Assembly: GCA_964384375.1 (NCBI GenBank)
Contig: CAYLLN010000002.1
Span: forward strand, 59,248 to 123,247
Direction: 5' to 3'
From: an uncultured Pirellulaceae bacterium
Lineage (GTDB): Bacteria > Planctomycetota > Planctomycetia > Pirellulales > Pirellulaceae
Length of the DNA: 64,000 nucleotides
Part shown: one piece after another, positions 1 to 64,000 of the stretch
Numbering within the stretch: the first letter of the stretch is position 1
How the letters are laid out: every line of letters begins with the position of its first letter
Made by a program: the position numbers and the translations under genes
The notes under the pieces: model-generated
Database searches by the model: none
What the model saw: only the letters and a program-made list of their open reading frames with translations
Told to the model about the DNA's origin: nothing

Positions 1-2
1 CG

Positions 3-620
3 GTCGAGCGATTTCTTTTCGCCTCGTCGTCCACGGTCTATGGTCGCGGTGCGGCAGCACCGTTTGTGGAGGACGCGACGCTGGGCATTCCGGCCAGTCC
101 CTACGGCGCGAGCAAACGGGCCGGCGAGCTCCTCGGCTTCACCTACTGGCAATTGCACGGCGTGCCGTTCGTTTCGCTGCGATTCTTCAACGTCATCGGT
201 CCGCGTCTGCGGCCGGAACTCGCTCTGGCGGTGTTCACACGCAAGATTCTGTCTGGCGAGCCGCTGCCACTCTTTGGCGACGGTACGGTGCTCCGCGACT
301 TCACGCACGTCAGCGACATCTGCCGTGGGATCGTCATCGCGCTAAAAGCAGAAAACGTCGTCGGTCAGTCCATCAATCTGGGCAACGACCGGCCCATCAC
401 GATTCGCCGCCTGATCGAGCTGATCGAAGCGGCGGCTGGCAAAAAGGCGATCGTCGAGCAACGCCCGCCCCGCGGCGAGGACATGCCGCTCACGCACGCG
501 AGCCTGGAAAAGTCGCGTCGCCTTCTCGGTTACACCCCGACGGTCCCCGTCGAACAAGCCGTGGACGAATACGTCCGCTGGGCTCGCGCGGCGGCGGATG
601 GGTCATTCAGCAACCCATAG
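3..620 (+). CDS. NAD-dependent sugar-nucleotide epimerase/dehydratase (extended SDR), 5'-truncated by the window edge
   Basis: Frame 3 is open from nt 3. Translation reads ...FASSSTVYG...PFVED...SPYGASK (YxxxK catalytic motif)...RFFNVIGPR..., i.e. the C-terminal two-thirds of a GalE-like fold. Confidence 0.85.
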   Translation, partial: VERFLFASSSTVYGRGAAAPFVEDATLGIPASPYGASKRAGELLGFTYWQLHGVPFVSLRFFNVIGPRLRPELALAVFTRKILSGEPLPLFGDGTVLRDFTHVSDICRGIVIALKAENVVGQSINLGNDRPITIRRLIELIEAAAGKKAIVEQRPPRGEDMPLTHASLEKSRRLLGYTPTVPVEQAVDEYVRWARAAADGSFSNP

Positions 621-995
621 CGCCAATTGCGCGGCACCGGCCGTCTTCTTCTAAATCTCCGGCCGAGCGTTAGCTACCCGGCGATTCTTCAGGTCTGACG
701 CCAACTCTGCCAGCAGTATCGTTTCGGAGTTGTCATCCCTTGGTCCCCGACGCCGGCCACCCCGTGCTCGGAAGTCGGCCGATCACCTGGACTGGCGTAC
801 GCCTGCAATTCAGGACGGAAAGGCGTGTTTGCCGGCCATCCGCTCGAGCAGCTTGGCAAGCGGTCCGTCATAGCCGCTATAGCCGGCAGGTTCATTACGC
901 GATTGCCATCGTGCTCCACGAATTGAGCTAGGGTTGTGCGGCCCCCGCTGCGCGGCGGGTGTGCCCCGTCCCTTGCCGACGTCTGGAGCCTGCTC

Positions 996-1757
996 ATGTC
1001 CTCTGGTCTGTACACGCAGTCGCAATTCCCGTCCCCTCAGCAGCCCAATCAGCCGCAGTTTGGACCGCCACAAACCGCCGCGCCGCAATATGCCGCGCAA
1101 CAATTGTCAGCGCCTCGCCCCGCTGCCAGCAGCGGTAAGTTCTGGCTCGGTCTGCTCATGATCGGCGGCGGCATTGCATTGCTCTTCAGCCTGATGATCG
1201 TTGCCGCGGTGTGGTATGCCGTCGCCAGCCTGCAAGGGATGCTCGTCGGCATCGGTCGCGAGGCGATGGTTTCGATCGTCGAAACGTCGGCCATTCCCGC
1301 CGGCGAGCAGCAGGAAGTGATTGCCCAGATCGACCGTGTCGTTGCCGCCCATAAGGTTGGCGAAATCGATCAGACCGATCTCGACGCACTCATGACGCGG
1401 CTCGACGATTCCCCCGTGATGGTCTATATCGCCATGTACGGTGCCGACGAATTCTATATCGATGAACTCGGTCTCGCGGGTGCCGACGAGGAGCGCGTTC
1501 GTGCGGCCTATCGCCGGGCCCTGTATGCCGTCAGCTACGGAAACGCCGATCAGGACGAGCTGTTCCTGGCTCTGCCCGACGACGAACTGTTCGATCAAAA
1601 GCTCGCCGACAATCCCGACGAGGCCAAGGCCCTGCTCATGGCGTCAGTCGAGAAGTTCCACGACCTGGCCGACAAAGCGAATGTCCCGCCAGTGCCGCCG
1701 ACGATCGACATCGGCGACGAGGCGAAGAAGCTCGTCGATGAAATGCTCTCGCGGTAG
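996..1757 (+). CDS. hypothetical membrane-anchored protein with Q/P-rich N-terminus
   Basis: ATG at 996 inside ORF 936-1757. Q/P-rich segment followed by one hydrophobic helix (FWLGLLMIGGGIALLFSLMIVAAVWYAV) and an acidic C-terminal domain. No recognisable family. Confidence 0.55.
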   Translation: MSSGLYTQSQFPSPQQPNQPQFGPPQTAAPQYAAQQLSAPRPAASSGKFWLGLLMIGGGIALLFSLMIVAAVWYAVASLQGMLVGIGREAMVSIVETSAIPAGEQQEVIAQIDRVVAAHKVGEIDQTDLDALMTRLDDSPVMVYIAMYGADEFYIDELGLAGADEERVRAAYRRALYAVSYGNADQDELFLALPDDELFDQKLADNPDEAKALLMASVEKFHDLADKANVPPVPPTIDIGDEAKKLVDEMLSR

Positions 1758-1826
1758 TCAAGCCATTCAACGTAGGTCGGCGAGGCCCTTCGCCGACCAG
1801 CTTCTTGCTCGCTCGCCAAGCAGCCG

Positions 1827-2747
1827 CTACCTCCGCGGCACAAACTGCCTCAGGTACGTGCAGCTTTGCACGAGCGAGGCCTTCCGCAGTTCGAGCGTCC
1901 CTTCGTACGCCCGGTCCTCCACCTCCACGCACACCGGCCCCTGATAGCCCGTGTCGGTGAGGACCGAGAAGAACTGCCCCCAGTTCACATCGCCGAGGCC
2001 CGGCAGCTTGGGCGTGTGGTACTCGCTCGGATGGGCGAGGATGCCCACGTCGTCCAGCCGCTCGCGATCGAGCCGCACGTCCTTCGCGTGGACGTGAAAC
2101 AGCCGATCCTTGAACTCCCGCATCGGCCGCAGGTAATCCATCTGCTGCCAGATCATGTGCGACGGATCGTAGTTGAGCCCCAGGCTCGCCGAGCCGATGT
2201 CCGCAAACAGCCGCCGCCAAATCTTCGGGCTGGCGGCAATGTTCTTCCCGCCGGGCCACTCGTCCTTGCTGAACAGCATCGGGCAATGCTCGATGCCGAT
2301 CCGAATGCCGCTCCCCTCGGCGAACTTCACGAGCGGCTTCCACACCTCGAGCAGCCGCGGCCAGTTGTCATCGACCGACTTGGTCCAGTCGCGACCGATG
2401 AACGTGTTGACGGTCGATAGGCCGAGCAGCGCCGCCGCCTGAATCACCTTTCGCAGATGGCTCACCGCCAGTTCGCTCTCGGCAGCGTTCGGCGAGAGCG
2501 GATTGGGGTAGTAGCCGAGCGCACTGATCGACACGCCCGCGTCGGCCGTGACCCGCCGCACCTCGGCCGCCTTCGCCGTCGTGAAGTCGGTCGCATCGAC
2601 GTGCGTCACGCCGGCATACCGCCGCTCCGCCTTGCTCACCGGCCAGCACATCAGCTCGACACAGTCGAACCCGCTCGCCGCCGCGACCTGGGCCACCTCC
2701 GCCAGCGAAAGCTCCGGCAGGATCGCACTGACAAAACCAAGTTGCAT
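1827..2747 (-). CDS. sugar phosphate isomerase/epimerase (xylose isomerase-like TIM barrel)
   Basis: 306-aa ORF. N-terminus [32 protein letters not shown] and later IGIEHCP, HVHAKD and VEVED segments are typical of the AP-endonuclease-2/xylose-isomerase-like TIM barrel family. Confidence 0.8.
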
Positions 2748-2774
2748 CGCTCGCTACTCCCAGTTGCACGCCCG

Positions 2775-3551
2775 TAGGTCCAGCCTGTCTGTAGGTCCGT
2801 CTTGCCGAGGCGGACCTCCGCTGGCCGTCAACATAGCCGCGACCACCGGTCGCGCGAAAGGCGTCAGCCCCCAAAGCCGCGACCATTGGTCGCGTTGTCT
2901 TGCCTCCCCGGAAGGGCGAGGCTGCCGCCGAGCCGCCTACTCGTAGGTCCACCCAGCCGGGGCGGACCTCTGCTTCCGGCGAGCGTGGGGCGTCAGCCCC
3001 ATGAGTTCAAGTAGGTTTGCCCTGCCGGGCCGGACCTCCACTCCTCAAGGTGGCCCACTACCCAAAGCATTCATCTCCTGAACAGCCCCGCGCCAACAAC
3101 CAACCATTCATACTTTTCGCGCTTTCGTCATCGCGCCCAGGGATATGAATCGCCGTAACTCGCAGCCAGCCAACGTCTTGGCGAATTACTCCCGACACCC
3201 CAAGTATGACTTTTATTCCCCGGTCCATGCCTCCCGCGGGCCTTCTGAACATTCCTTAACTAGGGAGTGTTCACCGCTGCCATCCTGTTGCTGGTGCGTC
3301 CCGACGGCCCGGCGGGACAGCACATCGGATCTCGTCGCTTGCCCACCAGCGCACCGTAAATTGCCGCACAGGCGCACCACGACCGTGCCATTCTGGCAGT
3401 CGCCACGATTAGTGTACAAAAACTGCAATTCGTGTGCCACGCCCGTAGGTCCGCCCTGCCGGGGCGGACCTCTGCTTCCATCGGTCGCTGGATCAACATA
3501 GCCGCGACCATTGGTCGCGTTGTATGGGAGATCGACGCTCCCGCCGAGCCG
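2775..3551. repeat. REP-like mosaic in an ~880-bp non-coding gap (modules A, B, C)
   Basis: Module A is the hairpin GTAGGTCCGCCCnGCCGGGGCGGACCTC, at 2791-2818, 2943-2977, 3011-3039 and 3445-3479. Module B is the palindrome GCGACCAnnGGTCGC, at 2839-2853, 2879-2893 and 3504-3518. Module C is GGGCGAGGCTnCCGCCGAGCCG, at 2914-2935 and 3537-3551. Confidence 0.85.
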
Positions 3552-3628
3552 TGGGGCAGGCGTCCCGCCTGCCAAGCCGCACCGCTCCCTCATTCCGCAC
3601 TCCGCAATCCGAACTCCGCACTTCCTCC

Positions 3629-6600
3629 TCACTCAATCATCCGCCGCAGCTGCACGCAGTTATCCGTATTCAGCTTTTGCCCATGCACATATCCCACCGG
3701 CACGCTCCGGTCGATGATCGAAAAGAACCGATGCCGCCGAATCTCTCCCGAGTCGGCCCCAATCTCCGGCCCCAGCCGCAACCCATCGGGATGCGCGGCA
3801 TTCACCACGGTCACGCCCCCCTGCACGTTATCCTCCACCTCGAAATATCCGATCGTCATCCACACCGCAAACACGTTCGAATGGGTCGTGAACGTATTCC
3901 CCAGCTTCTGCAACGCCTGATAGCGGAAGTAGGCGTTGCGGCGGGCATCCTGGTGGACTTGCGTCGCCCCCTGATTGTCGAATAGCGGCTGCGTGGCGGT
4001 GTCGGGATCGGGCCGCAAGAGCGTCGATTCCACGGGTGTCGCCCGTCGCATCGGCACTCCGCTGACCGCGATGTTTGGCATCAGGTCCGCGGCATCGCTC
4101 GGCCGGAACGGATTGCCAAACAGCGTCGGAATCGGATTGCCCGAGCCATCGGTCAGGCCGAGTGGCCCGCCCGTGAACCCCCGGCGGCTACGGCTGACCT
4201 TGTCCACAAAGGGCTGCGTATTCATCCCCGGGAACTGGCCAATCGCCGAACTCCACACTTCGCTGTCAAAAATCGTATTGATATTGATCAAGCCCGGATC
4301 GCGGAATCGCGACATCTTGTTGAACGGCGGCCGGAACAAGCCCGCCGCGCCAAAGTTCGCCGGGTTGTACCATCGCTCCGCACCCGTATAAGGCGACGGC
4401 ACTTCGACATAGTCGAGCAGCCGGTGCCACTGCGGCGAATTGGCGACGGACGCGTCGCTGTGGAAGAAGTTATTGAGGTGCATGAACGGCGCTCGCAAGT
4501 TCTGCGGTTGGCCGTTGTTGTAAACGCTGTTCGCCCCTGCTGGCAGAAAAGTCCCCAGGCCCGACGAGAACTCGACAAACCGACGCGACGGCGAGCTCGA
4601 CGGCACCTGCAACAATTCGAACGGATTGGCAAACGGCCGATTCAAATGCACCAGCCACGGCGCGGTCACTCCCACGGAGGAATCGACCTCGCCCAGATAG
4701 CCGGTCATCGCATTGAGCGGCGTTCCCACGGTCGGATTGAGAAACGGCAGCGAGTGCCGCGTGTTGTCCAGGCTCGGACGGAACCAAAGGCTGGCCGGTC
4801 CGGTCGGAACGCCGTTGTCATTAGGGGCATCGGTCCAGGCTGGCCACGGGTTAACCGGCGTGACCGGCGCACCTTGCGGAATTCCCCGCTGTCGCGTCGC
4901 CCACTTCATATTCGGGCGGCCCATCTGGGGATCGGAGGGGTCCAGATCTGTCATGTTGGCCTGGCGGTCCGTGTCCTCCTCGCCCGTGAATACCGTCACG
5001 TCGAGCGCCGCCCAATCGACCGTAATGTACGGGTTGCTCGCCGCGTTGTACGGCAAGAGCGGATTGGCCAGCCGCTGCAAATACATCGACGCCGCGTCGG
5101 TGTACGTCCCGGTCTGCGTCATCTGCGCTTCGCCGAGCGGGAAATTGCCGCGACTGTCGTACGGCTCATCGGGAAACGTCTTCTGCGGCGTTTCGGGATT
5201 GTCGTAGAGGTCAGCCGGAAAATTCCCCATCGCCGGCGGCGGATTCGGCAACGGTTCGGGATAGTACACGCCGGACAATGGCTCAGTAATGTTTAGACCG
5301 ATCGACGTAGCCGTTCCCCACACCGCGCCATTGATCGCGTCGGTCGGCGTTCCTTGCACATTGGCCACGATCGGAATTGCCACACGAATTTGCGTACCAA
5401 CTCCCTGCGTCGTCACGGTGCCGCTGGTGTCGGTGATCGTCATTCCGCCCGGTCCAAGCGTCAGGGTTTGCTGCGAGAAATCACCCCAGGCTTGTTCCTC
5501 GGCCGGATTCGGCGGCACCGTGGCCGGCGGTCCAACGGTCGCCGGATTGTGCGAGCCGAGGTACGTGAGCGCACGTGGCCCCACGATCGCATACTGCCCC
5601 GGTTCGAGCAGCGGATAAGCATTGAACGTGTTGTCCGCATAGAAGCTGCCGGTGGCGAGGGGGGACGCGCCGACGGTAGCCGCCAGATTGGCCTGCGTAT
5701 TGAACCACAGGTAACGCTCGAGCGGCACCGTACCCGGTGGGCCGGTCGGCACATTGTTCGTCCAGTTGCCGGCGACCAGGCTCACATCCCGCGGCTGATC
5801 AATCGGCGCGGGAGATGTCGCCTCAAACGAGCCACTCTCCAACCGTTCGGCCCCACCTCCAACCGTCGCCATCACGTTCGGTTTGATAGCATTCGGAAAA
5901 TCAGCGTTGACGTCGTTATAGCTCAGCTCCGAAAACGCGATTCGCCACACGGGCCAACCGTCAGGGGCAAGCTTGCCCAGTTCCAATTGGCCACCCGCAT
6001 TGTACAGCTCGCGCGGCCAACGGGGCTTTTGGTTCGCGAACCCCGCTCCGGCCCAGTTCCAACCACGCGTGCAATACAGTTCGATAAAGACCGAACCCTC
6101 GGGGCGGCGATACTGATCGAGGTCATCGTCCGGATTGGTCGTCGCCGTTCGCAACTCTTGATCGCCACCATCGTCGTCGGTATCTCGCACGCGTCGATCA
6201 TGGAACACCAGCGACTCATTCAGCAGCAGCTCGGGACTCTCCACACCCCAGACCAATCGTCGCTCAGGATGCGTGTCGTCAGGAGAGGTTCCGCCCACAA
6301 TCCCATCCACGATCCAGCCGTTCCAAGGATTGATGTCGTATTCAAACGGCGTCATGATCGCGTCGCTGTCGCGGAAATCGACCACATTGACCGCCCATTG
6401 CGCGATGCGGCGGATGTACAGCTCTCGCTTCTGCTGTGGTGTCAGAGTTCCTTCGTGCGGAAAGTTGGCGTTGAAGTTCGTGTTGTCGAAGAACAGCATC
6501 ACCAGGCAGAACAAATGCCGGGCATAAAGCTGCCGGGCCATCGCCCGGTCGAACGAGTTCACCGCACCGTCGCCGTTCACATCCACGCCGTTCGCGTGCT

Positions 6601-9127
6601 CGGCGTTGATCCCCGTGAATCCAGTCGGGCCACCCAGCCACGCCGTCTCGCGCGGTCCGTTATACGGTGCCACGTTGTAAGGGTTGGCGTTGCCCGGATC
6701 TGCGAACGATTCCGTTGGGTCGTCGTTCACGAAGTCCCCTGTCGAATCAAATCCGTCCCCCAGCCAGCGGTTGATGTTGAACTTCCCGCCATGCCGCAAT
6801 TCCCACGGCACGATTTTGTAGAAATCTTGGGCCACGTTCGTCGAACCGCCGCCGGTGAGCCGCTGCACGTACAGGTCGAGAATCGTCCTCTGACCCGGCA
6901 CATTGTTCTCGCGGTTGATCTGCGTGACGGCTGCTGCACCCGAGACGGATGGCGGCGCGACCGTGCCCGGCACTGGCAGGGATGCGCCGTGCGTTCGGAA
7001 ACGTTCGCGGTTGTCGTGCGTGCCGTCGATGAAGCCCGGCGCGCTGTTCAGGTAGCCCGCGGCAGCGACCAGCGGCCGGCTGGGCAGGTACTGCGCATCG
7101 GGATCGTGATGCCGCAAGAGCCGCTCCATCTCGACCAACGTGTACGGCGAATCGGCGTTCGTCAGCTCGCCGGAAAGCGAAATCTCATATGGATTGTCGA
7201 GCATTTCGTTGTTCAGGCCCGAGTAGGTGCTGATCGGCTGGCCGCCGTAATCGAGGACGTACGCCCCGCGCCCCCAGACGTCGGGCGGACTCGAATACCA
7301 GTTCCCCTCGCCCGGATAGTTGTTCGGCACGCCGTGCAGTTTCACGATCGAGAAGCCGTCGCGCTGATTGGGAATGCCCGGACCCGCCGTGTTGCCGGTA
7401 TCAACCGTCGGGCCAAGGCCGGTCAGATTCGACGCATAACGCTGCCGCAAGATGTTCTCGTAAGTGGCAACGTCGGGAACTCCGCCGCTGGAAAAGATGT
7501 TGACGAGATTCACCTCCGCCGGGCCGAAGCCGACGCCGCGCGGAAGTTGCGCGTTGTTGGCCAGGCCGAGCGTCACATTGGTTTGCACCAAATGATTCGG
7601 CTGCAGCTGCGCCAGGTTCCCATGCGTGTTCAGGTCGAGCCGCCCGTCCATGTCCTTGACCAGAATCGCCACCAGCCGCTTGTAGCGCTTGCCGTCGGGC
7701 GACGTGACCACCGGCAGGCCTGGATCAATCCAGATGCTGTCGGGCGTTTGATCGTTGTCGTTGTCCACATCCCACAGATTGGCGACGACGGGAGGTAGCA
7801 TCATCGGCTGAGGAGCCGGCGCATCCGTCGGATCACGCTTGAGGCCACGCAGATGGAGCAGAATGTCCGCATTCGTCGAATCGAACGCTGGATTACTCCC
7901 CGTGAAATTCGGATGATCCCACGGCATGGGCCTAAAAATGCAACCTCGCGTGATCGAATAGATTCGGTCCAATTGTTCGATGGGAACTGTCGCGTCATCG
8001 ACCCCCGGTTCCCGGATACCATTGGGACCATAAGGCTGGGAAATGTACTGGTACTGGTCGGCGGGCTGATTCACACCGGCGGGAGCCAGGATGCTGTTAT
8101 TGATGTACGTCAACCAATAATTCACCAGCTCCTGCCGGTGATATGATGGCAGGATCGGCAAGTCGTTGTTTGCCGCGTTGTCGGAATTCAACCGCGCGGC
8201 GGTTGGCGGGACCATCGCCAAAAACATGTTCTGATAATCGACGGCATCCCACGATTCGTCGTGATGCGTGGCATTCAAATACGCATCAACTCCGGCTTGC
8301 TGGGCCACCCCGTTCAGGAAAATCTGGCCGCGCGTCGGATCGTAGCCGTTGAAGTGCGGCAAGAGTGAAACCAGATCGAGTGTCGGCGGCGCGGGAGTAA
8401 TCGACGCGAAAGACAGGTCGCCGTACTGCGCGTCCATGTTCTCCTGACCGCCGCCGGCATAGTCATAACCTGCCCCCGGCCCGTTGAACGGCGCGCCGTT
8501 GATCGCAAAGTGATTGTTCAGCACCGGCTGGTTGATCGTCTCGTGGGCCGAGTAGTCGAGTTCGATAATAAACTGGGGCCCGCCAGCCATCGTCGGATCG
8601 TACTGCAGGATGCGGGCGCTATAGTTCGCCGCCGGCCCTTCGGTGAACGTCAGCACGCGGCCGCTGTAGTAATCGAGTATCTCAATGAGCGGCCCACCTT
8701 GCGATTGCAAGGCCGTGGGAAGCACCTGAAACGCATATGCCTGGCCCCCCCAGAAAAAGCCGTTATTGGGAGCAGCCGTCGAAAAGACCTTGGTGTTGTT
8801 GGTGGTGTTTCCGTCCGCGTCCGTGTTATAGACCGTGTCGTTCCCATACAAGTCTCCCAGCAGGCTGTGATACCGCATTGCCGAGCGAGCCGCCGTGTCG
8901 TAAAGCAACTGCCCCAGGACCAGGTCGAACTCCTTCTCGGGGAGGTCGCCATATTCATTTTGGCGCACTTCGATCTTCGTCGTCTGGAAGTAGTTCGTCG
9001 CCAGGATGGCATACGTCACGCCAATCAGCAAAAACAGCGCGAGGAGCGACACGACGAGGAGCAGGATCACGCCCCGCTTCCGCTTCCCCTTTGCGGCTGA
9101 CAACTTGCCGACATTGTTCGACGCCAT
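3629..9127 (-). CDS. giant (1832 aa) GspK-like minor pseudopilin / fibre-tip protein
   Basis: The N-terminus KRKRG-VILLLVVSLLALFLLIGVTYAILA resembles the GspK leader plus hydrophobic helix and lacks Glu at +5. IAQWAVNVVDFRDSD (~6362-6385) resembles the GspK DWxDxD motif. DPGLININTIFDSEVW (~4274-4297) resembles the GspK INxNTA motif. The C-terminal SNVFAVWMTIGYFEV...RRHRFFSIIDRS looks like pilin-type beta strands. It is the last gene of the pseudopilin operon. Confidence 0.6.
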   Translation of the reverse strand: MASNNVGKLSAAKGKRKRGVILLLVVSLLALFLLIGVTYAILATNYFQTTKIEVRQNEYGDLPEKEFDLVLGQLLYDTAARSAMRYHSLLGDLYGNDTVYNTDADGNTTNNTKVFSTAAPNNGFFWGGQAYAFQVLPTALQSQGGPLIEILDYYSGRVLTFTEGPAANYSARILQYDPTMAGGPQFIIELDYSAHETINQPVLNNHFAINGAPFNGPGAGYDYAGGGQENMDAQYGDLSFASITPAPPTLDLVSLLPHFNGYDPTRGQIFLNGVAQQAGVDAYLNATHHDESWDAVDYQNMFLAMVPPTAARLNSDNAANNDLPILPSYHRQELVNYWLTYINNSILAPAGVNQPADQYQYISQPYGPNGIREPGVDDATVPIEQLDRIYSITRGCIFRPMPWDHPNFTGSNPAFDSTNADILLHLRGLKRDPTDAPAPQPMMLPPVVANLWDVDNDNDQTPDSIWIDPGLPVVTSPDGKRYKRLVAILVKDMDGRLDLNTHGNLAQLQPNHLVQTNVTLGLANNAQLPRGVGFGPAEVNLVNIFSSGGVPDVATYENILRQRYASNLTGLGPTVDTGNTAGPGIPNQRDGFSIVKLHGVPNNYPGEGNWYSSPPDVWGRGAYVLDYGGQPISTYSGLNNEMLDNPYEISLSGELTNADSPYTLVEMERLLRHHDPDAQYLPSRPLVAAAGYLNSAPGFIDGTHDNRERFRTHGASLPVPGTVAPPSVSGAAAVTQINRENNVPGQRTILDLYVQRLTGGGSTNVAQDFYKIVPWELRHGGKFNINRWLGDGFDSTGDFVNDDPTESFADPGNANPYNVAPYNGPRETAWLGGPTGFTGINAEHANGVDVNGDGAVNSFDRAMARQLYARHLFCLVMLFFDNTNFNANFPHEGTLTPQQKRELYIRRIAQWAVNVVDFRDSDAIMTPFEYDINPWNGWIVDGIVGGTSPDDTHPERRLVWGVESPELLLNESLVFHDRRVRDTDDDGGDQELRTATTNPDDDLDQYRRPEGSVFIELYCTRGWNWAGAGFANQKPRWPRELYNAGGQLELGKLAPDGWPVWRIAFSELSYNDVNADFPNAIKPNVMATVGGGAERLESGSFEATSPAPIDQPRDVSLVAGNWTNNVPTGPPGTVPLERYLWFNTQANLAATVGASPLATGSFYADNTFNAYPLLEPGQYAIVGPRALTYLGSHNPATVGPPATVPPNPAEEQAWGDFSQQTLTLGPGGMTITDTSGTVTTQGVGTQIRVAIPIVANVQGTPTDAINGAVWGTATSIGLNITEPLSGVYYPEPLPNPPPAMGNFPADLYDNPETPQKTFPDEPYDSRGNFPLGEAQMTQTGTYTDAASMYLQRLANPLLPYNAASNPYITVDWAALDVTVFTGEEDTDRQANMTDLDPSDPQMGRPNMKWATRQRGIPQGAPVTPVNPWPAWTDAPNDNGVPTGPASLWFRPSLDNTRHSLPFLNPTVGTPLNAMTGYLGEVDSSVGVTAPWLVHLNRPFANPFELLQVPSSSPSRRFVEFSSGLGTFLPAGANSVYNNGQPQNLRAPFMHLNNFFHSDASVANSPQWHRLLDYVEVPSPYTGAERWYNPANFGAAGLFRPPFNKMSRFRDPGLININTIFDSEVWSSAIGQFPGMNTQPFVDKVSRSRRGFTGGPLGLTDGSGNPIPTLFGNPFRPSDAADLMPNIAVSGVPMRRATPVESTLLRPDPDTATQPLFDNQGATQVHQDARRNAYFRYQALQKLGNTFTTHSNVFAVWMTIGYFEVEDNVQGGVTVVNAAHPDGLRLGPEIGADSGEIRRHRFFSIIDRSVPVGYVHGQKLNTDNCVQLRRMIE

Positions 9128-9156
9128 GGCTCTGCTCTCTCTGTTCGCGGAAATTG

Positions 9157-9226
9157 TCAGTGGCTAGTGGCTAGTCAAGAAACTATTCCGACCCTCACTG
9201 ACAACTGACAACTAACAACTGACAAG
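9157..9226. repeat. short word tandem repeats in the intergenic leader of the giant gene
   Basis: CAGTGGCTAGTGGCTAGTC (9157-9176) and CTGACAACTGACAACTAACAACTGACAAG (9198-9226), between the stop at 9229 and the start at 9127. Confidence 0.8.
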
Positions 9227-9228
9227 CC

Positions 9229-10326
9229 TCATTCCAGCCGAATCGTCTTCTCATACACGCCGACGACCCCTTCGACGACGACGGCGCGCGGGTTCGTCGC
9301 CGTCGTGTCCCAGTCGGAGCCGGCCAGCGTGACGTACCGCTCGTAATTGGTTCCGTTGTACGTGACCTCGGCTTCGGTATCGCTCACACGGTACCACTTG
9401 AACGTGGGAACCAAGGTCGATTGTGCGTTGGAGACGCGCCCCGACAACATCAACCAGTCGTTCGGCCGCAGGTTGAGCGCCGCCTCGGTTGCTGCGGTGA
9501 GTAGCACCTCGCCGCCGCCGACGCCGCCGCCCGTGAAACCGACGTTCACCGTTCGTTCGTCGGCCAGGGAAAACGTCGCGGCCCCCTCGTCATAGCCGAA
9601 GCTCGTCGGTCGGTCGTAGAACACGACGATCGACAGCACGTAGTTCTCGTTGAAGGTTGCCGTATAACGTTCGAGCTTCGGTACTACCGTCGCCATCCAC
9701 GACATGTGACCGTCCGTGAGACGCCGGGCACGTGTGCCAACGACCGAAGGCAAGTCCTCAAATTCCTGCGTCGGCGCGAGCGAGTTGTCGTCGGGCCGCT
9801 GGTAGGTGAGATCATCACTAATGGTGAAGACCGAATCCGCCAGTAGCTTCCCCATTGGTTGTGTCGTTGGGCCGTTGTTGCTGACCGTGCAGCGCAGCAT
9901 GGCTGCTTCACCGGTCGTCGCGTCGTAAGGAAACTGCCTCGCACCAGTACGGCGTGCCGGAGTAGCGTCATTGGCCGCGATCATCCGCGGATCGATGCAG
10001 AATGCGTTGCCATAAACGAATGGCAGCGAAGCCAGCGGCATTCCCGACACCAGCCGATATTGCGGCGTTCCGTTGGGATCCCAGGCAATCCACGACGACA
10101 TCCCGCGCCGCATGCCGCGGGCGTCGAATTCGTGAACGCAGGTCATGGCGGCGACGGCCGTGGCGTCGTTGATTCGCCCCTTGCGGGCCTGGGAGCTGGC
10201 GACGGGGAGCAAGGCCAACGCGCCGAACAGGCCGATCGTCGTCACCAGGATGGCGAACAGCACCTCGATGAGGCTCACGCCGCGGCGCAACTTGGAACCT
10301 GAAACTTGGAACTTGGAACGTTGCAT
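9229..10326 (-). CDS. prepilin-type N-terminal domain protein, large minor pseudopilin (GspJ position)
   Basis: ATG at 10326 overlaps the upstream stop (TGATG). Leader MQRSKFQVSGSKLRRG followed by VSLIEVLFAILVTTIGLFGALALL, with Glu at +5. An alternative in-frame TTG at 10290 would give the leader MRRG. Confidence 0.7.
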   Translation of the reverse strand: MQRSKFQVSGSKLRRGVSLIEVLFAILVTTIGLFGALALLPVASSQARKGRINDATAVAAMTCVHEFDARGMRRGMSSWIAWDPNGTPQYRLVSGMPLASLPFVYGNAFCIDPRMIAANDATPARRTGARQFPYDATTGEAAMLRCTVSNNGPTTQPMGKLLADSVFTISDDLTYQRPDDNSLAPTQEFEDLPSVVGTRARRLTDGHMSWMATVVPKLERYTATFNENYVLSIVVFYDRPTSFGYDEGAATFSLADERTVNVGFTGGGVGGGEVLLTAATEAALNLRPNDWLMLSGRVSNAQSTLVPTFKWYRVSDTEAEVTYNGTNYERYVTLAGSDWDTTATNPRAVVVEGVVGVYEKTIRLE

Positions 10327-11540
10327 CACTGGCCTCCCGTCAATTCGCGGCCGGTGGCCAGGGCCCGGCATTCTTCGAGGAACTCGGCCCGGTCGGCCCC
10401 CCACGGATCGGCACTGTGATTGGCGTGATCCACGTCGGGGAAGTTTTCGCTGGTCGTGATCGAGCCATTCAGCCGGCCGACGCTGACCCAGAAGTTGTTG
10501 GGATCGCCGAGGTTCGAGTTGGCGGCGGTGATCGGCACTCCCGTCACATCCTGAGCCACCTTCTCCACGCGACCGATGAGAAAGTGCAGCGTTCCCAGGG
10601 GCGCATCACCGAAACCGCCGTCGAGCGAGACGCTTTTCACCGAGCCACCCGGCTCAAACAACAGCACGAGGCGGTTGTTGGCCGCGCCGAACTGCGTGCC
10701 GGTCGGTCCGTAACCGCTGTATTCGATGTCGATGCAGGTGCCTGCGGAAAGCTCCAGCGGATTGCCAACGCGCCGCGGCTGGCGAAGTATTTGATAGCGA
10801 AAGCCGTAGGACGCTCCGTTGCCAGCACCGGGGGGCTGCACGGAACTGGACGTTGGTCCGACGTAATAGAAGCGACTGGGATCGGGGTATGTCGCATTGC
10901 CGGTCAGCCCGCGAACGCAGCCGTACCAATCTCCCTTGAAATCGAACCGGACCATGAACGCTTCGCCCGGCTCGATGAGATTCTGCAGGTAAACAATTTC
11001 GTTGTTATCGGTGTCGATTCGACCGTCGGGCGGGCCGGGCAGCACGTCCGTGCCGGTTAGCGGAACGAATTGAAATGGATCGTTCGTGGGATCAGGTTCG
11101 CGGCGAATGATCGCCCGCGACGACGTGGTGCTGCCGGAATACGGCGCCTGCACCTCGGCCAGATAAATGCGGGTGACCTGGCGGACGAAGTTGCCGGGCG
11201 AGTCCACGTGTCCCACCGGCGCGTCGTATTCCATCCACAAACCGAACGGGCGGTTGTTGCGGGCGGCATAGGCGCGGGCCATCGCCAGGTGGCCGTTGAG
11301 CTGGCGACTTGCCTCGCGGGTCCGGTTGCTCTCCATCACGCTCTTGGCCACCGGCAGCGCTGCCGCGATGAGGATCAGGATGATCATCACCACGACGAGG
11401 AGCTCGACGAGCGTGTAGCCCGCGCGGGGCTGGATTGGCCCCAATGTCGCCGTTCGCTCCGCGAACGGGCGTGCTTCCCGACGTTCGTTCGCGGAGCGAA
11501 CGACGACAATCGAGCGGTCGTATTGGCAAGTGCTAAGCAT
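10326..11540 (-). CDS. prepilin-type N-terminal domain protein, large minor pseudopilin (GspI position)
   Basis: Motif PRAG-YTLVELLVVVMIILILIAAALP. ATG at 11540 overlaps the upstream stop (TAATG) but gives a 41-aa leader that spans a REP hairpin. An in-frame TTG at 11444 would give the leader MGPIQPRAG. Confidence 0.7.
   Translation of the reverse strand: MLSTCQYDRSIVVVRSANERREARPFAERTATLGPIQPRAGYTLVELLVVVMIILILIAAALPVAKSVMESNRTREASRQLNGHLAMARAYAARNNRPFGLWMEYDAPVGHVDSPGNFVRQVTRIYLAEVQAPYSGSTTSSRAIIRREPDPTNDPFQFVPLTGTDVLPGPPDGRIDTDNNEIVYLQNLIEPGEAFMVRFDFKGDWYGCVRGLTGNATYPDPSRFYYVGPTSSSVQPPGAGNGASYGFRYQILRQPRRVGNPLELSAGTCIDIEYSGYGPTGTQFGAANNRLVLLFEPGGSVKSVSLDGGFGDAPLGTLHFLIGRVEKVAQDVTGVPITAANSNLGDPNNFWVSVGRLNGSITTSENFPDVDHANHSADPWGADRAEFLEECRALATGRELTGGQ
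11452..11501. repeat. perfect 16-bp inverted repeat (REP-like hairpin)
   Basis: GTTCGCTCCGCGAACG (11452-11467) and CGTTCGCGGAGCGAAC (11486-11501) with an 18-nt loop. Lies in the leader region of the 10326-11540 gene. Confidence 0.85.
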
Positions 11541-12634
11541 TACTGCGGCTCGATGAAGTGGTTGGTGATGTTGTCGGCCCAGCTTTCGGTGCCATTACCG
11601 TCGCGGTCGCCGACGGTTCCGGGCAAATACCCGTCTGCAAAGACGTTGAACGGAAGCGGATAGTTGTTGTCGGTAGGAGGCATTCCCGGAACTGGGCAAT
11701 AACGGTGTGAGGGTGTTGGAGCGAGGTTATCGGTAAAGATATCAAACTCTTTATCGAGACCCGACGAAACAATCAGTGGCTTGAGCGCATATCGTGGACC
11801 GTCAACGCCCAGAGGATCAAACGGATCGGGTGCCTCTTGCGTATTGCGCGTCAGCAAAGTCGTGGACATAATGATGTCGTCGCTACCGGTGGCCAAATAC
11901 TCGCTGTAATCATCGGTGGTTGAATTTCCATCGTCGTCCGTCCCGGCCACGCCCCATTGGCTATCGGGACCCGGTTGTTGCTGCGTGTATCCCGCAGGCC
12001 AACGAATGAAGAGAATGGGGCGTCCAAAGCCGTCGAGAATCTCTTTCATTCCATCGCCATCGAGATCGCCGATCTCATCCGGCGTGAAGAAGTCGAGCGA
12101 GCTTTTGTCGCCGTCCTTCATCGTTGAGAGAATCAAATACAAACACTCCGATCCCTGTAAACCAACCGACCATCCGCCGGAATCCCAAGTCGCCCCTGCA
12201 TGACGGGCCGCTTGGCGGCGATAGCTATTTCGCAGCGAAGGCGATGCTAGAAAATCATTTTGTCCTACCGTCGGATTGATGTCGGCCGGAGGATCAACAA
12301 CATCACTGACTCGATCTGGGATTTCCATCCGCATCAAATCTCGAATCGCCAACAAGCGGACCTGCGCCGCGACCTGGGGACTAGTTCCTGCAGGAATTCG
12401 GAAAGGTATCGCCCGCGTGCGGTAGCTTTCGTAACGCTCCATGATGAGCGTGTCGATCTTGTTGATCTGCGAACGCGTGCGGGCGACGCGGGCGTCGTTG
12501 ACGGCGCTGACCAGGCCGGAGAGGGCGAGGCCCGCGAGGATGCTGATGATCGTGATGACGATCAGGAGCTCCATCAACGTAAAGGCGGAGCGGGACAATT
12601 TCGGATTTCGGATTTCAGATTTCGGATTGGGCAT
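11540..12634 (-). CDS. prepilin-type N-terminal domain protein, large GspG/H-like pseudopilin
   Basis: Leader MPNPKSEIRNPKLSRSA followed by FTLMELLIVITIISILAGLAL (Glu at +5). Contains DLDGDGMKEILDGFGRPILF, resembling the GspG DPWGNPY region with a Ca-site-like DxDxDG. An alternative in-frame TTG at 12598 would give the leader MSRSA. Confidence 0.75.
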   Translation of the reverse strand: MPNPKSEIRNPKLSRSAFTLMELLIVITIISILAGLALSGLVSAVNDARVARTRSQINKIDTLIMERYESYRTRAIPFRIPAGTSPQVAAQVRLLAIRDLMRMEIPDRVSDVVDPPADINPTVGQNDFLASPSLRNSYRRQAARHAGATWDSGGWSVGLQGSECLYLILSTMKDGDKSSLDFFTPDEIGDLDGDGMKEILDGFGRPILFIRWPAGYTQQQPGPDSQWGVAGTDDDGNSTTDDYSEYLATGSDDIIMSTTLLTRNTQEAPDPFDPLGVDGPRYALKPLIVSSGLDKEFDIFTDNLAPTPSHRYCPVPGMPPTDNNYPLPFNVFADGYLPGTVGDRDGNGTESWADNITNHFIEPQ

Positions 12635-12657
12635 GGCAGCACCCCGTCGCGAGGACC

Positions 12658-12672
12658 GCGACCACTGGTCGC
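12658..12672. repeat. module B palindrome GCGACCACTGGTCGC
   Basis: Located in the 49-nt gap between two pseudopilin genes. Same palindrome family as at 2839, 2879 and 3504. Confidence 0.8.
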
Positions 12673-12683
12673 GGCTATGTGTG

Positions 12684-13631
12684 TTACGGGATGTGGTCTT
12701 CGAGACGGCGGCCTTCGCTGAAGTTCGTCATGTTGTCCCGGTCGCCGTCTTGATACGGTCCGCCGCCGCCGGGAAAGAACTTGATCGCAGCAGGCGAGGC
12801 ATCGAGGCCGAAATCGCCGTCTTGGCCAGCGCAGAGTATCTGGAACGTTGTCGGATTCATCTGCTTGTATTGCTGGCCAATCGGCAGCGAGGTATCCGTG
12901 CTGGCCTTGTTTTCCGACCAATACGGCCTGGCATAGTAGCCATCGGCGTTATTGCCATCGGCGTAAGCAGCGTAGTTGCGGTCCGTAAAGTCCGAAACGA
13001 AGTAGTTGTAGGCCCGGCTGTCGATGTAGATGTAGCACGTGTCTTTGGAATAGAGTGCGCGATAGGCCGGGAATTGGTCCGTGTCGCTCGCGTTTACAAA
13101 GCGATCTTCCTTGAACGGATAGAGCTTCTCGGGCGACTTGGACGCGAGCAATGCATCTTGGGCCGTTGTCACTTGATAGGTGTCGGCATTATTGAGGCCA
13201 TCTGCCGCTTTGAAGGGATAACGCGGGTCGTTGTCCACCAGGTAGAGCCAGAAAACGAGCGATTCTCCTTCGTCGAGCAGCGGAACTGCCGTCACGGGCG
13301 GGGGATTCGCCGTGGTGTAGTTCACGTCGTTCCAAATCGTCCCGATCACATCATTCAAATGGTTCTTGTCGATCTTCGGATAACATTTTTGAACGTGACG
13401 AATGAACTGGTTATAGACGCGGAAGTTCGGCGGGTAGTCGCCTCGCTTCTGCTTGTATTGCTCCACGGCCTTGTCGAGCGCTGAAATCTCCGCCCCAATC
13501 GCCGCGCGGCGGGCGTTGTTCACTGCCGACATGACCGCCGGCATGAGCAGGGCGACGAGGACGGCGATGATGCCCAGGACCACGAGCATTTCGACCAGCG
13601 TGAAGCCGCGAAGGGATCGGTTGGCGGACAT
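12684..13631 (-). CDS. GspG-like major pseudopilin candidate with long C-terminal extension (315 aa)
   Basis: Leader MSANRSLRG followed by FTLVEMLVVLGIIAVLVALLMPAV, then ISALDKAVEQYKQKRGDYPP, which matches the GspG pattern L..AL..Y..D.G.YP. It is the first pilin gene after gspF, as in T2SS operons. Confidence 0.75.
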   Translation of the reverse strand: MSANRSLRGFTLVEMLVVLGIIAVLVALLMPAVMSAVNNARRAAIGAEISALDKAVEQYKQKRGDYPPNFRVYNQFIRHVQKCYPKIDKNHLNDVIGTIWNDVNYTTANPPPVTAVPLLDEGESLVFWLYLVDNDPRYPFKAADGLNNADTYQVTTAQDALLASKSPEKLYPFKEDRFVNASDTDQFPAYRALYSKDTCYIYIDSRAYNYFVSDFTDRNYAAYADGNNADGYYARPYWSENKASTDTSLPIGQQYKQMNPTTFQILCAGQDGDFGLDASPAAIKFFPGGGGPYQDGDRDNMTNFSEGRRLEDHIP

Positions 13632-13642
13632 GGCGGAAATTC

Positions 13643-13669
13643 CAGGAGTCAGGGGACAGGAGTCAGGGG
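13643..13669. repeat. word tandem repeat (CAGGAGTCAGGGG x2) abutting a start codon
   Basis: CAGGAGTCAGGGGACAGGAGTCAGGGG lies 12 nt from the ATG at 13631 (minus-strand gene). Confidence 0.75.
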
Positions 13670-13691
13670 TGGTCAGACACCCTCACCCCAG

Positions 13692-13712
13692 CCCTCTCCC
13701 AAAGGGAGAGGG
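13692..13712 (-). promoter_or_regulatory. intercistronic stem-loop (perfect 9-bp stem, 3-nt loop) between gspF and the major pseudopilin
   Basis: CCCTCTCCC-AAA-GGGAGAGGG. No U-tract follows on the minus strand, so it is not a classical intrinsic terminator. Confidence 0.4.
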
Positions 13713-13732
13713 AGGAGGACGGTGGCAACTCA

Positions 13733-15145
13733 CTAGCTCAAGCCTTGGATGAGCGAAATGAGCGGGAGGAACAGGGCGATGACGATGAAGCCGACCGCAC
13801 CGCCGAGAAAGACGATGAGGAGAGGCTCGATCAATTTCATGAGGCCGTCGGTGAGCGTGGTCACTTCCTCGTCGAAGAGGTCGGCGACCTTGTAGAGCAT
13901 CGTGTCGAGCTCGCCCGTTTCTTCGCCGACGTCGACCATGTTCACGACCAGTTCATCGACGAACCGGGCGTTCATTTTCAAGAGGTACCAGCAGCAACCG
14001 AGAAAACCGGCGCCAAACAGACCCAACATGAGCCATTGCAAGCCGATCTGCGCGATCATCCCCGGCATCGACATGATGATGAGCGGGACCAGCGCCCCGC
14101 TCATGAACCAAAGGAAAAGGGCGACGGGATGAAAGCCGGGGCGGCCGTTGGCGGCCATCGGCCGGGCGATCGTTTCGCCCTCGCGGATGGCGTCGGAGAC
14201 TTTGCCGTACATCCGCTCGAAGACGGCATTGCCGGCCGTTTCGCGGGTGATGTTCAGCCCTTCGAGAATGGGGACGCCGGAGGAGACGAGCGTGCCGAGG
14301 GTACGCGTCGTGCGGGCCATCGTGTTCTTCTCGATGAGCATGCCGATGATGGGCCATTTGAGGACGAACATGTCCCAGCCCATGCGGCCGTGCTTGAACT
14401 TTTTGAGGAGCTTGACAAACAGCCAGATCACGACCGGGATGAGGGGGATCGAGAACCAGCCGTATTTGACGACCCAGTTGGAGATGTTGATGAGGATGAC
14501 CGTCATGACGGGGAGCTTGAGGCCGAACTCCTCGAACATCTTTTGGAAGACGGGGACGATCTTGAGCATGATGAACGTGAGGATGCCGACGGCGACGAGG
14601 ATGACGACGATCGGGTAGATCATCGCCCCCTTCACTTTGCGTTTGAGTGATTCGCTCCGTTCGAGAAACTCGGAGAGGCGACGGAGAATGACTTCCAGAG
14701 CGCCGCCCGCCTCGCCCGCCTTGATCATGTTGATGTAAAGGCGGTTGAAGACCTTGGGAGATTTGGCCATCGCCTCGGAGAGCGTGGCCCCCGATTCGAT
14801 TTCGTCGCCGACGTCGGCGATGGCGTTTTTCAGGCGGCCAGGCTTTTGCTGTGCTTCCAGAATGCGGAGGCTGCGGAGAATCGGCAGGCCGGCATCCTGT
14901 AGAATCGAGAGCTGCTTGGTGAAAAGCGCGAGCTTTTTGGAGCTGGCGCCGCCAAAGGACATGCTCCGTTTCTTTTTGCCGCCGGCCATGCCGGGCTTGG
15001 CCTGCCCCTTCTTCACAGAGATCTTGGTGACGAAGTAGCCCATTTGGCGAATGGTCGCCTGGGCTTCTTCTTCGCTCTGGGCGTCGATCACATCCTTGAT
15101 CTCCTGGCCCGTCGCGTCCATCGCTTCGAATTGATAAGTCGGCAT
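13733..15145 (-). CDS. gspF: type II secretion / type IV pilus platform protein GspF/PilC family
   Basis: MPTYQFEAMDATGQEIKDVIDA... N-terminus. Two T2SSF repeats (KQLSILQDAGLPILRSL and RTLGTLVSSGVPILEGL). VGEETGELDTML motif. 470 aa because of an extra hydrophobic insertion. Confidence 0.9.
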   Translation of the reverse strand: MPTYQFEAMDATGQEIKDVIDAQSEEEAQATIRQMGYFVTKISVKKGQAKPGMAGGKKKRSMSFGGASSKKLALFTKQLSILQDAGLPILRSLRILEAQQKPGRLKNAIADVGDEIESGATLSEAMAKSPKVFNRLYINMIKAGEAGGALEVILRRLSEFLERSESLKRKVKGAMIYPIVVILVAVGILTFIMLKIVPVFQKMFEEFGLKLPVMTVILINISNWVVKYGWFSIPLIPVVIWLFVKLLKKFKHGRMGWDMFVLKWPIIGMLIEKNTMARTTRTLGTLVSSGVPILEGLNITRETAGNAVFERMYGKVSDAIREGETIARPMAANGRPGFHPVALFLWFMSGALVPLIIMSMPGMIAQIGLQWLMLGLFGAGFLGCCWYLLKMNARFVDELVVNMVDVGEETGELDTMLYKVADLFDEEVTTLTDGLMKLIEPLLIVFLGGAVGFIVIALFLPLISLIQGLS

Positions 15146-15157
15146 TGCGCGTCTCCG

Positions 15158-15222
15158 TCACTTGTCACTTGTCATTGGTCATTGGTCACTTGCAATTAAA
15201 AATGACAAATGACTAATGACTG
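15158..15222. repeat. word repeats forming an imperfect hairpin between gspE and gspF
   Basis: GTCACTTGTCACTTGTCATTGGTCATTGGTCACTTG...AAATGACAAATGACTAATGAC. The 19-nt CTTGTCACTTGTCATTGGT (15161-15179) recurs at 41988-42006. Confidence 0.8.
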
Positions 15223-15224
15223 TC

Positions 15225-16943
15225 TTAGGCTTCTAGGATCGTTTCTCGAACCACTTCGTCCAGCGTCGTCGTGCCTTCGAAGGCGAAGTTCAATCCCGCT
15301 TCACGGAGCGAGACCATACCAGCACTCTGAGCTGCCTTGCGGAGGTCGTCGATCGAGGCGTTGTTCATCACCAGGTCGCGCAGCTCGTCGTTCATCAGCA
15401 TCAGCTCGAAGAGGCCGACGCGACCCTTGTAGCCCGTGTTGTTGCAGACTTCGCAGCCGCGGCCGCGGAAGACCTTTTTGCCGATCATCTCCTCGACCTT
15501 CTTGCCCAGGTCCAGGAGGAGTTCTTCCGACGGCGTGACTTCCTCGCGGCATTGGCTGCAGACGCGGCGGACGAGGCGCTGGGCGAGAATTGCCTCGACG
15601 GTGGCCGTGATGAGGAACGTGGGGACGCCCATGTCCTTCATGCGGGTGATCGTGCTCGGGGCGTCGTTGGTGTGCAGCGTGCTGAATACCATGTGGCCGG
15701 TGAGCGAGGCCTGCACGGCGATTTGCGCCGTCTCCAGATCGCGGATTTCGCCGACGAGGATGATGTCGGGGTCTTGCCGCAGAATGGCCCGGAGGCAGGC
15801 GGCAAAGGTGACGTCGATCTCGGCATCGATGGGAATCTGTACGATGCCGTCGATGTCGTATTCGACGGGGTCCTCGGTGGTAATGAGCTTGTCTTCGAGG
15901 CTGTTGAGCTCGCTGAGGGCGGAATAGAGCGTGGTTGTTTTGCCCGAACCGGTGGGCCCGGTGACGAGCACAATGCCGTTGGGGCGAGCGATGACTTCGC
16001 GGAAGGCCTTGAGCGTGGGGGGGTCCATGCCGACCTTGCCCAAGTTGAGCGAAACGACCGAGCGATCGAGCACCCGGATAACGACGCTTTCGCCGAACAT
16101 CGTGGGGAGAACTGCGACGCGGAGATCGACGGGGTGGCCGCCGACCGTGAGCTCGATGCGACCGTCCTGCGGGAGGCGGCGCTCGGCAATATCGAGGTTC
16201 GCCATCACTTTGATGCGGGTCGTAATGGCAAACGCCAGGTGGCGCGGCGGCGGCACCATTTCGAACAGCACGCCGTCGGCTTTGATGCGAATGCGGAATT
16301 CGTCCTCGAAAGGCTCGAAGTGGATGTCGCTGGCGTGATCCTTGATCGCCAGGAGGAGCACCATGTTGAGGAGCTTGCGGACGGGAGCGCTGTCGGCCAG
16401 GGCCTCGACATCGGCGAGTTCCATCGGCTTGCCCGCCTCCAGGGCGCTCATCGTCTTCTTCAGGGTCGCGTCCTCTTCGATATCGGTGATGATCTTTTCG
16501 ATCGTGTCCTTCTCGGACGAGTAGTACTTGTCGATCGTCTTCATGACGTCGGTTTCGCCGGCGATCACGACCTTGACCTCGTGCCCGAGGAGCGAACGCA
16601 GCTCATCCTGAATCGTGATGTTCTGCGGATCGCACGTGGCGACGGTGAGGCGATTCCCCTCAAAGTGGATCGGGATGGCGCGGTAGAGCTGGGCCATCGA
16701 CTCGGTCACCCGCTTGAGCACGTCGTGCGGGATCGTCATCTCGCCGAGATCGACGATCTGCATCCCCATCTGCTCGGAAAGGGCCTGCACGAGCTGCTCT
16801 TCGGTGAGCATGTTCAGGTCTTGGGCGAGCTTGCCGATCAGCGTGCCGGGGCGCTGCTGCTGCTCTTCGAGCAACATCTGGAGTTGCTCGTCGGAGATGA
16901 AGCCCATATCGACGAAGATTTGACCGATGCGACGGATAGCCAT
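15225..16943 (-). CDS. gspE: GspE/PilB-type assembly ATPase with MshEN-like N-terminal domain
   Basis: Walker A GPTGSGKTTT. Asp box and His box (LTGHMVFSTLHTNDAPS). Tetracysteine CSQC...CEVC. N-terminus RIGQIFVDMGFISDEQLQMLLEEQ. Confidence 0.92.
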   Translation of the reverse strand: MAIRRIGQIFVDMGFISDEQLQMLLEEQQQRPGTLIGKLAQDLNMLTEEQLVQALSEQMGMQIVDLGEMTIPHDVLKRVTESMAQLYRAIPIHFEGNRLTVATCDPQNITIQDELRSLLGHEVKVVIAGETDVMKTIDKYYSSEKDTIEKIITDIEEDATLKKTMSALEAGKPMELADVEALADSAPVRKLLNMVLLLAIKDHASDIHFEPFEDEFRIRIKADGVLFEMVPPPRHLAFAITTRIKVMANLDIAERRLPQDGRIELTVGGHPVDLRVAVLPTMFGESVVIRVLDRSVVSLNLGKVGMDPPTLKAFREVIARPNGIVLVTGPTGSGKTTTLYSALSELNSLEDKLITTEDPVEYDIDGIVQIPIDAEIDVTFAACLRAILRQDPDIILVGEIRDLETAQIAVQASLTGHMVFSTLHTNDAPSTITRMKDMGVPTFLITATVEAILAQRLVRRVCSQCREEVTPSEELLLDLGKKVEEMIGKKVFRGRGCEVCNNTGYKGRVGLFELMLMNDELRDLVMNNASIDDLRKAAQSAGMVSLREAGLNFAFEGTTTLDEVVRETILEA

Positions 16944-16948
16944 GGGAG

Positions 16949-17056
16949 CAGGGTTCAGGGTTCAGGGTTCAGAAGTTGCAGGTCGGAGGTCGGAAGTCAG
17001 AGGTCTGATGGCGATTGAATGTCTCAAATCTGAAATCTGCAATTTGAAATCTGAAA
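16949..17056. repeat. three word-repeat blocks filling the pilT-gspE intergenic region
   Basis: CAGGGTTCAGGGTTCAGGGTTCAGA (16949-16973, identical to 60215-60239). GGTCGGAGGTCGGAAGTCAGAGGTC (16981-17005). CAAATCTGAAATCTGCAATTTGAAATCTGAAATT (17025-17056). Confidence 0.9.
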
Positions 17057-18214
17057 TTAGTGGCCGCCGTGGCCGCCGCCGGGTTTGGGGGCGGCGTTCA
17101 GGTCTTCGCCCGGCTTCATACCCGCGTTGGGGTCTTCCATGATGCCGCGTTGGTGATTGACGATCCGTTTGGCGAGTTCGTCCGGATTGTGGGCTTTCGA
17201 CAGGACTTCCTCGATGACGCACTTCTCTTCCTTCCAGAGCTTGAAGAGGGCGTCGTCCATGAGCTGCATGCCGAATTTGGCCCCGGTCTGAATCGCCGAG
17301 TTGATGCGGAATGTTTTGTTCTCGCGGATCAGGTTCGCGATGCCGGGCGTAACGACGAGGATTTCGTACGCGGCACAGCGGCCGCCGCCGACCTTGGGAA
17401 GAAGCGTTTGTGCGACAACGCCGATGATCGCCGTGGAAAGCTGCGTGCGGATCTGGTCCTGCAAGTTGCCGGGGAAGGCGTCGATGATGCGGTTGATGGT
17501 GCCCTGGGCGCTGTTCGTGTGCAGCGTGCCGAAGACGATGTGCCCCGTTTCGGCGGCGGTAATGGCCGATTCGATCGTTTCCAGGTCGCGCATTTCGCCG
17601 ACGAGGATCACGTCCGGGTCTTGGCGGAGGGCGCGGCGAATCGCCTCGGAAAAGCTCGGCACATCGACGCCGATCTCGCGCTGGTTGATCGTCGATTTTT
17701 TGTGCCAGTGATAAAACTCGATCGGATCTTCGATTGTGATGATGTGGTGATCGACGTTCTCGTTGATGTAGTTGACGAGGCTGGCCAGGGTGGTGCTCTT
17801 GCCCGAGCCGGTGGGGCCGGTGACCAGGAACAGACCGCGGGGGCGAAGGACGAGCTTCACGCAGACGTCGGGCAGGCCGAGCTGCTGCGGCGTGAGCATG
17901 TTGTTCGGAATCTGCCGCAGCACCATCGAGACATTGCCGCGCTGCTTGAAGATCGAAACGCGGAAGCGGGCCAGGTCGCCGAACGCAAAGCCAAAGTCGG
18001 CGCTCCCCTTTTCCTGCAGCTCCTTCTGGCAGCGGTCGGGTGCGATGCTCTTCATCAGAGCCACGGTGTCGTCGGGCTCGAGCACCTTCGTTTCGAGCTT
18101 GCGCATGCGGCCGTGCAGTCGGAAGACCGGCGGCTGGCCGACGACGATGTGAATATCGCTGGCTCCCTGCTTCACGCAGGCTTGGAGCAGCTTATCGATG
18201 AGAATGGTGGCCAT
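17057..18214 (-). CDS. pilT: PilT-type twitching-motility (retraction) ATPase
   Basis: MATILIDKLLQACVKQGASDIHI N-terminus. Walker A GPTGSGKSTT. GHIVFGTLHTNSA. PilT signature variant GIANLIRENK. No N-terminal T2SSE_N domain. Gly/His-rich C-terminal tail. Confidence 0.92.
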   Translation of the reverse strand: MATILIDKLLQACVKQGASDIHIVVGQPPVFRLHGRMRKLETKVLEPDDTVALMKSIAPDRCQKELQEKGSADFGFAFGDLARFRVSIFKQRGNVSMVLRQIPNNMLTPQQLGLPDVCVKLVLRPRGLFLVTGPTGSGKSTTLASLVNYINENVDHHIITIEDPIEFYHWHKKSTINQREIGVDVPSFSEAIRRALRQDPDVILVGEMRDLETIESAITAAETGHIVFGTLHTNSAQGTINRIIDAFPGNLQDQIRTQLSTAIIGVVAQTLLPKVGGGRCAAYEILVVTPGIANLIRENKTFRINSAIQTGAKFGMQLMDDALFKLWKEEKCVIEEVLSKAHNPDELAKRIVNHQRGIMEDPNAGMKPGEDLNAAPKPGGGHGGH

Positions 18215-18438
18215 GAGCGATCCCCACGGAGCGAGCGCGACATACCACGTGCGAAGACATCTCGCGCGGCGGCGGCACTAGAACCCGTGTATGTGAACGA
18301 AAGGTGCGGGAGCGATGAAGATCGCACACCCACAGCGTGTCGTTGTGCTTCAGCTAGAGGTCTGTTCCGAACTCTGAGCAAATCCAGGGGGGGCAGCGAA
18401 TCGTGATGGGATGAAATAAAGGAAGAGTCCGCCTGCAA

Positions 18439-18543
18439 TTCACTGCACTTCAATCGTGTCGCGCGGGACCGGTCGATCCGGCGACGCTGTGATTATTCGC
18501 CAGCCGATGCGCCAAGGCGAAACTGGGAACGAAGTGCAGTGAA
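18439..18543. repeat. 13-bp perfect inverted repeat with 79-nt spacer in the long pilT upstream region
   Basis: TTCACTGCACTTC (18439-18451) and GAAGTGCAGTGAA (18531-18543). Confidence 0.7.
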
Positions 18544-18668
18544 ATAGTCGCTGCTTTCAGTTTAATTGGTGCAGGTGGATGGGTGCGAGGAAAAACCACC
18601 GACTGTGAGCAAGCTTCCAGCCTGCCAAACCACTCCGACCACAGTGGTCGAGCACGTCTTCAACGTCG

Positions 18669-18686
18669 CGCGGTGCAAGCACCGCG
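18669..18686 (-). terminator. GC-rich hairpin just downstream of the gspE2 stop (weak terminator candidate)
   Basis: On the minus strand, CGCGGTG-CTTG-CACCGCG (7-bp stem, 4-nt loop) lies ~35 nt after the stop at 18721. A CGACCACTGTGGTCG palindrome follows. There is no U-tract. Confidence 0.3.
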
Positions 18687-18720
18687 GCGGAAATGACGGA
18701 CTTAGTTCAGCGAGTATGCA

Positions 18721-20448
18721 CTACGCCGTAATCACGTCCTGCTCGGTCCGCTTGGCATTGCGATAGACCTCTTCCAGCGTCGTGACCCCTTTCACGACCT
18801 TGGCAATTCCATCGACGTAAAGCGTTTTCATCCCTTGAGTTATCGCTTGCTTGCGGATTTCGACCGACGAGATGTTCTGAAAAATCATCTCGCGAATTTT
18901 GGAGTTCACCAGCATCAGCTCGAAGATTCCCTGGCGGCCGCGGAAGCCACCCTTGTTGCAGTTGGAGCAGCCTTTGCCCTTCGAGAAGTGAGCCTTGGCG
19001 GCCATCTTGGCCGGAATCCCGGCATCGCGGATGACGCTTTCGGGCAGTTGAATTTGCTGTTTGCACTTGGGGCAGATGATGCGGACCAGACGCTGGGCCA
19101 AAACCGCAATAACGGAAGAGGCAACCAGATAGTTGGGTACTCCGATATCGACCATGCGCGTCACAGCACTAGGCGCATCGTTCGTGTGTAGAGTACTGAA
19201 AACTAAGTGTCCAGTTAAAGAAGCCTGGATACCCATGCTTGCCGTTTCATTGTCGCGCATTTCGCCGACGAGGATGATGTTCGGGGCTTGTCGCAGCATC
19301 GAGCGGATAATGCGTGCAAAGTCGAGCCCGATGCTGTGCTTCACCTCGACCTGGTTGATACCGGGCAGGTAATACTCGACCGGCTCCTCGGCGGTGATGA
19401 TCTTTCGATCAGGTCGGTTGAGGGCGTTGAGGGCGGCATAGAGGGTCGTGGTCTTGCCGGAACCAGTCGGCCCCGTGACCAGGATGATGCCGTTGGGACG
19501 GCGGATGAGCTGAGTGAACGTCTGAAAGTTCTCGTCCGACAGGCCAAGCTGTCGCACCCCCACTTTGATGTTGTCCTTGTCGAGGATACGCATGACCACG
19601 GACTGGCCGTGGTTCGTGGGGATGATGCTGACGCGGAGATCCAGGTCCTTGTCGCCGGCAGTGATCTTGATGCGGCCGTCCTGCGGACGGCGGCGTTCAG
19701 CAATGTCCATTTTCCCCAGAATCTTGATGCGGGAAACGATGGCAGCGAGCAAGCGGCGGGGCGGGCTGTCACGTTTGTGCAGCATGCCGTCAATTCGATA
19801 ACGAATGCGGACGACGTCCTCGAACGGCTCGACGTGGATATCCGAGGCCCGAAGCTGCACCGCCTCTTTGATCATCAGGTCCACGAGGCGGACGATCGGG
19901 GCGCTGTTCTCATCGACCTGCTCGGTGGCCCCCACCGCGGTGGTGGTCGCTGTTTCCGTGAAGTCGATTGCCGTGTCGGTGAATTCCTGGAGCACCGAGT
20001 CGGCCGATTCGCCTTCGATCTGGCTGTAATACTTGTTGATCGCTTCGAGGATTTTCTCGCGGGGGGCGAGGGCGATTTCGATCCGGCGATTCAGAATAAA
20101 TCGGAGCTTTTCGACCGTGTCGATGTCGTAGGGATCGCTGACGATCACCTTCAGGGCGTCCTCATCCTCGGCCAACGGGAGGATGACGTTCTCGCGGGCG
20201 ACCGATTCGGGGACGAGTTCGATGATTGGCTCGGGAATCGCCACTTCGGTCAGATCGACGTAATCGCGGCCGTGCTCCTGGGCGACGGCCCGCATCACGT
20301 CCTCGCCGGAGGCGTAGCCAAGCTTGATGATGCACTCGGCCAGGCTGCTGTTCTGGTCCTTGCTGACCTGCCGGGCCTCGTTGAGCTGATCCTGGCTGAT
20401 GATGCGGCGGCGGAGGAGGATTTCGGTAAAGTCGCCTTTGCGAGCCAC
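18721..20448 (-). CDS. pilB: second GspE/PilB-type assembly ATPase
   Basis: T2SSE_N-like N-terminus. Walker A GPTGSGKTTT. LTGHLVFSTLHTNDAPS. Tetracysteine CPKC...CSNC. 575 aa. Confidence 0.92.
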   Translation of the reverse strand: MARKGDFTEILLRRRIISQDQLNEARQVSKDQNSSLAECIIKLGYASGEDVMRAVAQEHGRDYVDLTEVAIPEPIIELVPESVARENVILPLAEDEDALKVIVSDPYDIDTVEKLRFILNRRIEIALAPREKILEAINKYYSQIEGESADSVLQEFTDTAIDFTETATTTAVGATEQVDENSAPIVRLVDLMIKEAVQLRASDIHVEPFEDVVRIRYRIDGMLHKRDSPPRRLLAAIVSRIKILGKMDIAERRRPQDGRIKITAGDKDLDLRVSIIPTNHGQSVVMRILDKDNIKVGVRQLGLSDENFQTFTQLIRRPNGIILVTGPTGSGKTTTLYAALNALNRPDRKIITAEEPVEYYLPGINQVEVKHSIGLDFARIIRSMLRQAPNIILVGEMRDNETASMGIQASLTGHLVFSTLHTNDAPSAVTRMVDIGVPNYLVASSVIAVLAQRLVRIICPKCKQQIQLPESVIRDAGIPAKMAAKAHFSKGKGCSNCNKGGFRGRQGIFELMLVNSKIREMIFQNISSVEIRKQAITQGMKTLYVDGIAKVVKGVTTLEEVYRNAKRTEQDVITA

Positions 20449-20585
20449 GGTCGAACCTTTCGTGATGCCGCCACCGCGCGCGGGCTGCGGCGACGAGAAC
20501 CTGCACCTGTTCCGCTAGACAAGAGGGTGCGGCGGGCCTTCACCCAGTCCGGCACTGCCGGCGCGCACCCCTGCTGACAAGTCTC

Positions 20586-20613
20586 ATTGTGAGTTCTTTG
20601 CGGGCAATGTCAA
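20586..20613 (-). promoter_or_regulatory. sigma70-like promoter candidate for the secretion/pilus operon
   Basis: On the minus strand: TTGACA, a 16-nt spacer, then CACAAT, ~140 nt upstream of the gspE2/pilB ATG. Planctomycete promoter rules are poorly known. Confidence 0.3.
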
Positions 20614-20700
20614 TTCGCGGCTGTGCGGAAGATGCCGGAATTAAGCGTTCAACCGAGCCAATCCTGGCTGCCCGCCGCGTGGGTCTATACCCTCTCGTGG

Positions 20701-20765
20701 AACGCAAAGTCACAGAGAGCGCAAAGGGCGCAAAGCGTTGGTGGGTCTCCGCGTCTTTGCGTTGA
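20701..20765. repeat. CGCAAAG-type REP hairpin (module D)
   Basis: AACGCAAAGTCACAGAGAGCGCAAAGGGCGCAAAGCG...CGCGTCTTTGCGTT. Related copies at 25476-25632 and 48848-48930. Confidence 0.8.
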
Positions 20766-20817
20766 ATTCAGGAGCCGCTGCACTGCAAACGGCTCGTCAA
20801 TGGCTTATGTATGCGAC

Positions 20818-21813
20818 CTAAGGCAGCTCGATCCCCAGTTTTGCTTCGTCTTCCTCGAGGATGCGAATTCGGGTGCCGCCGAACGGCGCAGGGGCGACTG
20901 CCGGCGGCACGGGGACTTCGTGGGAGGCTGGCACCACAGCCGGATCGAACGAGGCTGCGGTCACCGTCGCGGGGGCGGGGGGCGACGGAGGTGCTCGGTG
21001 CTCGCGACTGATCTCGCTGGCCGCATCGCGAATTTTACGGGCGAGTTCTCGCAACTCGTCGGCTTCGCCGTAGCGGCCACTGCTTTCGAGCGAGTCGGTA
21101 AGGATATAGAGGTGCGTTGACGAAGTTTGGAGGGAGGTCAGCAGGGCCTCAATCGGGTCGATTTTGCAGGCTCCCTCCGTGGTCGGAGAGGCAATGGCAG
21201 GGGGAGCCGTTGTCTCGCCAATGCTGGCATCAGCCGGCGGGCCGACGACGGGCGTTTCTAGGGCAAGCGGATTGGTCGGCGCGGTGACGGAGAGCGTCGG
21301 CGGAGGAACCGTCAGATCGGGAGCGGACTGGGGTACGATCGTCGCCGTCGGCGGGCTGACCGGTGCGGAAGCATAGGTGGTCGGGTCCGATGGCGGCGCT
21401 GGATTTTCAAACGCGTCGTCGATCGGGCTGCCGAGACGCTGGCGGACTTCGGCAATGGCCGCGGTCTGAGCCGGCGTGGGAAGCGTGCTCGTCGCCGGTT
21501 CTGGATTCCACGGTGCGGCGGGAACGTTCGCGATCGGCGGCGGCAGAGTCGCAGGCACAAAGGTGCTAGCGGGCATCGGAGCAGCGAACGGAGGCACGCC
21601 GGCTAGTTGCGGCGGGCAGCTCTCGCTCGTGCAGACCGGCGTCGGCGCATAGTTCACCGGCGACGGATACACCGGGCCATTGGTCTGGGCGGTGACAACA
21701 AACGACTCGCTTGACGCGATCGAGAAGAACGCGACACATACCACTAGCGGCACTGCAATCAGCAATTGCAGCACCACGATCACACAGCACGCCGCAGCGA
21801 AAAACTTGCGCAT
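20818..21813 (-). CDS. hypothetical proline-rich membrane-anchored protein
   Basis: N-terminal helix FFAAACCVIVVLQLLIAVPLVVCVAFF, a long Pro/Ala/Thr-rich spacer, and a helical C-terminal region. No family recognised. Confidence 0.5.
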   Translation of the reverse strand: MRKFFAAACCVIVVLQLLIAVPLVVCVAFFSIASSESFVVTAQTNGPVYPSPVNYAPTPVCTSESCPPQLAGVPPFAAPMPASTFVPATLPPPIANVPAAPWNPEPATSTLPTPAQTAAIAEVRQRLGSPIDDAFENPAPPSDPTTYASAPVSPPTATIVPQSAPDLTVPPPTLSVTAPTNPLALETPVVGPPADASIGETTAPPAIASPTTEGACKIDPIEALLTSLQTSSTHLYILTDSLESSGRYGEADELRELARKIRDAASEISREHRAPPSPPAPATVTAASFDPAVVPASHEVPVPPAVAPAPFGGTRIRILEEDEAKLGIELP

Positions 21814-22006
21814 AGAGGCCTCCTTGCAAGTGCGCGGAACGAGAGAACCTGGGTCGTCACGGATTATAGAGCGGGCGGCAAAATCACCCCAAGATCAATC
21901 GCCCGCCCACCGCACGTGCCACGTAACAAGCTCGCGGCCTGTGTCGGGCCCGCCAGCAATCGAGTACAAACGGTGCCAGCACGGCCACTTGCCGTGCCGA
22001 CCGACC

Positions 22007-22729
22007 ATGAACGCACACCAACTCGCTTGCAAATCGTGCGGCAAACCGGTGCCGGCCGAGGATGTCAACCTCGACAAGGCCCTGGCCAAATGCCGGCTTT
22101 GCCACGCAGTCTTCGACATTACCGAGATAGTCGGCCGCGAAGCGAGCCGCGCCGCGGAAGAAGCGATCCCCAAGCCGCGCCGCTTTACGATCGAAAATTG
22201 GGGACCGGAACTCGTCCTCTCGTGGCGGTGGTACACGCACGCCCTTTGGATCGCGATTCCGTTCCTCGTGATTTGGAACGGGTTTCTCGTCGTGTGGTAT
22301 GCAGCCGCGGTTGCAGCGATGAACGACGACAAGTCAGGCATCGCTGCGTACATCATGCTGCTGTTTCCGCTGATCCACGTCGCAATTGGTGTGGGAGGCA
22401 TCTATGCGGTGCTCTGTGGCTTCTGCAACCGCACGGTGATTCGCGTTTCTGGCGGCGAGCTTTCCGTCCGGCACGGGCCGATTCCCTATCCTGGCAACCG
22501 GCAGATTCCGACCGCCGACATCAAGCAGCTTTATTGCACCGAAACGATCCACCGCGGCAAGCGAAGTTCGCGAACGACCTACAATGTCATGGTCAAGGTC
22601 CGCGAAGGGGACAAGCTCACGCTGCTGTCGGGCCTCGATGACCTCGATCAAGGACTCTACGTCGAGCAGCAGATCGAGAAGCACCTGAACATTCAGGACA
22701 AGCGCGTGCCGGGTCAGGTGCGGATCTAG
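22007..22729 (+). CDS. hypothetical membrane protein with N-terminal zinc-ribbon
   Basis: ATG at 22007. CKSCGKPV...CRLCH four-Cys ribbon, then two to three hydrophobic helices. Confidence 0.55.
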   Translation: MNAHQLACKSCGKPVPAEDVNLDKALAKCRLCHAVFDITEIVGREASRAAEEAIPKPRRFTIENWGPELVLSWRWYTHALWIAIPFLVIWNGFLVVWYAAAVAAMNDDKSGIAAYIMLLFPLIHVAIGVGGIYAVLCGFCNRTVIRVSGGELSVRHGPIPYPGNRQIPTADIKQLYCTETIHRGKRSSRTTYNVMVKVREGDKLTLLSGLDDLDQGLYVEQQIEKHLNIQDKRVPGQVRI

Positions 22730-22748
22730 GGCGGCGATTGCCTTCGCC

Positions 22749-23471
22749 CTATCCCGCCTCATCCACGTCGATCACGCGGAACTCCAGTCCCGGCATTGGT
22801 GAGCCGGGGTTGTGGAAGGTGAGCCCGCCGTGGCGAAAGGCGGAGAGAGCATCGTGCGTGTGGCCGAAATAAACGTGCTCCAGGCCGGTGGCAGGGGCAT
22901 GTCCCGCACGTTGCAAGTAGCCGGCCAGTCGCTGGGCCACGCGACGCTTGGGATGTGCCACTTTGCCCACGACGCGGTGCAACTGCGCCTGCACCGCTAG
23001 GTCATACAGCATGTGCCGCAAGGGACCGCGCTGCTCGTCGCGGGCCCAGTGCTGACGCCGATGCGAAAGCCGCTGAGGGCACATCCGCGGGCGATCGGCA
23101 GCATCGCCGTGCAGGAAAATCCGCCGTCCCTGTCGCAGGTAGTACGGATGGACCGTGAGGTTGTTGCGCGTCGCAGCGTAGGCTCCGAGTGCCGCGACAA
23201 ACCGCCCGTTGCAGTCGTGATTCCCCAGGACGAAATGAAAGTCGCACCGGGAGTGGCTGCCGACAATGTCGTCCAGCCAGCGAACGGCAGCCCGCGATGT
23301 AGCGTCGGACGACCCGAGCGTGGACCAGCGGAAGTCAAAAATGTCGCCGCCTAGCACGAACATCCGCGCTCGCGAGGCGGTCGTTTGCAGCGAATCGGAG
23401 TGGCTCAAGGCGAGCGATCGCCGCGAGAACAGATGCAAATCGGAGACAAAGTATGTGCGGCGGCTGGACAT
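22749..23471 (-). CDS. metallophosphoesterase (calcineurin-like)
   Basis: Motifs FVSDLHLF, LGGDIFD, LGNHDCN and FGHTHD, counted from the internal ATG at 23471. Confidence 0.8.
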   Translation of the reverse strand: MSSRRTYFVSDLHLFSRRSLALSHSDSLQTTASRARMFVLGGDIFDFRWSTLGSSDATSRAAVRWLDDIVGSHSRCDFHFVLGNHDCNGRFVAALGAYAATRNNLTVHPYYLRQGRRIFLHGDAADRPRMCPQRLSHRRQHWARDEQRGPLRHMLYDLAVQAQLHRVVGKVAHPKRRVAQRLAGYLQRAGHAPATGLEHVYFGHTHDALSAFRHGGLTFHNPGSPMPGLEFRVIDVDEAG

Positions 23472-23473
23472 CG

Positions 23474-24172
23474 TTATTCCGGCGGCGGGCCTTCCGGGGC
23501 CGATTCCTCTACTACCGGTGATTCTATCACTTGGTTCGGCCAGAGCAGGTACGAAAGTGCGACAAAATCGTACAGGGCGTGAGCCACGATCGGCGGCCAC
23601 AGGCTTCCCGTCGCGATCAAAAGCCAGCCAAAATAGAGCCCGGCAATGGTCGCCAAGATCGCGTAAGTCGAGTTCAGGAAATGAAATAGGCCAAACACGA
23701 CCGACGCGATTGCCAGGGCGATCCACGGTCCCCAGTCCCCTCCGATCAGATGAGCCAAGCCGGCTTGCGCAAGGCCGCGAAACAGCATTTCTTCGCCGAA
23801 CCCTGCCGCCAGCGACACAGCCGCAAGCTGCCACCAGCGGGGATTGGGGAACATGCGTCCAATCACTTGCTCCGCCACCTGCCGTACGCTTTCCAGCGCC
23901 GGCAGCGGTGTGTGCTCCAAAATCCACAGTGCGACGAGCGGCGGCACCGTGGCAAGCACGCCCAAGCCGATCATCTGCAGTTGGTGGTTAACACTCGCAG
24001 CATCGAAGCGGATGCCGATCGCCGGCCAGAAACCGCACAGCCAACCGACGACGAGCGCGACGATTCCCAGTCCCCCTTCGACAAGCAGGGCCAGACCGAC
24101 GGTTCGCGTGCTGGAAGTAGCGAGCATGATTGCGATGGTAGGCGCGCGGCGCGGGCAGGGCCAGGGAGGCAT
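23474..24172 (-). CDS. CPBP family intramembrane glutamic endopeptidase (CAAX protease-like)
   Basis: Motifs GFGEEMLFRG, FGLFHFLN and HALYDF. Several TM helices. The stop lies 2 nt before the next gene's start. Confidence 0.85.
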   Translation of the reverse strand: MPPWPCPRRAPTIAIMLATSSTRTVGLALLVEGGLGIVALVVGWLCGFWPAIGIRFDAASVNHQLQMIGLGVLATVPPLVALWILEHTPLPALESVRQVAEQVIGRMFPNPRWWQLAAVSLAAGFGEEMLFRGLAQAGLAHLIGGDWGPWIALAIASVVFGLFHFLNSTYAILATIAGLYFGWLLIATGSLWPPIVAHALYDFVALSYLLWPNQVIESPVVEESAPEGPPPE

Positions 24173-24264
24173 CGCAAGCGAGCTTTCCGCCTGCCCGGCG
24201 ATGGGTTACAACCATATCCGCAAGTTGTTCTCTCCCTTCTCGCCGGTCTGCCGCTGGAAGCTCC

Positions 24265-25443
24265 ATGCAAGTCGCCGTTCTCAAGGAAACCTTTCCCGGC
24301 GAGTGGCGCGTGGCCTTGGTGCCGGCGGATGTGCCCAAGCTCGCCAAGACCGGTATCGAGGTGCTCGTCGAAGCAGGCGCGGGATCGGCAGCCGGCTTCA
24401 GCGATGAGTCGTATGTCGCCAAGGGAGCGAAGGTCGCCCCAATGCGAGCCGAAGCATTTGCGGCTCCAATCGTCGTGCAGGTCCGGTCGCTCGGCGCGAA
24501 CTTGCAGCAGGGGCGAGGCGACCTCGCGAACTTGCGCAAGGGGCAGATTCTCCTGGGGATGTGCGATCCACTCGGCGAGCCGAAATCCGTCGCCGAAATC
24601 GCCGACACTGGCGCGACGTTGTTCGCCCTGGAGCTCATCCCTCGCACGACGCGGGCTCAGGCGATGGACATTCTTTCGTCGATGGCGACGATCGCTGGCT
24701 ATCGGGCCGTGCTCCTCGGGGCGTTGGAACTGCCCAAAATCTTTCCGCTCTTGATGACCGCGGCCGGCACGCTGACGGCGGCCAAGGTGCTGATCATCGG
24801 CGTCGGCGTCGCTGGTTTGCAGGCGATCGCCACGGCCCGCCGACTAGGTGCGAATGTGCGGGCGTACGACGTGCGGCCCGCCTGCCGTGAACAAGTCGAA
24901 AGCCTGGGGGCCAAGTTTGTCGAACTCGCGCTCGACACCGCCGGCGCGGAGGGAGCCGGTGGCTACGCAAAGGCTCAAGACGAGGCGTTCTACCGCCGCC
25001 AGCGAGAACTGCTCGGCCAGGTTGTCGGTGAGTGCGATGTCGTCATCACCACCGCTGCGATTCCAGGCAAGCCCTCGCCGCTGCTGGTCACAGCCGAAGC
25101 AGTCGCACTGATGCAGCCCGGAAGCGTCATTGTCGATCTGGCAGCCGAGCGGGGTGGCAACTGTGCCTTGACCAAAGCAGACCAGCGCGTTGTTGCCCAC
25201 GGCGTGACGATCGTCGGCCCGACGAACCTGGCCAGTGAAACGCCGCAACATGCCAGCCAGATGTTTTCAGGCAACGTGACGAACTTCCTCACGAACCTCG
25301 TGAAGAAGGGGGAAGTGGTGCTGAACTGCGACGACGAAATCATTCGCGAAACGCTTGCCGCCCATGAGGGGCAAGTCGTTCACAAGCGGCTGCGGGAGTT
25401 GCTCGGACTGGCAAAGCTGGAGCAGGACACTTTAGAGACTTGA
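24265..25443 (+). CDS. pntAA: NAD(P) transhydrogenase alpha subunit, part 1
   Basis: MQVAVLKETFPGEWRVALVP N-terminus. Rossmann motif GVGVAGLQAIATARRLGA. Followed by pntAB and pntB. Confidence 0.9.
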   Translation: MQVAVLKETFPGEWRVALVPADVPKLAKTGIEVLVEAGAGSAAGFSDESYVAKGAKVAPMRAEAFAAPIVVQVRSLGANLQQGRGDLANLRKGQILLGMCDPLGEPKSVAEIADTGATLFALELIPRTTRAQAMDILSSMATIAGYRAVLLGALELPKIFPLLMTAAGTLTAAKVLIIGVGVAGLQAIATARRLGANVRAYDVRPACREQVESLGAKFVELALDTAGAEGAGGYAKAQDEAFYRRQRELLGQVVGECDVVITTAAIPGKPSPLLVTAEAVALMQPGSVIVDLAAERGGNCALTKADQRVVAHGVTIVGPTNLASETPQHASQMFSGNVTNFLTNLVKKGEVVLNCDDEIIRETLAAHEGQVVHKRLRELLGLAKLEQDTLET

Positions 25444-25475
25444 GAACTAACTCGCGGTACAACCCGCAGGTGTTT

Positions 25476-25632
25476 AACGCAGAGGCGCAAAGTCGCAGAG
25501 AGGCGAACAAGAGAATGCGGAATCTACCAGTGACCAAGCCTGAACCGTGGTTCCCGATCCGTGTCATTCGCGCAATCCGCGGTCCACTCCTCTGTCGTCC
25601 CCTGCGTCTTTGCGCCTTTGCGCCTTTGCGTT
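25476..25632. repeat. composite module D REP element between pntAA and pntAB
   Basis: Arms AACGCAGAGGCGCAAAGTCGCAGAGAGG and CCTGCGTCTTTGCGCCTTTGCGCCTTTGCGTT flank a CGTGTCATTCGCGCAATCCGCGG core. Confidence 0.8.
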
Positions 25633-25748
25633 TAGCTCGCTGGATGCCAACTCTCTCTGCTGGCTTGGCAATCACGTTCACGGTTGCCACTGCATTCGCC
25701 CAAGAATCACACAAGCCAGCGGCAGCGAGTCAGTCTGACCTCCCCACG

Positions 25749-26048
25749 ATGCTGTTTGTCTTCATGCTCGCGTCGTTCATCGGCCTGGGCGTGATCACGC
25801 GGGTTTCGCGGCTCTTGCATACGCCGCTCATGTCGCTGACCAACGCGATCTCGGCCATCGCGATTGTCGGCGCGATCACCGTGACGGGCATCGCTCACGG
25901 TGGGGCGGATGTCAAGCCGCAGTTCTCGATCATTAACGTCCTGGGAGCGATCGCCCTTTTCGCCTCGACGGTCAACATCGTCAGCGGTTTTCTCATCACC
26001 GACCGGATGCTCAAGATGTTCAAGCGGCAGGAGCCCACCAAACCGTGA
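25749..26048 (+). CDS. pntAB: NAD(P) transhydrogenase alpha subunit, part 2 (membrane)
   Basis: MLFVFMLASFIGLGVITRVSRLLHTPLMSLTNAISAIAIVGAI is the typical PntAB core. An upstream in-frame ATG at 25644 is possible. The stop overlaps the pntB start. Confidence 0.8.
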   Translation: MLFVFMLASFIGLGVITRVSRLLHTPLMSLTNAISAIAIVGAITVTGIAHGGADVKPQFSIINVLGAIALFASTVNIVSGFLITDRMLKMFKRQEPTKP

Positions 26049-27469
26049 ACGACCTGCTTGAGAAACTCGCCAGTTGGCAGGCCACGGAGTACGCCTACCT
26101 CGTGGCCGCTGGCTTGTTCATCCTGTCGCTGTACTGGATGAACAGTCCGCAAACCGCCCGCCGGAGCGTCATGGCGGGCGTGCTGGCGATGGGACTGGCC
26201 GTCCTCGGAGCGGCTCTCGATCCGCACATCAAATACTGGGGCTGGCTCGCGCTGGCGATCGCCTTGGGCTTCGCGGTCGGCGTACCGCTCTCGTGGGTGC
26301 CGCTCACGGCCGTGCCTCAGCGGACCGCCTTGTCGCACGCCTTCGGCGGTGTCGCGGTGGGACTCCTCGGCACCGCGAAGTTCTACGACTGGCTGGCTCA
26401 ACCGGGTGAACTCGACTACTTTCGCACGACCGCGATCGTCGCCGAAGTGCTGCTCGGATTTCTCACCTTCACCGGCAGTCTGATGGCCGCGGCCAAGCTG
26501 CAGGAGATCAAATGGATTCCGCAGCGGCCGGTGACGTATCCGTTCCAGAACGTCGGCAACTTCGCGCTCCTCGCCGTTGCGATCGTCTCGGGTCTGGCAT
26601 TGATCGTCGATCCTGAAGAGTTCTCTTACTTGTTTCCGCTCATTGTGGTCCTCGCACTCGCATTTGGCGTGCTCCTCGTGCTCCCCATCGGCGGCGCCGA
26701 CATGCCCACGGTCATCTCGCTGCTCAATTCGTATGCCGGCTTGTCGGCGGTCGCGCTCGGCTTTGCCCTCGACAACATGCTGCTGGTGACGGCTGGCGCG
26801 CTCGACGGATCATCTGGTCTGATCCTGTCGATCATCATGTGCAAGGCGATGAACCGCTCGTTCACGAACGTACTGTTCGGGGCGTTCGGTCAGGTGCAGT
26901 CGCGCACCGGCGGCGGCGAGGCCAAAACCGCCAAAAGCGAAACGCCCGAAGGGGCCGCCCAGATCATGGAGCAGGCGAGTCTCGTCGTGATCGTCCCCGG
27001 TTACGGCATGGCCGTGGCCCAGGCTCAGCACCGCGTGAAGGAGCTATACGACCTGCTCACGAAGCGCGGCATCGATGTGCGATTTGCCATCCATCCCGTC
27101 GCTGGCCGAATGCCGGGGCACATGAACGTGCTGCTGGCCGAGTCGGAAATCCCTTACGACAAACTCGTCGAGATGGACGAGATCAATCACGACATGGCCC
27201 AGGCCGATGTGGTCTTGGTCATCGGTGCCAACGATGTCGTGAATCCAGCCGCTCGGCACGACAAATCGAGTCCCATTTTCGGCATGCCGATCATCGACGC
27301 CGACAAGGCCCGCACTTGCTTTGCGATCAAACGAAGCATGAACCCCGGATTTGCAGGAATCGAAAACGAGCTGTACTTCGCCGACCGGACGTACATGCTC
27401 TTCGGTGACGCGAAGGCGGTGGTGGGGGAGATCGCCAAGGCGCTAAGTGGCGGCGGAAGTGGGCACTAG
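26045..27469 (+). CDS. pntB: NAD(P) transhydrogenase beta subunit
   Basis: Polytopic N-terminal half. C-terminal dIII domain with VPGYGMAVAQAQH, HPVAGRMPGHMNVLLAE and GANDVVNP. Confidence 0.92.
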   Translation: MNDLLEKLASWQATEYAYLVAAGLFILSLYWMNSPQTARRSVMAGVLAMGLAVLGAALDPHIKYWGWLALAIALGFAVGVPLSWVPLTAVPQRTALSHAFGGVAVGLLGTAKFYDWLAQPGELDYFRTTAIVAEVLLGFLTFTGSLMAAAKLQEIKWIPQRPVTYPFQNVGNFALLAVAIVSGLALIVDPEEFSYLFPLIVVLALAFGVLLVLPIGGADMPTVISLLNSYAGLSAVALGFALDNMLLVTAGALDGSSGLILSIIMCKAMNRSFTNVLFGAFGQVQSRTGGGEAKTAKSETPEGAAQIMEQASLVVIVPGYGMAVAQAQHRVKELYDLLTKRGIDVRFAIHPVAGRMPGHMNVLLAESEIPYDKLVEMDEINHDMAQADVVLVIGANDVVNPAARHDKSSPIFGMPIIDADKARTCFAIKRSMNPGFAGIENELYFADRTYMLFGDAKAVVGEIAKALSGGGSGH

Positions 27470-27483
27470 AAGCGACGTTGGGA

Positions 27484-27505
27484 GGGCGAGGCTCCTGCCG
27501 AGCCG
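27484..27505. repeat. module C repeat GGGCGAGGCTCCTGCCGAGCCG
   Basis: Same module as at 2914, 43805, 44433 and 59153. Lies just after the pntB stop. Confidence 0.75.
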
Positions 27506-27554
27506 CCTGGCAGTAGTATAATTGAGCGTCTCTTGGACCCACCGGAGCCGAATC

Positions 27555-27827
27555 ATGCTTATCGACACCGACAATCTCGTTTCTGCCGAGAAGTTTCGCA
27601 AAGATTTCGATCGCTATGCTGCCGCCGCAGGAGAAGGGCGCGGGCCGGTAGCGATCACGAGGGACTCGGAAGTGATCGGCGTCTATATGTCGCTACAGGA
27701 CTACGACGCTCACTTTGGCTCAGAAATTGCCGACTTGCTGAAGTCGCGCGAGAAGGGGCCGACGGTGTCGCATGAGGAAGCGTGTCGGCAACTGCAAAAA
27801 GTGATCAAGCGACGCCGACGGGCATGA
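27555..27827 (+). CDS. type II antitoxin (Phd/YefM-like)
   Basis: 90 aa. MLIDTDNLVSAEKFRKDFDRYAAAAGEGRGPVAITRDSEVIGVYMS matches the Phd/YefM N-terminal pattern. Its stop overlaps the toxin ATG (ATGA). A TATAAT hexamer lies at 27517-27522. Confidence 0.65.
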   Translation: MLIDTDNLVSAEKFRKDFDRYAAAAGEGRGPVAITRDSEVIGVYMSLQDYDAHFGSEIADLLKSREKGPTVSHEEACRQLQKVIKRRRRA

Positions 27828-28135
27828 CTGTCCCACCCAAACGAATTCTGAGATGGAAGCAAGCGGCAATCGACGATCTGGCCCGCGTCCTTAGAAACAT
27901 CGCAAGCGACTCTCCCAGCGCTGCGGAACGCTTTCATGACGAAATCATCGAGCGTATCGTCCTGTAGGCTTCGTTCCCGATGAGCGGCAGCCCTTGCCTG
28001 GAGTATCCCAAGGCGCGTCAGATTTTTTACGGGGAATACGTCGTGTACTACACCGTCAATCGCCGAGATCTGGTGATTCGGGCTGTGGTGCATGGAGCAC
28101 GACATTTCCGCAAGTCGTGGCTCCGCCGCAAGTAG
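27824..28135 (+). pseudogene. ParE/RelE-family toxin interrupted by an in-frame TAG (27965-27967)
   Basis: The reading frame continues across the TAG: ...AAERFHDEIIERIVL*ASFPMSGSPCLEYPKARQIFYGEYVVYYTVNRRDLVIRAVVHGARHFRK. The combined length of ~103 codons and the pattern fit ParE/RelE. Confidence 0.7.
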
Positions 28136-28143
28136 CTAAACCG

Positions 28144-29466
28144 CTACACCTCACTCAACTTCGGCAGCACCCACGGCTTGCGATACTCGGCTCGCGTCAG
28201 GTACTGGTTCGCGTCGGCGTCGTTCTTGAACGTGTAGCTCGCCGGATCGAAGTGCAGCGTACGGCCGGCACGCCAGGCGGCATTGCCCAAGTGGCACAGC
28301 AGGCTCGACGGGTGGCCAACCGTTTCCAGATCCGCAGCCGGCTTGCCGCGGCTCTTCATGCAGTCGAGGAAGTTCTTGACGTGGGCCACGTCGTTGCCGT
28401 AGCTGCCCGCCTCGTCCTTGATGAGCTTGCCCCGGCGGTCGAAGGCGCGCCAGCGGCCGTTGCCGATGACGACGTACCCCTCGTCGCCGTGAACGCTCGC
28501 CCCTTCCGCTTCGCCGTCGAGCGGATAGGCGTTCCAGACCCGCATCTCGTAGGTCAGCAGGTAACCTGGCGCGAAGTCGTAGGTGACCATCATTGTGTCG
28601 GGCCACTCCTGGGCGTCGTCGAAGTAGTACTTGCCGCCGTGGGCGCTGACCGCTCGCGGCACATCGGGGACAGTTTCCCCCTTCGCGGCTGCCGCGGTTT
28701 GCAGCGCCCAGCGGGCCACATCGAGTCGATGCACGCCGTCGTTTCCCAGGTCGCCGGTCCCGTAGTCAAAGAACCACCGCCAGTTGCCGTGAAAGCGAAC
28801 CTTGTTGAACGGCCGCAGCGGGGCAGGGCCGAGCCACAGGTCGTAGTCGATGCCGGCCGGCGGCGGACTGTCGGGAGGATTGCCAATCGACGCTTGCATA
28901 GCACTCTCCCACGCCTTGGCGAAGCGGACCTTACCGACTGCGCCCGTCTTCAAGTAGTCCATGCAGGCTAGAAAATGCGGTCCGCTCCGCGACTGCGTGC
29001 CAAGCTGCACGACGCGGCCGTGCTTCTTTGCCGCCGCCACCATCGTTTGCCCTTCGAGAATGTTGTGGCCGTCGGGCTTCTCGACATAGACGTCCTTGCC
29101 GGACTGGCAGGCGTGAATCGTCGGCAGGGCATGCCAGTGGTCGGGCGTTCCGAGCACGAGCGCGTCGAGCGTCTTGTCGTCGAGTGCCTGGCGATAGTCC
29201 TTAATGCCGGTCGCCTTGTGGCCAGCCTTCTGCACGGCTGCGACTCTCGACGCGAGCACACTTTCGTCGATGTCGCAGACATAGCGAACCTCCACTTCCG
29301 GCAGCGAAGCGAAGGTCGAAAGAACGCTGCCGCCGCGTCCGCGAATGCCGGCGACGCAGACGGCGATTTTCTCGTTAGCGGCAACGGCCTTGTTCGCAGC
29401 GATCGAAGTAAGCGCGGCGACGACGCCGGCGGAAGTGGACGATTCGAGGAAGTTGCGACGGTTCAT
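28144..29466 (-). CDS. Gfo/Idh/MocA family oxidoreductase with Tat-type signal
   Basis: MNRRNFLESSTSAGVVAALTS twin-arginine leader. Rossmann motif IAVCVAGIRGRGG. EKP motif (VYVEKPDGHN). Confidence 0.85.
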   Translation of the reverse strand: MNRRNFLESSTSAGVVAALTSIAANKAVAANEKIAVCVAGIRGRGGSVLSTFASLPEVEVRYVCDIDESVLASRVAAVQKAGHKATGIKDYRQALDDKTLDALVLGTPDHWHALPTIHACQSGKDVYVEKPDGHNILEGQTMVAAAKKHGRVVQLGTQSRSGPHFLACMDYLKTGAVGKVRFAKAWESAMQASIGNPPDSPPPAGIDYDLWLGPAPLRPFNKVRFHGNWRWFFDYGTGDLGNDGVHRLDVARWALQTAAAAKGETVPDVPRAVSAHGGKYYFDDAQEWPDTMMVTYDFAPGYLLTYEMRVWNAYPLDGEAEGASVHGDEGYVVIGNGRWRAFDRRGKLIKDEAGSYGNDVAHVKNFLDCMKSRGKPAADLETVGHPSSLLCHLGNAAWRAGRTLHFDPASYTFKNDADANQYLTRAEYRKPWVLPKLSEV

Positions 29467-29597
29467 AGGAGGAGAGGGGAGAGGGAAGAGGGCAGTGTAG
29501 AAAACTTTAGCCGTTGTATTACGTGCTCGTTTACCCACAATGTCGGTCACTCGCGAGCACGAAGCAATACTCGAATGGCAGCAGCCGACCTAATCGC

Positions 29598-30308
29598 ATG
29601 AACGAGTCGAACGTCCCGAGCCAGATGCTGGCCGGTCCGCGCGAGGTGTGGATCAGCTGCGTGGGCCCGGGGCCGTACGACGATTCCCTGGTGATCCTCG
29701 ATGGCGAGTTGTATCGCGACCGCGTCCAATCGAGTTCGATTATTCGCGATGTCGCAGCGACGAATCGAGTTCCTTCGCTCACCTGCATCTACGTCACTGC
29801 GGAAAGTGCCGCCGCCCGCCATGCCGATCTGACATGCAGCCAGCCGTTTACGCGGTTTCTGGCTGGCGAACTGGTTCCCTGGATTGAAAGCCAGATCGGC
29901 ACGCATCGGCGCTATTGGCTGTGCGGTCTAAGCCTGAGCGGCATGGCAGCGGCGTTTGCTGCTGTGCAGCATCCGGAAGTCTTTCGCGGAGCGGTCTGCC
30001 AATCCCCTTCGGCGTGGTGGAACGACGAGTGGCTGGCTGCCAACCTGCCGGCGAAGCTCTCACCCACCAGCCGGTTCTGGATCAGCGTGGGGGATGAGGA
30101 AACCGCGGAAGGGATCTCGCATCCGCCGACAGGATTGCTTCAACGCGTCAGTCAGCTTGCATCTTGTAACAAATTGGCGCAATCGCTGGCCAGTCGTGGG
30201 GCAATGGTGCGATACTCGGAGTTCCAAGGCGGTCACGATCCGTCGTGTTGGGCGAAGGAATTGCCGGCAGCCGTGGCTTGGTTACTCGACTCGGCGCCTG
30301 AAGAATGA
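29598..30308 (+). CDS. esterase (putative esterase / enterochelin-esterase-like alpha/beta hydrolase)
   Basis: GxSxG nucleophile elbow (CGLSLSGMAA), QSPSAWW, and a C-terminal FQGGHD. Confidence 0.7.
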   Translation: MNESNVPSQMLAGPREVWISCVGPGPYDDSLVILDGELYRDRVQSSSIIRDVAATNRVPSLTCIYVTAESAAARHADLTCSQPFTRFLAGELVPWIESQIGTHRRYWLCGLSLSGMAAAFAAVQHPEVFRGAVCQSPSAWWNDEWLAANLPAKLSPTSRFWISVGDEETAEGISHPPTGLLQRVSQLASCNKLAQSLASRGAMVRYSEFQGGHDPSCWAKELPAAVAWLLDSAPEE

Positions 30309-30715
30309 CATCCATGACAGTCAGTTCACAATCCGCGACGTTGCAACAGCTTTGGCCGCTGCTCACGGTCGAGGATATCCAGCGGTCGATCGCGTTCTAT
30401 CGCGACCGTCTCGGCTTCGAGGTGGTTGCCGAGGCAAAGTCGGACAACAAGACCTACTGGTGCCGTCTCGCCCGCCAAGGATGTTCGCTCATGCTGCAAC
30501 AGGCGGAACTGGCCGAGGATGGACCTGCGGAGGGTCGCGGTCGCGGCATTACGCTCTACTTTGTGTGCGACGATACCGATGCGATGCACGCGGAGCTCGT
30601 GGATCGCGGATTGTCGCTCGCTCTGCCGCAAGACGCGTATTACGGCATGCGGCAACTCTTTGTCCCGGAACCGGACGGATACGCGATCTGTTTCGAAAGC
30701 GAGCTTGGCAAATGA
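30305..30715 (+). CDS. VOC family protein (glyoxalase/bleomycin-resistance fold)
   Basis: LTVEDIQRSIAFYRDRLGFEV...YFVCDDTDAMHAELVDRG...FVPEPDGYAICF. ATGA overlap with the upstream stop. Confidence 0.8.
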   Translation: MTSMTVSSQSATLQQLWPLLTVEDIQRSIAFYRDRLGFEVVAEAKSDNKTYWCRLARQGCSLMLQQAELAEDGPAEGRGRGITLYFVCDDTDAMHAELVDRGLSLALPQDAYYGMRQLFVPEPDGYAICFESELGK

Positions 30716-30814
30716 AACGGCCCGCTGATTCGCTGGAATCAACGGGCCGCAAATGTTCAATCGGACGAGCGTCCTCTCGGTATCATCGGGAAGCTGACGC
30801 ATCCCACTCGCCGA

Positions 30815-31186
30815 CTACCCGCCCTTGTGATCCTTATGGCAGGCCATACAGTTGGCCGCTTTGCCGAGTGCTGCACCAGCGCCATCCTTGCCAGCCGCAC
30901 AGTCCTTGGCTGCTGCCACGAGCGCCGCGGTCTTTTCCTTCCAAGCGGCTTCGTCCCCCTTCGGCGGCTTATTTGCGGCCAGGGCTTCAAATTGTTCGAC
31001 GAGTTTCTTCTTCTCTTCGTCGGTCGCCTTGCCGTCGGCGACCTTCTTGCACAGACCGCCCTTCATGCAGGTCTTCATCACTTCCTTGATGGCGACCTTC
31101 GGCTTCTCGTCTTCGGCCGTCGTTGCGACCGAAAAGGCGAACCAGCCGCAGGCCAGCACCACACCCGCAACCAACATCTTGCGCAT
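30815..31186 (-). CDS. small secreted mono-heme cytochrome c (heme site near the C-terminus, class II-like)
   Basis: Signal peptide MRKMLVAGVVLACGWFAFSVATTA. Lys-rich helical body. CMACH motif ending 6 residues from the C-terminus. Confidence 0.5.
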   Translation of the reverse strand: MRKMLVAGVVLACGWFAFSVATTAEDEKPKVAIKEVMKTCMKGGLCKKVADGKATDEEKKKLVEQFEALAANKPPKGDEAAWKEKTAALVAAAKDCAAGKDGAGAALGKAANCMACHKDHKGG

Positions 31187-31344
31187 ACCAGGTTCTCCGC
31201 TTGCGTGAATGAAACGAGGAAATTTGGAACCCAACGTGCGGGCGCTAATGTAGCGGGGCGAAATGAGAAAAGCTCTATCCCACGCTCCGAATTCCCGCGG
31301 AATTTACGTCTCCACCCGGACGGGTGGATGCCGTGTGTCGTGCG

Positions 31345-31854
31345 TTAGTTCGCCTCGAACTCGGTTACTTCCGTCGGGTCGGTCAGCTTGTGATTGAGCC
31401 CCGCGTGCAAGCCGGCCCAGATTTGACCTGACTCGACGTGATAAACCCAGCCGATGCGGCGGTCGAGATTCGACGGCGGTACCGAACTGACTCGATAAAC
31501 ATTCGCGGTGTCGCTCAGCGGATTCTCGGGCATTTCGGTCAGGTATGGCCCGTAGATAAAGCCCGGTCCGCTGCCGATATCCCCATCGACGTTCGTCTTC
31601 TCTGTAAGCTGCGGCAGGCGGCGGCCGACGTGCTGATCGGGAGGCATCCCGCTGTGGTCCATGCGGTAGCGCTCGATCGCGTTGGTCACTTCGTGCAGAT
31701 TCGCGAGCATCGTCCCTTGCTTCGCGTCATCGACCGCTCCGCTCACCTGCGGAATGACGATCCCGGCCATGATCGCCAGCGCAACGATCACCATCAGCAT
31801 CTCGATGATGGTGAACGCGGCGCGACGCGCCGCGTCGGGGAGATCGACGAGCAC
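31345..31854 (-). CDS. orphan prepilin-type (GspG-like) protein
   Basis: RRAA-FTIIEMLMVIVALAIMAGIVIPQV with Glu at +5, followed by LANLHEVTNAIERYRMDHSGMPP. The start is uncertain: in-frame GTG at 31854 (13-aa leader) versus the ORF ATG at 32013. Confidence 0.65.
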   Translation of the reverse strand: MLVDLPDAARRAAFTIIEMLMVIVALAIMAGIVIPQVSGAVDDAKQGTMLANLHEVTNAIERYRMDHSGMPPDQHVGRRLPQLTEKTNVDGDIGSGPGFIYGPYLTEMPENPLSDTANVYRVSSVPPSNLDRRIGWVYHVESGQIWAGLHAGLNHKLTDPTEVTEFEAN

Positions 31855-32007
31855 GTGGCATGGGATCGTGGCGAACGTACAAAATTTTCCTTGGTAATCC
31901 AAACGAATCAACCATACGTTATGTCTGCCGCGGAATGGATGATTTTGTGCCACCTGCGGAAGGCCGAAAAGGCTGGTAACATTCGTGCCGGTTATGACGA
32001 CATTGCG

Positions 32008-33966
32008 ATGCATGCCGAAGGAACTCTCTCTTTGCTCGCCACGCTCACCACGATCGACTATGGCGTTATCGGCCTGTACCTGGCCGCGATGCTCGCGCTA
32101 GGCATTTACTTCAGCGGCCGGCAAAAGGACACCGCCGAGTTCTTCCTCGGCAGCCGCAGCTTCAGTTGGTTCCCGCTCGGCATGTCGCTGATGGCGACGC
32201 TCATTTCCGCCCTCACCTATACCGGCTTGCCAGGGCAAGCTTACGAACAAGGCCTCAAGTGCTGGATCATCCCAGCGTCGTTCTGGATCATCATGCCGCT
32301 GGTCGTGGGGCTCGTGATTCCGCTCTATCGCGGATTGGGGCTCTACTCGCTGTACGAATACCTCGAATATCGCTTCGATAGCCGTGTGCGGCTGACGGCG
32401 AGCCTCATTTTCGTCGTCTGGCGGCTCTTGTGGCTGGGTGGCGTTATCTATGCCCCCGTGAAGGCGCTCACGATCGCTGCCGGCTGGCAGGGAATTCCCG
32501 ACTGGTGGCTGATCGTGCTGCTGGGAATGGTGACGACGCTTTACACCTTTCTCGGCGGGATGCGGGCGGTGATTTGGACCGACGTCGTGCAGGGCTTTGC
32601 GATGCTCTTTGGCGTCGTGGTGGTGATCGTCGGCGTCTGGTGGCAGCTCGATGGTGGGCCGGAGCGAGTCCGCGAGATTGCCGCTGGCCTGGGACGCATG
32701 CAAATGGTCGATCTGCGGTTCAACTGGACCGATCAATGGTCGCTCTGGGGGGCCCTGCCGCACTGGGTGCTGGCGAATCTGTCGTTCTATGTGGCCGATC
32801 AGATCACCGCCCAGCGGATTCTGAGCGCGAAAAACGTCAATGCCGCTCGCACGTCGTACGTCGTCAATACGCTCGCCCTCTCGTTCCTGTTGCCGGCGCT
32901 CATCTACATCGGCCTCTGTCTGCTCGCGTTCTACCACGATCATCCACAGGACCTGAATCCGGCGTGGGTCGTCAATCTCGACGGACAGACGCGTCAGCCG
33001 ATCGTGGGAGCGGATGGCAAGCCGCTGCTTGATGAACGCGACCCGGCACACGACGTCCGCTGGGAAAACATCGATCGGCTTGTTGTCGAACAGCGTTTGC
33101 TCCAGCCGAACAACAAGGAGCCGTTCACATCGGCACAAGATCTTGTCGATGCGGAAACGAACCGCGTGCTGGTCGAAAAGCTCGCCATGCGACGGCCCCC
33201 GACCGGCAAGCTCAACGGCGAGTGGATCGTCCGCCGCGGTGCGCCGGAGAAAATGCTGCCTCAGTTCATTGCCACGCATCTGCCGTGGGGAGCGGCAGGG
33301 CTGATCCTGGCGGCACTCCTCGCGGCATCGATGTCGAGCATCGACTCCGGTCTCAACTCGATCTGTTCGCTCCTGGTGATGGATTTTCACCGCCGCTACG
33401 GCTGGGCAAAGAACTGGCTGGCCCGCCGCGTGAACAAGTCGCCGAGCGAGCTGACCGAAGCGGACGAGCTGCGCCTCGCTCAGCCGCTCACGCTCTTCAT
33501 CGGCGTGGCCGCTACGGTCTTCGCCATCGGCGTGTCGTTCATTGCCGACATCTTCACGATCATGGTGAGCGTAGCCAACACGTTCGGCGCGCCGCTCCTG
33601 GCCGTGTTTCTGCTGGGAATGCTCACCCGCCGCACCACCGGCACCGCGGCCTTTGCGGCCACCGTCGTGGGTGGCGCATTCACGCTCGGGATCACCATCT
33701 ATGGCAAGCTCGTCTCCGCTGGTCGGCTCGGAACAGGGGTCTTCGCATTCGCCGACATCTGGAACGTGATCTTCGGCGTCGCTTTCACGCTGGTCGTTGG
33801 ATACGGACTGAGCTTTGTCGTCGGCCGGCGCAAGTCGAACGTCGAACTCCGCGGCCTCGTCGCCGGTTGCGGCACGCTCGGTGTGCGCGCGTCAGAAGAA
33901 GTGACGCCGATTATCACCGCGCCTGAGGGAAACGATGTCGAATCGACCAGCGACCGCTGGCGATAG
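32008..33966 (+). CDS. sodium:solute symporter family transporter
   Basis: ATG at 32008 (MHAEGTL...). FFLGSRSFSWFPLGMSLMAT and AASMSSIDSGLNS are SSS signatures. About 13 hydrophobic helices. The ORF extension back to 31438 is antisense to the pilin gene. Confidence 0.85.
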   Translation: MHAEGTLSLLATLTTIDYGVIGLYLAAMLALGIYFSGRQKDTAEFFLGSRSFSWFPLGMSLMATLISALTYTGLPGQAYEQGLKCWIIPASFWIIMPLVVGLVIPLYRGLGLYSLYEYLEYRFDSRVRLTASLIFVVWRLLWLGGVIYAPVKALTIAAGWQGIPDWWLIVLLGMVTTLYTFLGGMRAVIWTDVVQGFAMLFGVVVVIVGVWWQLDGGPERVREIAAGLGRMQMVDLRFNWTDQWSLWGALPHWVLANLSFYVADQITAQRILSAKNVNAARTSYVVNTLALSFLLPALIYIGLCLLAFYHDHPQDLNPAWVVNLDGQTRQPIVGADGKPLLDERDPAHDVRWENIDRLVVEQRLLQPNNKEPFTSAQDLVDAETNRVLVEKLAMRRPPTGKLNGEWIVRRGAPEKMLPQFIATHLPWGAAGLILAALLAASMSSIDSGLNSICSLLVMDFHRRYGWAKNWLARRVNKSPSELTEADELRLAQPLTLFIGVAATVFAIGVSFIADIFTIMVSVANTFGAPLLAVFLLGMLTRRTTGTAAFAATVVGGAFTLGITIYGKLVSAGRLGTGVFAFADIWNVIFGVAFTLVVGYGLSFVVGRRKSNVELRGLVAGCGTLGVRASEEVTPIITAPEGNDVESTSDRWR

Positions 33967-33976
33967 TGCATCGCGT

Positions 33977-35065
33977 TCAATACGCCGGCTCCAGCTCCGC
34001 CGCGGCCGTTTTCTGTCCCTTGGCGAGTTGCCCAGCGGTCGCCTTCAGGATCTCTCCCGCCTTGCGGCACTGGGCTTCCGTCACATCGAGATGCGTCACG
34101 AGCCGCACTTGCTGCGGGCCGATCGCCAGGGACCACACGCCTTGTCGCTTCAACTCGGCGACAAACTCCGCGGCACTTCCCAGTCGCGGCTCAACGCGAA
34201 AGATCACGATGTTCGTATCGACCGTGTCGGGCGAAAGGGACAGTCCGTCCGCCTCGCGAACCGCTGCCGCGAGAATCTGCGCATTGGCGTGATCTTCACC
34301 CAGCCGCGAGCGGTTATGCTGCAAGGCATAGAGCGCGCCCGCAGCGATGATGCCGTCCTGCCGCATCGCGCCGCCGAACAGCTTGCGATGCCGGCGGGCC
34401 TCCTTAATCATCTCTTTCGGCCCGGCCAGCGCCGAACCGACCGGTGCGCCGAGCCCCTTGCTGAAGCAGACACTCACCGTGTCGAAGTGTTGGGCCCACT
34501 GGGCTTCGGCAATGCCCGTTGCCGCTGCCGCGTTCCACAGGCGTGCGCCGTCAAGATGCAGCCGCAAGCCCGCGTCGCGCGCCCAATCGCAAATCGCCAC
34601 GACCGTCTCATAGGGCTGAATCTTGCCAGCCCCGCGATTGTGTGTGTTTTCGAGGCACACCAGCCGCGTCCGCACGAGGTGATCGTTGTCGGGCCGCACC
34701 AGGCCGCGCAATTGCTCGACGCTGAGCACACCAGCCTTCCCCTCGACCGTCTTCGCCACGACGCCGCTCAGCTGCGCGAACGCCCCTTGCTCGTAGTTGT
34801 AGATGTGACAGCCCGCTTCGCAGATGAATTCGTCCCCCGGCTTACAATGAATCCGCACGCCGACCTGGTTCGTCATCGACCCCGACGGCATGAAGACGGC
34901 CGCCTCTTTCCCCAGAATCTCCGCCGTCAGCCTCTCCAGTCGCTGGCACGTCGGATCGACGTCGATCACGTCGTCCCCCACCTCGGCATTGGCAATCGCC
35001 TGCCGCATCGCGGGGGAGGGGCGGGTCACGGTATCGGAACGTAAATCAATCGGTGCAGCGGTCAT
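33977..35065 (-). CDS. ltaE: low-specificity L-threonine aldolase
   Basis: DLRSDTVTRPSPAMRQAIANAEVGDDV N-terminal signature. A PLP-fold lysine region (CFSKGLGAPVGS). Confidence 0.85.
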   Translation of the reverse strand: MTAAPIDLRSDTVTRPSPAMRQAIANAEVGDDVIDVDPTCQRLERLTAEILGKEAAVFMPSGSMTNQVGVRIHCKPGDEFICEAGCHIYNYEQGAFAQLSGVVAKTVEGKAGVLSVEQLRGLVRPDNDHLVRTRLVCLENTHNRGAGKIQPYETVVAICDWARDAGLRLHLDGARLWNAAAATGIAEAQWAQHFDTVSVCFSKGLGAPVGSALAGPKEMIKEARRHRKLFGGAMRQDGIIAAGALYALQHNRSRLGEDHANAQILAAAVREADGLSLSPDTVDTNIVIFRVEPRLGSAAEFVAELKRQGVWSLAIGPQQVRLVTHLDVTEAQCRKAGEILKATAGQLAKGQKTAAAELEPAY

Positions 35066-35109
35066 AGGTTGTCTGCCGTCTAACGCATGAAATGGAGCTC
35101 GTCATCAGA

Positions 35110-35679
35110 CTACTCGTCCACTCGGCCGCCCGAAAGTAGGTCCTTCGAGCCCCGAGGGACAAGCATGTTCAGCCGCGATCGCCAGACGAGTGCCAAAACG
35201 ACTAACCCGCCGAGAAAACCAACGCCATAGCTTGCCGTGTGGGCGAATCCGTCGATCAGAAACGCCGTGTGCTGCTCGACAGGGACGAGTGATGCGAACG
35301 GCTCGACGAGCCAGACGACGCGATTGGCAGCTAGCACGCCCCCGATGATGCCCGCCACCATCGCACCAATCGCAGCGGCAATCATCAATCCCACAACCGG
35401 CCGTACGAGCGACCGCGCGTCGCGCTTGGGTAGCTTGCCCGCACGTGCCACAATCGCCAGCAGCACCCCAAGTCCTAGGCCAACCCACCATGTTGCGAGA
35501 ATTCCCCAACCGATCCCCAGCAGCGTCGGGTCTTCTGTTCCAAAGATCGGCGAATGGCCGATCGTGAAGTATTCGACGCAGATCCGCGCTGTGATCTGGT
35601 CGTGAACGATTCCGTACGCGATCGCCGCAGCCACCGCGAGTGCGACGATTTTCAGCGATTCCATCTGTCGGGCTCCCAT
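35110..35679 (-). CDS. hypothetical polytopic membrane protein
   Basis: Four to five hydrophobic helices. No family recognised. Start at 35679 or 35664. Confidence 0.5.
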   Translation of the reverse strand: MGARQMESLKIVALAVAAAIAYGIVHDQITARICVEYFTIGHSPIFGTEDPTLLGIGWGILATWWVGLGLGVLLAIVARAGKLPKRDARSLVRPVVGLMIAAAIGAMVAGIIGGVLAANRVVWLVEPFASLVPVEQHTAFLIDGFAHTASYGVGFLGGLVVLALVWRSRLNMLVPRGSKDLLSGGRVDE

Positions 35680-35700
35680 CGCCCACTTTACTCTACTGGT

Positions 35701-36195
35701 ATGTCCTTCTTCCCCTCCCTGCTCGAAACCGTCCAGCAAGAGTTTGCTGAATTCTCCGACTGGCAGACGCTCGTCAAGATCGCCATTCGTTTAATCGCGG
35801 CGGCACTCGCCGGGGGGTTGATCGGTCTGGAACGCGAGAAGGTGGGCAAAGCAGCCGGCCTCCGCACGCACATGCTCGTGACGATTGGCGTCGCCCTGTT
35901 CATCATCGTCCCGGTCACGCAAGGGGCCGGCGATGCCGACGTCAGCCGCGTCATCCAAGGAATCGTCACCGGCATCGGCTTTCTGGGCGGCGGAGCGATC
36001 CTCAAGCTGTCGCAGGAGAAAGAAATCCACGGACTCACAACGGCAGCCGGGATTTGGCTCGCCAGCGCGATTGGCATTGCGATTGGCTTTGGCCGCTTGG
36101 GAACGGCTCTCTTCGGCACACTCTTCGCCCTGGTCGTCCTCCGCCTCATTGCGTTGGTCGAACCGCGCATCAACTCCCGCGACACGCCCGGATGA
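35701..36195 (+). CDS. mgtC: MgtC/SapB family membrane protein
   Basis: LIAAALAGGLIGLEREKVGKAAGLRTHMLVTIGVALF is the MgtC signature. Confidence 0.85.
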   Translation: MSFFPSLLETVQQEFAEFSDWQTLVKIAIRLIAAALAGGLIGLEREKVGKAAGLRTHMLVTIGVALFIIVPVTQGAGDADVSRVIQGIVTGIGFLGGGAILKLSQEKEIHGLTTAAGIWLASAIGIAIGFGRLGTALFGTLFALVVLRLIALVEPRINSRDTPG

Positions 36196-37400
36196 CTGAT
36201 CCCTCGCAGCTGCGACGCGCTTGGCTTTGGCCGCCACGGCCGTTTGCGTTGCTTGTTGCCACGGTCGTGCTCGTCGTCGCCGTCCTGGCCAACCTTCCTG
36301 CCATCAGCGTACCGCACCCGGAGCTCGCCGACGGAAAGTTCGGTTGGCATTTCAACCTGACCGCCGAATACGAGCACGGTTGGCCGCTGCGGTATTCACG
36401 GCGGACGCTTTCACACCGCACAATAGCCGACGGACGCCCTCCCGCCTGGAAGCCGTGGGAAGGTCCTGGAGAACGGAGCGTGGTGAACTTGCTGCTTGAC
36501 GTGGCCATCTGGGGCGCTGTCGTCGTGGCCGCTGCGGTGGGGGCACAATATTGGCGATCGCGGCGGCGAGCGGTCTGGCAGCTCAACCTGCGAGATCTTC
36601 TGGCACTGACCGGAGTGGCAGCCGCTCTGTTCGCCTGGATCGGGATCGAGAGGGCCGAGTATTGGCGAGAGCATTCACTGGTGGCGGAAATCCGCGCGCG
36701 ACCCGGCAATTCCGGAGTAGAACACCAGCTTGGTACGACCGTGCCGGCATTCTTGCCGGAGAAGATGCAGGATCGACTGCACGCGTGGTTCGACCAGCCG
36801 TGCTATTTCTACTCTAGCGGCGACAGCGACCTCGCCTGCCAGCACACGCATGTGGTGACACTCCGCGAAACGGCCATTCACCGGGACTTTCGCCGCCACC
36901 TGCGGCAGATGCCTGGCCTGGAAGCGCTTGACCTGTCGTTTGTCGAGCTGCCGTACTTCGATGTAACGCGGCAAACGACCATCGTCGGCAATCTTGCTCC
37001 GCTCCCCCGGCTGCGCGGCATCAACCTCTATGGCACGAACGCCACTGATGCCGATCTGGCTTGGCTCGCCACCTGCTCCCGGTTGGAAATGATCGACCTC
37101 TCGGACACCGACATCAGCGATCACGGACTCGCGCAACTAGCCGCACTGCCGCGGCTGCGCGTACTGATGCTTTCCAGCGATCGCATCTCCGATCGCGGCT
37201 GCCGGTCGATCGCGACCATGACCCACTTGGAGGAGCTATCGCTCGCCAGCCGCAATGTGAAAGACGCTGGCGTGAAACAACTAGCGTCCCTCACGCGGCT
37301 GAGACGCTTGGAGATCACCGTCGGCGCGAGCAAGTCGGCCGTCGATTGGCTCGAAACTGCGCTGCCGGAGTGCAAGCTGCAGAATCGGCGTACCTACTGA
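36192..37400 (+). CDS. membrane-anchored leucine-rich-repeat (RNI-like) protein
   Basis: ATGA overlap with the mgtC stop. N-terminal helices, then repeated L..L..L.L....I.D.G...LA.L units. Confidence 0.7.
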   Translation: MTDPSQLRRAWLWPPRPFALLVATVVLVVAVLANLPAISVPHPELADGKFGWHFNLTAEYEHGWPLRYSRRTLSHRTIADGRPPAWKPWEGPGERSVVNLLLDVAIWGAVVVAAAVGAQYWRSRRRAVWQLNLRDLLALTGVAAALFAWIGIERAEYWREHSLVAEIRARPGNSGVEHQLGTTVPAFLPEKMQDRLHAWFDQPCYFYSSGDSDLACQHTHVVTLRETAIHRDFRRHLRQMPGLEALDLSFVELPYFDVTRQTTIVGNLAPLPRLRGINLYGTNATDADLAWLATCSRLEMIDLSDTDISDHGLAQLAALPRLRVLMLSSDRISDRGCRSIATMTHLEELSLASRNVKDAGVKQLASLTRLRRLEITVGASKSAVDWLETALPECKLQNRRTY

Positions 37401-37402
37401 GG

Positions 37403-37708
37403 TTACCCACCCGCCAGTGCCCCAATAATTAAATACGGTTCGGCGCCGTTCGCGACCGGCTCCGGCAGCGGCGCATCGGGCGACTCGTTCGAGAGATCCT
37501 GCTCGCAAGCAAAGAACCGCAGGAACGCTCGCCGCTCTTTGGTCACGTGGTCGCGGATCGTGCCCCGAAGCATCGGATAGCGGGCTTCCAGCGCATCGAG
37601 CACAGCGCGCTGCGTCACCGGTGGCGCAACTTCGAGCTGGACCTCCCCCGTGATCTGAGCGAGTGTCTTCAGATGAAACGGCACCACCACGCGAACCTGG
37701 CACGACAT
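37403..37708 (-). CDS. MoaD/ThiS-family beta-grasp protein ending in Gly-Gly
   Basis: 101 aa. C-terminus ...[12 protein letters not shown] immediately before the stop. 27 nt downstream of the WD40 gene on the same strand. Confidence 0.6.
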
Positions 37709-37735
37709 CGCACGTGACTCCCGGCAATCGAGCAG

Positions 37736-38785
37736 TTATTCCTTCTTCTCTTCCGGCTTCGCCTCCGCGGGCTTTTCCTCCGCGGCAGGCTTGGCTTCTG
37801 CGGGAGCGGCAAAGACCTCGGCCCGGCTGGCGACGTTCCACAGCTTCAAAGCATCGTTGTGGCTGCCGGTGGCCAAGAGCGTCCCGTCGGGTGAAAAAGC
37901 AACCGTCCACACCGTACTCTTATAGGGTCCAAGCGTTGCGGCTTCCTTCTTCTCCTTCACGTCCCACAGCTTCACCGACCGGTCGTGGCTGCTGGTGGCT
38001 AAGAGCGCGCCGTCGGGCGAAAAGGCCACGTCCGTCACCCAGTCCTTGTGCCCTTCCAGAGCCGCTTGCTCTTTCCCCTCGGCATTGAAAATCCGCACCT
38101 TGCGGTCGGCCCCGCACGTAGCGAGTTGCGTGCCATCCTTCGACCAGGCCACCGCCCACACCGCGTCGCCGTGCCCTTCGAGCTTGGCCTTTTCGGTCCC
38201 CGCGTTCCAATCCCACAGCTTGGCGAACTTGTCGGTCGAGCAGGTCGCGAGCGTCGCCCCATCGGGCGAAAACGCGAGGTCATAAACCGCGGCATCGTGA
38301 GCCTTGATCGTTTTCAGCTCCTTCAGCCCTTCCGTCTCCCAGACGACGATGTTGCCGTCCTCGCCGGCAGTGGCAAAGTGCTTGCCGTCCGGCGAAATGG
38401 CCACCGAGCGGCACCACGACTTGTGCTTCTCGAGCGTCTGCTGCGGCTTCTTCTCCGCGAGATTCCACAGGATCACCTTGCCGTCGTAGCCGCTGGTGAG
38501 CAGCGTTTTGCCGTCCGACGAAAGGGCGACCGACCAAACGTTCGTCGGCTGGCCGTCGAGGCTGGCGACGAGTGCACCGGTCTTGGGGTCCCACAGCTTC
38601 ACATCGCCGGCCCGGTACTGCAGGCTTTCGCCTCCACCGCTGACGAGTTGCGCTCCGTCGCCGCTAAAGGCCAGCGAAGTGACCCAGCGATTGTGCTTGG
38701 CGATGGCTGGCGATTCCTGGGCGTGTGCCAGCGTGGCGAATAGTACGAAGAGGGACGTCCCACCAATCGTCATGAGCCGTTGCAT
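37736..38785 (-). CDS. secreted WD40-repeat beta-propeller protein
   Basis: Signal peptide MQRLMTIGGTSLFVLFATLAHAQ. Seven or so repeats of the ...GH.D.V..VAFSPDG..LAT.S.D...KLWD type. Confidence 0.85.
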   Translation of the reverse strand: MQRLMTIGGTSLFVLFATLAHAQESPAIAKHNRWVTSLAFSGDGAQLVSGGGESLQYRAGDVKLWDPKTGALVASLDGQPTNVWSVALSSDGKTLLTSGYDGKVILWNLAEKKPQQTLEKHKSWCRSVAISPDGKHFATAGEDGNIVVWETEGLKELKTIKAHDAAVYDLAFSPDGATLATCSTDKFAKLWDWNAGTEKAKLEGHGDAVWAVAWSKDGTQLATCGADRKVRIFNAEGKEQAALEGHKDWVTDVAFSPDGALLATSSHDRSVKLWDVKEKKEAATLGPYKSTVWTVAFSPDGTLLATGSHNDALKLWNVASRAEVFAAPAEAKPAAEEKPAEAKPEEKKE

Positions 38786-39003
38786 AAGGTCTCCTCGCGG
38801 AAGATCAAGGATTCAGTTTCCAGGGTGCAAGACGCGAAGCAGCGAGAGCAGGTGCAACAGCATCGTAATCCGTAGCTGGTCGCGGCGAAACCAGCGGGAG
38901 CCACCTGGTGACATCGCCCGTCGCGGCACGCTTGTTGAACCACGCGCGATCCCCTGCGAAGATGTCGAGTGCCCCGCCTTCTCGCACCTGCCTGGAATCC
39001 CTC

Positions 39004-41979
39004 ATGAGCCGAGTCGCACCGCTTGCCTGTCTTCTGTTGGCCATCGTCGCTGCGCCGCTGACAGGCCAAACGCCCGATTCGATCGACCGGGACTATGCGG
39101 GCGAACTGCCGCGGATTCCGCCTACAGAGCCAGACAAGGCCTTGGGCACCTTCCACGTCGCGCCGGGCTTTCGTCTGGAGCAGGTCGCTGCTGAGCCGCT
39201 GGTGGCCGATCCGGTCGCGGTCACGTTCGACGATAACGCCCGGATGTACGTCGTCGAAATGCGGGGCTATTCGGAGAATAAGGATGAGCAGGTTAGCAGG
39301 GTGAGCCTGCTGGAAGATACTGACGGCGACGGCCGGTTCGACAAGCGGATACTCTTTGCCGACAAGCTGGCTTGGCCGACGGCCATTTTCTATTGGGCTG
39401 GCGGAGTGCTCGTCGCGGATGCGCCGGACATTTTCTATTTCAAGGACACCACCGGCGACGGAGTGGCCGACGAAAAGCGGCTGCTCTATACGGGCCTCGG
39501 CACAGGCAATGTGCAGGGGCTGGTGAACTCGTTCCAGTGGGGCCTCGACAACCGCATTTACGTTTCGCTCAGCAGCACGGGAGCGGATTTGCAGATGGCG
39601 GATGCCAAGCACCAAAAGCCGCTGTCGCTTCGCGGTCGCGACCTGGCCATCGACCCTCGCGACTGGTCGGTGACGCCCGTCAGTGGCGGCGCTCAGCACG
39701 GTCTCTCGGTGAACGACTGGGGTGACCGTTTCCTTTGCTCCAACAGCGACCACCTGCAGCAGGTGATGTACGAGGATCGGTATTTGGCCCGCAATCCGTA
39801 CCTGGCGGCTCCGTCACCTCGGCGGAGCATTGCTGCTGACGGGCCGCAGGCCGACGTGTTCCGCACTAGCCCCGTGGAACCGTGGCGAATCGTGCGGACT
39901 CGTCTGCGGGCGCAGAAGATTGTGCCGGGCATCGTTGAAGGGGGCGGGAGACCAGCGGGGTACTTCACCGGCGCAACCGGCGCGACGATCTATCGCGGCG
40001 ATGCCTGGCCGGCTGAATGGCGCGGTCTCGCGGTTGTCGGTGATGTCGGCAGCAATCTCGTTCATCGCAAGCGGCTGGAGACGGACGGCGTCGGTTTCAT
40101 CGGCCGGCGGATCGACGAGCAGAGCGAGTTCGTTTCGTCGAGCGACATTTGGTTCCGGCCTGTCCAGTTTGCCAACGCTCCCGATGGCACGCTCTATATC
40201 CTCGACATGTACCGCGAGGTGATCGAACATCCCGCCAGCCTCCCGCCGATCATCAAGAAGCACCTCGACCTGACGAGCGGCCGCGATCGCGGGCGAATCT
40301 ACCGCATCGCCCCCGACGGCTTCAAGCAGCCGCCGCTGCCGAAGCTGGCATCCGCCACCGCTCCCGTGCTTGTCGCACTGCTGCAGCATCCAAACGGCTG
40401 GCATCGCGACGCGGCCGCGCGGCTCCTTTACGAGCGGCAAGACAAGGGCGCAATTCCGCTGCTAGAAAAGCTCGTCAGCGAATCCGAACTCCCGCTGGCC
40501 CGGCTGCACGGAATGTATGCGCTGGACGGGATGAAGTCGCTGTCCGACGAGTTGCTCCTGCCGCGGCTGGCCGACAAACATCCCCGCGTGCGGGAACATG
40601 CTGTCCGTCTGGCCGAGTCGCGTGCGAACGAATCCCCCGCGATTCGAGAGAAGCTATTAGCTCTTTCCGCCGATCCAGAGCTGCGCGTCCGCTATCAGGT
40701 CGCGTTCTCGCTGGGTGCTGTGCTGCCGTCAGCGCAACGAACGAAGGCGCTCGTCGCCATTGCGATGCGCGATGCAGCCGATGGCAATGTCCGCATTGCC
40801 GTGCAAAGCTCGCTCGGCCAAGGGGGGGGCGAGGCACTGGCTGCGCTGGCAAGTGATTTGAAGTTTCGCGATTCGCCAGCCGGTCGCGACTGGATCGCCA
40901 GTCTGGCCACGCAAATCGGCAAGCAGCAGGCTGCCGGAGACATCGCCGAACTCTTGAAACTGCTCGCGGTTCTGACCAAGGAGAACGCCGCGATACTACC
41001 GACGATTGTCGAGCGGCTGGCTGCCAAGGAAGACTCTCCACTGGCCCAGAAAATCGCGGCTGCCACCGGCGGCAAAGCGGAAGAGTTGATGCAGTCGCTC
41101 TTGGCCGAAGCAGCCGCTCAAGCCGGCGACGATGACGCACCGCTCGCGGCACGCGTTGCGGCCACCGAGCAGCTTCGCCTCGCAAAATTCTCCGATCAAC
41201 GCGAGCTGCTCGCGCGTCTTTTAGCACCGGCCGTCCCGGGCGACTTACAGTCGGCAGCTCTTGCCACGCTCGGCTCCTATGATGCGTCAGAGGTTGCCAC
41301 CCTCGTCCTCGGTCAATTCGCCACCTTCAGCCCGCGTCTGAAGGGTCAAGCCACCGACGTGCTGCTGGCTCGCACGCCTTGGACGCTCGCCCTGCTCGAT
41401 GCGATTGCCGCCGGAACCGTCAGCATCGGCGACCTCGATCCGGCCCGGCTAAAGCTGCTGGCCGATCACGCGGACGAGGGCGTCCGCGCTAAAGCCGCCA
41501 AACTGCTGGCGAGTAACCAACTTGGCAAGCGGGCCGACGTCGTCGAGGCGTATCGCGGCGTGCTCGAAGCGAAAGGAGACGCTACCCAAGGAAAACAGGT
41601 CTTCACGAAGATTTGTGCGGCCTGCCACCGTGTCGGAGGGGTCGGCCACGAGATCGGTCCGAATCTGGCCGCCATGAAGGCCCGCGGCCCGGAGGCGATT
41701 CTTGTGAATGTCCTCGACCCCAACCGCGAAGTGAACCCGCAGTATCTGAGTTACTCGGTCCGCCTGCTCGACGGCCGCACACTGACCGGGATGATCGCCG
41801 CCGAGACGGCAACTGGAGTCACACTGCGCCGGGCCGACAACCTGAGCGATAACGTGCTGCGGATCGACATCGACCAGCTCAAAAGCACCGGCCAGTCGCT
41901 GATGCCCGAAGGGCTCGAACGGCAGATTGATCGTCAGCAGATGGCCGACTTGCTGGAGTATCTGAAGAGTCTTGAATGA
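39004..41979 (+). CDS. PVC-type heme-binding CxxCH protein (dehydrogenase-like N-domain, HEAT repeats, C-terminal cytochrome c)
   Basis: Signal peptide. FHVAPGFRLEQVAAEPLVADPVAVTFDDNARMYVVEM. HEAT-like repeats. CAACHRVGG plus a distal Met (SLMPEGL). Confidence 0.85.
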   Translation: MSRVAPLACLLLAIVAAPLTGQTPDSIDRDYAGELPRIPPTEPDKALGTFHVAPGFRLEQVAAEPLVADPVAVTFDDNARMYVVEMRGYSENKDEQVSRVSLLEDTDGDGRFDKRILFADKLAWPTAIFYWAGGVLVADAPDIFYFKDTTGDGVADEKRLLYTGLGTGNVQGLVNSFQWGLDNRIYVSLSSTGADLQMADAKHQKPLSLRGRDLAIDPRDWSVTPVSGGAQHGLSVNDWGDRFLCSNSDHLQQVMYEDRYLARNPYLAAPSPRRSIAADGPQADVFRTSPVEPWRIVRTRLRAQKIVPGIVEGGGRPAGYFTGATGATIYRGDAWPAEWRGLAVVGDVGSNLVHRKRLETDGVGFIGRRIDEQSEFVSSSDIWFRPVQFANAPDGTLYILDMYREVIEHPASLPPIIKKHLDLTSGRDRGRIYRIAPDGFKQPPLPKLASATAPVLVALLQHPNGWHRDAAARLLYERQDKGAIPLLEKLVSESELPLARLHGMYALDGMKSLSDELLLPRLADKHPRVREHAVRLAESRANESPAIREKLLALSADPELRVRYQVAFSLGAVLPSAQRTKALVAIAMRDAADGNVRIAVQSSLGQGGGEALAALASDLKFRDSPAGRDWIASLATQIGKQQAAGDIAELLKLLAVLTKENAAILPTIVERLAAKEDSPLAQKIAAATGGKAEELMQSLLAEAAAQAGDDDAPLAARVAATEQLRLAKFSDQRELLARLLAPAVPGDLQSAALATLGSYDASEVATLVLGQFATFSPRLKGQATDVLLARTPWTLALLDAIAAGTVSIGDLDPARLKLLADHADEGVRAKAAKLLASNQLGKRADVVEAYRGVLEAKGDATQGKQVFTKICAACHRVGGVGHEIGPNLAAMKARGPEAILVNVLDPNREVNPQYLSYSVRLLDGRTLTGMIAAETATGVTLRRADNLSDNVLRIDIDQLKSTGQSLMPEGLERQIDRQQMADLLEYLKSLE

Positions 41980-41987
41980 CGCGGTCC

Positions 41988-42107
41988 CTTGTCACTTGTC
42001 ATTGGTGGGAGTGAGTACCCAAGTGGTGAGTGGCGAGTAGGCGTGCATGTGCTCGATTTACCGTTGCTCTCCTCTGTCTCCTAGCCTCTACCCTCTGCCC
42101 TCTACCC
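41988..42107. repeat. word-repeat blocks upstream of mgsA
   Basis: CTTGTCACTTGTCATTGGT (identical to 15161-15179). GGTGGGAGTGAGTACCCAAGTGGTGAGTGGCGAGTAGG. CTCTCCTCTGTCTCCTAGCCTCTACCCTCTGCCCTCTACCC, ending 10 nt before the ATG at 42117. Confidence 0.8.
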
Positions 42108-42116
42108 ACTCGTCCA

Positions 42117-42497
42117 ATGCTCGCTCTCATCGCTCACGACCAGAAAAAGACGGCCCTCGTCGAATTCATTCTTCGCCATCGCGACATCTTCGAGCGCGTG
42201 CCGCTGGTCGCCACGGGAAGCACGGGTCGGCTTTTGCACGAAAAGGTGGGACTCACCGTCGAGTGCGTCGCCCATGGCCCCGACGGCGGCGACTTGATCA
42301 TCGGCGGTCGCGTTGCACTGGGGCAGATTCGAGCCGTTATCTTCTTTCGCGACCCGCTCACCGCTCAGCCGCACGAGCCGGATGTGAGCGCGCTCATGCG
42401 GGTCTGCGACGTGCATCAGATTCCGCTGGCCACGAATCCGGCCACGGCGGAGGCGATCGTGTCCTGGCTTAACGACATCCTGCCAGTGAAGCGATAG
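42117..42497 (+). CDS. mgsA: methylglyoxal synthase
   Basis: MLALIAHDQKKTALVEF...LVATGSTG...FFRDPLTAQPHEPDVSALMRVCDVHQIPLATN. Confidence 0.9.
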   Translation: MLALIAHDQKKTALVEFILRHRDIFERVPLVATGSTGRLLHEKVGLTVECVAHGPDGGDLIIGGRVALGQIRAVIFFRDPLTAQPHEPDVSALMRVCDVHQIPLATNPATAEAIVSWLNDILPVKR

Positions 42498-42540
42498 GCG
42501 TGGCATCGGCAGGACTCAGAGCGGCTCGTAGAATAGGGAA

Positions 42541-42858
42541 ATGTCCCCCCCCAAGGCCGCCAATCCGTTCTATGTTCTTGCCATCGTCGTGGGCGTAACG
42601 TTCGCCATTACCGCTTGTGCCTACGGAGTGATGACGGTCCGTGGCCTCGATCCCCACGCGGCCGACGAAGGGGGGCTCGTCGGACTGATGGACCAGCATG
42701 GTCTTGCGATCATGCTGGTCGAGTTGGCGGTGCTCGGCGTGCTGACGGTCCTCGCGATTGGAACCGATGACTTTTGGACGCGCCGCGGCGACAAATCGAC
42801 TGAGGCGCAGCTCGAAACTGCGAAGGCGAGCGAGAGTCGTCAGCCCCCTCAGGCTTGA
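42541..42858 (+). CDS. hypothetical small two-helix membrane protein
   Basis: Helices FYVLAIVVGVTFAITACAYGV and LAIMLVELAVLGVLTVLAI. The 3' end overlaps the convergent MlrC-like gene by 10 nt. Confidence 0.45.
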   Translation: MSPPKAANPFYVLAIVVGVTFAITACAYGVMTVRGLDPHAADEGGLVGLMDQHGLAIMLVELAVLGVLTVLAIGTDDFWTRRGDKSTEAQLETAKASESRQPPQA

Positions 42859-44402
42859 TGTTTGACGAATGGCTCCGCTTGCCACTGGCCGATTTCTTCC
42901 CACGGCCAGAGCGGGCGGGGGCGATGCGGATAATCGTATTCCCAGAAGTTTGGCGGGGCACAGCCGGGAGCCTGAATGCTGTAGATCGCCGCGGCCTTGC
43001 TTTCGTACACGGCCCGAAAGCCGCAGGGGCTTTTGGCCACGACGACCGCCGCGGCAAACGGATCGTTGCCGGCAGCGAGGAACAATTCGGGAGCAAAGTG
43101 CGGCCCGCTGCGCGTGGTAACCACGATGCGGATTTGTCCGACGCGGAGCACCACCGAGCGACCCATGTCGATTGCCAGGTTCTTTCCTAAATGGCCGCTC
43201 ATCACGAAGTGCGCGTCGAACAGCCGTTCGATCTGGCCGGTCAGCGGGATTCGCGTGCCGAAGACGTGATCGCGCAGGCCGCCGATCCGGCCCGACCAGG
43301 TTTGCCCTATGCCTAAACGCCAGGCTGCAGCAACAATCTCGGGAGCAACCACGGTGACGAGCACGGGCCGCGGCCATTCGTACTTGAGTAGCTCCTTAAG
43401 AATCCAGACGCTGTCGCCCGGCGCGCCGCTCGTGGTCGCGTCGGCAGCATCGCTAAGCACGACCAATCCGGTTGGATTCTTGTGAGCTTTATGGACTCCC
43501 TCCTCGATCGACACCAGCTCTGGAAGATACTCCCGCCGCCGTTGCCAAAGCTCGTCGGCCAGTTCGCGACAAAGTTGCTGGGCCAATTCCGGCTGGTTGT
43601 CGGTCGTGACGACGACCGCGGAGCCAAGTTCCTGGATATCCAACCACGGCTGCACGGTGGCGATGCCGGCGGTGAGGACTTCCGGGCGTTGTTCTAGGGC
43701 CTGCAGCTTGCGTTTCAGATCGACGCTGACGCCTGCAGCCGCTTCGGTATTGGCTCGCTCGGCCGGGAGGACGCAGGGGATTTTGACGACGGCAGTAGTG
43801 GGCCGGGAGGGCGAGGCTCCCGCCGAGCCGTCACCCCGACCAATGGTCGGGGCTTTGAGCAACCGTCGCAAAACTGCAGCGCCCCGTTCTCCAGTTTCAT
43901 AAACATCGACATGCGGAGCCGTGTGATAGAGCACGAGGGCATCAGCCGCAGCAACCATCGCCTGAGTAACATTGGCGTGCAAGTCGAGCGTCGCGACGAT
44001 CGGCACTTGCGGGCCAACGACCGCACGTACCGATTGAAGGATCTCACCCTCGACATCGGGATGTTCCTCTGCCGCCATCGCGCCGTGCAAGGCGAGCAGC
44101 ACGCCATCGACCGGCAGTGCCGACTGCAAGGCACCGATAAGTTCTTCCCGCAGCCAATCGAATGTCTCGGCGGTTGCTCGCCCGCTGGGCCAAGCCGGCA
44201 ACCGGACGAGGCCCACAATCTCTGGTTGCTCGGACCAGCGACGGAGCGACTGAATGAAACCGCCCAGTTCGTTCGTCTGGGCCATCTGCTCGATCAGTTC
44301 GGCACCGCGATGGATGCCAAACGACTCGAAATCCTGCCGAGTCGTCGCCAGTGGATTGAGCGTATTCGTCTCTTGCCAGAGCTGGCCGATGGCGATGCGC
44401 AT
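42849..44402 (-). CDS. M81 family metallopeptidase (MlrC-like)
   Basis: MRIAIGQLWQETNTLNP N-terminal signature from the ATG at 44402. MlrC C-terminal domain. Contains an in-frame repeat insertion (see 43805-43852). Confidence 0.8.
   Translation of the reverse strand: MRIAIGQLWQETNTLNPLATTRQDFESFGIHRGAELIEQMAQTNELGGFIQSLRRWSEQPEIVGLVRLPAWPSGRATAETFDWLREELIGALQSALPVDGVLLALHGAMAAEEHPDVEGEILQSVRAVVGPQVPIVATLDLHANVTQAMVAAADALVLYHTAPHVDVYETGERGAAVLRRLLKAPTIGRGDGSAGASPSRPTTAVVKIPCVLPAERANTEAAAGVSVDLKRKLQALEQRPEVLTAGIATVQPWLDIQELGSAVVVTTDNQPELAQQLCRELADELWQRRREYLPELVSIEEGVHKAHKNPTGLVVLSDAADATTSGAPGDSVWILKELLKYEWPRPVLVTVVAPEIVAAAWRLGIGQTWSGRIGGLRDHVFGTRIPLTGQIERLFDAHFVMSGHLGKNLAIDMGRSVVLRVGQIRIVVTTRSGPHFAPELFLAAGNDPFAAAVVVAKSPCGFRAVYESKAAAIYSIQAPGCAPPNFWEYDYPHRPRPLWPWEEIGQWQAEPFVKHQA
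43805..43852. repeat. composite module C+B' element inside the MlrC-like CDS
   Basis: GGGAGGGCGAGGCTCCCGCCGAGCCGTCACCCCGACCAATGGTCGGGG. Translated on the minus strand as PTIGRGDGSAGASPS. Near-identical copy at 59153-59200. Confidence 0.85.
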
Positions 44403-44432
44403 GAAGAGGGAGGGGCTAGGGAATCGGGATTC

Positions 44433-44456
44433 GGGAGGGATAGGCTCCTGCCGAGC
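44433..44456. repeat. module C repeat in the 61-nt gap between the aminotransferase and MlrC-like genes
   Basis: GGGAGGGATAGGCTCCTGCCGAGC. Confidence 0.7.
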
Positions 44457-44463
44457 TGAGGTT

Positions 44464-45762
44464 TCACGTTTCCGCGATGGCCCGGTCCAGTCTCGCCAGC
44501 GCCTCATCCACATCGGCAGCCGTCATTGCAGCGCAGAATCCATGATGGCACGGTGCGCCGCCGTAGTCGTGGAAATAGACGCCGTGTTTGTTCGCCGCCG
44601 CGTAGAAACGCATCAGCATCGCCCGGTCGTGCCTCTGAGCGTCTGCGTAGTTGGCAACGACTTCATCCGGCGCAAGGCCGAAGTATATGCCAAACCGTGC
44701 GCCCAGCCCTTGCACGCGGGCGTTGATGCCGCGGCGGGCAAAGAGCGCTCGCAATCCACTCAGCAGTCGCTCGGCCGTCGCGTGAATGTGCTCGTAGAAT
44801 CTCGGCTCGCGATAGGCAGTCACCGCTGCTTTGCCAGCCGCGACGACGACCGGGTGACCATTGTACGTGCCGCTGTGCTGGCAGTCCCCCATCGGCATCA
44901 GCCGCTGCATGATGTCGCGCCGGCCGCCGAACACGCTGAGTGGATAGCCGCCGCCGACCGACTTGCCGAGCGTACAGAGGTCCGGAGTCACGCCCAGGTA
45001 TTCCTGCGCCCCGCCAACTCCCATCCGAAACGCGCTAAGCACTTCGTCGAAGATCAGCACCGTGCCATGCCGCTCGGTCAGCCGCCGCAACGTCCCCATG
45101 AATTCGCTCGTCGGGAGCACACAGCCGGCATTGTAATAGACCGGCTCGATAATCGCCGCGGCCAGTTCACCGCCGAAGCGAGAGAAGGCCTCTTCCACCA
45201 GGTCCGGCCGGTTGTACGGTATTTGCACGAGATGCTGGTTCGTTCCTGCGGCGACGCCGGCCGAAATCGGCTTGAGTGGCGGATTGAACTGCCCCAGAGG
45301 GCCGTCGGCCGCCCACATCACCTGATCGTGATAGCCGTGAAAGTTTCCCTCGAAGCGCAGAATCTTCTGGCGACTTGTAAAGGCCCGCGCGAGGCGGAGG
45401 CAATGCATCGTCGCTTCGGTCCCCGCGCCGGTGAATCGCACGACGTCCAAACACGGCACCGACTTGCACAGCAGTTCGGCCAGCTCCGCGTGCAATTCCG
45501 ATTCATACGAACAAGCCGCCCCGCGATCGAGCGCCGCTTCGACTGCCGCTCGTACCCGCGGATCGCCGTGCCCCAGCAGTGTCGCCCCGTGGCTGCAGCA
45601 GAGGTCGATCAGCTCGCGACCATCAAGATCCCACACACGGCAGCCCTGGGCCTTGCGAAAGAGCATCGCGTGGCCGATCGCCTGGTTCACGCGAGTCGAT
45701 GACGACACGCCTCCGGCGAGGAATTGCTTGGCGTGGTCGTGTTGCTGCTGGACGAGGGACAT
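44464..45762 (-). CDS. class III aminotransferase (glutamate-1-semialdehyde aminomutase-like)
   Basis: FLAGGVSSSTR, FDEVLSAFRMG, and the PLP-lysine context TLGKSVGGGYP. Confidence 0.85.
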   Translation of the reverse strand: MSLVQQQHDHAKQFLAGGVSSSTRVNQAIGHAMLFRKAQGCRVWDLDGRELIDLCCSHGATLLGHGDPRVRAAVEAALDRGAACSYESELHAELAELLCKSVPCLDVVRFTGAGTEATMHCLRLARAFTSRQKILRFEGNFHGYHDQVMWAADGPLGQFNPPLKPISAGVAAGTNQHLVQIPYNRPDLVEEAFSRFGGELAAAIIEPVYYNAGCVLPTSEFMGTLRRLTERHGTVLIFDEVLSAFRMGVGGAQEYLGVTPDLCTLGKSVGGGYPLSVFGGRRDIMQRLMPMGDCQHSGTYNGHPVVVAAGKAAVTAYREPRFYEHIHATAERLLSGLRALFARRGINARVQGLGARFGIYFGLAPDEVVANYADAQRHDRAMLMRFYAAANKHGVYFHDYGGAPCHHGFCAAMTAADVDEALARLDRAIAET

Positions 45763-45766
45763 CGCG

Positions 45767-45805
45767 GTCGGAGATCAGAGATCGGAAGTCAGGCGTCGGA
45801 AATCC
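45767..45805. repeat. word repeats abutting the aminotransferase start codon
   Basis: GGTCGGAGATCAGAGATCGGAAGTCAGGCGTCGGAAATC begins 5 nt from the ATG at 45762. Related to 16981-17005. Confidence 0.75.
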
Positions 45806-45939
45806 ACGTTGACGCGACGGGATCGCGACAATCCTATCCGCCCCGCACTCTCCCATGCAATTGCAAGCTGAAATCAGCCACAAGTCTTGAGTCTCACTGA
45901 TTCATCCGCCAAGCTTGACTCCACTCCGGAGAACCCGCC

Positions 45940-47958
45940 ATGCGAATTGCCTGCCTCACCGTTTGCTTAACCCTGGCGATTGCCGCCTTTGCCGTTGCTC
46001 AGCCCTTCGGCGAGCCTGACCGCGGGCAACCGGGCGATGCGATGATTCAGGACTATCTCGCTCGCGAGACGGCCCGCCTCGCGCTGCTGTGGGACGCCGA
46101 CGTGAAGTCGCTCGCCGATTGGCAGGCCAAGTTGCCCGAATATCGCGAGCAGTATTTCTACATGCTCGGCCTTTCGCCCCTGCCGGAGAAAACGCCGCTC
46201 GCCGCGACTGTCACCGGCACCTACAAGGGGGACGGCTACGAAGTCGATCTGCTCCACTATCAGAGCCTGCCGCGGCTGTACGTCACGGCGAATTTGTATC
46301 GACCCGCAAGCGTGAAACCAGGCGAAAAGCTGCCCGCGGTGCTGTATGTCTGCGGCCATTCGGGTCGCGGCCGCAACGGCAACAAGGTCGCCTTCCAGTC
46401 GCACGGCATCTGGCTGGCTCGGCACGGCTATGTCTGCCTGATGGTCGATACGCTGCAACTGGGCGAGATCGCCGCCTTTCACCACGGCACGTACAACCTC
46501 GAGCGCTGGTGGTGGCACAGCCGCGGATACACGCCCGCCGGCGTCGAAGCATGGAACGGGGTCCGCGGCCTCGACTACCTAGCCAGCCGGCCCGATGTCG
46601 ATCCCGAGCGGCTAGCGGTCACCGGCATCAGCGGAGGAGGAGCGACGACGTTCTGGGTCGCCGCCGCCGATGAGCGTGTGAAAGTCGCGATCCCCGTTAG
46701 CGGCATGGCTGACCTCGAATCGTATGTTCCCAATCGAGTCATCAATGGTCACTGCGACTGCATGTTCCTCTACAACACATTCCGCTGGCCGTGGACTCGA
46801 ATCGCCGGCCTTGTCGCTCCGCGGCCGATGCTCTTCGTCAACAGCGACCAAGACCCTATCTTCCCGATGGACGCTAACGAGCGGATCACCAACCGCATGG
46901 AACGGCTTTACAGTCTGCACGGCAAGAGCGGCGACTTCGATACCGTCGTTAGCGTCGGCGGCCACGCCTATCGCCAGGACATCCGCGAGGCGGCCTATCG
47001 CTTCCTCAACGCACATCTGAAGGGGGACGCTCGCCCGATTGCCGATAGCGGACTCGACGTGGTTAGCGAGGGGAGCAACCCCGGACCGTATCCGATTCCG
47101 ATCGAGAAACTCCGCGTCTTCCCGACCGATACTGACCTGCCGGCCGATCAGTTGAACACGAAGATCGACGAGCACTTTGTGCCGCTGGCCAAAGTGCCCG
47201 CTCCCAATGCAGGTGAGTTCGCCGCATGGAAGAAGCCGCTCTTGGCCGATTTGCGCAGAGCAAGCTTCGGTTACTTCCCCGATACGATTCCCGCGGCCCG
47301 CAAGCTCAAGTCCGACGTCCCCGACACGGTGCGACTGGCGTCGGAGGAGGGGATTGAATTCACGCTCAGTTCGCCGCGCGTGCAGGGAGACGACGACAAG
47401 CCGCTCTCCATGTTTCTGGCTGTTCTGAACGAGGACGAGGCCGGCAAGACTCCCGATTGGCTCAAGCAGTACGCCGCCTCGCATCGGATCGTCGTGCTGT
47501 GCGAACCGCGGGGAATCGGTCAGACCAATTGGACGCGTAAGAACGGGCCGAATTACGTCGAGCGGTCGCACGCACTCCTCGGCCGTACAGTCGATGCGGG
47601 GCGAGTGTGGGACGTGATCGCCGCGGTCAAATACATCGCTGCTCGGAAAACTGGCGACCCGGTGGTCCCGGTCTATGTCGGCGGCAAAGGGGCCGCCGGG
47701 CTGATCGCCGCCTATGCCGCCGCACTCGACGACTCAATCGCAGGTGCAACGGTCCTCTCGCCACCGACCACGCACATGGACTCCGCCGCGCCACAATTCC
47801 TCAATGTTCTCCGCGTCTGCGATGTTCCCGAATCGCTGGGCCTCATTGCCCCGCGACCACTGACGCTCATCGGTGCGAAGGAAAACGACTTCGCCGCGAC
47901 CAAAGCCGCTTATGCCACGGCCGTCGCTTCGGAACGACTGAAGATACCGCGCGACTGA
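45940..47958 (+). CDS. secreted alpha/beta hydrolase (acetyl-xylan-esterase/dienelactone-hydrolase-like)
   Basis: Signal peptide. GxSxG (TGISGGGATTF). Large C-terminal extension. 672 aa. Confidence 0.7.
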   Translation: MRIACLTVCLTLAIAAFAVAQPFGEPDRGQPGDAMIQDYLARETARLALLWDADVKSLADWQAKLPEYREQYFYMLGLSPLPEKTPLAATVTGTYKGDGYEVDLLHYQSLPRLYVTANLYRPASVKPGEKLPAVLYVCGHSGRGRNGNKVAFQSHGIWLARHGYVCLMVDTLQLGEIAAFHHGTYNLERWWWHSRGYTPAGVEAWNGVRGLDYLASRPDVDPERLAVTGISGGGATTFWVAAADERVKVAIPVSGMADLESYVPNRVINGHCDCMFLYNTFRWPWTRIAGLVAPRPMLFVNSDQDPIFPMDANERITNRMERLYSLHGKSGDFDTVVSVGGHAYRQDIREAAYRFLNAHLKGDARPIADSGLDVVSEGSNPGPYPIPIEKLRVFPTDTDLPADQLNTKIDEHFVPLAKVPAPNAGEFAAWKKPLLADLRRASFGYFPDTIPAARKLKSDVPDTVRLASEEGIEFTLSSPRVQGDDDKPLSMFLAVLNEDEAGKTPDWLKQYAASHRIVVLCEPRGIGQTNWTRKNGPNYVERSHALLGRTVDAGRVWDVIAAVKYIAARKTGDPVVPVYVGGKGAAGLIAAYAAALDDSIAGATVLSPPTTHMDSAAPQFLNVLRVCDVPESLGLIAPRPLTLIGAKENDFAATKAAYATAVASERLKIPRD

Positions 47959-47992
47959 GATCCGACACGTGCCGCGAGGTAACTCGCGGCGA

Positions 47993-48772
47993 TTAAGTGG
48001 ATGCCGCCCGGCGCAGTGCCGCGAGCCCCTCGCGCAGCGCCGCCTGATAGACCCAGAGGTCGCCGCTGTAGCTCATCATCCGAAACCCTTGCTGCAACAG
48101 TTCTTTGCCGGTGGCGAGATCCGGGGCCATGATGCCGGCAGTCTTCCCGTGGCGGCGGCAGGCGGCAATCACTTCGTCCATCGCAGCAATCATCCGCGGA
48201 TGCTTCAGTTCGCCTGGAATACCCAGCGAGAGCGACAGGTCGAATTGGCCGATCCAGAGCACATCGACTCCGGGCACGGCGGCGATGGCATCGACATTCG
48301 CCAGACCCGCTGCCGTTTCGATCTGCGGCAGGAGCAGTCCCTCGCGATTCGCGGAGCGTATTTTCTCGACGATGTCGCCGCCGGTATAGTCGTCGTGGGC
48401 GACGCCGAAGGCCGCTCCCCGCCGGCCCACGGGGGGATACTTGGCTGCCGCGACGATCGCCTGCGCCTGTTCGGCTGATTCGACCATCGGCACCATCACT
48501 CCCATCGTTCCCATGTCGAGCACGCGGGCAATGAAGTCGTAGTACGTCGCCGGCACGCGGACGATCGGGACAAGGCTCGTGCTTCGCGTCGTCGCGATCA
48601 GCGTCTTGATCGTCTCGACGCTCCAGCCGGTGTGCTCCATGTCGAGGACGACAAAGTCGGCCCCCGCCTCGGCCATGATCCGGGCAATGCCGGGGGTGTT
48701 GAACTCGAAGGCGAACGTGCCAAACGGAACTTGTCCGGCGGCGAGTTTGGATTTAATGGTGTTCGGTCTCAT
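47993..48772 (-). CDS. HpcH/HpaI family 2-keto-3-deoxy-acid aldolase
   Basis: FGTFAFEFNTPGIARIMAEAGADFVVLDMEHTGW and the later IETAAGLANVDAIAAVPGVDVLWIG pattern. Confidence 0.85.
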   Translation of the reverse strand: MRPNTIKSKLAAGQVPFGTFAFEFNTPGIARIMAEAGADFVVLDMEHTGWSVETIKTLIATTRSTSLVPIVRVPATYYDFIARVLDMGTMGVMVPMVESAEQAQAIVAAAKYPPVGRRGAAFGVAHDDYTGGDIVEKIRSANREGLLLPQIETAAGLANVDAIAAVPGVDVLWIGQFDLSLSLGIPGELKHPRMIAAMDEVIAACRRHGKTAGIMAPDLATGKELLQQGFRMMSYSGDLWVYQAALREGLAALRRAAST

Positions 48773-48847
48773 GATGCGAAATCAAGGTGCTGGTTCGGCC
48801 AGTTCTGTCAAACGAAGGTCGCTGCACGTGTCGGCGTCCATTCGTCC

Positions 48848-48930
48848 AACGCAAAGGCGCGGAGATCGCAAAGGCGCAGAGGACACTATCGGGTTCTTTG
48901 CGCCCTCGGCGTTCTTCGCGTCTTTGCGTT
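48848..48930. repeat. module D REP hairpin
   Basis: AACGCAAAGGCGCGGAGATCGCAAAGGCGCAGAGG...CTTTGCGCCCTCGGCGTTCTTCGCGTCTTTGCGTT. Confidence 0.8.
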
Positions 48931-49002
48931 TTTCCATTCGGTTGCAGGGAGTAGCAGGGGTCGGTGCTGGTCGATTCGCTGCGGCGTATCCAAACGTCTG
49001 AT

Positions 49003-50022
49003 TTACCGCACCAGTTTCGCCCGCATTGCCGGCTGATCGAGCACTTCGCGGTTGACGACGTGCTGCGGCGCGCGGCCGTAGGCGTAGTCGAGGACGCTCC
49101 GGATCGCCGAGCGGCCGTTATTCAAAAAGCACTCGTCGGTCCAGCAGATTGCGTGCGGGGCGAGAATCACATTCTCCAGCATAATCAGTGGATCACGCGG
49201 GTCGATTGGTTCCTGCTCGAAGACATCGAGGGCGGCCCCGGCGATCTGGCGCTGCTGCAGGACGCTTGTCAGTGCCGCTTGATCGACAATCGGCCCGCGG
49301 GCCACATTGATCAGGAATGCCGTCGGCTTCATACGGGCGAGGCGCGTGGCATTGAGGAGATGATGCGTCTCTTTCGTCAAAGCACAGCAGATGACGACAT
49401 AATCCGCCGTAGCCAATAACTCATCGAGCGAGAGCCACTGGACGCCCGAAGCGGCAGCATGTTCGGGCGCAACGAGCGGATCGTGCCCGACGTGTCGCAT
49501 GTCGAGTGGCGCAGCCAGGCGAAAGACTTCGAGGCCGATATTCCCCAGGCCGATCACGCCGAGCGTTTTGCCCGTCAGTCCGTGCCCCATGTAGTCGAGC
49601 CGTTCGGACCAACGCCCCTCGCGCGTGAGGTGGTCCTTCGTCGGCAGCCGGTGGGCGAGAGCCAATAGAAACGCCAAGACCGACGATGCCACTGGCCGGC
49701 GCACGCCGTCGGGCGTGATCGTGAGCATCACGTTATTCGCCGTGCAGGCGGGCACATCGACGTTGTCGTACCCCACGCCGAACCGCGCGACCAATCCCAG
49801 CCGCCGGCAGCCGGCGAGCGTGGCTGCCGTCACCTTCGGCGCGAGTACCAGCAAGGCATCGTATTGATCCGCCACTTCTGCTGGCAATTCAGCGTGGTTT
49901 TGCGCGAGAAACTCCCATTCAATCCCTGGCTGCTCAGCGAGCAGCGACAGACCGATGTCGCCAAAGCCGAGCGAGCCGTCGGGCTTGAGGAAGTCGCGGG
50001 TGAGGCCGAGGCGGAACGTCAT
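49003..50022 (-). CDS. D-isomer-specific 2-hydroxyacid dehydrogenase
   Basis: NAD motif GVIGLGNIGLEV. Catalytic-region pattern NVARGPIVD...APH. Confidence 0.85.
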   Translation of the reverse strand: MTFRLGLTRDFLKPDGSLGFGDIGLSLLAEQPGIEWEFLAQNHAELPAEVADQYDALLVLAPKVTAATLAGCRRLGLVARFGVGYDNVDVPACTANNVMLTITPDGVRRPVASSVLAFLLALAHRLPTKDHLTREGRWSERLDYMGHGLTGKTLGVIGLGNIGLEVFRLAAPLDMRHVGHDPLVAPEHAAASGVQWLSLDELLATADYVVICCALTKETHHLLNATRLARMKPTAFLINVARGPIVDQAALTSVLQQRQIAGAALDVFEQEPIDPRDPLIMLENVILAPHAICWTDECFLNNGRSAIRSVLDYAYGRAPQHVVNREVLDQPAMRAKLVR

Positions 50023-52367
50023 TTGGCGGCCGCCTCTTCTAGCCGCACGATTCCTAGGTCAATGTACTGCCCGCCGCCGGTTTGGTGGCAATGGACTGCC
50101 AGGATGTCGTTTCCTTCCTTCCACGCCGCGGCGAGCGCCTTTTCGTCGAGCGGCACGAGCGAGTATTCGGTGGTATATCCCTTCACGGACGCGATGAGCT
50201 TGCCGTTCAGATACACCTCCGAGTCTTCGTCGTGGTGGATCGTGAGGGCATACTGCCCCTCTTTCGCCGCCGGCAGCTTCACGGTCCGGCGCAGCCAGAT
50301 GTCTGGCGTCTTCCACTCGGTCCGCACTTTGCTCCCCGGTGTGCTCGGCTCGCCAAATCCCCCGGGTGCTTCTTTCCACGAGGCATCGTCGAAATCGGCG
50401 TTCGCCCAGTCATCAGCCGGCTTGGCGATCGTGAATCGCCACGTTTGAGCTTCATTCAGGGATGTCGGCACAACGACCACTTCCTTCGGCGGTGGCTGGA
50501 AGAGTCGCTTGTGCAATGCCGCGGTCTTTTCGAGATCGAGTTTCAGCACCTCGCGGTCGTACGTCATGAGTCCGTTCACTTCGACTTCGACATCCGTCGT
50601 CTGCGTATAAACGGCAGCCGAAAGTCCCTTGCCGATCATCGGGTGCAGCTTGTAAATGAGCTGCTCGTAGGCGGCGGCGAGCTCCTCCTTCGTCTTGAAG
50701 CTCCGGTAACCCCAGTTGTCTTTCGCTTGCCAGGTGTGCCCTTCGAGCGGCAGGCCGAGGCCGCCGAACTCGCCCAGCACGGCGGCCCGGTGTTCCTCCA
50801 GCCGCGGCATTGCCGGGCCGGGATAGCGGTGGATATCGACGATGTGCCCGACCGGAAAATCGTTGCCGCCGCTGGCACAATTTACCAGCCGCGTCGGGTC
50901 GAGTTCTTGCGTGAACTTGGTGATGGGGGCCGTCTCGAACTGCCCCCAGGCTTCGTTGAACGGAACCCAGACGACGATCGACGGGTGGTTCCGGAGCGAG
51001 TCGATGATCGCTTTCCACTCGCGGCGAAAATTCTCGGACGACTCCTTGGTCCGCGTGATTTCCTCGCCGTCGTGGCCGCCGGTCGGATTCCACGGCGCAT
51101 GCCGGTCGCCGCTGGGCATATCCTGCCAGACAAACAACCCCATCTTGTCGCAGTGGTAGTACCAGCGGGCCGGCTCCACCTTCACGTGCTTGCGGACCAT
51201 GTTAAAGCCGAGCTTCTTCGTGATCTCCAGGTCGTAGCGGAGGGCCTCGTCGGTCGGGGCCGTGTACAGGCCGTCGGGCCAGAAGCCCTGGTCGAGTGGG
51301 CCGTACTGAAACACCGGCTGACCGTTGAGCATCATTCGCGTAACACCGGCGGCGTCTTGGGCGAGCGAGATTTTCCGCATGGCACAGTAGGAGAAGACCG
51401 TGTCGGTCGCGACGTTCTTGGCATCTAGCAGGTCGATCCGCAAGCCGTAGAGGAACGGCGAATCGGGCGTCCAAAGCTGAAGCTTCTCCTTAGGAACGCT
51501 GATCGCGATTGACTTGCCGACTGCTCCTTTCGCGCCGGCGACCTTTTCGACTGCCGCTCCGATTGGCGGCGACGTGATCGTGTGCTCGCGACCGAGCAGG
51601 GCGATTTCGACCGTGTCACCATCACGCGCGCCGCGGCCGGTGACTGTGATGCGGACCTGGCCGGCGTCCATATCAGGCACGATTTCCAGTCCCGCGATGC
51701 TTGCGGCAGGAACCACCTCCAGCCAGACCGTCTGCCAGATACCGGTAGTTGGCGTGTACCAGATTCCTTCGGGCTTTTGCACCTGCTTGCCGCGGGGTTG
51801 CCAATTGGCGTCGGACGGGTCCATGACCAGGACCATGATCTCCTGCTTATCCCCTTGCACGAGCGCGTCGGTGATGTCGAACGTGAACGGATCGTAGCCG
51901 CCGGTATGCGAGCCGACCGTGGTGGCGTTGACCTTCACGGTGCATTGCCAATCGACCGCGCCGAAGTGCAACAGTACGCGTTCGCCCTGCTTGCGTGCGG
52001 GCGTGGCGAACGTCCGGTAATAGACCATCGCGTCCTTGGGTCCGAGGCGCTTCATCACTCCAGACAACGCCGATTCGATCGGAAACGGGACGAGAATCTT
52101 GCCGTCGGAGACTTCCGGCGGATGCTTGCCCGAGCCGTCGGCGATCTTGTAGTCCCAGAGGCCATTGAGGTTGGTCCACTTCTCGCGAACCATCTGCGGC
52201 CGCGGATACTCCGGGTGAACCTTGTCGGGCGAAACGTCCTTCGCCCAGCGGGTCATCAGCGGCCCTTTGGCCGGTTGCCAATCAGCGGCCAGAGCGTGCG
52301 AAGCAAGAAGTGGGACGCAAACGAGCGCGAGCAAGGGGCGGAACATGGGAGAGGCTCCGGGAGTCAA
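50019..52367 (-). CDS. glycoside hydrolase family 2 protein with signal peptide
   Basis: Signal peptide. N-terminal sugar-binding domain. TIM-barrel segments FNMVRKHVKVEP, VWQDMP and VPFNEAWGQ. An extra C-terminal beta-sandwich. The stop overlaps the next start. Confidence 0.8.
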   Translation of the reverse strand: MTPGASPMFRPLLALVCVPLLASHALAADWQPAKGPLMTRWAKDVSPDKVHPEYPRPQMVREKWTNLNGLWDYKIADGSGKHPPEVSDGKILVPFPIESALSGVMKRLGPKDAMVYYRTFATPARKQGERVLLHFGAVDWQCTVKVNATTVGSHTGGYDPFTFDITDALVQGDKQEIMVLVMDPSDANWQPRGKQVQKPEGIWYTPTTGIWQTVWLEVVPAASIAGLEIVPDMDAGQVRITVTGRGARDGDTVEIALLGREHTITSPPIGAAVEKVAGAKGAVGKSIAISVPKEKLQLWTPDSPFLYGLRIDLLDAKNVATDTVFSYCAMRKISLAQDAAGVTRMMLNGQPVFQYGPLDQGFWPDGLYTAPTDEALRYDLEITKKLGFNMVRKHVKVEPARWYYHCDKMGLFVWQDMPSGDRHAPWNPTGGHDGEEITRTKESSENFRREWKAIIDSLRNHPSIVVWVPFNEAWGQFETAPITKFTQELDPTRLVNCASGGNDFPVGHIVDIHRYPGPAMPRLEEHRAAVLGEFGGLGLPLEGHTWQAKDNWGYRSFKTKEELAAAYEQLIYKLHPMIGKGLSAAVYTQTTDVEVEVNGLMTYDREVLKLDLEKTAALHKRLFQPPPKEVVVVPTSLNEAQTWRFTIAKPADDWANADFDDASWKEAPGGFGEPSTPGSKVRTEWKTPDIWLRRTVKLPAAKEGQYALTIHHDEDSEVYLNGKLIASVKGYTTEYSLVPLDEKALAAAWKEGNDILAVHCHQTGGGQYIDLGIVRLEEAAAK

Positions 52368-52531
52368 ATCGCCATCGTGTGACCACTACGTTAGCACATC
52401 TGGCAAGCAGTCGCACGGCAGCGCCGGGGCCTGCAGAACAGCCAGGTTTTTCGCACTTTCACCACCGCTAGCGGCCTGCTAAAGTCCCGCCGCAATTCCC
52501 CTCGCTTTACTTGCTTCCTGTTTGGTCAGAC

Positions 52532-53278
52532 ATGCCGCGCACAACGCCCCTTGCGAAAGTCAAAGCGCGCGAGTTCGCGGCTCATTTTCATTTGCTGGGA
52601 GCGGTGGACTACGAGGACTGCCTCTCGCTGCAGCGGCGACTGGCATATGACGCGGTGTCGCGAGGCGATGGCCGGATCGCCGTGCTTCTCTGCGAGCATC
52701 CGCCGCTGGTAACGATCGGCCGCGGCGGCTCGCGGGCTCACGTGCGGCTGTCCGGCGAGGAACTGACTTCGCGGCAGCTGGCCATTCGCTATGTCGGCCG
52801 CGGCGGCGGAGCAATCCTGCACGGGCCGGGGCAACTGGCGATCTATCCGATCGTCCCGCTTGACTGGCACCGCTGGAGCGTTGGAGAGTACGTGCGTCGC
52901 CTGCAAGCTGCAGTGCAGGGAGTTCTTCACGAATTCAAAATCGGCACAAGTTCGGCTGCGCCAGGGCATAGCCTACTCGGCCGGCAAGGAGTCGTCGCGT
53001 TAGTTGCGGCGACTGTACGACAGGAAGTTACTGGTTTCGGAGCGTATCTGAACGTGCATCCCGACATGCGCGACCAGGCTCGCATCGAACCGCTGCCGGG
53101 GCAGCGGATGTCGAGCATCCTGTGCGAGCGACCGCTGCCAGATAGAATGCAGATGGTGCGAGCAGCCCTGGTTGCTCGCCTGGCCGCGGCTTTCGGCTGC
53201 GAACGACATCATCTCCATACTGGTCATCCGCATTTAGCGAACCTGACTCCGAAGGGCGCGAGTGAACGTGCAGCTTGA
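52532..53278 (+). CDS. lipB: lipoyl(octanoyl) transferase
   Basis: LLCEHPPLVTIGRGG, RGGGAILHGPGQLAIYPI. Confidence 0.85.
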   Translation: MPRTTPLAKVKAREFAAHFHLLGAVDYEDCLSLQRRLAYDAVSRGDGRIAVLLCEHPPLVTIGRGGSRAHVRLSGEELTSRQLAIRYVGRGGGAILHGPGQLAIYPIVPLDWHRWSVGEYVRRLQAAVQGVLHEFKIGTSSAAPGHSLLGRQGVVALVAATVRQEVTGFGAYLNVHPDMRDQARIEPLPGQRMSSILCERPLPDRMQMVRAALVARLAAAFGCERHHLHTGHPHLANLTPKGASERAA

Positions 53279-54176
53279 ATTGCCGCTGGCTCATCCGACC
53301 ACAGCCACCCCATCGCGTCGACTCCCCGCCTGGCTGAAGCGCGAGATTCCGCGGGCCAACGCCAATCACTTCACGGCGGGCTTGCTCGAAGAGTTGCGCC
53401 TGGAAACCGTGTGCGACAACGCGAAGTGCCCCAATCGGATGGAGTGCTATTCGCAGAAAACCGCGACGTTCATGATCCTGGGGAATGTCTGCACGCGCCC
53501 CTGCGGCTTTTGCGCGGTTGGTCGGGGCCGGCCCGAGGCACTCGAAGCGGATGAACCGGCGCGTGTGGCCGAAGCTGCCGCCCGACTGGGCCTCGCGCAT
53601 GTCGTCATCACTTCCGTCACGCGCGACGACTTGCCAGACGGCGGTGCCGAGCATTTCTACCGGTGCGTGCTAGCCGTCCGCGAGCGAACCGGAGCAACGG
53701 TTGAAGTCCTCACGCCCGATTTTGTCACGTGTAAGCCGGCGCTCAACCGCGTCATTGAGGCTGAGCCCGAAGTCTTCAATCACAATACGGAGACAGTGCC
53801 GCGGCTGTATCGGCAAGTCCGTGGTCCCAAGAGCGACTATCGCTGGACGCTGGAATTGCTGCGGCGCATTAAAGTGCGGAACCCGGCGATTAAGACCAAA
53901 AGCGGTCTGATGCTGGGTCTGGGTGAGACGACCGAAGAAGTGCTGAATGTGCTTGCGGACTTGCGCGATGTAAGCTGCGATTTCCTCACGCTGGGACAGT
54001 ATTTAATGCCGAGTGCCACAACGGCGGATCATTATCTGCCCGTCGTGCGATATATTCCGCCCGACGAGTTTGCGTGGCTGGGGCGAGCCGCCAAATCGCT
54101 CGGTTTTAAGCAGGTAGCCAGTGGGCCATTTGTCCGTTCGAGCTACCACGCCCGCGAAATGGCCGAGATGTATTAG
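53262..54176 (+). CDS. lipA: lipoyl synthase
   Basis: CPNRMEC auxiliary cluster, radical-SAM CTRPCGFC, SGLMLGLGET. GTG start overlaps the lipB end. Confidence 0.92.
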   Translation: MNVQLELPLAHPTTATPSRRLPAWLKREIPRANANHFTAGLLEELRLETVCDNAKCPNRMECYSQKTATFMILGNVCTRPCGFCAVGRGRPEALEADEPARVAEAAARLGLAHVVITSVTRDDLPDGGAEHFYRCVLAVRERTGATVEVLTPDFVTCKPALNRVIEAEPEVFNHNTETVPRLYRQVRGPKSDYRWTLELLRRIKVRNPAIKTKSGLMLGLGETTEEVLNVLADLRDVSCDFLTLGQYLMPSATTADHYLPVVRYIPPDEFAWLGRAAKSLGFKQVASGPFVRSSYHAREMAEMY

Positions 54177-54199
54177 AGCGGCGAGTGATTACTGGGCGA

Positions 54200-54448
54200 A
54201 TGTCTATGGCCCGCGTCGAATTGAAGCTGCCGGATTTCGATCTTCCCGGCATCACCGCGAGCGTTTGTGCCTGGTATGCGGCCGTCGGCGAGCGCGTCGT
54301 GGAAGGGGATCGCGTCGTCGAGATCCTCGCAGGCGATGTCACCATCGACTTGCCAGCGCCGGTGTCGGGAGTGCTTTTAGAGCGTCGTGCGAAAGTCGAT
54401 CAGCCACTAAGCGAAGGAGATTGTGTGGCGGTGATAGACGCTCTTTAG
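54200..54448 (+). CDS. stand-alone biotinyl/lipoyl-like domain protein lacking the modifiable lysine
   Basis: VELKLPDF...AWYAAVGERVVEGDRVVEILAGDVTIDLPAPVSGVL aligns with E2 lipoyl domains, but the hairpin reads AGDV instead of (E/G)DKA. Confidence 0.6.
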   Translation: MSMARVELKLPDFDLPGITASVCAWYAAVGERVVEGDRVVEILAGDVTIDLPAPVSGVLLERRAKVDQPLSEGDCVAVIDAL

Positions 54449-54557
54449 TGACTGCTTGGTGGGCGTTTCTTATGCTCATTGACCACAATTGAACGACAAG
54501 AACCCCCTATTGATAGTACGCAGCGTCACTATTGCGATTTGGAATGGATTCCGTTGG

Positions 54558-54586
54558 TTGACACCCTATATGGTGCTGGGTAGTTT
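54558..54586 (+). promoter_or_regulatory. sigma70-like promoter candidate in a lower-GC gap
   Basis: TTGACA (54558-54563), a 17-nt spacer, TAGTTT (54581-54586), ~55 nt upstream of the ATG at 54642. Confidence 0.3.
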
Positions 54587-54641
54587 GGGCCTCCGTCGTG
54601 AATGTTAGAGATAGTTCGCCCAACAATTAGGTATTTCTGCA

Positions 54642-54962
54642 ATGGCCAAGAAGTCTGGTGGTCCCAACAAGTCGGAAGCAATTCGCGCGTACAAGGCCGA
54701 TCATGCCGATGCCGGTCCCAAGGCGGTCGCCGAAGGACTCGCGAAGGCGGGGATCAAGGTCACTCCGGCATTTGTGAGCACGGTCCTTTCGAACGACAAG
54801 CGAAAGGGCGGCAAAGGACGCCGCGGCCGCAAGCCGGGTCCGAAGGCCGGCAGCAACAAGACGCTCAATAGTCTGTTGCAGGCCAAAAAGCTGGCAGCCG
54901 AATTCGGCGGCGTCGAGCCGGCCATCAAGGCGCTGCAGACGCTGGCGAAGCTGCTGGATTAG
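54642..54962 (+). CDS. hypothetical small basic protein (Lys/Gly/Arg-rich centre)
   Basis: 106 aa. Helical ends separated by KRKGGKGRRGRKPGPKAG. No family recognised. Confidence 0.5.
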   Translation: MAKKSGGPNKSEAIRAYKADHADAGPKAVAEGLAKAGIKVTPAFVSTVLSNDKRKGGKGRRGRKPGPKAGSNKTLNSLLQAKKLAAEFGGVEPAIKALQTLAKLLD

Positions 54963-54977
54963 ATGTGCATCTCATAG

Positions 54978-55043
54978 GGCAGGACTCGTCCTGCCGTAGC
55001 AACCCTGTCTCCGAGGTCAGGTTCCGCCGAACTGACGGAACCT
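54978..55043. terminator. two hairpins between convergent genes (possible bidirectional terminators)
   Basis: GGCAGGAC-TC-GTCCTGCC (54978-54995) and AGGTTCCG-(9 nt)-CGGAACCT (55019-55043). No U-tracts. The second overlaps the comB stop. Confidence 0.3.
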
Positions 55044-55824
55044 ACGTGATGCGCCAGGTCGTCAGATCGAGCTCGGGGACGCGATCGAACTTGTCGATCT
55101 GAGCCGCGAGATCAATATCGTTCTCGTGGCCGATTTCGATCAGATTGCGACCGCCGCGACTGGCTCGTAGTGCAGCGCCGAGTGGATTCTTGCCAGTCAG
55201 ATCGCGCGTGCAAGCCCGCCAGGCATCGGCGGCGATTTCGGCCTGGTCGTTAAGCATGTAGGGCAGGACTTGTCTTGCCGTTGTTTGTTGGATTTGGCGG
55301 GATGAATCCTGCCCTACGAGTTCATGGACTACCGCGCCGGCAAAGAGCGTGTCCTCGCGCGTGACGTGGCCATCGGTGCCGGCACACACAATCGCGATTC
55401 GCTCGGCATCGGCTAGTTCGCGGCAAATGGCGGAAAGATTGACGAAAGCGCCGATGAGCACGCGGCTGGCCTTGCGGCAGCGGTTCAGTGCCCGCGTGCC
55501 GTTGGTGGTGGTGAAGATGACGGATTTGCCGCCAATGACCGCCGGCACATATTCCGTCGGGGAATTGCCCAGGTCAAAGCCGGGGATTTTGCGTCCGCCC
55601 CGCTCACCTCCGAGGAGGGCCGTCCCCGGCTGCGATGCCGCAAGTCGCTTCGCTTCCTCGACTTCCAAGCAGGGGACAACCTCGATCGCGCCAGCCGACA
55701 GCGCGTGAATCATAGTCGTGGTTGCCCGGAGCACATCGACGACGACGACGGTTTTGCCGGCCAGTTCTTCGGGCGTGACGAGATCGGGAAGCAGATAGAC
55801 GTCGAGCGATCGTTGGGCGGGCAT
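55042..55824 (-). CDS. comB: 2-phosphosulfolactate phosphatase family protein
   Basis: VVVVDVLRATTTMIHAL, GGERGGRKIPGFDLGNSPTEY. ATG at 55824. Contains a 60-nt in-frame element. Confidence 0.8.
   Translation of the reverse strand: MPAQRSLDVYLLPDLVTPEELAGKTVVVVDVLRATTTMIHALSAGAIEVVPCLEVEEAKRLAASQPGTALLGGERGGRKIPGFDLGNSPTEYVPAVIGGKSVIFTTTNGTRALNRCRKASRVLIGAFVNLSAICRELADAERIAIVCAGTDGHVTREDTLFAGAVVHELVGQDSSRQIQQTTARQVLPYMLNDQAEIAADAWRACTRDLTGKNPLGAALRASRGGRNLIEIGHENDIDLAAQIDKFDRVPELDLTTWRIT
55258..55317. repeat. 60-nt element with perfect 11-bp terminal inverted repeats inside comB
   Basis: GTAGGGCAGGA...TCCTGCCCTAC. Exactly 20 codons, translated as VGQDSSRQIQQTTARQVLPY. A related GGGCAGGACTCGTCCTGCC hairpin lies at 54977-54995. 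Confidence 0.8.
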
Positions 55825-55941
55825 GAATCGTGGGGTTTGAGCGTTGACGACCTGCAAATTGGCGGGAAGAATCAATGTATTCCTCTCCGCTCCGGTTGCC
55901 AGCCCGGCCCGTGCCGACTCGACGACGCAGATATTAAGCCC

Positions 55942-56775
55942 ATGAGCGACCGCGCCTTGCTGAAACCTGCCACCGAAACGAGCACGCAGCCCGCTTCCGC
56001 CAACGGCCGCTTCGCCGGCAAGGTCGTCTTTATTACCGGCGCTGGGGATCGCGGCATTGGGGGCGAGATTGCTGTGCGGCTGGCGAGCGAGGGAGCCGCC
56101 ATTGCCGCCATCTCTCGTCACGAGCCCGGCCGGCTGCTAAAGAAGCTCAAGCGGTTCAATCAGGGAGCGGTTCACACGCTTGGCGACGTGACCAAGCGGG
56201 ACGACATGGCTCGCGCGATCGACGACTGCCTCGGCGAGTTCGGCAAGATCGACGTGGTCGTGAACAATGCCGGCGTCGAGGTGGCAAGCCCCCTGGAGAG
56301 TTTTGGTGAAGATGCCTGGCGGGCCGTCCTCGATGTGAATCTGGCCGGCGCGATCGCCGTCTCCAAAGCGTCCCTGCCACACCTGGCTCAGCCGGGGGGA
56401 GTGATCGTCAACATCGCATCGGCGCTGGGCATTGGCGGCTGTCCGGGATTCTCGGTCTATAGCGCCAGCAAAGCGGGGCTGATTGGGTTCACGCAGTCGC
56501 TGGCGTGGGAGCTCGCGCCGGAAGGGATTCGCGTGGTGGCGGTCGCGCCGGGTCTTGTCCATACGCCGATGGTCCACAAGCACGCCGAGAAGCTGACTCC
56601 GCAAGTTTGGCAGCAGATCGAAGCGTGCCATCCGCTCGGCATGGGCCGTCCCGACGACGTGGCCGCCGCTGTCGCATTCCTCGCGTCTAGCGATGCCCGC
56701 TGGATCACCGGCATCACGCTGCCCCTTGGCTGGGCGCAGCACTATCCGCTGCCGACGCACGCGATGATGGACTAG
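55942..56775 (+). CDS. short-chain dehydrogenase/reductase
   Basis: TGAGDRGIGGEIA cofactor motif, NNAG, YSASKAG catalytic motif. Confidence 0.88.
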   Translation: MSDRALLKPATETSTQPASANGRFAGKVVFITGAGDRGIGGEIAVRLASEGAAIAAISRHEPGRLLKKLKRFNQGAVHTLGDVTKRDDMARAIDDCLGEFGKIDVVVNNAGVEVASPLESFGEDAWRAVLDVNLAGAIAVSKASLPHLAQPGGVIVNIASALGIGGCPGFSVYSASKAGLIGFTQSLAWELAPEGIRVVAVAPGLVHTPMVHKHAEKLTPQVWQQIEACHPLGMGRPDDVAAAVAFLASSDARWITGITLPLGWAQHYPLPTHAMMD

Positions 56776-56789
56776 CGAAGCAGGTGTTT

Positions 56790-56832
56790 GGAAAAAAAGA
56801 AGGGAGCCCGCCGCGATCGCAGCGAGCCCCCT
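56790..56832 (-). terminator. Rho-independent terminator of the fasciclin gene
   Basis: On the minus strand, GGGGGCUCGC-(10-nt loop)-GCGGGCUCCC (10-bp stem including 2 G-U pairs) followed by UUCUUUUUUU, ~28 nt after the stop. Confidence 0.65.
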
Positions 56833-56859
56833 GATAAACACTTGCGGACGCTACGAACG

Positions 56860-57345
56860 CTATTCCTTCGGCATGATCACCGCGTCGATGACGTGGATCA
56901 CACCGTTGGAGCAGACAATATCGGTCTTGATAATTTTGGCCCCATCAATCATCACGCCGTCAGCCGACGCCGTGATCGTGGCTTCGCTCCCTTGAACCGT
57001 CTTGGCCGACTTGAGCTTCGCCGCGTCCGCCGCCATCACCTTGCCGGAGACCACGTGATAGGTCAGCACGGCCGTCAGCTTTTCTTTGTCCTTAAGTAAG
57101 GCCGCCAGGGCTTCCTTCGGCACCTTGGCAAACGCTTCGTCCGTCGGGGCGAAGACGGTGAACGGGCCTTTTCCCTTCAGTGTTTCGACGAGTCCCGCTT
57201 CCTTGACCGCGGTGACGAGCGTCTTGAATTTCCCGGCGGCGACTGCCGTATCGACGAGGTCGGCCGGTTTCGCGTCTTCTGCCATTGCAACGCCGGCAAC
57301 CATTGCCAGTGCCGCGGCGGCAACCAATGCTGTGAACTTCCGCAT
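56860..57345 (-). CDS. secreted fasciclin (FAS1) domain protein
   Basis: Signal peptide. [33 protein letters not shown]. Confidence 0.9.
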
Positions 57346-57485
57346 GGATCAACTCTCCCGAATGTGTTGGTGAACATGTGCCAAACACGCCCCCTGCTAC
57401 CGGCGGGCCCTGGCCGGCAACAAAGCGAGGCGTGCGTTGGTTGCTGTGGCTTTATAGAGGGGCGGCAAGTGCGACACCCCAAGAT

Positions 57486-59219
57486 TCATCGAACCGCGAG
57501 CCACTGGCCGAGCTGATACAGCCACGGATGCGTCCACGGATTGTCCGCGCCGTAGTGAGCTGAGAAGGCACTGATGGCGATGAGGGCCAGCAGAATCGCC
57601 CGGCCGCGGCGCGACTGACCGAGCCAGTCGGCAGCCGGCAGAAGGGTGAGCAGCCAGAGAGGCGTGAGCCAGATCATCCAGCGGAGCGCGGTCGTGTGGC
57701 CGCCGTAATTGCGGTCGATGAGCGGTCGCGAAAGATAGAACGCAAGGACGACGAGCGTGATGGCGACGGTTGCAATGGCGAGAGCACGTGCAACTCCATC
57801 AAAGCCCTGACCATTGGTCAGGGTGTTTGGCGATAGCGGCGTCGATTGGTCATCCACCCCGACCACTGGTAGGGGCTTTGGGAAACGAACCCACATCCAG
57901 CAACCGGCGACCGAAAGCAGCCAGATCGGCATGAGCGAAAAGAGCCCGTGATGGCCAACGAGGCAATGGAAGGCGTACGTGAGCGGCGACGGCTCGCCCC
58001 GGTCGATGCCGGTGAGCTTCGCCGGGTCCCAATGCGTGCCGGGATAGTCGTACCAGTTGTCCCACTGGCGAATTTCAATGCGCAGCGACTTGCTCCCTTC
58101 GGGAGTGCGCTGCAGGGCATAACGTATGTGCGACTGCTCATCGAACAGGACCCAGCGATCGCCGCGCGTGCGGACTTCAATCGTGACTTGGTCGGACGGT
58201 GCAACGCCTGTCTCGCGCAGGGCGAACCTGAGTTCATCGGTGACGCGCCCCTCGTTGAGCGGCACGGTCAGCTGATCGGGCAATAAGCCGAATACGGGTC
58301 CATCCTGCCGATGGGCGTAGGCCGTCCGCCAGCTGCCGTGAGCGTAGTAGTTCGTCCCAATCGCGGCCGCGGCGACGACCAGGGCTGGCGGGACGAAGAA
58401 CGCAGCAGTTTTCAGTGGCGATTTCCAAGCCAGAGCGGCGGCAGCCAGCACCAGCAGTGACAGGGCGGGCAGTTCGTTGGCGGCCGTGAACGCGAAAAAC
58501 AGCCCGGCCAGGGCAAAGTGCCACCAGCGACCGCGGCTTTGCAGGATGGGTACGGCTGCCACCAGCGCGAACACGAGCGTGCAAGCCGCCAGCGAGTGGT
58601 TGTTGAGCGTGGCGCTGAAGGTCGTCACGAACGTCGCAATACAGGCGCAGGCCATCGCAAACAGTCGGCCAAAGTCGGTCTTCCCGAACTGGTCGATCAT
58701 TCGAGCCAGCAAAGCGAGCGCGATTGCCAGCGGGATGACGTTCGTCAGGACGAGCATGATCCGCGAGATCGGCCAGACATCGGCCGGTTTCGCCAGCGAC
58801 AACCCGGTGACTTGCTTGACGAGCCAGTATTGCCCAGCGAGCAGAGTGCTGAGCAGCGTCGGCTTGCTGGAGTAGTAGTGCTCGTGTCCGTCGGGTCCGC
58901 GATGGCGCACCAGGTCGATCGTGTGCCAGCCCCGGACCCGCGAGCCATCGGCATAGAAGATAATGTGCTCGATCGAGTAGATGCCGTGATCGCCAAGGGC
59001 CCGGATCGTACACCAGCGGCTTTTGTCGTTGGCGGATTGAAACGGCGTGGGGCTGAAGGCGTCGGGCGAGCGGTTCCGCATGATCCGCGCGGTGGTGAGG
59101 CTCGCGGCAAGGACGATGAAGAGGGCGTAGAGCGAGCGGCGGAGCACGTCGTGGGAGGGGGAGGCTCCCGCCGAGTCGTCACCCCGACCACTGGTCGGGG
59201 CCTTGTCGAGGACGCTCAT
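57486..59219 (-). CDS. polytopic membrane protein, probable GT-C-type (ArnT/PMT-like) glycosyltransferase
   Basis: More than 10 hydrophobic helices. Translationally coupled (ATGA) to the upstream polyprenol-phosphate GT2. Two repeat-derived in-frame segments. Confidence 0.45.
   Translation of the reverse strand: MSVLDKAPTSGRGDDSAGASPSHDVLRRSLYALFIVLAASLTTARIMRNRSPDAFSPTPFQSANDKSRWCTIRALGDHGIYSIEHIIFYADGSRVRGWHTIDLVRHRGPDGHEHYYSSKPTLLSTLLAGQYWLVKQVTGLSLAKPADVWPISRIMLVLTNVIPLAIALALLARMIDQFGKTDFGRLFAMACACIATFVTTFSATLNNHSLAACTLVFALVAAVPILQSRGRWWHFALAGLFFAFTAANELPALSLLVLAAAALAWKSPLKTAAFFVPPALVVAAAAIGTNYYAHGSWRTAYAHRQDGPVFGLLPDQLTVPLNEGRVTDELRFALRETGVAPSDQVTIEVRTRGDRWVLFDEQSHIRYALQRTPEGSKSLRIEIRQWDNWYDYPGTHWDPAKLTGIDRGEPSPLTYAFHCLVGHHGLFSLMPIWLLSVAGCWMWVRFPKPLPVVGVDDQSTPLSPNTLTNGQGFDGVARALAIATVAITLVVLAFYLSRPLIDRNYGGHTTALRWMIWLTPLWLLTLLPAADWLGQSRRGRAILLALIAISAFSAHYGADNPWTHPWLYQLGQWLAVR
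57857..57875. repeat. module B' palindrome inside the GT-C-like CDS
   Basis: CCCCGACCACTGGTAGGGG, translated as part of ...PKPLPVVGVDDQ... Confidence 0.7.
59153..59200. repeat. composite module C+B' element inside the 5' end of the GT-C-like CDS
   Basis: GGGAGGGGGAGGCTCCCGCCGAGTCGTCACCCCGACCACTGGTCGGGG, translated as PTSGRGDDSAGASPS. Twin of 43805-43852. Confidence 0.85.
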
Positions 59220-60205
59220 GACTTCTCAACCGTCGGCAGGTTGACGCGGGATTTAATCGAGTACGGTCGCGAGCTTTTGCCGTAGTAGGCGGTGAAAAGC
59301 TCCGCCAGGAAGCCCATCGAGATGAACTGCGCGCCGAGGAGCAACATGCCGAGCGAGTAAAGAAGCGCCGGCCGTTCGTGCAGCGGCTTGAATTCCCAGG
59401 CGTCGGAAACCCACTCGTTCCAGCTTGTCAGATTCGCGATCAACCACGTCACGGTGAGATAGGTCAGTCCAGCCAGGCCGATGCCAAAGGCGAAGATGCC
59501 GCAAGTGCCGAGCAAGTGCTGCGGACGCTGCTCGAAACCCGTGAGGAAATAGACGGTGAAGAGGTCGAGGAAGCCTTTAATGATTCGTGAAACACCGTAT
59601 TTCGAGCGGCCGTGCTGGCGGGCGCGATGGTTGACGACGATTTCGCCCACCTTCCAGCCGCGGGCGGCAGCGAGCACAGGGACGAAACGGTGCAGCTCGC
59701 CATAGAGCCGCACTTCGTCAAAAATTTCGCGGCGATAGCACTTGAAGCCGCAGTTGTGGTCGTGCAGCTTCACGCCAGTGAGGAAGCCGACGAGCCAGTT
59801 GAAGACACGGGACGGGCCTACCTTGTGCCACGGATCGTGGCGGACTTGCTTCCAGCCGCTGACGCAATCGAGACCGCCGTCGATTTCGGCCAGAAAACGG
59901 GGAATCTCGCGCGGGTCGTCCTGCAGGTCGGCATCGAGCGTGACCACCAGTTCGCCGCGGGCCGCATCAAAGCCGGCACTCAGGGCGGCTGCTTTGCCGA
60001 AGTTGCGACGGAAGCGAATGCCACGAACGCGCTCGTCGGACGCCGCCAATTCCTCAACGATCTTCCACGAGCCATCGGTCGAACCGTCGTCGATGAAGAT
60101 GATCTCCAGGTCGTAGCCGTGCTGGCGGGCCACGTCGGAGAGTTCGCCGTAGAGCTCGCGCAGGCTCTCTTGTTCGTCGCGGAGCGGAATGACGGCGGAG
60201 AGCAT
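59216..60205 (-). CDS. family 2 glycosyltransferase (polyprenol-phosphate sugar transferase, ArnC/DPM1-like)
   Basis: VIPLRDEQ, FIDDGSTDGS, TLDADLQDDP. Two C-terminal TM helices. Confidence 0.88.
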   Translation of the reverse strand: MLSAVIPLRDEQESLRELYGELSDVARQHGYDLEIIFIDDGSTDGSWKIVEELAASDERVRGIRFRRNFGKAAALSAGFDAARGELVVTLDADLQDDPREIPRFLAEIDGGLDCVSGWKQVRHDPWHKVGPSRVFNWLVGFLTGVKLHDHNCGFKCYRREIFDEVRLYGELHRFVPVLAAARGWKVGEIVVNHRARQHGRSKYGVSRIIKGFLDLFTVYFLTGFEQRPQHLLGTCGIFAFGIGLAGLTYLTVTWLIANLTSWNEWVSDAWEFKPLHERPALLYSLGMLLLGAQFISMGFLAELFTAYYGKSSRPYSIKSRVNLPTVEKS

Positions 60206-60214
60206 GCGAGAGGG

Positions 60215-60239
60215 CAGGGTTCAGGGTTCAGGGTTCAGA
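60215..60239. repeat. (GGGTTCA)3 word module abutting the GT2 start codon
   Basis: CAGGGTTCAGGGTTCAGGGTTCAGA, identical to 16949-16973. Lies 9 nt from the ATG at 60205. Confidence 0.9.
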
Positions 60240-60268
60240 GGGCAGGTAGCTAGGATAGTCAAAGTCGC

Positions 60269-61321
60269 TTGGTGCGTCTGCCGCAGTCTTTTAGCGGCGA
60301 ACGGCGCTATAATAGTCGGCCCGTTGTTCCCGTACGCCTCCATGCGAAACAGGAAGTCTTCGTGGAATTGCTCTTGACGCTGCTATTGGTGCTGCACCTC
60401 GTCTGTGTCAACGTCGCAGCGGGGGCGCCAATCTTGTGCGTCTGGTTGGAATGGTGGGGCGGGACGGTCGCGCGCGGCGCGGCCGAGTACCTCGCGCGGA
60501 TGGGGCTCACGAGCCTGGTGGCCGGCGGCCTCTTGGGCATCCTCATTGGCGGTCTGAAGTGGTCGGCTTCGTACCAGGATTTGTGGACCGGGCCGCTGAG
60601 CTACAAGATGCACTGGGCGGCAGGCGAGATTCTGTTTTCGCTAGTGCTGGCCGTTGTCTATTGGCAGCTCGTGCGGCGGCCGGGGGGCGAATCGAAGCTG
60701 GCTCGCGGTGGGCGGGGGCTAGTTGCTTTCATTCACGGCACAAATCTGCTCTATCACTTTCCGGTGCTGTTCATCGTCGCGGGCCGGATGCACGAACAGG
60801 GCCTGATCGTTGGTCCGGTCGTGCGCGGTGCCGCCTTCCGCGAACTGGCTGGCCAGGGAGAGACCGCGGCGCTGGCGGTGCATGTGGCGCTGGCCTCGGT
60901 GGCGATGGCGGGCATCATGCTGCTTGGGTTAGCGATGAAGTGGCAAAGGATCGGGCGCGAAGTGGCGGATTGTGATTGGGCCGCGGCTTGGGGGGGAAGG
61001 TGGGCGCTGGCGGCATCGCTGGCGCAGCTTCCGGTTGGTTTGTGGACGCTGGCGATGCTGCCCGGCGGCGAGCAGTCCCGGTTGATGGGAAACGATATGA
61101 TCGGAACCGCTCTGTTTGCCGTGTCGATGCTGGCCGTGCTGTGGCTGCTGAGGGAACTGGTGGCCGTGTCGATGGGCAAAACGGCCAAGGGGGCACTGAT
61201 TCGGTCGATGACGGCTATGCTCGTCGTCGTCGCCCTGATGACGGCGATGCAGCAGCGGGTCAGAATTGCCAGCCGCACGAATTCGCAAGCAGGAGCCGCC
61301 GCATGGCAGACGAAATCGTAA
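60269..61321 (+). CDS. hypothetical polytopic membrane protein
   Basis: Eight or so hydrophobic helices. Start uncertain (the first ~30 codons are hydrophilic). No family recognised. Confidence 0.5.
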   Translation: MVRLPQSFSGERRYNSRPVVPVRLHAKQEVFVELLLTLLLVLHLVCVNVAAGAPILCVWLEWWGGTVARGAAEYLARMGLTSLVAGGLLGILIGGLKWSASYQDLWTGPLSYKMHWAAGEILFSLVLAVVYWQLVRRPGGESKLARGGRGLVAFIHGTNLLYHFPVLFIVAGRMHEQGLIVGPVVRGAAFRELAGQGETAALAVHVALASVAMAGIMLLGLAMKWQRIGREVADCDWAAAWGGRWALAASLAQLPVGLWTLAMLPGGEQSRLMGNDMIGTALFAVSMLAVLWLLRELVAVSMGKTAKGALIRSMTAMLVVVALMTAMQQRVRIASRTNSQAGAAAWQTKS

Positions 61322-62247
61322 AACTCCGCGACCCGGCCAGCGGCAGTGAAGCCGCGATTGCAGCCCACTTGGGCTTCAACTGCTTCCACTTCGCCGTGCA
61401 GCACGAAGGAAAGCCCGTCGAAGTGCTCTACGCGCATCCGGAGTTCGCTTCCGGCACACAGCGTCCCTCTGGCAGTGGGATTCCGATTCTGTTCCCCTTC
61501 CCCGGGCGCATTCCGGGAACGACGTTCAATTGGGAAGGGAAACAATACACGCTCGAAGCGGGCGACGCTCTTGGGAATGCGATTCACGGTTTCGTTCTGC
61601 GACGGCCGTGGCGGGTGACCGAGCGGAGCGAGTCGCGCGTGACGGGCGAGTTTCACGCTTGGAAGGACGATCCGAGCCTGAAGGAACGCTGGCCGGCTGA
61701 TTTTCGGATTCGGGCGACCTACGAAGTCCGCGGAAATCAACTCATCGGCTCCTACCAGATCGACAACCCGGCCGATGTGCCGCTGCCGTTTGGATTTGGT
61801 ACGCATCCTTACTTCCGTGTCCCGATCGGCGGCAAGTCAGCGGGCGACTGCATCGTCTGGCTGCCGGTGACCGAGCGCTGGGTGCTCAAAGAGATGCTCC
61901 CCACCGGCAAGCGCAAGGCGCTTCCAGAAACGGAAACCTACGAGAGCGGCCGGCGCTACGACGAGCTCAAACTCGACGATGTCTTCACCGGTCTCTTGGA
62001 TACGGCAGGTACGACCGAGGCCCTGATTCAAGACCCCGGCGGCCTGGCGATGACGATTCGCTGGAAGGCCAGTCAGTTTCGCGAGTGCGTCGTTTATACG
62101 CCGCCGCATCGCGAGGCGATCTGCATCGAACCGCTGACATGCGCTCCCAGCGCCGTCGTCCTAGCTCAGAAGGGGATCGATGCCGGCTGGCGCGTCCTCG
62201 CACCGGGGAAGACGTTTGCGGCGGAAGTGACGATTGCTGCGGAATGA
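61303..62247 (+). CDS. aldose 1-epimerase family protein
   Basis: ATG at 61303. GIPILFPFPGRI, NAIHGFV, FGFGTHPYF and CIEPLT segments are typical of the mutarotase-like fold. Confidence 0.8.
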   Translation: MADEIVKLRDPASGSEAAIAAHLGFNCFHFAVQHEGKPVEVLYAHPEFASGTQRPSGSGIPILFPFPGRIPGTTFNWEGKQYTLEAGDALGNAIHGFVLRRPWRVTERSESRVTGEFHAWKDDPSLKERWPADFRIRATYEVRGNQLIGSYQIDNPADVPLPFGFGTHPYFRVPIGGKSAGDCIVWLPVTERWVLKEMLPTGKRKALPETETYESGRRYDELKLDDVFTGLLDTAGTTEALIQDPGGLAMTIRWKASQFRECVVYTPPHREAICIEPLTCAPSAVVLAQKGIDAGWRVLAPGKTFAAEVTIAAE

Positions 62248-62288
62248 GTGCGCATCACACCAACCCGAAGCGTAGGCGAGGGGTTTGG

Positions 62289-62347
62289 TAGCCCGACGCG
62301 TAAGCAAGGGAATTGGCGCTGATCTCCCTCGCTCACGCGTCGGGCTA
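62289..62347. repeat. 23-bp imperfect inverted repeat REP (module E)
   Basis: TAGCCCGACGCGTAAGCAAGGGA...TCCCTCGCTCACGCGTCGGGCTA, with 2 mismatches. Confidence 0.85.
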
Positions 62348-62355
62348 GTATGCGC

Positions 62356-62393
62356 AACAAAAACGGCGGACAGACCAAACGGCCCATCCGCCG
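62356..62393 (-). terminator. Rho-independent terminator candidate of the small cytochrome c gene
   Basis: On the minus strand, CGGCGGA-(16 nt)-UCCGCCG followed by UUUUUGUUG, ~50 nt after the stop at 62446. Confidence 0.5.
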
Positions 62394-62445
62394 ACTTATT
62401 TTCAGACTGAAAGAAAGTCCAGCTGCAACCGCCCGAGAGCGAACG

Positions 62446-62850
62446 CTACGGCAGCTTGCCTGCCTTGATCGCTTCGCCGAACGTCTTGCCGTCGGCGGCC
62501 TTCTCGGCTTCCGTCTTGGCCAGACCTTCGAGAATGTACTTCTTCGTGGCTTCGGCGGCGGCGTCGGCATTGTCGCCGGCGTCTTCCTTGATCTTCGTGA
62601 TTTCGGCCTTGGTGACGAACTTGCCGACGGCGATGCCGTAAGCGTTCTTCTCCTTCTTCCCCTTGCCGGCGATGTGGCAGACGTTGCACTTGGCGGTCGA
62701 TTCCTCGCCGTAGGTCTTCACGACCTGGTCCTTGAGGGCCGAGTACTTCTCGTGCCATTGCACGTTGATCGGCGGCAGGGCCGCGGCCTCACGAGCACCA
62801 CCGGCCGCCAAACCCAGGGCGACCGCCACGAACAGACAAACGCGATTCAT
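62446..62850 (-). CDS. small secreted mono-heme cytochrome c
   Basis: Signal peptide MNRVCLFVAVALGLAAGGA. CNVCH heme motif. Lys-rich. Confidence 0.6.
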   Translation of the reverse strand: MNRVCLFVAVALGLAAGGAREAAALPPINVQWHEKYSALKDQVVKTYGEESTAKCNVCHIAGKGKKEKNAYGIAVGKFVTKAEITKIKEDAGDNADAAAEATKKYILEGLAKTEAEKAADGKTFGEAIKAGKLP

Positions 62851-62971
62851 CCGAAAATCTCCGGGAAATGGGGAACTGGTCAGGTTGGGAAGACCAGTGC
62901 AGCCGCGACCTTCGCCGCAAACCGCTGTTATCAGGTGGGACGATTCAGGTGGGCAGACTCATAAGTAAAAC

Positions 62972-63979
62972 TTACGCTCCGGGCACTGTCAAGGGTGACG
63001 CGGCTGCCCGCCGAAAGCCGTACTCTCCGAGCCACTGCCATGCATCGCGCAGCGTTTCGTCGAGCAGACGGAACTCATAGCCTAGCTCGTTTTTGGCCCG
63101 GTCGCTGCGGAAGCAGTGCGATTGGCGGGACATGGCTAGCGCTCCGGAGTTGGCCGCCGTTTCCCGACCCGATAGGCGCGTGCGGATGTCGCAGACGGGC
63201 CCGGCAATGGCGCGGAAAATCGGCCCCATCGGCACCCAAGGTCCCGGTTTGCCGGCCAGGGCGGCAATCTGTCGCCAGAGGTCACGAAACTTCAGGTTGT
63301 GTCCGGCGAGGATGTATCGCCGGCCGCTTTGGCCGCGCTCGACCGCCAAGATGACACCTGCCGCTACGTCGCGGGCATCGCAAAAGCTGCCGGCACCGAC
63401 GGGGGCAAAGAGCGAACCCTTCGACACCTCCAGCAGCATTTTGCCCGACGACGGCTTCCAGTCCCACGGGCCGAACATCGTCCCCGGATTGACGATCGTC
63501 GCCCAGAGGCCGCGACTCACCTCGTCCAGCACAATCCGCTCGGCCGCTTGCTTGGTCGTGACGTAGGGGACCGGCACGATACCGGGCAATGCCGAGTCTT
63601 CATCCGCCGGCGTATCGAGCGAGCCGAGGCCGAGCGCGTTAACGCTCGAGACATGCACGAGTTTCGCGCCGGCTTTGCGAGCAACGAGGGCAACATGGCG
63701 AGTCCCCTCGACATTGATCGCCTGATGGAGGTCTTGTTCCCTCCAGCCGATATGCACATGGCCAGCCGCGTGAATCACCACGTCGATTCCCTGACAAGCC
63801 TCAGCGACGGAAGCGGCATCCAGCACGTCGCCGGAGAGCTTATGCACATCGAGTCCGTCTAGCGGGCGCGGGTCACTGGTCGCGCGCGTGAGCACCGTGA
63901 CTTCGTGTCCCGCCGCTAGCAGCAGGCGTACGACGTTGTTGCCGACCAGGCCAGTCGCACCCGTGACCAGGTAACGCAT
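62972..63979 (-). CDS. NAD-dependent epimerase/dehydratase (dihydroflavonol-reductase-like SDR)
   Basis: MRYLVTGATGLVGNNVVRLL Rossmann N-terminus. YVTTKQAAE (YxxxK). Confidence 0.88.
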   Translation of the reverse strand: MRYLVTGATGLVGNNVVRLLLAAGHEVTVLTRATSDPRPLDGLDVHKLSGDVLDAASVAEACQGIDVVIHAAGHVHIGWREQDLHQAINVEGTRHVALVARKAGAKLVHVSSVNALGLGSLDTPADEDSALPGIVPVPYVTTKQAAERIVLDEVSRGLWATIVNPGTMFGPWDWKPSSGKMLLEVSKGSLFAPVGAGSFCDARDVAAGVILAVERGQSGRRYILAGHNLKFRDLWRQIAALAGKPGPWVPMGPIFRAIAGPVCDIRTRLSGRETAANSGALAMSRQSHCFRSDRAKNELGYEFRLLDETLRDAWQWLGEYGFRRAAASPLTVPGA

Positions 63980-64000
63980 TGATGCCTTTGTTCCTCGCTT

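What the first reader, a model, noticed from the sequence alone, without database searches (positions are those of the whole stretch)
3629..20613. Secretin-less E-F-G-H-I-J-K operon with an embedded PilT: a T2SS/T4aP hybrid fibre machine
Nine co-directional genes are packed tightly, several with overlapping stop/start codons (TAATG at 11540, TGATG at 10326). In order they are a PilB/GspE ATPase, a PilT retraction ATPase, a second GspE ATPase, and a GspF platform. These are followed by four proteins with prepilin-type N-termini (G-FTLVEML, A-FTLMELL, G-YTLVELL, G-VSLIEVL) and a giant GspK-like protein. The E-F-G-H-I-J-K order is the classical T2SS order. Four things are not classical. PilT is a type IVa pilus hallmark. 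There are two extension ATPases. Every pilin-like protein is about 2-5x the usual 120-330 aa. No secretin (GspD/PilQ), GspC/L/M, PilM/N/O/P or prepilin peptidase gene occurs in the operon or elsewhere in the 64 kb. A tip complex of more than 3000 residues is hard to reconcile with a periplasmic piston passing through a canonical secretin. A retractile surface fibre with a very large tip is the more natural reading.
Basis: partly seen in the sequence, partly recalled or inferred. Interest (0 to 1): 0.85.

Follow-up and report, generated by a model that had tools for sequence, protein, structure and literature searches.

The report
Conserved planctomycete pilus-like machine, giant cap
This is a real nine-gene cluster, conserved across hundreds of planctomycete species, for a type IV pilus-like filament machine with oversized subunits and a 1,832-residue cap protein of unknown fold; a cluster with the same layout is essential for growth in a related planctomycete, yet nobody knows what it does.

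Summary
On the minus strand lie PilB-like ATPase E1, PilT, PilB-like ATPase E2, a PilC/GspF platform, four prepilin-type proteins (315-404 aa) and a 1,832-aa protein with a GspK/PilX-type N-terminus (invariant Gly, no Glu+5).

The order is kept in essentially every related locus with enough flank. At least 567 species-level genomes, labelled Pirellulales where an order is given, carry a relative of the giant protein. That protein has no Pfam, NCBIfam or PDB match, and its family has about 3,200 representatives.

- Both E proteins resemble type IVa PilB most closely.
- The E-F-G-H-I-J-K mapping is wrong in detail. The GspJ-like pseudopilin is missing here. In other genomes it sits after the giant gene or stands alone.
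- "Secretin-less" cannot be concluded from 64 kb. This system's genes are dispersed in relatives.

A locus with the same order and gene sizes in Planctopirus limnophila (Plim_0410-0401) is essential by Tn-seq, apart from pilT. A separate pilM cluster is also essential there. The three pilQ-like genes can each be deleted. Orthology rests on gene order and size, not on sequence.

Verdict: an uncharacterised, probably core, variant of the type IV filament machines.

The parts
20586..20613 (-). sigma-70-like promoter match (TTGACA-16-CACAAT) upstream of E1
   Evidence: a consensus match only. The region holds fewer such matches than shuffled sequence.
18721..20448 (-). E1, a PilB-type assembly ATPase (575 aa) with a degenerate N-terminal MshEN c-di-GMP motif
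   Evidence: T2SSE 441 bits. TIGR02538 PilB 611 bits (cutoff 676). Best PDB match is Myxococcus PilB 3JC8, 476 bits. NF053729 scores 29.6, below its cutoff of 38.
18215..18720 (-). 506-nt gap between E1 and pilT. It may hold an internal promoter or regulatory region.
   Evidence: The gap is 49-657 nt in 23 loci, with no conserved ORF. Operon-mapper also splits E1 from the rest in P. limnophila.
17057..18214 (-). PilT-family retraction ATPase (385 aa)
   Evidence: TIGR01420 450.3 bits, cutoff 319.1, matched over the full length
15225..16943 (-). E2, a PilB-type assembly ATPase (572 aa) with a canonical MshEN c-di-GMP-binding motif
   Evidence: NF053729 scores 45.9, above its cutoff of 38. Best PDB matches are Geobacter and Myxococcus PilB, 536-539 bits. 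E2 is 42% identical to E1.
13733..15145 (-). PilC/GspF inner-membrane platform (470 aa) with about 65 extra hydrophobic residues
   Evidence: T2SSF 194 bits. GspF 370 bits (cutoff 424), PilC 346 bits.
12684..13631 (-). p1, the putative major subunit: a prepilin-type protein (315 aa) with a GspG-like N-terminal region
   Evidence: N_methyl 28.6 bits. T2SSG 21.7 bits over the N-terminal part only. AF2 pLDDT 93, with a 52-residue alpha-1 helix and an alpha/beta head. F10 and E14 are invariant in 40 orthologues.
12654..12676 (-). 9-bp GC-rich hairpin just after the p1 stop codon, a copy of a palindrome repeated downstream of K
   Evidence: The folding z-score is only -1.0, and the hairpin is not conserved in all loci.
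11540..12634 (-). p2, a second prepilin-type protein (364 aa)
   Evidence: N_methyl 25.6 bits. E22 is invariant. 37 of 38 orthologues match N_methyl.
10326..11540 (-). p3, a prepilin-type protein (404 aa) with a GspH/FimU-like N-terminal region
   Evidence: GspH TIGR01708 37 bits and Verru_Chthon cassette D 41 bits, both below cutoff. Pfam GspH matches 3 of 40 orthologues.
9229..10326 (-). p4, a prepilin-type protein (365 aa from ATG 10326) with a PilV/GspI-type N-terminus
   Evidence: PilV TIGR02523 24.8 bits (cutoff 52). E21 is invariant. The start overlaps the p3 stop (TGATG).
3629..9127 (-). K, a giant protein (1832 aa) with a class-III-like signal lacking Glu+5; the proposed filament cap
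   Evidence: G19 is invariant and followed by a hydrophobic stretch without Glu. Conservation runs along the whole length. There is no Pfam, NCBIfam or PDB match.
2750..3628 (.). repeat-rich non-coding stretch downstream of K that ends the cluster
   Evidence: It holds four copies of one GC-rich palindrome and three of another, against a chance expectation of about 0.

Best explanation
This is the Pirellulales form of a conserved type IV filament machine. Its motor is of the type IVa pilus kind and its fibre genes form a T2SS-style pseudopilin set.

Inferred mechanism:
1. A prepilin peptidase encoded elsewhere cleaves p1-p4 after the conserved Gly or Ala, and probably cleaves K too.
2. p3, p4, a GspJ-like protein encoded elsewhere in this genome, and K form the priming and tip complex on the PilC-type platform. 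K is the cap: it lacks Glu+5, so nothing can sit above it.
3. The two non-redundant PilB paralogues polymerise p1, perhaps with p2, beneath that cap. E2 is probably c-di-GMP responsive.
4. PilT takes the filament apart again.
5. The alignment proteins (PilM and partners), the peptidase and any outer-membrane conduit are supplied in trans from other loci.

Shown: gene identities, conserved N-terminal signals, conserved synteny, and a confident pilin-like model of p1.

Inferred: assembly order, K as cap, dynamics, and where the filament sits.

The layout-equivalent locus is essential in P. limnophila, so the machine probably serves a core envelope, secretion or uptake function rather than optional adhesion.
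For: - PilT passes its curated cutoff.
- E1 and E2 align over their full length to type IVa PilB of Myxococcus and Geobacter (476 and 539 bits). They align to EpsE (4PHT) only from residue 103-105, at 393-418 bits.
- E2 passes the MshE c-di-GMP motif model.
- The N-terminal signals are conserved across 38-66 orthologues each. Glu+5 is invariant in p1-p4 and absent in K, where G19 is invariant.
- The p1 model has pLDDT 93, a 52-residue N-terminal helix and an alpha/beta head. The only PDB neighbours are pilins and pseudopilins.
- The order E1-T-E2-F-p1-p2-p3-p4-K recurs in essentially all loci with enough flank. 567 species-level genomes hold a K relative.
- A GspJ-like sixth pseudopilin lies after K in 10 of 56 loci. 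NCBI names some members GspJ/PulJ.
- An A24 N-domain protein lies near the cluster in five loci, four of them labelled Thermoguttaceae.
- In P. limnophila, Plim_0410-0401 has the same order. Gene lengths back-calculated from the insertion indices are 565, 370, 570, 419, 352, 370, 360, 468, unknown, and 1599 aa. All are essential except pilT. pilM Plim_0076-78 is also essential.
- The cap concept, a K-type minor pilin supplying the last beta-strand in cis, comes from PMC13533445.
Against: - K matches no GspK/PilX/PilY1 model or structure. Its AF2 model is poor (pLDDT 55.6), so the cap role rests on the N-terminus, gene position and analogy.
- The head domain of p1 has no significant structural neighbour (best Foldseek E = 0.23, helix only).
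- No filament has been tied to these genes.
- Orthology with the P. limnophila locus rests on order and lengths, not on sequence.
- E1, E2, F and p1 all score below the curated equivalog cutoffs of both PilB/PilC and GspE/F/G.
- The peptidase-like proteins near the Thermoguttaceae-type loci hit only the A24 N-domain, not the catalytic domain.
Confidence: 0.68

Rival explanations
1. The machine builds a T2SS-like endopilus that stays in the enlarged planctomycete periplasm. It pushes or presents cargo, for instance the very large family of prepilin-signal DUF1559/SBP_bac_10 proteins, or it tethers the inner and outer membranes. PilT resets it. On this reading the essential function needs no dedicated secretin.
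For: - The fibre genes form a pseudopilin-style set (G-like, H-like, I-like, J-like, K-like).
- p1 weakly hits T2SSG in 7 of 40 orthologues and SBP_bac_10 in 2 of 40.
- In P. limnophila the inner-membrane parts are essential, while each of the three pilQ-like genes can be deleted and the two genes annotated as secretins are non-essential by Tn-seq.
- Planctomycetes carry 41 to more than 100 N_methyl proteins per genome. Two DUF1559 proteins are essential.
- Press-stud-like links between the two membranes are seen at crateriform structures.
Against: - The ATPases are closer to PilB than to GspE, and no GspC/L/M is present.
- A PilT-family ATPase is not part of classical T2SS.
- The secretins may simply be redundant.
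- A 1,832-residue cap is large for a confined piston.
Confidence: 0.2
2. One reading: a truly secretin-less T2SS/type IVa hybrid builds a retractile surface fibre with a very large tip. The fibre crosses the outer membrane by a non-secretin route, such as the crateriform structure.
For: - No secretin lies in the 64 kb, nor in about 10 kb beyond the window start.
- No conserved secretin gene was found next to the cluster in the related loci.
- Pili-like fibres 12 nm wide arise from large crateriform structures and bind dextran in P. limnophila and Gemmata. Their genes are unknown.
- A 315-aa major subunit would fit a thicker-than-usual fibre (inference).
Against: - Absence from a window is not absence from a genome. 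Type IVa pilus genes are usually split over several loci, and this system's J-like gene, pilM and A24 genes are demonstrably dispersed.
- P. limnophila has pilQ-like genes.
- Nothing links this operon to the observed fibres.
Confidence: 0.1

Closest known systems
Type IVa pilus machines of the Myxococcus/Geobacter kind (PilB-PilT-PilC, minor pilins, PilY1)
   Same: - The PilB-type ATPases carry an N-terminal MshEN domain, and their best PDB matches are Myxococcus and Geobacter PilB.
- A bona fide PilT-family ATPase is present.
- There is a PilC-type platform.
- There is a set of minor-pilin-like proteins plus a very large tip-associated protein.
- The pilB-pilT-pilC adjacency is also seen in Myxococcus (my own knowledge).
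   Different: - There are two PilB paralogues.
- The subunits are 2-3 times larger.
- The large protein is itself pilin-like, with an N-terminal class-III-type signal. It is not a PilY1 that docks in trans.
- No pilMNOPQ or pilD lies nearby.
- The layout-equivalent locus is essential, whereas type IVa pili are dispensable in model bacteria.
Type II secretion system pseudopilus (GspG-H-I-J-K)
   Same: - p1 has a GspG-like N-terminal region. p3 is GspH-like and p4 is GspI/PilV-like at the N-terminus.
- A J-like protein exists in the family.
- The last member lacks Glu+5, as GspK does.
   Different: - No GspC/D/L/M is present.
- PilT is present.
- All curated Gsp equivalog cutoffs are missed.
- K is about 5.5 times the size of GspK and does not hit the GspK models.
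- J is not in the operon here.
Plim_0410-Plim_0401 locus of Planctopirus limnophila (Rivas-Marin et al. 2023, PMC10632474)
   Same: - The annotated order is the same: T2SS E, twitching-motility protein, T2SS E, T2SS protein, then planctomycete-restricted hypotheticals.
- The inferred sizes match, including a final protein of about 1,599 aa.
- E1 is split from the downstream operon in both.
   Different: - It has six hypotheticals rather than five.
- It belongs to a different order (Planctomycetales).
- Sequence-level orthology could not be tested here.
- It is described only as 'related to secretion'.
TadG/CpaL of Tad pili, and GspK as 'cis' providers of the terminal beta-strand (Ellison et al. 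2026, PMC13533445)
   Same: A single large pilin-like tip protein carries its own body. It ends in a conserved C-terminal strand region (consensus ...RHRAFYIIDRS...LLRRxIE) that AF2 places in a beta-sheet.
   Different: The motor family differs (Tad uses CpaF/TadBC). K is about three times larger. The AF2 confidence for the last strand is low (pLDDT about 50).
Verru_Chthon cassette proteins (TIGR02596-02599; protein A recalled from memory)
   Same: These are multi-gene cassettes of prepilin-like proteins in the PVC superphylum. They include a very large member. The p3 N-terminus hits cassette protein D (41 bits).
   Different: All scores are below cutoff (70), and K hits no NCBIfam model at E <= 0.1.

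Membership tests
Type IV pilin / pseudopilin (class III signal peptide) | Basic leader ending in Gly/Ala, hydrophobic +1, Glu at +5, about 20 hydrophobic residues; the N_methyl model | tested here: met
   p1-p3 pass the Pfam N_methyl cutoff (28.6, 25.6 and 27.7 against 21.2). p4 scores 18.1, but 27 of 39 orthologues match. Glu+5 is invariant in all four alignments.
Type IV pilin / pseudopilin (class III signal peptide) | Pilin fold: long N-terminal alpha-1 helix packed on a beta-sheet head | tested here: inconclusive
   The p1 AF2 model (pLDDT 93) has helix 12-63, then helices, then 5-6 short strands. Foldseek aligns only the helix to pilins (best E = 0.23). p2-p4 were not modelled.
PilT/PilU retraction ATPase | Score above the curated cutoff of TIGR01420 over the full length | tested here: met
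   450.3 bits against 319.1; residues 6-346 match model positions 2-343
Type IVa PilB (TIGR02538 equivalog) | Score above the curated cutoff; MshEN N-domain plus ATPase | tested here: not met
   E1 scores 610.7 and E2 642.2, both below the cutoff of 675.65. The architecture and the best PDB matches are nevertheless PilB.
T2SS GspE/GspF/GspG (TIGR02533, TIGR02120, TIGR01710) | Scores above the curated cutoffs | tested here: not met
   E1 592 and E2 603 (cutoff 630). F 370 (cutoff 424). p1 53 (cutoff 89).
T2SS as a system | GspD secretin and GspC/L/M encoded with the E-F-G-K genes | tested here: not met
   None is in the 64 kb or about 10 kb beyond the window start. The whole genome is not available.
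Type IVa pilus as a system | PilM/N/O/P/Q and PilD present in the genome | not testable with these tools
   They are absent from the window. In P. limnophila, pilM (essential), A24 and pilQ-like genes lie elsewhere.
GspK / PilX minor pilin | Pilin-like N-terminus lacking Glu+5 | tested here: met
   G19 is invariant. The consensus is RRGxVLLxVxSLLALF without Glu, in 20-66 homologues.
GspK / PilX minor pilin | Match to the T2SSK or PilX_N models, or to the GspK structure | tested here: not met
   No Pfam or NCBIfam hit at E <= 0.1. A profile against PDB sequences found nothing. Foldseek on the C-terminal 737 residues found nothing, on a poor model.
MshE-type c-di-GMP-binding N-domain | NF053729 motif model above its cutoff | tested here: met
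   E2 scores 45.9, above 38. E1 scores 29.6 and does not pass.
GspJ / PilW minor pilin | A J-type pseudopilin encoded in the operon | tested here: not met
   tblastn with six J-like proteins against the window finds only the shared N-terminal helices of p1-p3. The J-like gene follows K in 10 of 56 loci and stands alone in L083 and L084.

The most novel reading that the evidence does not exclude
The operon encodes an essential filament machine found across the class Planctomycetia. Its oversized pilins and 1,600-2,300-residue cap would build the thick fibres and trans-envelope 'press-stud' assemblies of crateriform structures. On this reading a type IV filament has been turned into a core organelle for macromolecule capture, uptake or envelope integrity, and its essential role does not depend on any single secretin.
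Probability: 0.25. Interest if true: 0.9.

Novelty: new variant of a known kind. Interest (0 to 1): 0.68.

Why it matters
Type IV pili and T2SS are dispensable in standard laboratory culture of the usual model bacteria (my own knowledge). Here a conserved variant appears to be essential in the one planctomycete tested. It has two extension ATPases and a retraction ATPase. It has a cap protein family of about 3,200 representative clusters with no annotation, domain model or structural neighbour.

A 2025 review states that the players behind the fibre-mediated macromolecule uptake proposed for planctomycetes remain unknown (PMC12673574). This operon gives that question concrete, testable candidate genes. 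It would also widen the known design range of type IV filaments, with a giant in-cis cap and subunits of twice the normal size.

Tried and rejected
1. A profile of the giant protein against all PDB sequences gave only a chance hit on the N-terminal transmembrane segment.
2. AF2 of K residues 1096-1832 with 50 homologues gave pLDDT 55.6. Foldseek against PDB found nothing below E = 1.7. The N-terminal 1,095 residues were aligned (A4) but not modelled, because the second job went to p1.
3. Foldseek of the confident p1 model aligned only the N-terminal helix to pilins.
4. Profiles of p1-p4 against PDB sequences matched N-terminal helices only.
5. By eye, the C-terminal motifs of p1 and p2 (AGQDG, DNITNH) looked GspG-like. 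HMMs do not confirm this for p2, so it stays a lead.
6. Rfam found nothing in the window.
7. The gap between E1 and pilT has no conserved ORF.
8. I tried to reach P. limnophila proteins by name through cluster look-ups and the third homologue search. No Planctopirus entry surfaced, so orthology stays inferred.
9. Extending about 10 kb beyond the window start found only polysaccharide-synthesis genes.
10. The 139-aa ORF overlapping the K stop codon was rejected as a gene. It lies in repeat-rich sequence with no conservation.
Full report
**What is there**

The cluster lies on the minus strand. Reading 5' to 3', with domain assignments:
- E1, 18721-20448, 575 aa: T2SSE 441 bits plus an MshEN domain.
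- PilT, 17057-18214, 385 aa: TIGR01420 450 bits against a cutoff of 319.
- E2, 15225-16943, 572 aa: T2SSE 459 bits plus MshEN.
- F, 13733-15145, 470 aa: T2SSF 194 bits.
- p1, 12684-13631, 315 aa.
- p2, 11540-12634, 364 aa.
- p3, 10326-11540, 404 aa.
- p4, 9229-10326, 365 aa from the ATG.
- K, 3629-9127, 1832 aa.

So are the overlapping stop and start codons TAATG and TGATG. Two details differ. The stated end, 20613, is a promoter-like hexamer and not coding sequence. E1 is separated from pilT by 506 nt.

I scanned 30 flanking ORFs across the 64 kb. They encode housekeeping and typical planctomycete proteins. None is a secretin, an A24 peptidase, PilM/N/O/P or GspC/L/M.

**Is it more than chance?**

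Yes. The giant protein has 195 word-index homologues, all 'hypothetical' and all without a Pfam domain. A scan of one genome per species found at least 567 genomes that encode a relative. Where the record titles name an order, it is Pirellulales, including Anatilimnocola, Blastopirellula and Thermoguttaceae.

In the 78 loci fetched, every locus with enough upstream flank except one shows the order E1-T-E2-F-p1-p2-p3-p4-K, allowing for a few missed weak matches. The exception, L068, is a second K copy in a MAG that also has L053.

An exhaustive HMMER search with K residues 860-1832 found 3,198 representative clusters at 50% identity with E <= 0.001. So this is a large protein family with no domain model and no functional annotation.

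**The motor**

E1 and E2 are 42% identical. By eye, both keep a Walker A motif, a Walker B-type motif and a four-cysteine motif. Both score slightly higher against PilB than against GspE in NCBIfam, and both fall below either curated cutoff. Against solved structures they align over their full length to Myxococcus and Geobacter type IVa PilB, at 476 and 539 bits. They align to Vibrio EpsE (4PHT) only from residue 103-105, at 393-418 bits.

E2 passes the MshE-type c-di-GMP motif model (45.9 against a cutoff of 38). E1 does not (29.6). PilT is a clear family member.

From my own knowledge, the pilB-pilT-pilC arrangement also occurs in Myxococcus. An embedded pilT therefore fits a type IVa motor and does not by itself make a chimera.

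**The fibre genes**

I built alignments of 38-40 orthologues taken from the loci. They show invariant Glu+5 and conserved Gly/Ala-Phe/hydrophobic cleavage motifs in p1-p4. K instead has an invariant Gly19 followed by a hydrophobic stretch with no Glu, which is the hallmark of GspK/PilX-type cap subunits.

The N-terminal regions resemble known subunits as follows:
- p1: major pilins and GspG.
- p3: GspH/FimU and Verru_Chthon cassette protein D.
- p4: PilV/GspI.

All of these similarities stop after the N-terminal helix.

AF2 gave a confident p1 model with pLDDT 93. It has a 52-residue alpha-1 helix, then a helical insert, a small beta-sheet and a C-terminal loop. That topology is pilin-like. 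Foldseek, however, found no significant neighbour for the head domain.

A sixth prepilin-like protein of 450-650 aa lies directly after K in 10 of 56 loci. NCBI names some members of its family GspJ/PulJ. In other genomes it stands alone among unrelated genes. The window lacks it.

**The giant protein**

K is conserved along its whole length. It has acidic motifs with invariant residues, such as WDVDNDxDxxxDSIWID, KDxDGRxN and VVDFRDxD. These look like calcium sites, but that is inference from sequence. Its C-terminus is highly conserved (...NVFAVWxTVGYFEV...RHRxFxIIDRS...LLRRxIE).

It matches no Pfam, NCBIfam or PDB sequence. AF2 of the C-terminal 737 residues was poor (pLDDT 55.6). The best part is a C-terminal beta-sheet region with pLDDT 67-86. 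Foldseek found nothing.

'GspK-like' therefore rests on the N-terminus, the gene position and analogy. The analogy is to recent work showing that K-type subunits (GspK, TadG/CpaL) supply the final beta-strand of the tip complex in cis, whereas PilY1 supplies it in trans (PMC13533445).

**Is it secretin-less?**

Within the window, yes. As a property of the system, this cannot be concluded. The system's genes are dispersed in relatives:
- The J-like gene stands alone in some genomes.
- Five loci, four of them labelled Thermoguttaceae, have a protein with the A24 N-terminal domain 2.3 kb downstream of K.
- P. limnophila has three pilQ-like genes elsewhere (PMC11958385).

**The key outside evidence**

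The Tn-seq study of Planctopirus limnophila (PMC10632474) singles out Plim_0410-0401. The annotations are T2SS protein E, twitching motility protein, T2SS protein E and T2SS protein, followed by six hypotheticals restricted to Planctomycetes.

Its supplementary table classes every gene as essential, with insertion indices of 0-0.0056 against about 0.13 for neighbouring genes. The exception is pilT, which is 'unclear' at 0.022. A second, non-essential pilT exists elsewhere.

I back-calculated gene lengths from the insertion indices. They come to 565, 370, 570 and 419 aa for the four motor genes, then 352, 370, 360 and 468 aa, one unknown, and 1,599 aa. The ATPase lengths match those in the window. 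The series ends in a giant protein, as here. Operon-mapper also splits E1 from the eight-gene operon, which fits the gap between E1 and pilT in the window.

In the same data, pilM Plim_0076 and the two hypotheticals that follow it are essential. The Tad loci and the two genes annotated as secretins are non-essential. Each of the three pilQ-like genes can be deleted.

I could not obtain the Plim sequences. Orthology is therefore inferred from order and size only. I put it at about 0.8.

**Most likely mechanism**

This is a type IVa-motor filament machine with a pseudopilin-style subunit set and a giant in-cis cap. Its peptidase, alignment proteins and any outer-membrane conduit are encoded elsewhere.

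Which filament it builds is open. Boedeker et al. saw 12-nm pili-like fibres that arise from large crateriform structures and bind dextran. They also saw press-stud-like junctions between the inner and outer membranes (PMC5394234). A 2025 review says the players are still unknown (PMC12673574).

A 315-aa major subunit and an essential phenotype make this operon a good candidate for such a core structure. That link is speculation. The main rival is a periplasmic, T2SS-like endopilus that handles the very large family of prepilin-signal DUF1559 proteins.

**Novelty and verdict**

The components belong to known families, so this is not categorically new. The layout-equivalent locus has been noted in print as essential and 'related to secretion'. 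No function, structure or name exists for the five or six fibre proteins.

I rate it a new variant of a known kind. Interest is fairly high because of the likely essentiality, the two PilB paralogues together with PilT, and the large protein family without any domain model.

Noticed in passing
window 2790-3523 and 12654-12676: There are two families of GC-rich palindromic, REP-like repeats. GTAGGTCCGCCCnGCCGGGGCGGACCT occurs four times. AGCCGCGACCAnTGGTCGCG occurs three times downstream of K, and once more in the 49-nt spacer right after the p1 stop codon. The chance expectation is about 0. The copy after p1 could damp read-through into the minor-pilin genes.
   Followed up: partly
window 18215-18720: The gap between E1 and pilT is 506 nt. 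In 23 related loci it ranges from 49 to 657 nt, with no conserved ORF. Rfam found nothing anywhere in the window. It may hold an internal promoter, which would fit the operon split reported for P. limnophila.
   Followed up: partly
window 13733-15145 (F, residues about 335-400): The platform protein is about 65 residues longer than GspF/PilC models. The GspF model aligns to residues 4-334 and then resumes later. The extra stretch is hydrophobic and could form two further membrane helices.
   Followed up: no
L029, L041, L054, L076, L079, about 2.0-2.5 kb downstream of K: These proteins of 280-305 aa hit the A24 peptidase N-terminal domain strongly (120 bits). They do not hit the catalytic Peptidase_A24 domain at E <= 0.05. 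By eye, the second catalytic GxGD motif appears to be absent. They may be divergent or inactive prepilin peptidases.
   Followed up: partly
L068 (same MAG as L053): A second copy of the giant gene sits in a different context, with none of the E/T/F/pilin genes in the 10 kb upstream. Some genomes therefore carry an extra, orphan K paralogue.
   Followed up: no
window 20818-21813 (minus strand): A 331-aa protein with an N-terminal membrane segment and a long proline-rich region lies directly upstream of E1 on the same strand. It has no Pfam match. I did not test whether it belongs to the system.
   Followed up: no
P. limnophila Plim_0076-0078 (literature, not in the window): pilM and the two hypothetical genes after it are all essential by Tn-seq, like the Plim_0410-0401 locus. 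They may be the PilM/N/O-type partners of this machine.
   Followed up: no
L082 1249-11179 (sequence beyond the window start): A block of polysaccharide-synthesis genes lies just downstream of the cluster. It includes glycosyltransferases, an asparagine synthase-like protein and a PMT_2 protein. More glycosyltransferase and epimerase genes lie at window 59216-63979.
   Followed up: no

Follow-up and report, generated by a model that had tools for sequence, protein, structure and literature searches.

A giant Glu5-less pilin-like protein of Pirellulales as a candidate tip subunit of a type IV filament machine

The 64,000-nt stretch of DNA analysed here (the window; contig CAYLLN010000002.1 of the uncultured Pirellulaceae assembly GCA_964384375.1) encodes a giant pilin-like protein without Glu5, which we are somewhat inclined to regard as a GspK/PilK-class tip (initiator, or 'first') subunit of a Pirellulales type IV filament machine, enlarged to ~200 kDa. 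GspK/PilK-class first subunits and large tip adhesins are already known as concepts; the giant itself is probably a filament-tip protein of unusual size that no one has yet described. The gene (positions 3629..9127, minus strand) is a single frame of 1,832 codons plus a stop codon, starting with MASNNVGKLSAAKGKRKRG followed by VILLLVVSLLALFLLIGVTYAILA. All motifs quoted in an earlier note on this DNA are present in the frame, with the nucleotide ranges given there lying ~20 nt off, and the protein is indeed rich in Asn, Gly, and Pro and poor in Cys, as the note had described it (N 7.8%, G 9.3%, P 9.1%, four Cys).

The possibility that the giant is a fusion artefact did not hold up, as at least 556 Pirellulales species genomes contain an uninterrupted ortholog of 1,570–2,200 aa. 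Fusion of several genes is ruled out by full-length database homologs (n = 195; 1,545–2,326 aa) and the intact frames in relatives, and a chance ORF by the full length common to these homologs and genomes. The family comprises ~1,300 strong clusters at 50% identity, some share of them fragments, and fills the best 120–150 matches listed per search. A representative profile search yielded 3,572 matches at E ≤ 1e-3 vs. 1,339 at E ≤ 1e-30, indicating a penumbra of fragments or distant relatives. Short natural forms were also considered; eight short matches taken from the top of the representative search (293–803 aa) are all 5'-truncated fragments and not mini-versions of the protein. The family is found throughout the order Pirellulales, which is ecologically important. 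All members named in their source are called 'hypothetical', and our literature searches found no paper describing the family. The body of ~1,700 residues is a single family-specific unit that is conserved from end to end without modular gain or loss of segments. Windowed hhalign comparisons detected no significant internal repeats, the best pair being the LDLN and ININT regions (P ~0.03).

The gene order around the giant is invariant in ~60 loci and consists of PilB, PilT, PilB/GspE, GspF, four Glu5 prepilins, and the giant in last position. In the window, where all these genes lie on the minus strand, the cluster starts with the second of two PilB/GspE-like ATPases with an MshEN domain (18721..20448), followed by a PilT-like retraction ATPase (17057..18214), the PilB/GspE extension ATPase with its MshEN domain (15225..16943), and a GspF/PilC platform protein (13733..15145). 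The Glu5 prepilins are a GspG-like protein of 315 aa that is the candidate major subunit (pp1, GFTLVEMLV; 12684..13631), a prepilin of 364 aa (pp2, AFTLMELLI; 11540..12634), a GspH/FimU-like prepilin of 404 aa (pp3, GYTLVELLV; 10326..11540), and a PilV/GspI-like prepilin of 365 aa (pp4, GVSLIEVLF; 9229..10326), whose probable ATG shares 1 nt with the pp3 stop codon. The giant is the largest and 3'-most of these five pilins, and the other four all have Glu5. A first-subunit pilin signature has been defined by a protein that is the only member without Glu5, the largest, and the 3'-most in its cluster (PMC5207764), and the giant displays all three of these properties. Together with the four Glu5 prepilins it forms a five-pilin set like GspG-H-I-J-K, an observation that speaks for a first subunit. 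The proposal that it sits where gspK sits in T2SS operons is borne out with respect to the 3' end of a five-pilin set, but the gene just upstream (pp4) looks PilV/GspI-like and not GspJ-like, and the canonical I-J-K order is not evident, a point against a first subunit. In contrast to canonical T2SS operons, which contain neither PilT nor two MshEN-type ATPases, the operon of the giant has both.

A further known arrangement is that of the Verru_Chthon cassette protein A (TIGR02600), a large protein of a lineage in the PVC superphylum whose gene lies beside those of several prepilin-type proteins. The giant resembles it as a large protein next to prepilins, and the N-termini of pp2–pp4 show weak matches to the Verru_Chthon cassette proteins B, C, and D, but TIGR02600 itself had no match at E ≤ 5 in 26 members of the giant family.

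Genes for PilM/N/O/P, GspC/L/M, or a secretin are missing from the conserved cluster. This would be consistent with a bitopic protein of the inner membrane in which the N-terminal helix acts as an uncleaved signal anchor and the periplasmic body of ~1,750 residues is a structural part of the machine and not a filament subunit, e.g. a scaffold that replaces GspC/L/M or PilN/O/P and spans the periplasm, which is enlarged in planctomycetes. A short basic N-terminus, one TM helix, and a large C-terminal part also constitute the topology of PilN/O or GspM, and Foldseek detected no pilin fold in the AF2 models of the two halves of the giant. We nevertheless consider such a scaffold unlikely, as four Glu5 pilins and one Glu5-less protein fit a G-H-I-J-K set and the invariant extreme C-terminus would have no obvious role. 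In addition, two features of the N-terminus described below argue against it.

The giant begins with a basic leader (residues 1–19; 9071..9127, minus strand) that ends in KRKRG and has a putative prepilin-peptidase site after Gly19. The junction is conserved as a peptidase site would be, which is the first point against an uncleaved anchor: the residue at −1 is Gly in essentially all members, while Arg occupies −2 in 92/109 and Val or Ile occupies +1 in 98/109. The RG/V pattern of the giant leader (the slash marking the junction) is that of GspK. None of 119 members has an acidic residue between +1 and +20, and position +5 is occupied by V, I, M, or L. The leader is followed by a GspK-like segment identified by hhalign (residues 20–107; 8807..9070, minus strand), which comprises a hydrophobic alpha1N without Glu5 and an amphipathic alpha1C, with AF2 helices at residues 20–59 and 63–76. 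In hhalign comparisons with the GspK profile, this segment gave Prob values of 42–85% and E values of 6e-6 to 2.6e-4; for the N-terminal ~90 residues Prob was 67–85%, and for residues ~13–107 E was 6e-6 to 5e-5. The score of 38.7 compares with a maximum of 21.2 for shuffled sequences, and shuffled and reversed nulls reached at most ~21. Among the E. coli pseudopilin sequences, GspK scored highest (34.9), followed by J (26.8), H (21.6), G (21.0), and I (18.4). The match extends past the hydrophobic part into alpha1C, and this closeness to GspK in a non-hydrophobic region is the second point against the scaffold. A home-made HMMER model of GspK matched 37 members in the N-terminal helix region only, and Pfam and NCBIfam scans did not detect the N_methyl motif (PF07963/TIGR02532) in the giant.

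The likeness to GspK (XcpX, PulK; PF03934 and PF21687; PDB 3CI0 and 5VTM), a minor pseudopilin of the T2SS, thus includes the RG-ended basic leader, an alpha1 without Glu5, the position as largest and 3'-most of five pilins, ~90 alignable N-terminal residues, a conserved C-terminal strand, and a weak match in the beta1-beta2/FNLN region. In contrast, the giant is 5.6 times longer than GspK, no T2SSK HMM or fold matches it significantly, and the motifs of the GspK alpha-domain, which in 3CI0 and 5VTM is inserted in the beta-sheet of a pilin fold, were not recovered. Pfam and NCBIfam scans of the giant and 26 homologs yielded nothing significant; the T2SSK profiles (PF03934, PF21687, NF037980) gave best E values of 0.18 in 2/26 members and 0.43 in 1/26, and PDB sequences were not matched by phmmer with the giant or by the family profile. 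The profile–profile match to GspK covers only its residues 1–~100 (E ~1e-5) and 67–119 (P = 0.008), with the alpha-domain and C-terminal blocks at null level. AF2 models of residues 1–1000 and 861–1832 (pTM 0.73–0.79) had no Foldseek match with E < 0.2 in the PDB for either half or in BFVD for the C-terminal half, and the best matches of the N-terminal half were small beta-barrels at noise level. Segment-wise structure prediction, suggested in the earlier note, therefore gave no pilin or GspK fold neighbour in the PDB, with neither half holding alpha1 and the C-terminal strands together. Overall, the note's assignment to GspK is partly sustained, namely by the Glu5-less RG leader, the N-terminal ~90 residues that are closest to GspK, the weaker match of residues 454–512, the largest size and 3'-most place among the pilin genes, and the fixed C-terminus, but not by the two motifs on which the note relied, the T2SSK HMMs, or the fold. 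The missing significant T2SSK HMM match, PDB sequence match, and pilin fold neighbour also count against a first subunit, as do the three GspK blocks at null level described below.

Two of the internal motifs had been interpreted in the note as GspK-type motifs lying far apart, with NxN-type segments and acidic loops interspersed. WDVDNDNDQTPD (residues 452–463) and GRLDLNTHGN (residues 494–503) fall in or next to an acidic loop segment (residues 454–512; 7592..7768, minus strand) that, of all parts of the giant, best matches the GspK beta1-beta2/FNLN region. An invariant DxDxDG-type loop (D453, D455, D459) is followed there by W466-x-D-P and KDMDGRLDLN, with an AF2 pLDDT of 81–89 across the region. 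The hhalign match of residues 454–512 to GspK 67–119 is weak (P = 0.008) and colinear, and was reached by none of 40 shuffles. GKFNINRW lies at residues 781–788 and DVNGDGAVNSFD at residues 847–858. The segment AQWAVNVVDFRDSD (residues 909–922; 6362..6403, minus strand), which also served as a family pattern, contains the family-invariant residues A909, Q910, N914, R919, D920, and D922, but as the DWxDxD motif of GspK it did not rise above the null in hhalign (block P = 0.58). Similarly, GLININTIFDSEVW (residues 1612–1625; nt 4253–4294) lies within the block with the highest conservation in the family, RDPGLININTIFDSEVW (residues 1609–1625; 4253..4303, minus strand), but its ININT scored no better as the GspK NxNT motif than with the reversed GspK profile (P = 0.043, not above null). 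The C-terminal-strand block of GspK also remained at null level (P = 0.12, hhalign) and aligned to a non-colinear site of the giant. All three blocks were therefore rejected as evidence of GspK homology. The distance of ~700 residues between the D-x-D and N-x-N-T motifs in the giant is correct, but the spacing of roughly 100 residues assumed for ordinary GspK is in fact ~65 in the GspK of E. coli, ETEC, and P. aeruginosa.

The best block matches are colinear and acidic Ca-type loops are present, both of which would agree with the literal version of the note, i.e. a canonical GspK fold interrupted by independently evolved adhesin or enzyme domains. This version is largely refuted and has very little left to recommend it: conservation runs from end to end without modular segments, lengths range only from 1,571 to 2,199 aa, the alpha-domain motifs of GspK are without significant match, and Pfam domains, recognisable enzyme motifs, repeats, and structural neighbours in the PDB or BFVD are all lacking. 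The body is one family-specific unit without recognisable inserted modules. Modular type IV pilins such as S. sanguinis PilB, ComZ, and CofB/TcpB would be comparable in that their pilin module shows bulky extra structure at the filament tip (PMC8179133), but they differ from the giant, as these proteins (IPR012902 plus an extra domain) carry modules recognisable by InterPro and Glu5 N_methyl motifs, neither of which is found in the giant.

At the other end of the protein, a C-terminal beta-strand region with AF2-predicted strands (residues 1750–1832; 3632..3880, minus strand) ends in ...CVQLRRMIE and is a candidate in-cis terminal beta-strand. The terminus (...LLRRxIE) is fixed in 117/119 members, and the match to the C-terminal domain stops at the C-terminus of the protein in 150/150 representatives among the matches listed. 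Despite strong conservation, the last ~40 residues have a low pLDDT in the isolated C-terminal AF2 model, as would be expected if their partner is absent from this model. Conservation of the extreme C-terminal ~10 residues, which form a beta-strand in the AF2 model, is a feature that the giant shares with terminal-strand donors such as PilY1/PilC, MshQ, and CpaL. Terminal-strand addition has been documented in cis for GspK and CpaL/TadG and in trans for PilY1 and MshQ (PMC13533445). CpaL/TadG, the PilK analogue of Tad (T4c) pili, has a large middle part between a pilin-like domain at the N-terminus and a beta-strand at the extreme C-terminus, which folds back in cis onto the pilin domain (PMC13533445). 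In comparison with the giant, CpaL has only ~600 aa, belongs to Tad systems, and has no detectable sequence relationship, and for the giant the in-cis pairing is a proposal.

The fixed extreme C-terminus is also compatible with a non-pilin tip adhesin of the PilY1/MshQ type. In this case a separate PilK-like minor pilin (among pp2–pp4) would have its sheet completed in trans by the C-terminal strand of the giant, and the N-terminal helix would serve as export signal or anchor only. PilY1/PilC of T4aP and MshQ of MSH pili, both large tip adhesins that are not pilins, share with the giant the very large size, the location after minor-pilin genes, the conserved extreme C-terminus, acidic Ca-type loops, and a system with PilT and an ATPase with an MshE-type N-domain. 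In fimU-pilVWX-pilY1 and mshD-O-P-Q (PMC13533445), the gene for a very large protein comes after those for the minor pilins, an order mirrored in Pirellulales, and the presence of PilT is shared with retractile T4aP. However, all four upstream pilins carry Glu5, which would leave the cluster without a K-class subunit, as there is no separate Glu5-less PilX/MshP gene. The giant also starts with a pilin-type, GspK-like RG-hydrophobic helix and not with a Sec signal peptide. Furthermore, Pfam detected no PilY1 beta-propeller (PF05567/IPR008707), no propeller neighbour was found in the PDB by Foldseek, and MshQ, DUF6701, and LamG domains had no match in the giant or 26 homologs (Pfam, NCBIfam). 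An adhesin acting purely in trans thus appears quite improbable.

A related, tentative idea that we rate as possible but still doubtful is a natural in-cis fusion of the two tip functions that are divided between PilK/PilX and PilY1 in other type IV pili. A head of ~1,700 residues with folds not seen before would lie between a Glu5-less pilin anchor and a terminal licensing strand, forming a universal retractile-fibre tip in Pirellulales. For the first subunit that we slightly favour, prepilin peptidase would cut at the putative site after Gly19, and alpha1N would hold the mature protein in the inner membrane. Lacking Glu5, the giant could occupy only the top position of the filament, where it may, together with the upstream minor pilins, nucleate the filament on the GspF platform. 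Its last ~10 residues would fold back and complete the pilin-type sheet in cis as a terminal beta-strand. The body, presumably stiffened by the invariant DxDxDG-type acidic (probably Ca2+) loops, would ride at the filament tip, where its role may be that of an adhesin, of a head for ligand capture, or of a piston head or stopper in the periplasm. A point against a first subunit is that a secretin may not accommodate a head of ~190 kDa.

If it is of the pilin type, the ~200-kDa giant would be over twice as large as any modular pilin listed in a previous survey (largest 860 aa; PMC8179133). The proposed fusion, if true, would merge the roles of PilK and PilY1 in one chain, and no known pilin-type subunit would come close to the giant in size. 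Lacking both a Pfam domain and a structural neighbour, the protein is a clean target for the discovery of new folds and functions, and its family provides a natural test case, from a distant phylum, for the 'licensing' model that was recently put forward for the terminal beta-strand. The giant may also point to the binding targets of planctomycete fibres, and if the in-cis fusion is true, the fibre could serve the attachment of Pirellulales to macromolecular substrates or the capture of these substrates.

The minus-strand ORF at 3629–9127 is one unbroken frame of 1,832 codons. Its product (the giant, whose residue numbering we use) starts with MASNNVGKLSAAKGKRKRG-VILLLVVSLLALFLLIGVTYAILA and is rich in Gly, Pro, and Asn, with four Cys. 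A database search returned 195 homologs. The best 120 are 1,545–2,326 aa long, nearly all with ~98–100% query coverage, are named "hypothetical protein" or unnamed at the source, and contain no Pfam domain; organisms, where given, are Pirellulaceae, Pirellulales, Thermoguttaceae, Anatilimnocola, and Blastopirellula. At least 556 genomes encode a relative in a GTDB scan with one genome per species, and our literature search found no paper on the family. In the 80 loci retrieved, the frame is unbroken wherever the contig permits, and the length survey proposed in the earlier note gave 1,571–2,199 aa from the Gly at −1 to the C-terminus (median 1,772; 49 fully scored loci). Conservation runs from end to end, and no presence or absence of modules was found within the family. 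These full-length homologs, unbroken frames, and end-to-end conservation therefore rule out a fusion artefact of several genes, and the giant represents a genuine, large, and ancient family. The antisense ORF inside its gene (5354–7798, plus strand, 814 aa) is not a gene but an artefact of ~62% GC, as are numerous other long antisense ORFs in the window.

The giant's gene is preceded, on its own strand, by four prepilin-type genes (pp1–pp4, 9229–13631, minus), encoding a GspG-like prepilin (pp1, 315 aa), a prepilin-type protein (pp2, 364 aa), a GspH-like prepilin (pp3, 404 aa), and a PilV/GspI-like prepilin (pp4, ~365 aa). All four contain G-[FYV]-[TS]-L-x-E with Glu5, the glutamate at +5 of the mature prepilin. 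They are unusually large, typical pseudopilins having about 130–200 aa; only their N-terminal ~60 residues match known pilins (PDB, NCBIfam), and none of the four could be clearly equated with GspJ/PilW. One-base stop/start overlaps of pp2/pp3 (11540–11542) and pp3/pp4 (10324–10328; pp4 start probable) suggest translational coupling; translation of pp3 may in fact begin at an internal codon other than ATG, because a start at 11540 would give a 40-residue leader. Beyond pp1–pp4 are genes for GspF/PilC, a PilB/GspE ATPase with MshEN (PilB1), a PilT-like ATPase, and a second PilB-like ATPase (PilB2), and no secretin, PilMNOP, or GspCLM genes were found near the cluster. The PilT-like ATPase is flanked by the two paralogous PilB/GspE-type ATPases (15225–20448, minus), both with MshEN N-domains of the c-di-GMP-binding type. 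This three-ATPase arrangement is kept across Pirellulales loci and, judged from sequence, speaks for a filament that retracts and may be under c-di-GMP control, and against a classical T2SS. Elsewhere in the window, 38908–41979 (plus) encodes a 1,023-aa protein with DUF7133, HEAT repeats, and a C-terminal cytochrome c domain, unrelated to the giant.

The order [PilB2]-PilT-PilB1-GspF-pp1-pp2-pp3-pp4-giant is invariant in the ~60 loci with sufficient flank; in most of these, the 6 kb preceding the giant contain exactly four prepilin motifs of the Glu5 type. The cluster is thus predicted to encode five pilin-like proteins, the sole Glu5-less one being the last and largest. Ng et al. 2016 (PMC5207764) give three traits for the founding subunit of a type IV filament, and the giant shows all of them: it is the only pilin without Glu5, the largest, and the 3'-most in its cluster.

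At the N-terminus, Gly occupies −1; 92 of 109 family members have Arg at −2, 98 of 109 have Val or Ile at +1, and acidic residues are absent from +1 to +20 in every member. The conservation of this putative junction resembles that of a processing site, and we consider it unlikely that the giant is an uncleaved, membrane-anchored periplasmic scaffold. The extreme C-terminus ([TV]D..[VI]L[LV][RK]RxI[ED]-stop) is fixed in 117 of 119 members and ranks among the family's most conserved segments. A C-terminal profile (residues 1583–1832), searched against 1.84 billion representatives, matched 1,339 representative clusters at E ≤ 1e-30, a number that rises to 3,572 when the cut-off is relaxed to E ≤ 1e-3. 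The matched domain stops at the protein C-terminus in 150 of 150 listed matches, and eight listed matches of 293–803 aa proved on inspection to be truncated ORFs; the weaker matches beyond the 1,339 may include fragments, or relatives from other lineages that are more distant and possibly shorter.

The earlier note had read the giant as a GspK scaffold, and this likeness holds in part. All motifs it quoted are present: WDVDNDNDQTPD (452–463), GRLDLNTHGN (494–503), GKFNINRW (781–788), DVNGDGAVNSFD (847–858), AQWAVNVVDFRDSD (909–922), and GLININTIFDSEVW (1612–1625); the acidic loop D453-x-D455-N-D-x-D459-G is invariant in the family. The HMM searches it proposed gave nothing significant: HMM libraries contained no T2SSK or GspK match for the giant, the best T2SSK-type scores among 26 homologs were E = 0.18 (PF03934, two members) and E = 0.43 (NF037980, one member), and TIGR02600, PilY1, MshQ, and N_methyl matched neither the giant nor these homologs. 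PDB sequences were matched neither by the giant's sequence nor by the family profile. Using a GspK alignment of 25 sequences (seeds from E. coli, ETEC, and P. aeruginosa), hhalign aligned family residues ~13–107 with GspK 1–~100 (Prob 42–85%, E 6e-6 to 2.6e-4), with a score of 38.7 vs. 21.2 for the best of 40 column shuffles and 20.4 for the reversed profile. Among single E. coli pseudopilins, the family N-terminus preferred GspK (34.9, P = 4.6e-5) over GspJ (26.8), GspH (21.6), GspG (21.0), and GspI (18.4), and a HMMER GspK model matched the N-terminal region only, in 37 members. When GspK blocks were run against the whole family profile, the beta1-beta2/FNLN block (GspK 67–125) matched best at giant 454–512 (P = 0.008, 0/40 shuffles as high; VDNDNDQTPDSIWIDPGLPVVTSPDGKRYKRLVAILVKDMDGRLDLNTHGN vs. 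KDNDRQTTLQQYWAQPQQLQLEDGNTVKWQLRDAQHCFNLNALA), so that the LDLN segment, treated previously as an additional motif, counts as GspK evidence alongside the N-terminus. The DWxDxD block had no match (P = 0.18–0.58), the NxNT block fell on the giant's ININT with a score no better than the reversed profile, and the C-terminal-strand block had no match; the two motifs emphasized as GspK hallmarks are therefore not evidence. Combining both supported blocks by Fisher's method yields P ~1e-5. No significant internal repeats were found; residues ~450–640 and ~1490–1740, surrounding KDMDGRLDLN and RDPGLININT, show weak reciprocal profile similarity (P ~0.03 both ways). This could be a trace of ancient internal duplication, and GspK's own FNLN/NVNT motif pair might likewise be one.

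AF2 half-models of residues 1–1000 (pLDDT 75.9, pTM 0.73) and 861–1832 (pLDDT 74.5, pTM 0.79) are, by these predicted scores, confident enough for structure search. The former predicts a 40-residue helix (20–59) followed by a helix at 63–76, like pilin alpha1, and the latter a terminal helix followed by five strands (1752–1828), with low pLDDT at the extreme C-terminus. With these models, each including one end only, Foldseek found no PDB chain at E < 0.2, and the C-terminal half-model had no match in BFVD. Known adhesin or enzyme modules inserted into GspK, as literally proposed before, are thus far from what we expect, with very little probability left to them. The only recurring matches of the N-terminal model were small closed beta-barrels at noise level (F1-ATPase and HerA N-terminal barrels, Upf1 1B domain, L35Ae). 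We place them at ~110–210 (nt ~8498–8800) because strands are predicted at 113–209, and not from the Foldseek output itself; if this is right, a small beta-barrel of this kind may open the first insert that follows alpha1.

GspK and CpaL/TadG provide the last beta-strand of the PilK-type sheet in cis, whereas the extreme C-terminus of PilY1 or MshQ provides it in trans (Ellison et al. 2026, PMC13533445). CpaL/TadG has ~600 aa, with a partly dispensable middle of ~470 residues (same study), and the largest entry in a catalogue of modular pilins has 860 aa (Raynaud et al. 2021, PMC8179133). The giant, which runs from an alpha1 like that of GspK through a huge middle to a terminal strand that is invariant, fits the in-cis type but is far larger. 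A PilY1/MshQ-like non-pilin adhesin donating its C-terminal strand in trans is rather improbable, because the cluster encodes no other Glu5-less pilin. Formal T2SSK membership is not established, since HMM scores were insignificant and the fold search used half-models with one end each. We lean, by somewhat more than an even chance, towards the giant being a GspK/PilK-class tip or initiator subunit of a Pirellulales type IV filament machine, which works like, and probably derives distantly from, a GspK-class subunit. The body of ~1,700 residues is particular to this family and novel in structure, and the giant probably unites the PilK role with that of a PilY1-like head.

Follow-up and report, generated by a model that had tools for sequence, protein, structure and literature searches.

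An in-frame composite repeat in a loop of an MlrC-like peptidase of an uncultured Pirellulaceae bacterium favours frame-biased survival of dispersed repeats over exaptation

The occurrence of a dispersed repeat within the reading frame of an enzyme gene raises the question of how the repeat came to lie there and why it has been retained. One such locus lies in a stretch of 64,000 nucleotides from an uncultured Pirellulaceae bacterium (hereafter referred to as the window), in which a sequence-only reading had noted a 48-nt composite REP element at positions 43805-43852, in frame within an MlrC-like peptidase gene, and a near-identical copy in a second, unrelated gene. Either frame-biased survival of a mobile hairpin element or exaptation of the encoded peptide as a surface loop had been proposed as the explanation. 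Comparable cases are known. The GTAG/CGTC REPs are short, GC-rich, dispersed hairpins, mostly extragenic and located just downstream of genes (PMC3733652), of which a minority occur in frame within genes for repair proteins, tRNA synthetases and pseudouridine synthases (Di Nocera, De Gregorio and Rocco 2013, PMC3733652). Intragenic REPs at N-terminal positions may be non-coding, and clusters of REPs occur at one site (PMC3733652). REP singlets and inverted doublets (REPINs) form long hairpins (Bertels and Rainey 2011, PMC3116915). The RPEs of Rickettsia, an obligate intracellular alphaproteobacterium, are in-frame, translated repeats of ~100-150 bp in functional genes, as the work of Ogata et al. 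2000 is summarised in later papers (PMC3733652, PMC10969869).

The gene carrying the element (42849..44402, minus strand) encodes an M81 (MlrC-like) zinc peptidase of 517 aa. The protein matches the Pfam families PF07364 (DUF1485/M81 N-terminal) at 1.9e-85 and PF07171 (MlrC C-terminal) at 8.9e-36 and is 24-26% identical to the PDB entries 3IUU and 7YLQ, to which its AlphaFold model (mean pLDDT 86) compares with TM-scores of 0.86 (E = 4e-42) and 0.82 (E = 1e-33), respectively. The zinc ligands of MlrC, E39, D167, H169 and H191 (PMC9982164), align to E11, D140, H142 and H164 of the window protein (P0003), in columns that are invariant in the orthologue alignment. A class III aminotransferase gene precedes the peptidase gene, a synteny that is kept in the orthologues. 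The domains, the fold, the invariant zinc ligands and the conserved synteny thus identify the host gene as intact. Its coding sequence most likely starts at 44402 and not at the first ATG at 44513, the former being the call both in the public database (P0003, 517 aa) and in the home-made gene caller used here.

The letters described for positions 43805-43852 are present there, as a 25-nt word (module C) fused to a 19-nt palindrome (B'). They form the core of a longer conserved unit, which including the flanks spans 54 nt (43804-43857) or 18 codons and not 48 nt, since module C is bounded by a pyrimidine (Y) and a G, and palindrome B carries a CA[A/T]AG tag. On the plus strand the unit begins with module C (43804..43830; Y + GGGAGGGCGAGGCTCCCGCCGAGCC + G, with the 25-nt core matched perfectly), followed by a 3-nt spacer, TCA (43831..43833), and by palindrome B' (CCCCGACCAATGGTCGGGG) with its CTTTG tag, CAAAG on the sense strand (43834..43857). 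B' is a perfect 19-nt palindrome and forms a 9-bp stem in the mRNA fold. The spacing between C and B is identical in six of the eight composites of the genome. Read on the minus strand, module C encodes GSAGASPS(R) and the tagged palindrome KAPTIGRG; the composite is read in the peptidase ORF, 42849-44402(-), as KAPTIGRGDGSAGASPS, also given as PTIGRGDGSAGASPS. The segment is a copy of a composite, restricted to the genus, in which two dispersed repeat families of independent origin, both short and GC-rich, are joined: a non-palindromic word of 27 nt (module C) and a tagged hairpin of 24 nt (B/B').

A search of the window with up to three mismatches recovered exactly two composite sites, 43805-43852 and 59153-59200, which differ at 3/48 positions, and no match was obtained in 100 dinucleotide-preserving shuffles of the window at the same threshold. 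Separate modules are also present, and by the gene calls they are intergenic as had been proposed, although three of the positions given for them (2914, 27484 and 12658) were off by 2-4 bases. They comprise a cluster at 2877..3550 of free B (2877, 3502) and free C (2910-2934, 3526-3550), a free palindrome B at 12656..12674, a free module C with one mismatch at 27480..27504 (plus strand) and a degenerate module C with four mismatches at 44433..44457 (plus strand), the last within the 61 nt that separate the aminotransferase gene from the start of the peptidase.

The two families were surveyed in the whole genome (7.15 Mb in 194 contigs, 61.9% G+C, 99.8% complete), using home-made, codon-usage based gene calls (5289 genes, 85.6% coding DNA). 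Module C is present in 116 copies with up to four mismatches. The position preceding the core is a pyrimidine in 85-94% of the copies and the position following it a G in 83-84%, here and in other genomes, and conservation drops abruptly outside the 27-nt Y + 25 + G unit. Around 20 inverted C-C' doublets with loops of 4-30 nt were found, and partial tandem duplicates of the 5' half often lie upstream of module C. Palindrome B occurs at ~218 sites, most of them with the CA[A/T]AG tag on one side; GTAG and CGTC flank only 3/326 and 6/326, respectively. Only 42 copies of module C (36%) lie in called CDS, against 85.6% coding DNA, a marked depletion (binomial p = 6e-34), and 64 sites of palindrome B are in CDS, with 67% outside. 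The intergenic copies are mostly in co-directional spacers, often 1-11 nt past a stop codon, with no bias in the orientation of intergenic module C (24 vs 27). The label of REP fits palindrome B loosely: B' is a short stem-loop palindrome and both families are dispersed, high in copy number and mainly extragenic (64% of C and 67% of B outside CDS), but the GTAG/CGTC end tag is absent and B was not found flanking any Y1 transposase gene. Module C is not a palindrome and, with only a 5-bp inner stem (GGCTC/GAGCC), has the stem-loop feature weakly. Rfam gave no match in the whole window at gathering thresholds and only sub-threshold matches of generic miRNA hairpins to the C-C' doublet. The element was not matched in the plasmid collection, and no paper containing the sequence of module C came up in a full-text literature search. 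The idea that module C forms the ends of an insertion sequence was considered and set aside: the one inverted pair ~0.8 kb apart that was checked (L018) brackets an ordinary ORF of 157 aa, which, judged by eye only, is of a small glyoxalase/PhnB type and not a transposase.

Comparison with orthologues bears out that the segment is an insertion. It encodes residues 183-199 of the peptidase, and where the window protein has these 17 residues, 27 of the 37 aligned orthologues have a 4-residue turn (consensus RRILVDG-ARPVTAF). The alignment to 3IUU shows a 14-residue gap at the same place. Of the seven other genomes of the genus, five yielded an orthologue (66-78% identity), in each case with the empty turn. 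A homologous segment is thus missing from most orthologues, as expected of an insertion. In the AlphaFold model the insert is placed between helix 167-182 and strand 202-208, with pLDDT below 50 at residues 185-197, and is hence predicted to be a disordered loop. Read off the secondary structure, it would lie at the helix end far from the zinc site, because the H164/D166 metal motif immediately precedes the helix. The element supplies the whole 51 nt that separate the conserved LL from the conserved RP, while the net gain is only 39 nt; judged from the aligned sequences, the native 4-residue turn is replaced and not simply split. The boundaries of the insertion are ambiguous by a few bases because of this replacement and because the closest empty sites are ~20% diverged. 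No allele with an empty site was seen in the contigs of four metagenome runs, contigs being apt to drop rare variants. One contig from another sample spans the element unchanged; the metagenome word depth at module C is ~65x that of the flanks, and contigs break at module C.

The same loop has differing contents in the ten closest orthologues. In P0004 it holds a B-type palindrome alone. The B'+C composite recurs in P0009, with an identical spacer, five differences in 48 nt and 15-18 extra bases. Three modules are present in P0010, one of them a hairpin also found flanking a Y1 transposase gene in the genome of the window, and two unrelated hairpins in P0007; decayed remnants are found in P0005, P0006, P0008 and P0011. 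In a tree inferred without the loop, the insert-bearing sequences do not form one clade, so that a minimum of 3-4 gains or losses has to be assumed, with P0009 sister to the empty P0015 (support 100/99) and P0010 sister to the empty P0014 (97/96). The loop has been hit repeatedly in the relatives. The peptidase genes of the window and P0009 are 72% identical in DNA (0.80, 0.87 and 0.50 at the three codon positions), and their elements 86% (16/17, 15/17 and 13/17), a value that, with these small numbers, is reached by 8.6% of windows of that size. The substitutions in the P0009 element mostly change the amino acid. Such a flat profile over the codon positions points to youth or to homogenisation at the level of DNA and not to selection on the peptide.

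The peptidase is one of many hosts, dozens of copies lying in frame within the linkers of real genes. When the hosts of in-CDS copies were checked against Pfam, 16/19 had a clear match and look like real genes, with the copies falling between domains or in known loops. In-frame copies are found in domain II of MutS, in the linker before the tRNA-binding domain of MetRS, in a pseudouridine synthase of the RluA type, in the PSCyt1/PSCyt2 linker of a PSCyt/PSD1 protein, in the central loop of an MFS transporter, in the tail of SCO1 and in ROK, thymidine phosphorylase and ThiD2-ThiE proteins, and a whole C-C' doublet lies at the junction of a hydantoinase A/B fusion. All six frames of module C are free of stop codons, and the composite has one stop in a single frame. 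The 42 in-CDS copies of module C are nevertheless unevenly read: EGEAPAEP 22 times and GSAGASPS 9 times (together 31/42), ARQEPRPP 5, GRARLPPS 3, GGRGSRRA 2 and a Leu-rich reading once, which departs from uniform frame usage (chi-square p = 2e-8, n=42). Codon-usage based gene calls could inflate the favoured readings among weak ORFs; in the subset of copies with both flanks best-scoring in the frame of the gene, the ranking is the same (p = 0.011). All eight composites in the genome lie in CDS, and together with four from two congeners 11/12 use only two of the six readings, KA(P/A)TxGRG-x-GSAGASPS and EGEAPAEP-x-(A/P)RPxVxA, with five of the six open (p ~7e-4, corrected for the choice of two frames). 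The 12 composites are not fully independent, as some copies may be orthologous. Among 118 stretches from other genomes, 5/12 confidently intragenic copies of module C are read as EGEAPAEP. Small, polar or acidic residues and a tendency to disorder mark the readings that survive, whereas the rare ones are Arg-, Trp- or Leu-rich. Since stop codons account for only one excluded frame, the skew favours frame-biased survival.

The second composite copy (59152..59205, plus strand) is 45/48 identical in the core, and has the same orientation and frame relative to its host, an ORF at 57486..59219 (minus strand) for a GT-C/GT87-like membrane protein of 577 aa, in which it is read as PTSGRGDDSAGASPS, also given as KAPTSGRGDDSAGASPS. 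The second host has no Pfam match of its own, and PF09594 (GT87) was found in one orthologue (P0141). The second copy would occupy codons 7-22 if translation starts at 59219, and the overlap of the ATG there with the stop of the preceding gene (ATGA) speaks for coupling. However, a GTG in the same frame (codon 25, 59147-59145) follows just after the element, and a protein starting at GTG 59147 would begin exactly with the conserved segment LRRSLYAL, in the manner of distant orthologues whose N-termini are short. The second copy may therefore be an inter-cistronic, non-coding leader rather than coding. The N-termini of the orthologues of this protein are hypervariable and largely built from repeat peptides. 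Two B-type palindromes are also found in a loop of the same protein (57805-57823 and 57857-57875, minus strand), in frame as TLTNGQGF and KPLPVVGV; these are common to ~12 orthologues, and other orthologues are without them.

Taken together, the case is probably that of a composite repeat sitting in the peptidase loop and persisting passively, likely after delivery by a transposase. The insert would be translated within the peptidase with no role of its own, and three features would account for its persistence: a length divisible by three, the lack of a stop codon in the frame used, and a Gly/Ser/Ala/Pro-rich peptide that is disordered and placed at a helix end far from the zinc site. Copies landing where the protein is structured, or read as Arg-, Trp- or Leu-rich peptides, would be removed by selection, which would leave the skew. 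For the arrival, the likeliest route would be a trans-acting HUH/Y1 (RAYT-like) transposase that copies in hairpin DNA as a single strand, with a resident hairpin acting as the landing pad for further modules; such a landing pad would explain both the fusion of C and B and the turnover of hairpins at one loop. Seven genes matching PF01797 (Y1_Tnp) are present in the genome, at least four of them flanked by their own hairpin repeats (REPtron-like). Neither B nor C was found flanking any of the seven in this draft of 194 contigs, in which a copy may have been missed; those with clear flanking inverted repeats carry other hairpins, and module C lies within 2.5 kb of only one Y1_Tnp gene (C73, ~1.1 kb away). 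Against this reading stand, besides the lack of B or C beside these genes and of an empty-site allele in the metagenome contigs, the replacement of the native turn, which plain cut-and-insert does not predict, and the in-CDS copies of module C, which are not more degenerate than the intergenic ones (mean 0.86 vs 1.31 mismatches per copy), a point that the data leave without explanation.

The replaced turn makes recombination, gene conversion or template switching from another repeat copy, through microhomology or a resident hairpin, a serious alternative for the route of arrival, if a rather doubtful one. It would suit the net gain of 39 nt for an element of 53-54 nt, P0004 in the closest clade has a B-type palindrome at the site beside which C could have joined, no transposase gene is flanked by B or C, and the tandem duplicates of the 5' half of module C point to dynamics of a slippage type. 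The sharp boundaries of the unit, identical in many genomes and phyla, and the patchy, burst-like copy number among relatives (0 to 76) both fit active copying better than sporadic conversion. That there was no insertion, the segment being an old hypervariable part of the family that resembles the repeats by chance, agrees with the variable length of the loop among the closest orthologues, but its probability is negligible: a perfect 25-nt core and a perfect B' palindrome, each with more than 100 copies elsewhere, and a 45/48 copy in an unrelated gene where none is expected would all be coincidental. The orthologue alignment, the shuffle test and the empty sites of the congeners refute it.

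As regards retention, exaptation of the peptide, which contains RGD and could have been recruited as a binding motif or as a flexible loop at the surface and kept by selection, draws on the same peptide in two proteins of the window, on the recurrence of the same readings genome-wide and on the nearness of in-CDS copies to the consensus. It is held to be very unlikely, as the copies lie in linkers of proteins that have no relation to one another, the segment is predicted to be disordered and is absent from the five congeners with the gene and from most orthologues, the loop turns over among relatives, and the differences from P0009 mostly alter the amino acid, the near-equal identity over codon positions indicating conservation of the DNA or youth. 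Retention for a role of the nucleic acid, with an mRNA hairpin pausing ribosomes or protecting the transcript, is improbable. The 9-bp stem of B', the likeness of the third positions of the element in the window and P0009 (13/17 against 0.50 for the gene) and the REP-like placement of the intergenic copies shortly past stop codons would suit it; on the other hand, the predicted fold of the 81-nt region is not more stable than that of shuffled sequence (z = -1.07), intergenic module C is without orientation bias, the orthologues of the congeners lack the element and Rfam gave no match. Of the two explanations proposed at the outset, frame-biased survival is thus favoured, supported by the census of positions and readings (42 of 116 module C copies in CDS, with skewed readings), and nothing supports exaptation.

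The two families differ in their distribution. Palindrome B is present in all seven congeners (2-82 exact sites each) and in 2/33 other relatives searched, one of them a genome of the same family with 27 sites and the other a genome with one site. Module C is patchy, with 0 to 76 copies per genome in 40 relatives and a presence in 5/34 genera, and its exact 25-mer occurs in Planctomycetota of all classes, in Verrucomicrobiota, Armatimonadota, Acidobacteriota, Nitrospirota, Ignavibacteria and Binatia and in one alphaproteobacterium and one Thermodesulfobacteriota genome. Several of the matches across phyla are on contigs of 0.2-1.8 Mb and are therefore unlikely to result from mis-binning. In one Ignavibacteria genome, module C lies in frame in the linker of DXS and is read as REGEAPAEP. 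The exact composite was not found in the genomes of other species, and with looser spacing C+B composites occur in only three genomes, all of the same genus. Module C is tentatively suggested to be an undescribed miniature element that is sharply bounded at 27 nt or nine codons, can be read through in all frames and spreads horizontally, a possibility to which we give a low probability.

The case is ordinary in kind, known from the RPEs and the intragenic REPs. It shares with the latter the hairpins, the extragenic majority and the in-frame minority, similar host genes and the clusters, and differs in that the tag of B is CA[A/T]AG, module C is not a palindrome and two families are joined here in a fixed fusion. 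As far as the RPEs are described in the papers that cite the original work, the in-frame insert, the orthologues without the repeat, the intact host gene, the surface-exposed segment and the frame-keeping length are all alike, whereas the unit in the window is 54 nt long, modular and found in a free-living planctomycete; the likeness drawn here is one of features. The ~20 inverted C-C' doublets and the Y1 transposase genes with their own flanking hairpins recall the REPIN/RAYT system, but no RAYT flanked by B was found and a single module C lies 1.1 kb from one Y1_Tnp gene. In addition, REPIN families are lineage-specific and vertically inherited, in contrast to a module C word that is identical across phyla and patchy among relatives. 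The new points are the fixed composite of two modules, one loop colonised repeatedly and a 27-nt module found verbatim across phyla.

The locus is a well-resolved natural example of how much extra, meaningless sequence the loop of an enzyme can absorb, and the genome-wide readings show in which translations a repeat is tolerated by proteins. Annotators of planctomycete proteins should regard low-complexity peptides such as GSAGASPS, EGEAPAEP, AATSGRG and PRPLVGAL as read-through repeat DNA and not as domains, and N-terminal extensions composed of such repeat peptides may reflect mis-called start codons. The recurrent hits at one loop and the 27-nt word shared across phyla provide leads on how miniature elements choose their targets and spread. 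If module C does prove to be a miniature element that moves horizontally, it or the enzyme mobilising it would have a size and sequence shaped for harmless read-through.

Exact matches to the 25-nt core of the dispersed non-palindromic repeat, module C, were found in at least 118 stretches of DNA outside the genome holding the window (public loci L014-L131; for example L057:7094-7118 and L026:161-220), the hosts of which belong to the Planctomycetota and several further phyla. The unit has sharp edges and a length of 27 nt (Y+25+G), and in the DXS linker of an Ignavibacteria (1.76-Mb contig) it is read in frame.

In the genome holding the window, tandem arrays of the heptamer GGGTTCA (also GGGGACA and GGAGTCA) frequently adjoin module C (for example, with contig numbers preceding coordinates, C90:7800-7840, C34:24232-24270, C18:18295-18332 and C5:59249-59290), and in several called ORFs such arrays are translated as GFRVQGS-type peptides. 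Full copies of module C can also have, immediately upstream, a partial tandem duplicate of their 5' half (GGGAGGGCGAGGCTYGTT), as at C5:9830-9868, C4:18318-18335, C20:49290-49317 and C24:64300-64320, an arrangement suggestive of slippage or abortive copying.

The 61-nt spacer upstream of the start of the M81/MlrC-like peptidase holds a degenerate copy of module C (window 44433-44457). Translation of the peptidase ORF from its first ATG (44513) would read this copy as SARQEPIPP, and the longer ORF is therefore probably a mis-start. In the peptidase orthologue P0012 (L133:501-2015), the ESPRRRP loop is coded by a small palindrome, TCGCCG AGA CGGCGA, with a 6-bp stem, which may be a further mini-hairpin, or a remnant, at the same site as the MlrC loop insert. 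Two more B-type palindromes are present in frame in one loop of the GT-C-like membrane protein (window 57805-57875), where they are translated as TLTNGQGF and KPLPVVGV; they are common to about 12 orthologues at 70-72% identity and absent from more distant ones, and some orthologues carry an additional NGQGF repeat.

Five Y1_Tnp (PF01797) genes of the genome (C3:59244-59585, C120:11287-11628, C40:1273-1620, C73:2078-2311 and C33:54282-54575) have inverted copies of the gene's own distinct hairpin repeat on both sides, a layout resembling that of a REPtron. The hairpin of the C73 gene (core CACTGCTGGGCAAGCCAGCAGTG) recurs in frame within the MlrC loop of the peptidase orthologue P0010.

Inverted doublets are a frequent arrangement of module C in the stretches from other genomes. 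In the genome holding the window, such C-C' doublets (C18:8510-8569, C3:48755-48815, C123:10785-10844, C138:8204-8263 and about 16 others) form 25-bp hairpins, the two arms of which are consistently unlike (GAAGCTCCTGCTGAG versus the GAGGCTCCCGCCGAG form). The strands therefore differ in pairing, with two G:U pairs and one mismatch on one strand and two A:C mismatches on the other, and this asymmetry of the arm sequences hints at strand-specific folding, either as RNA or as single-stranded DNA.
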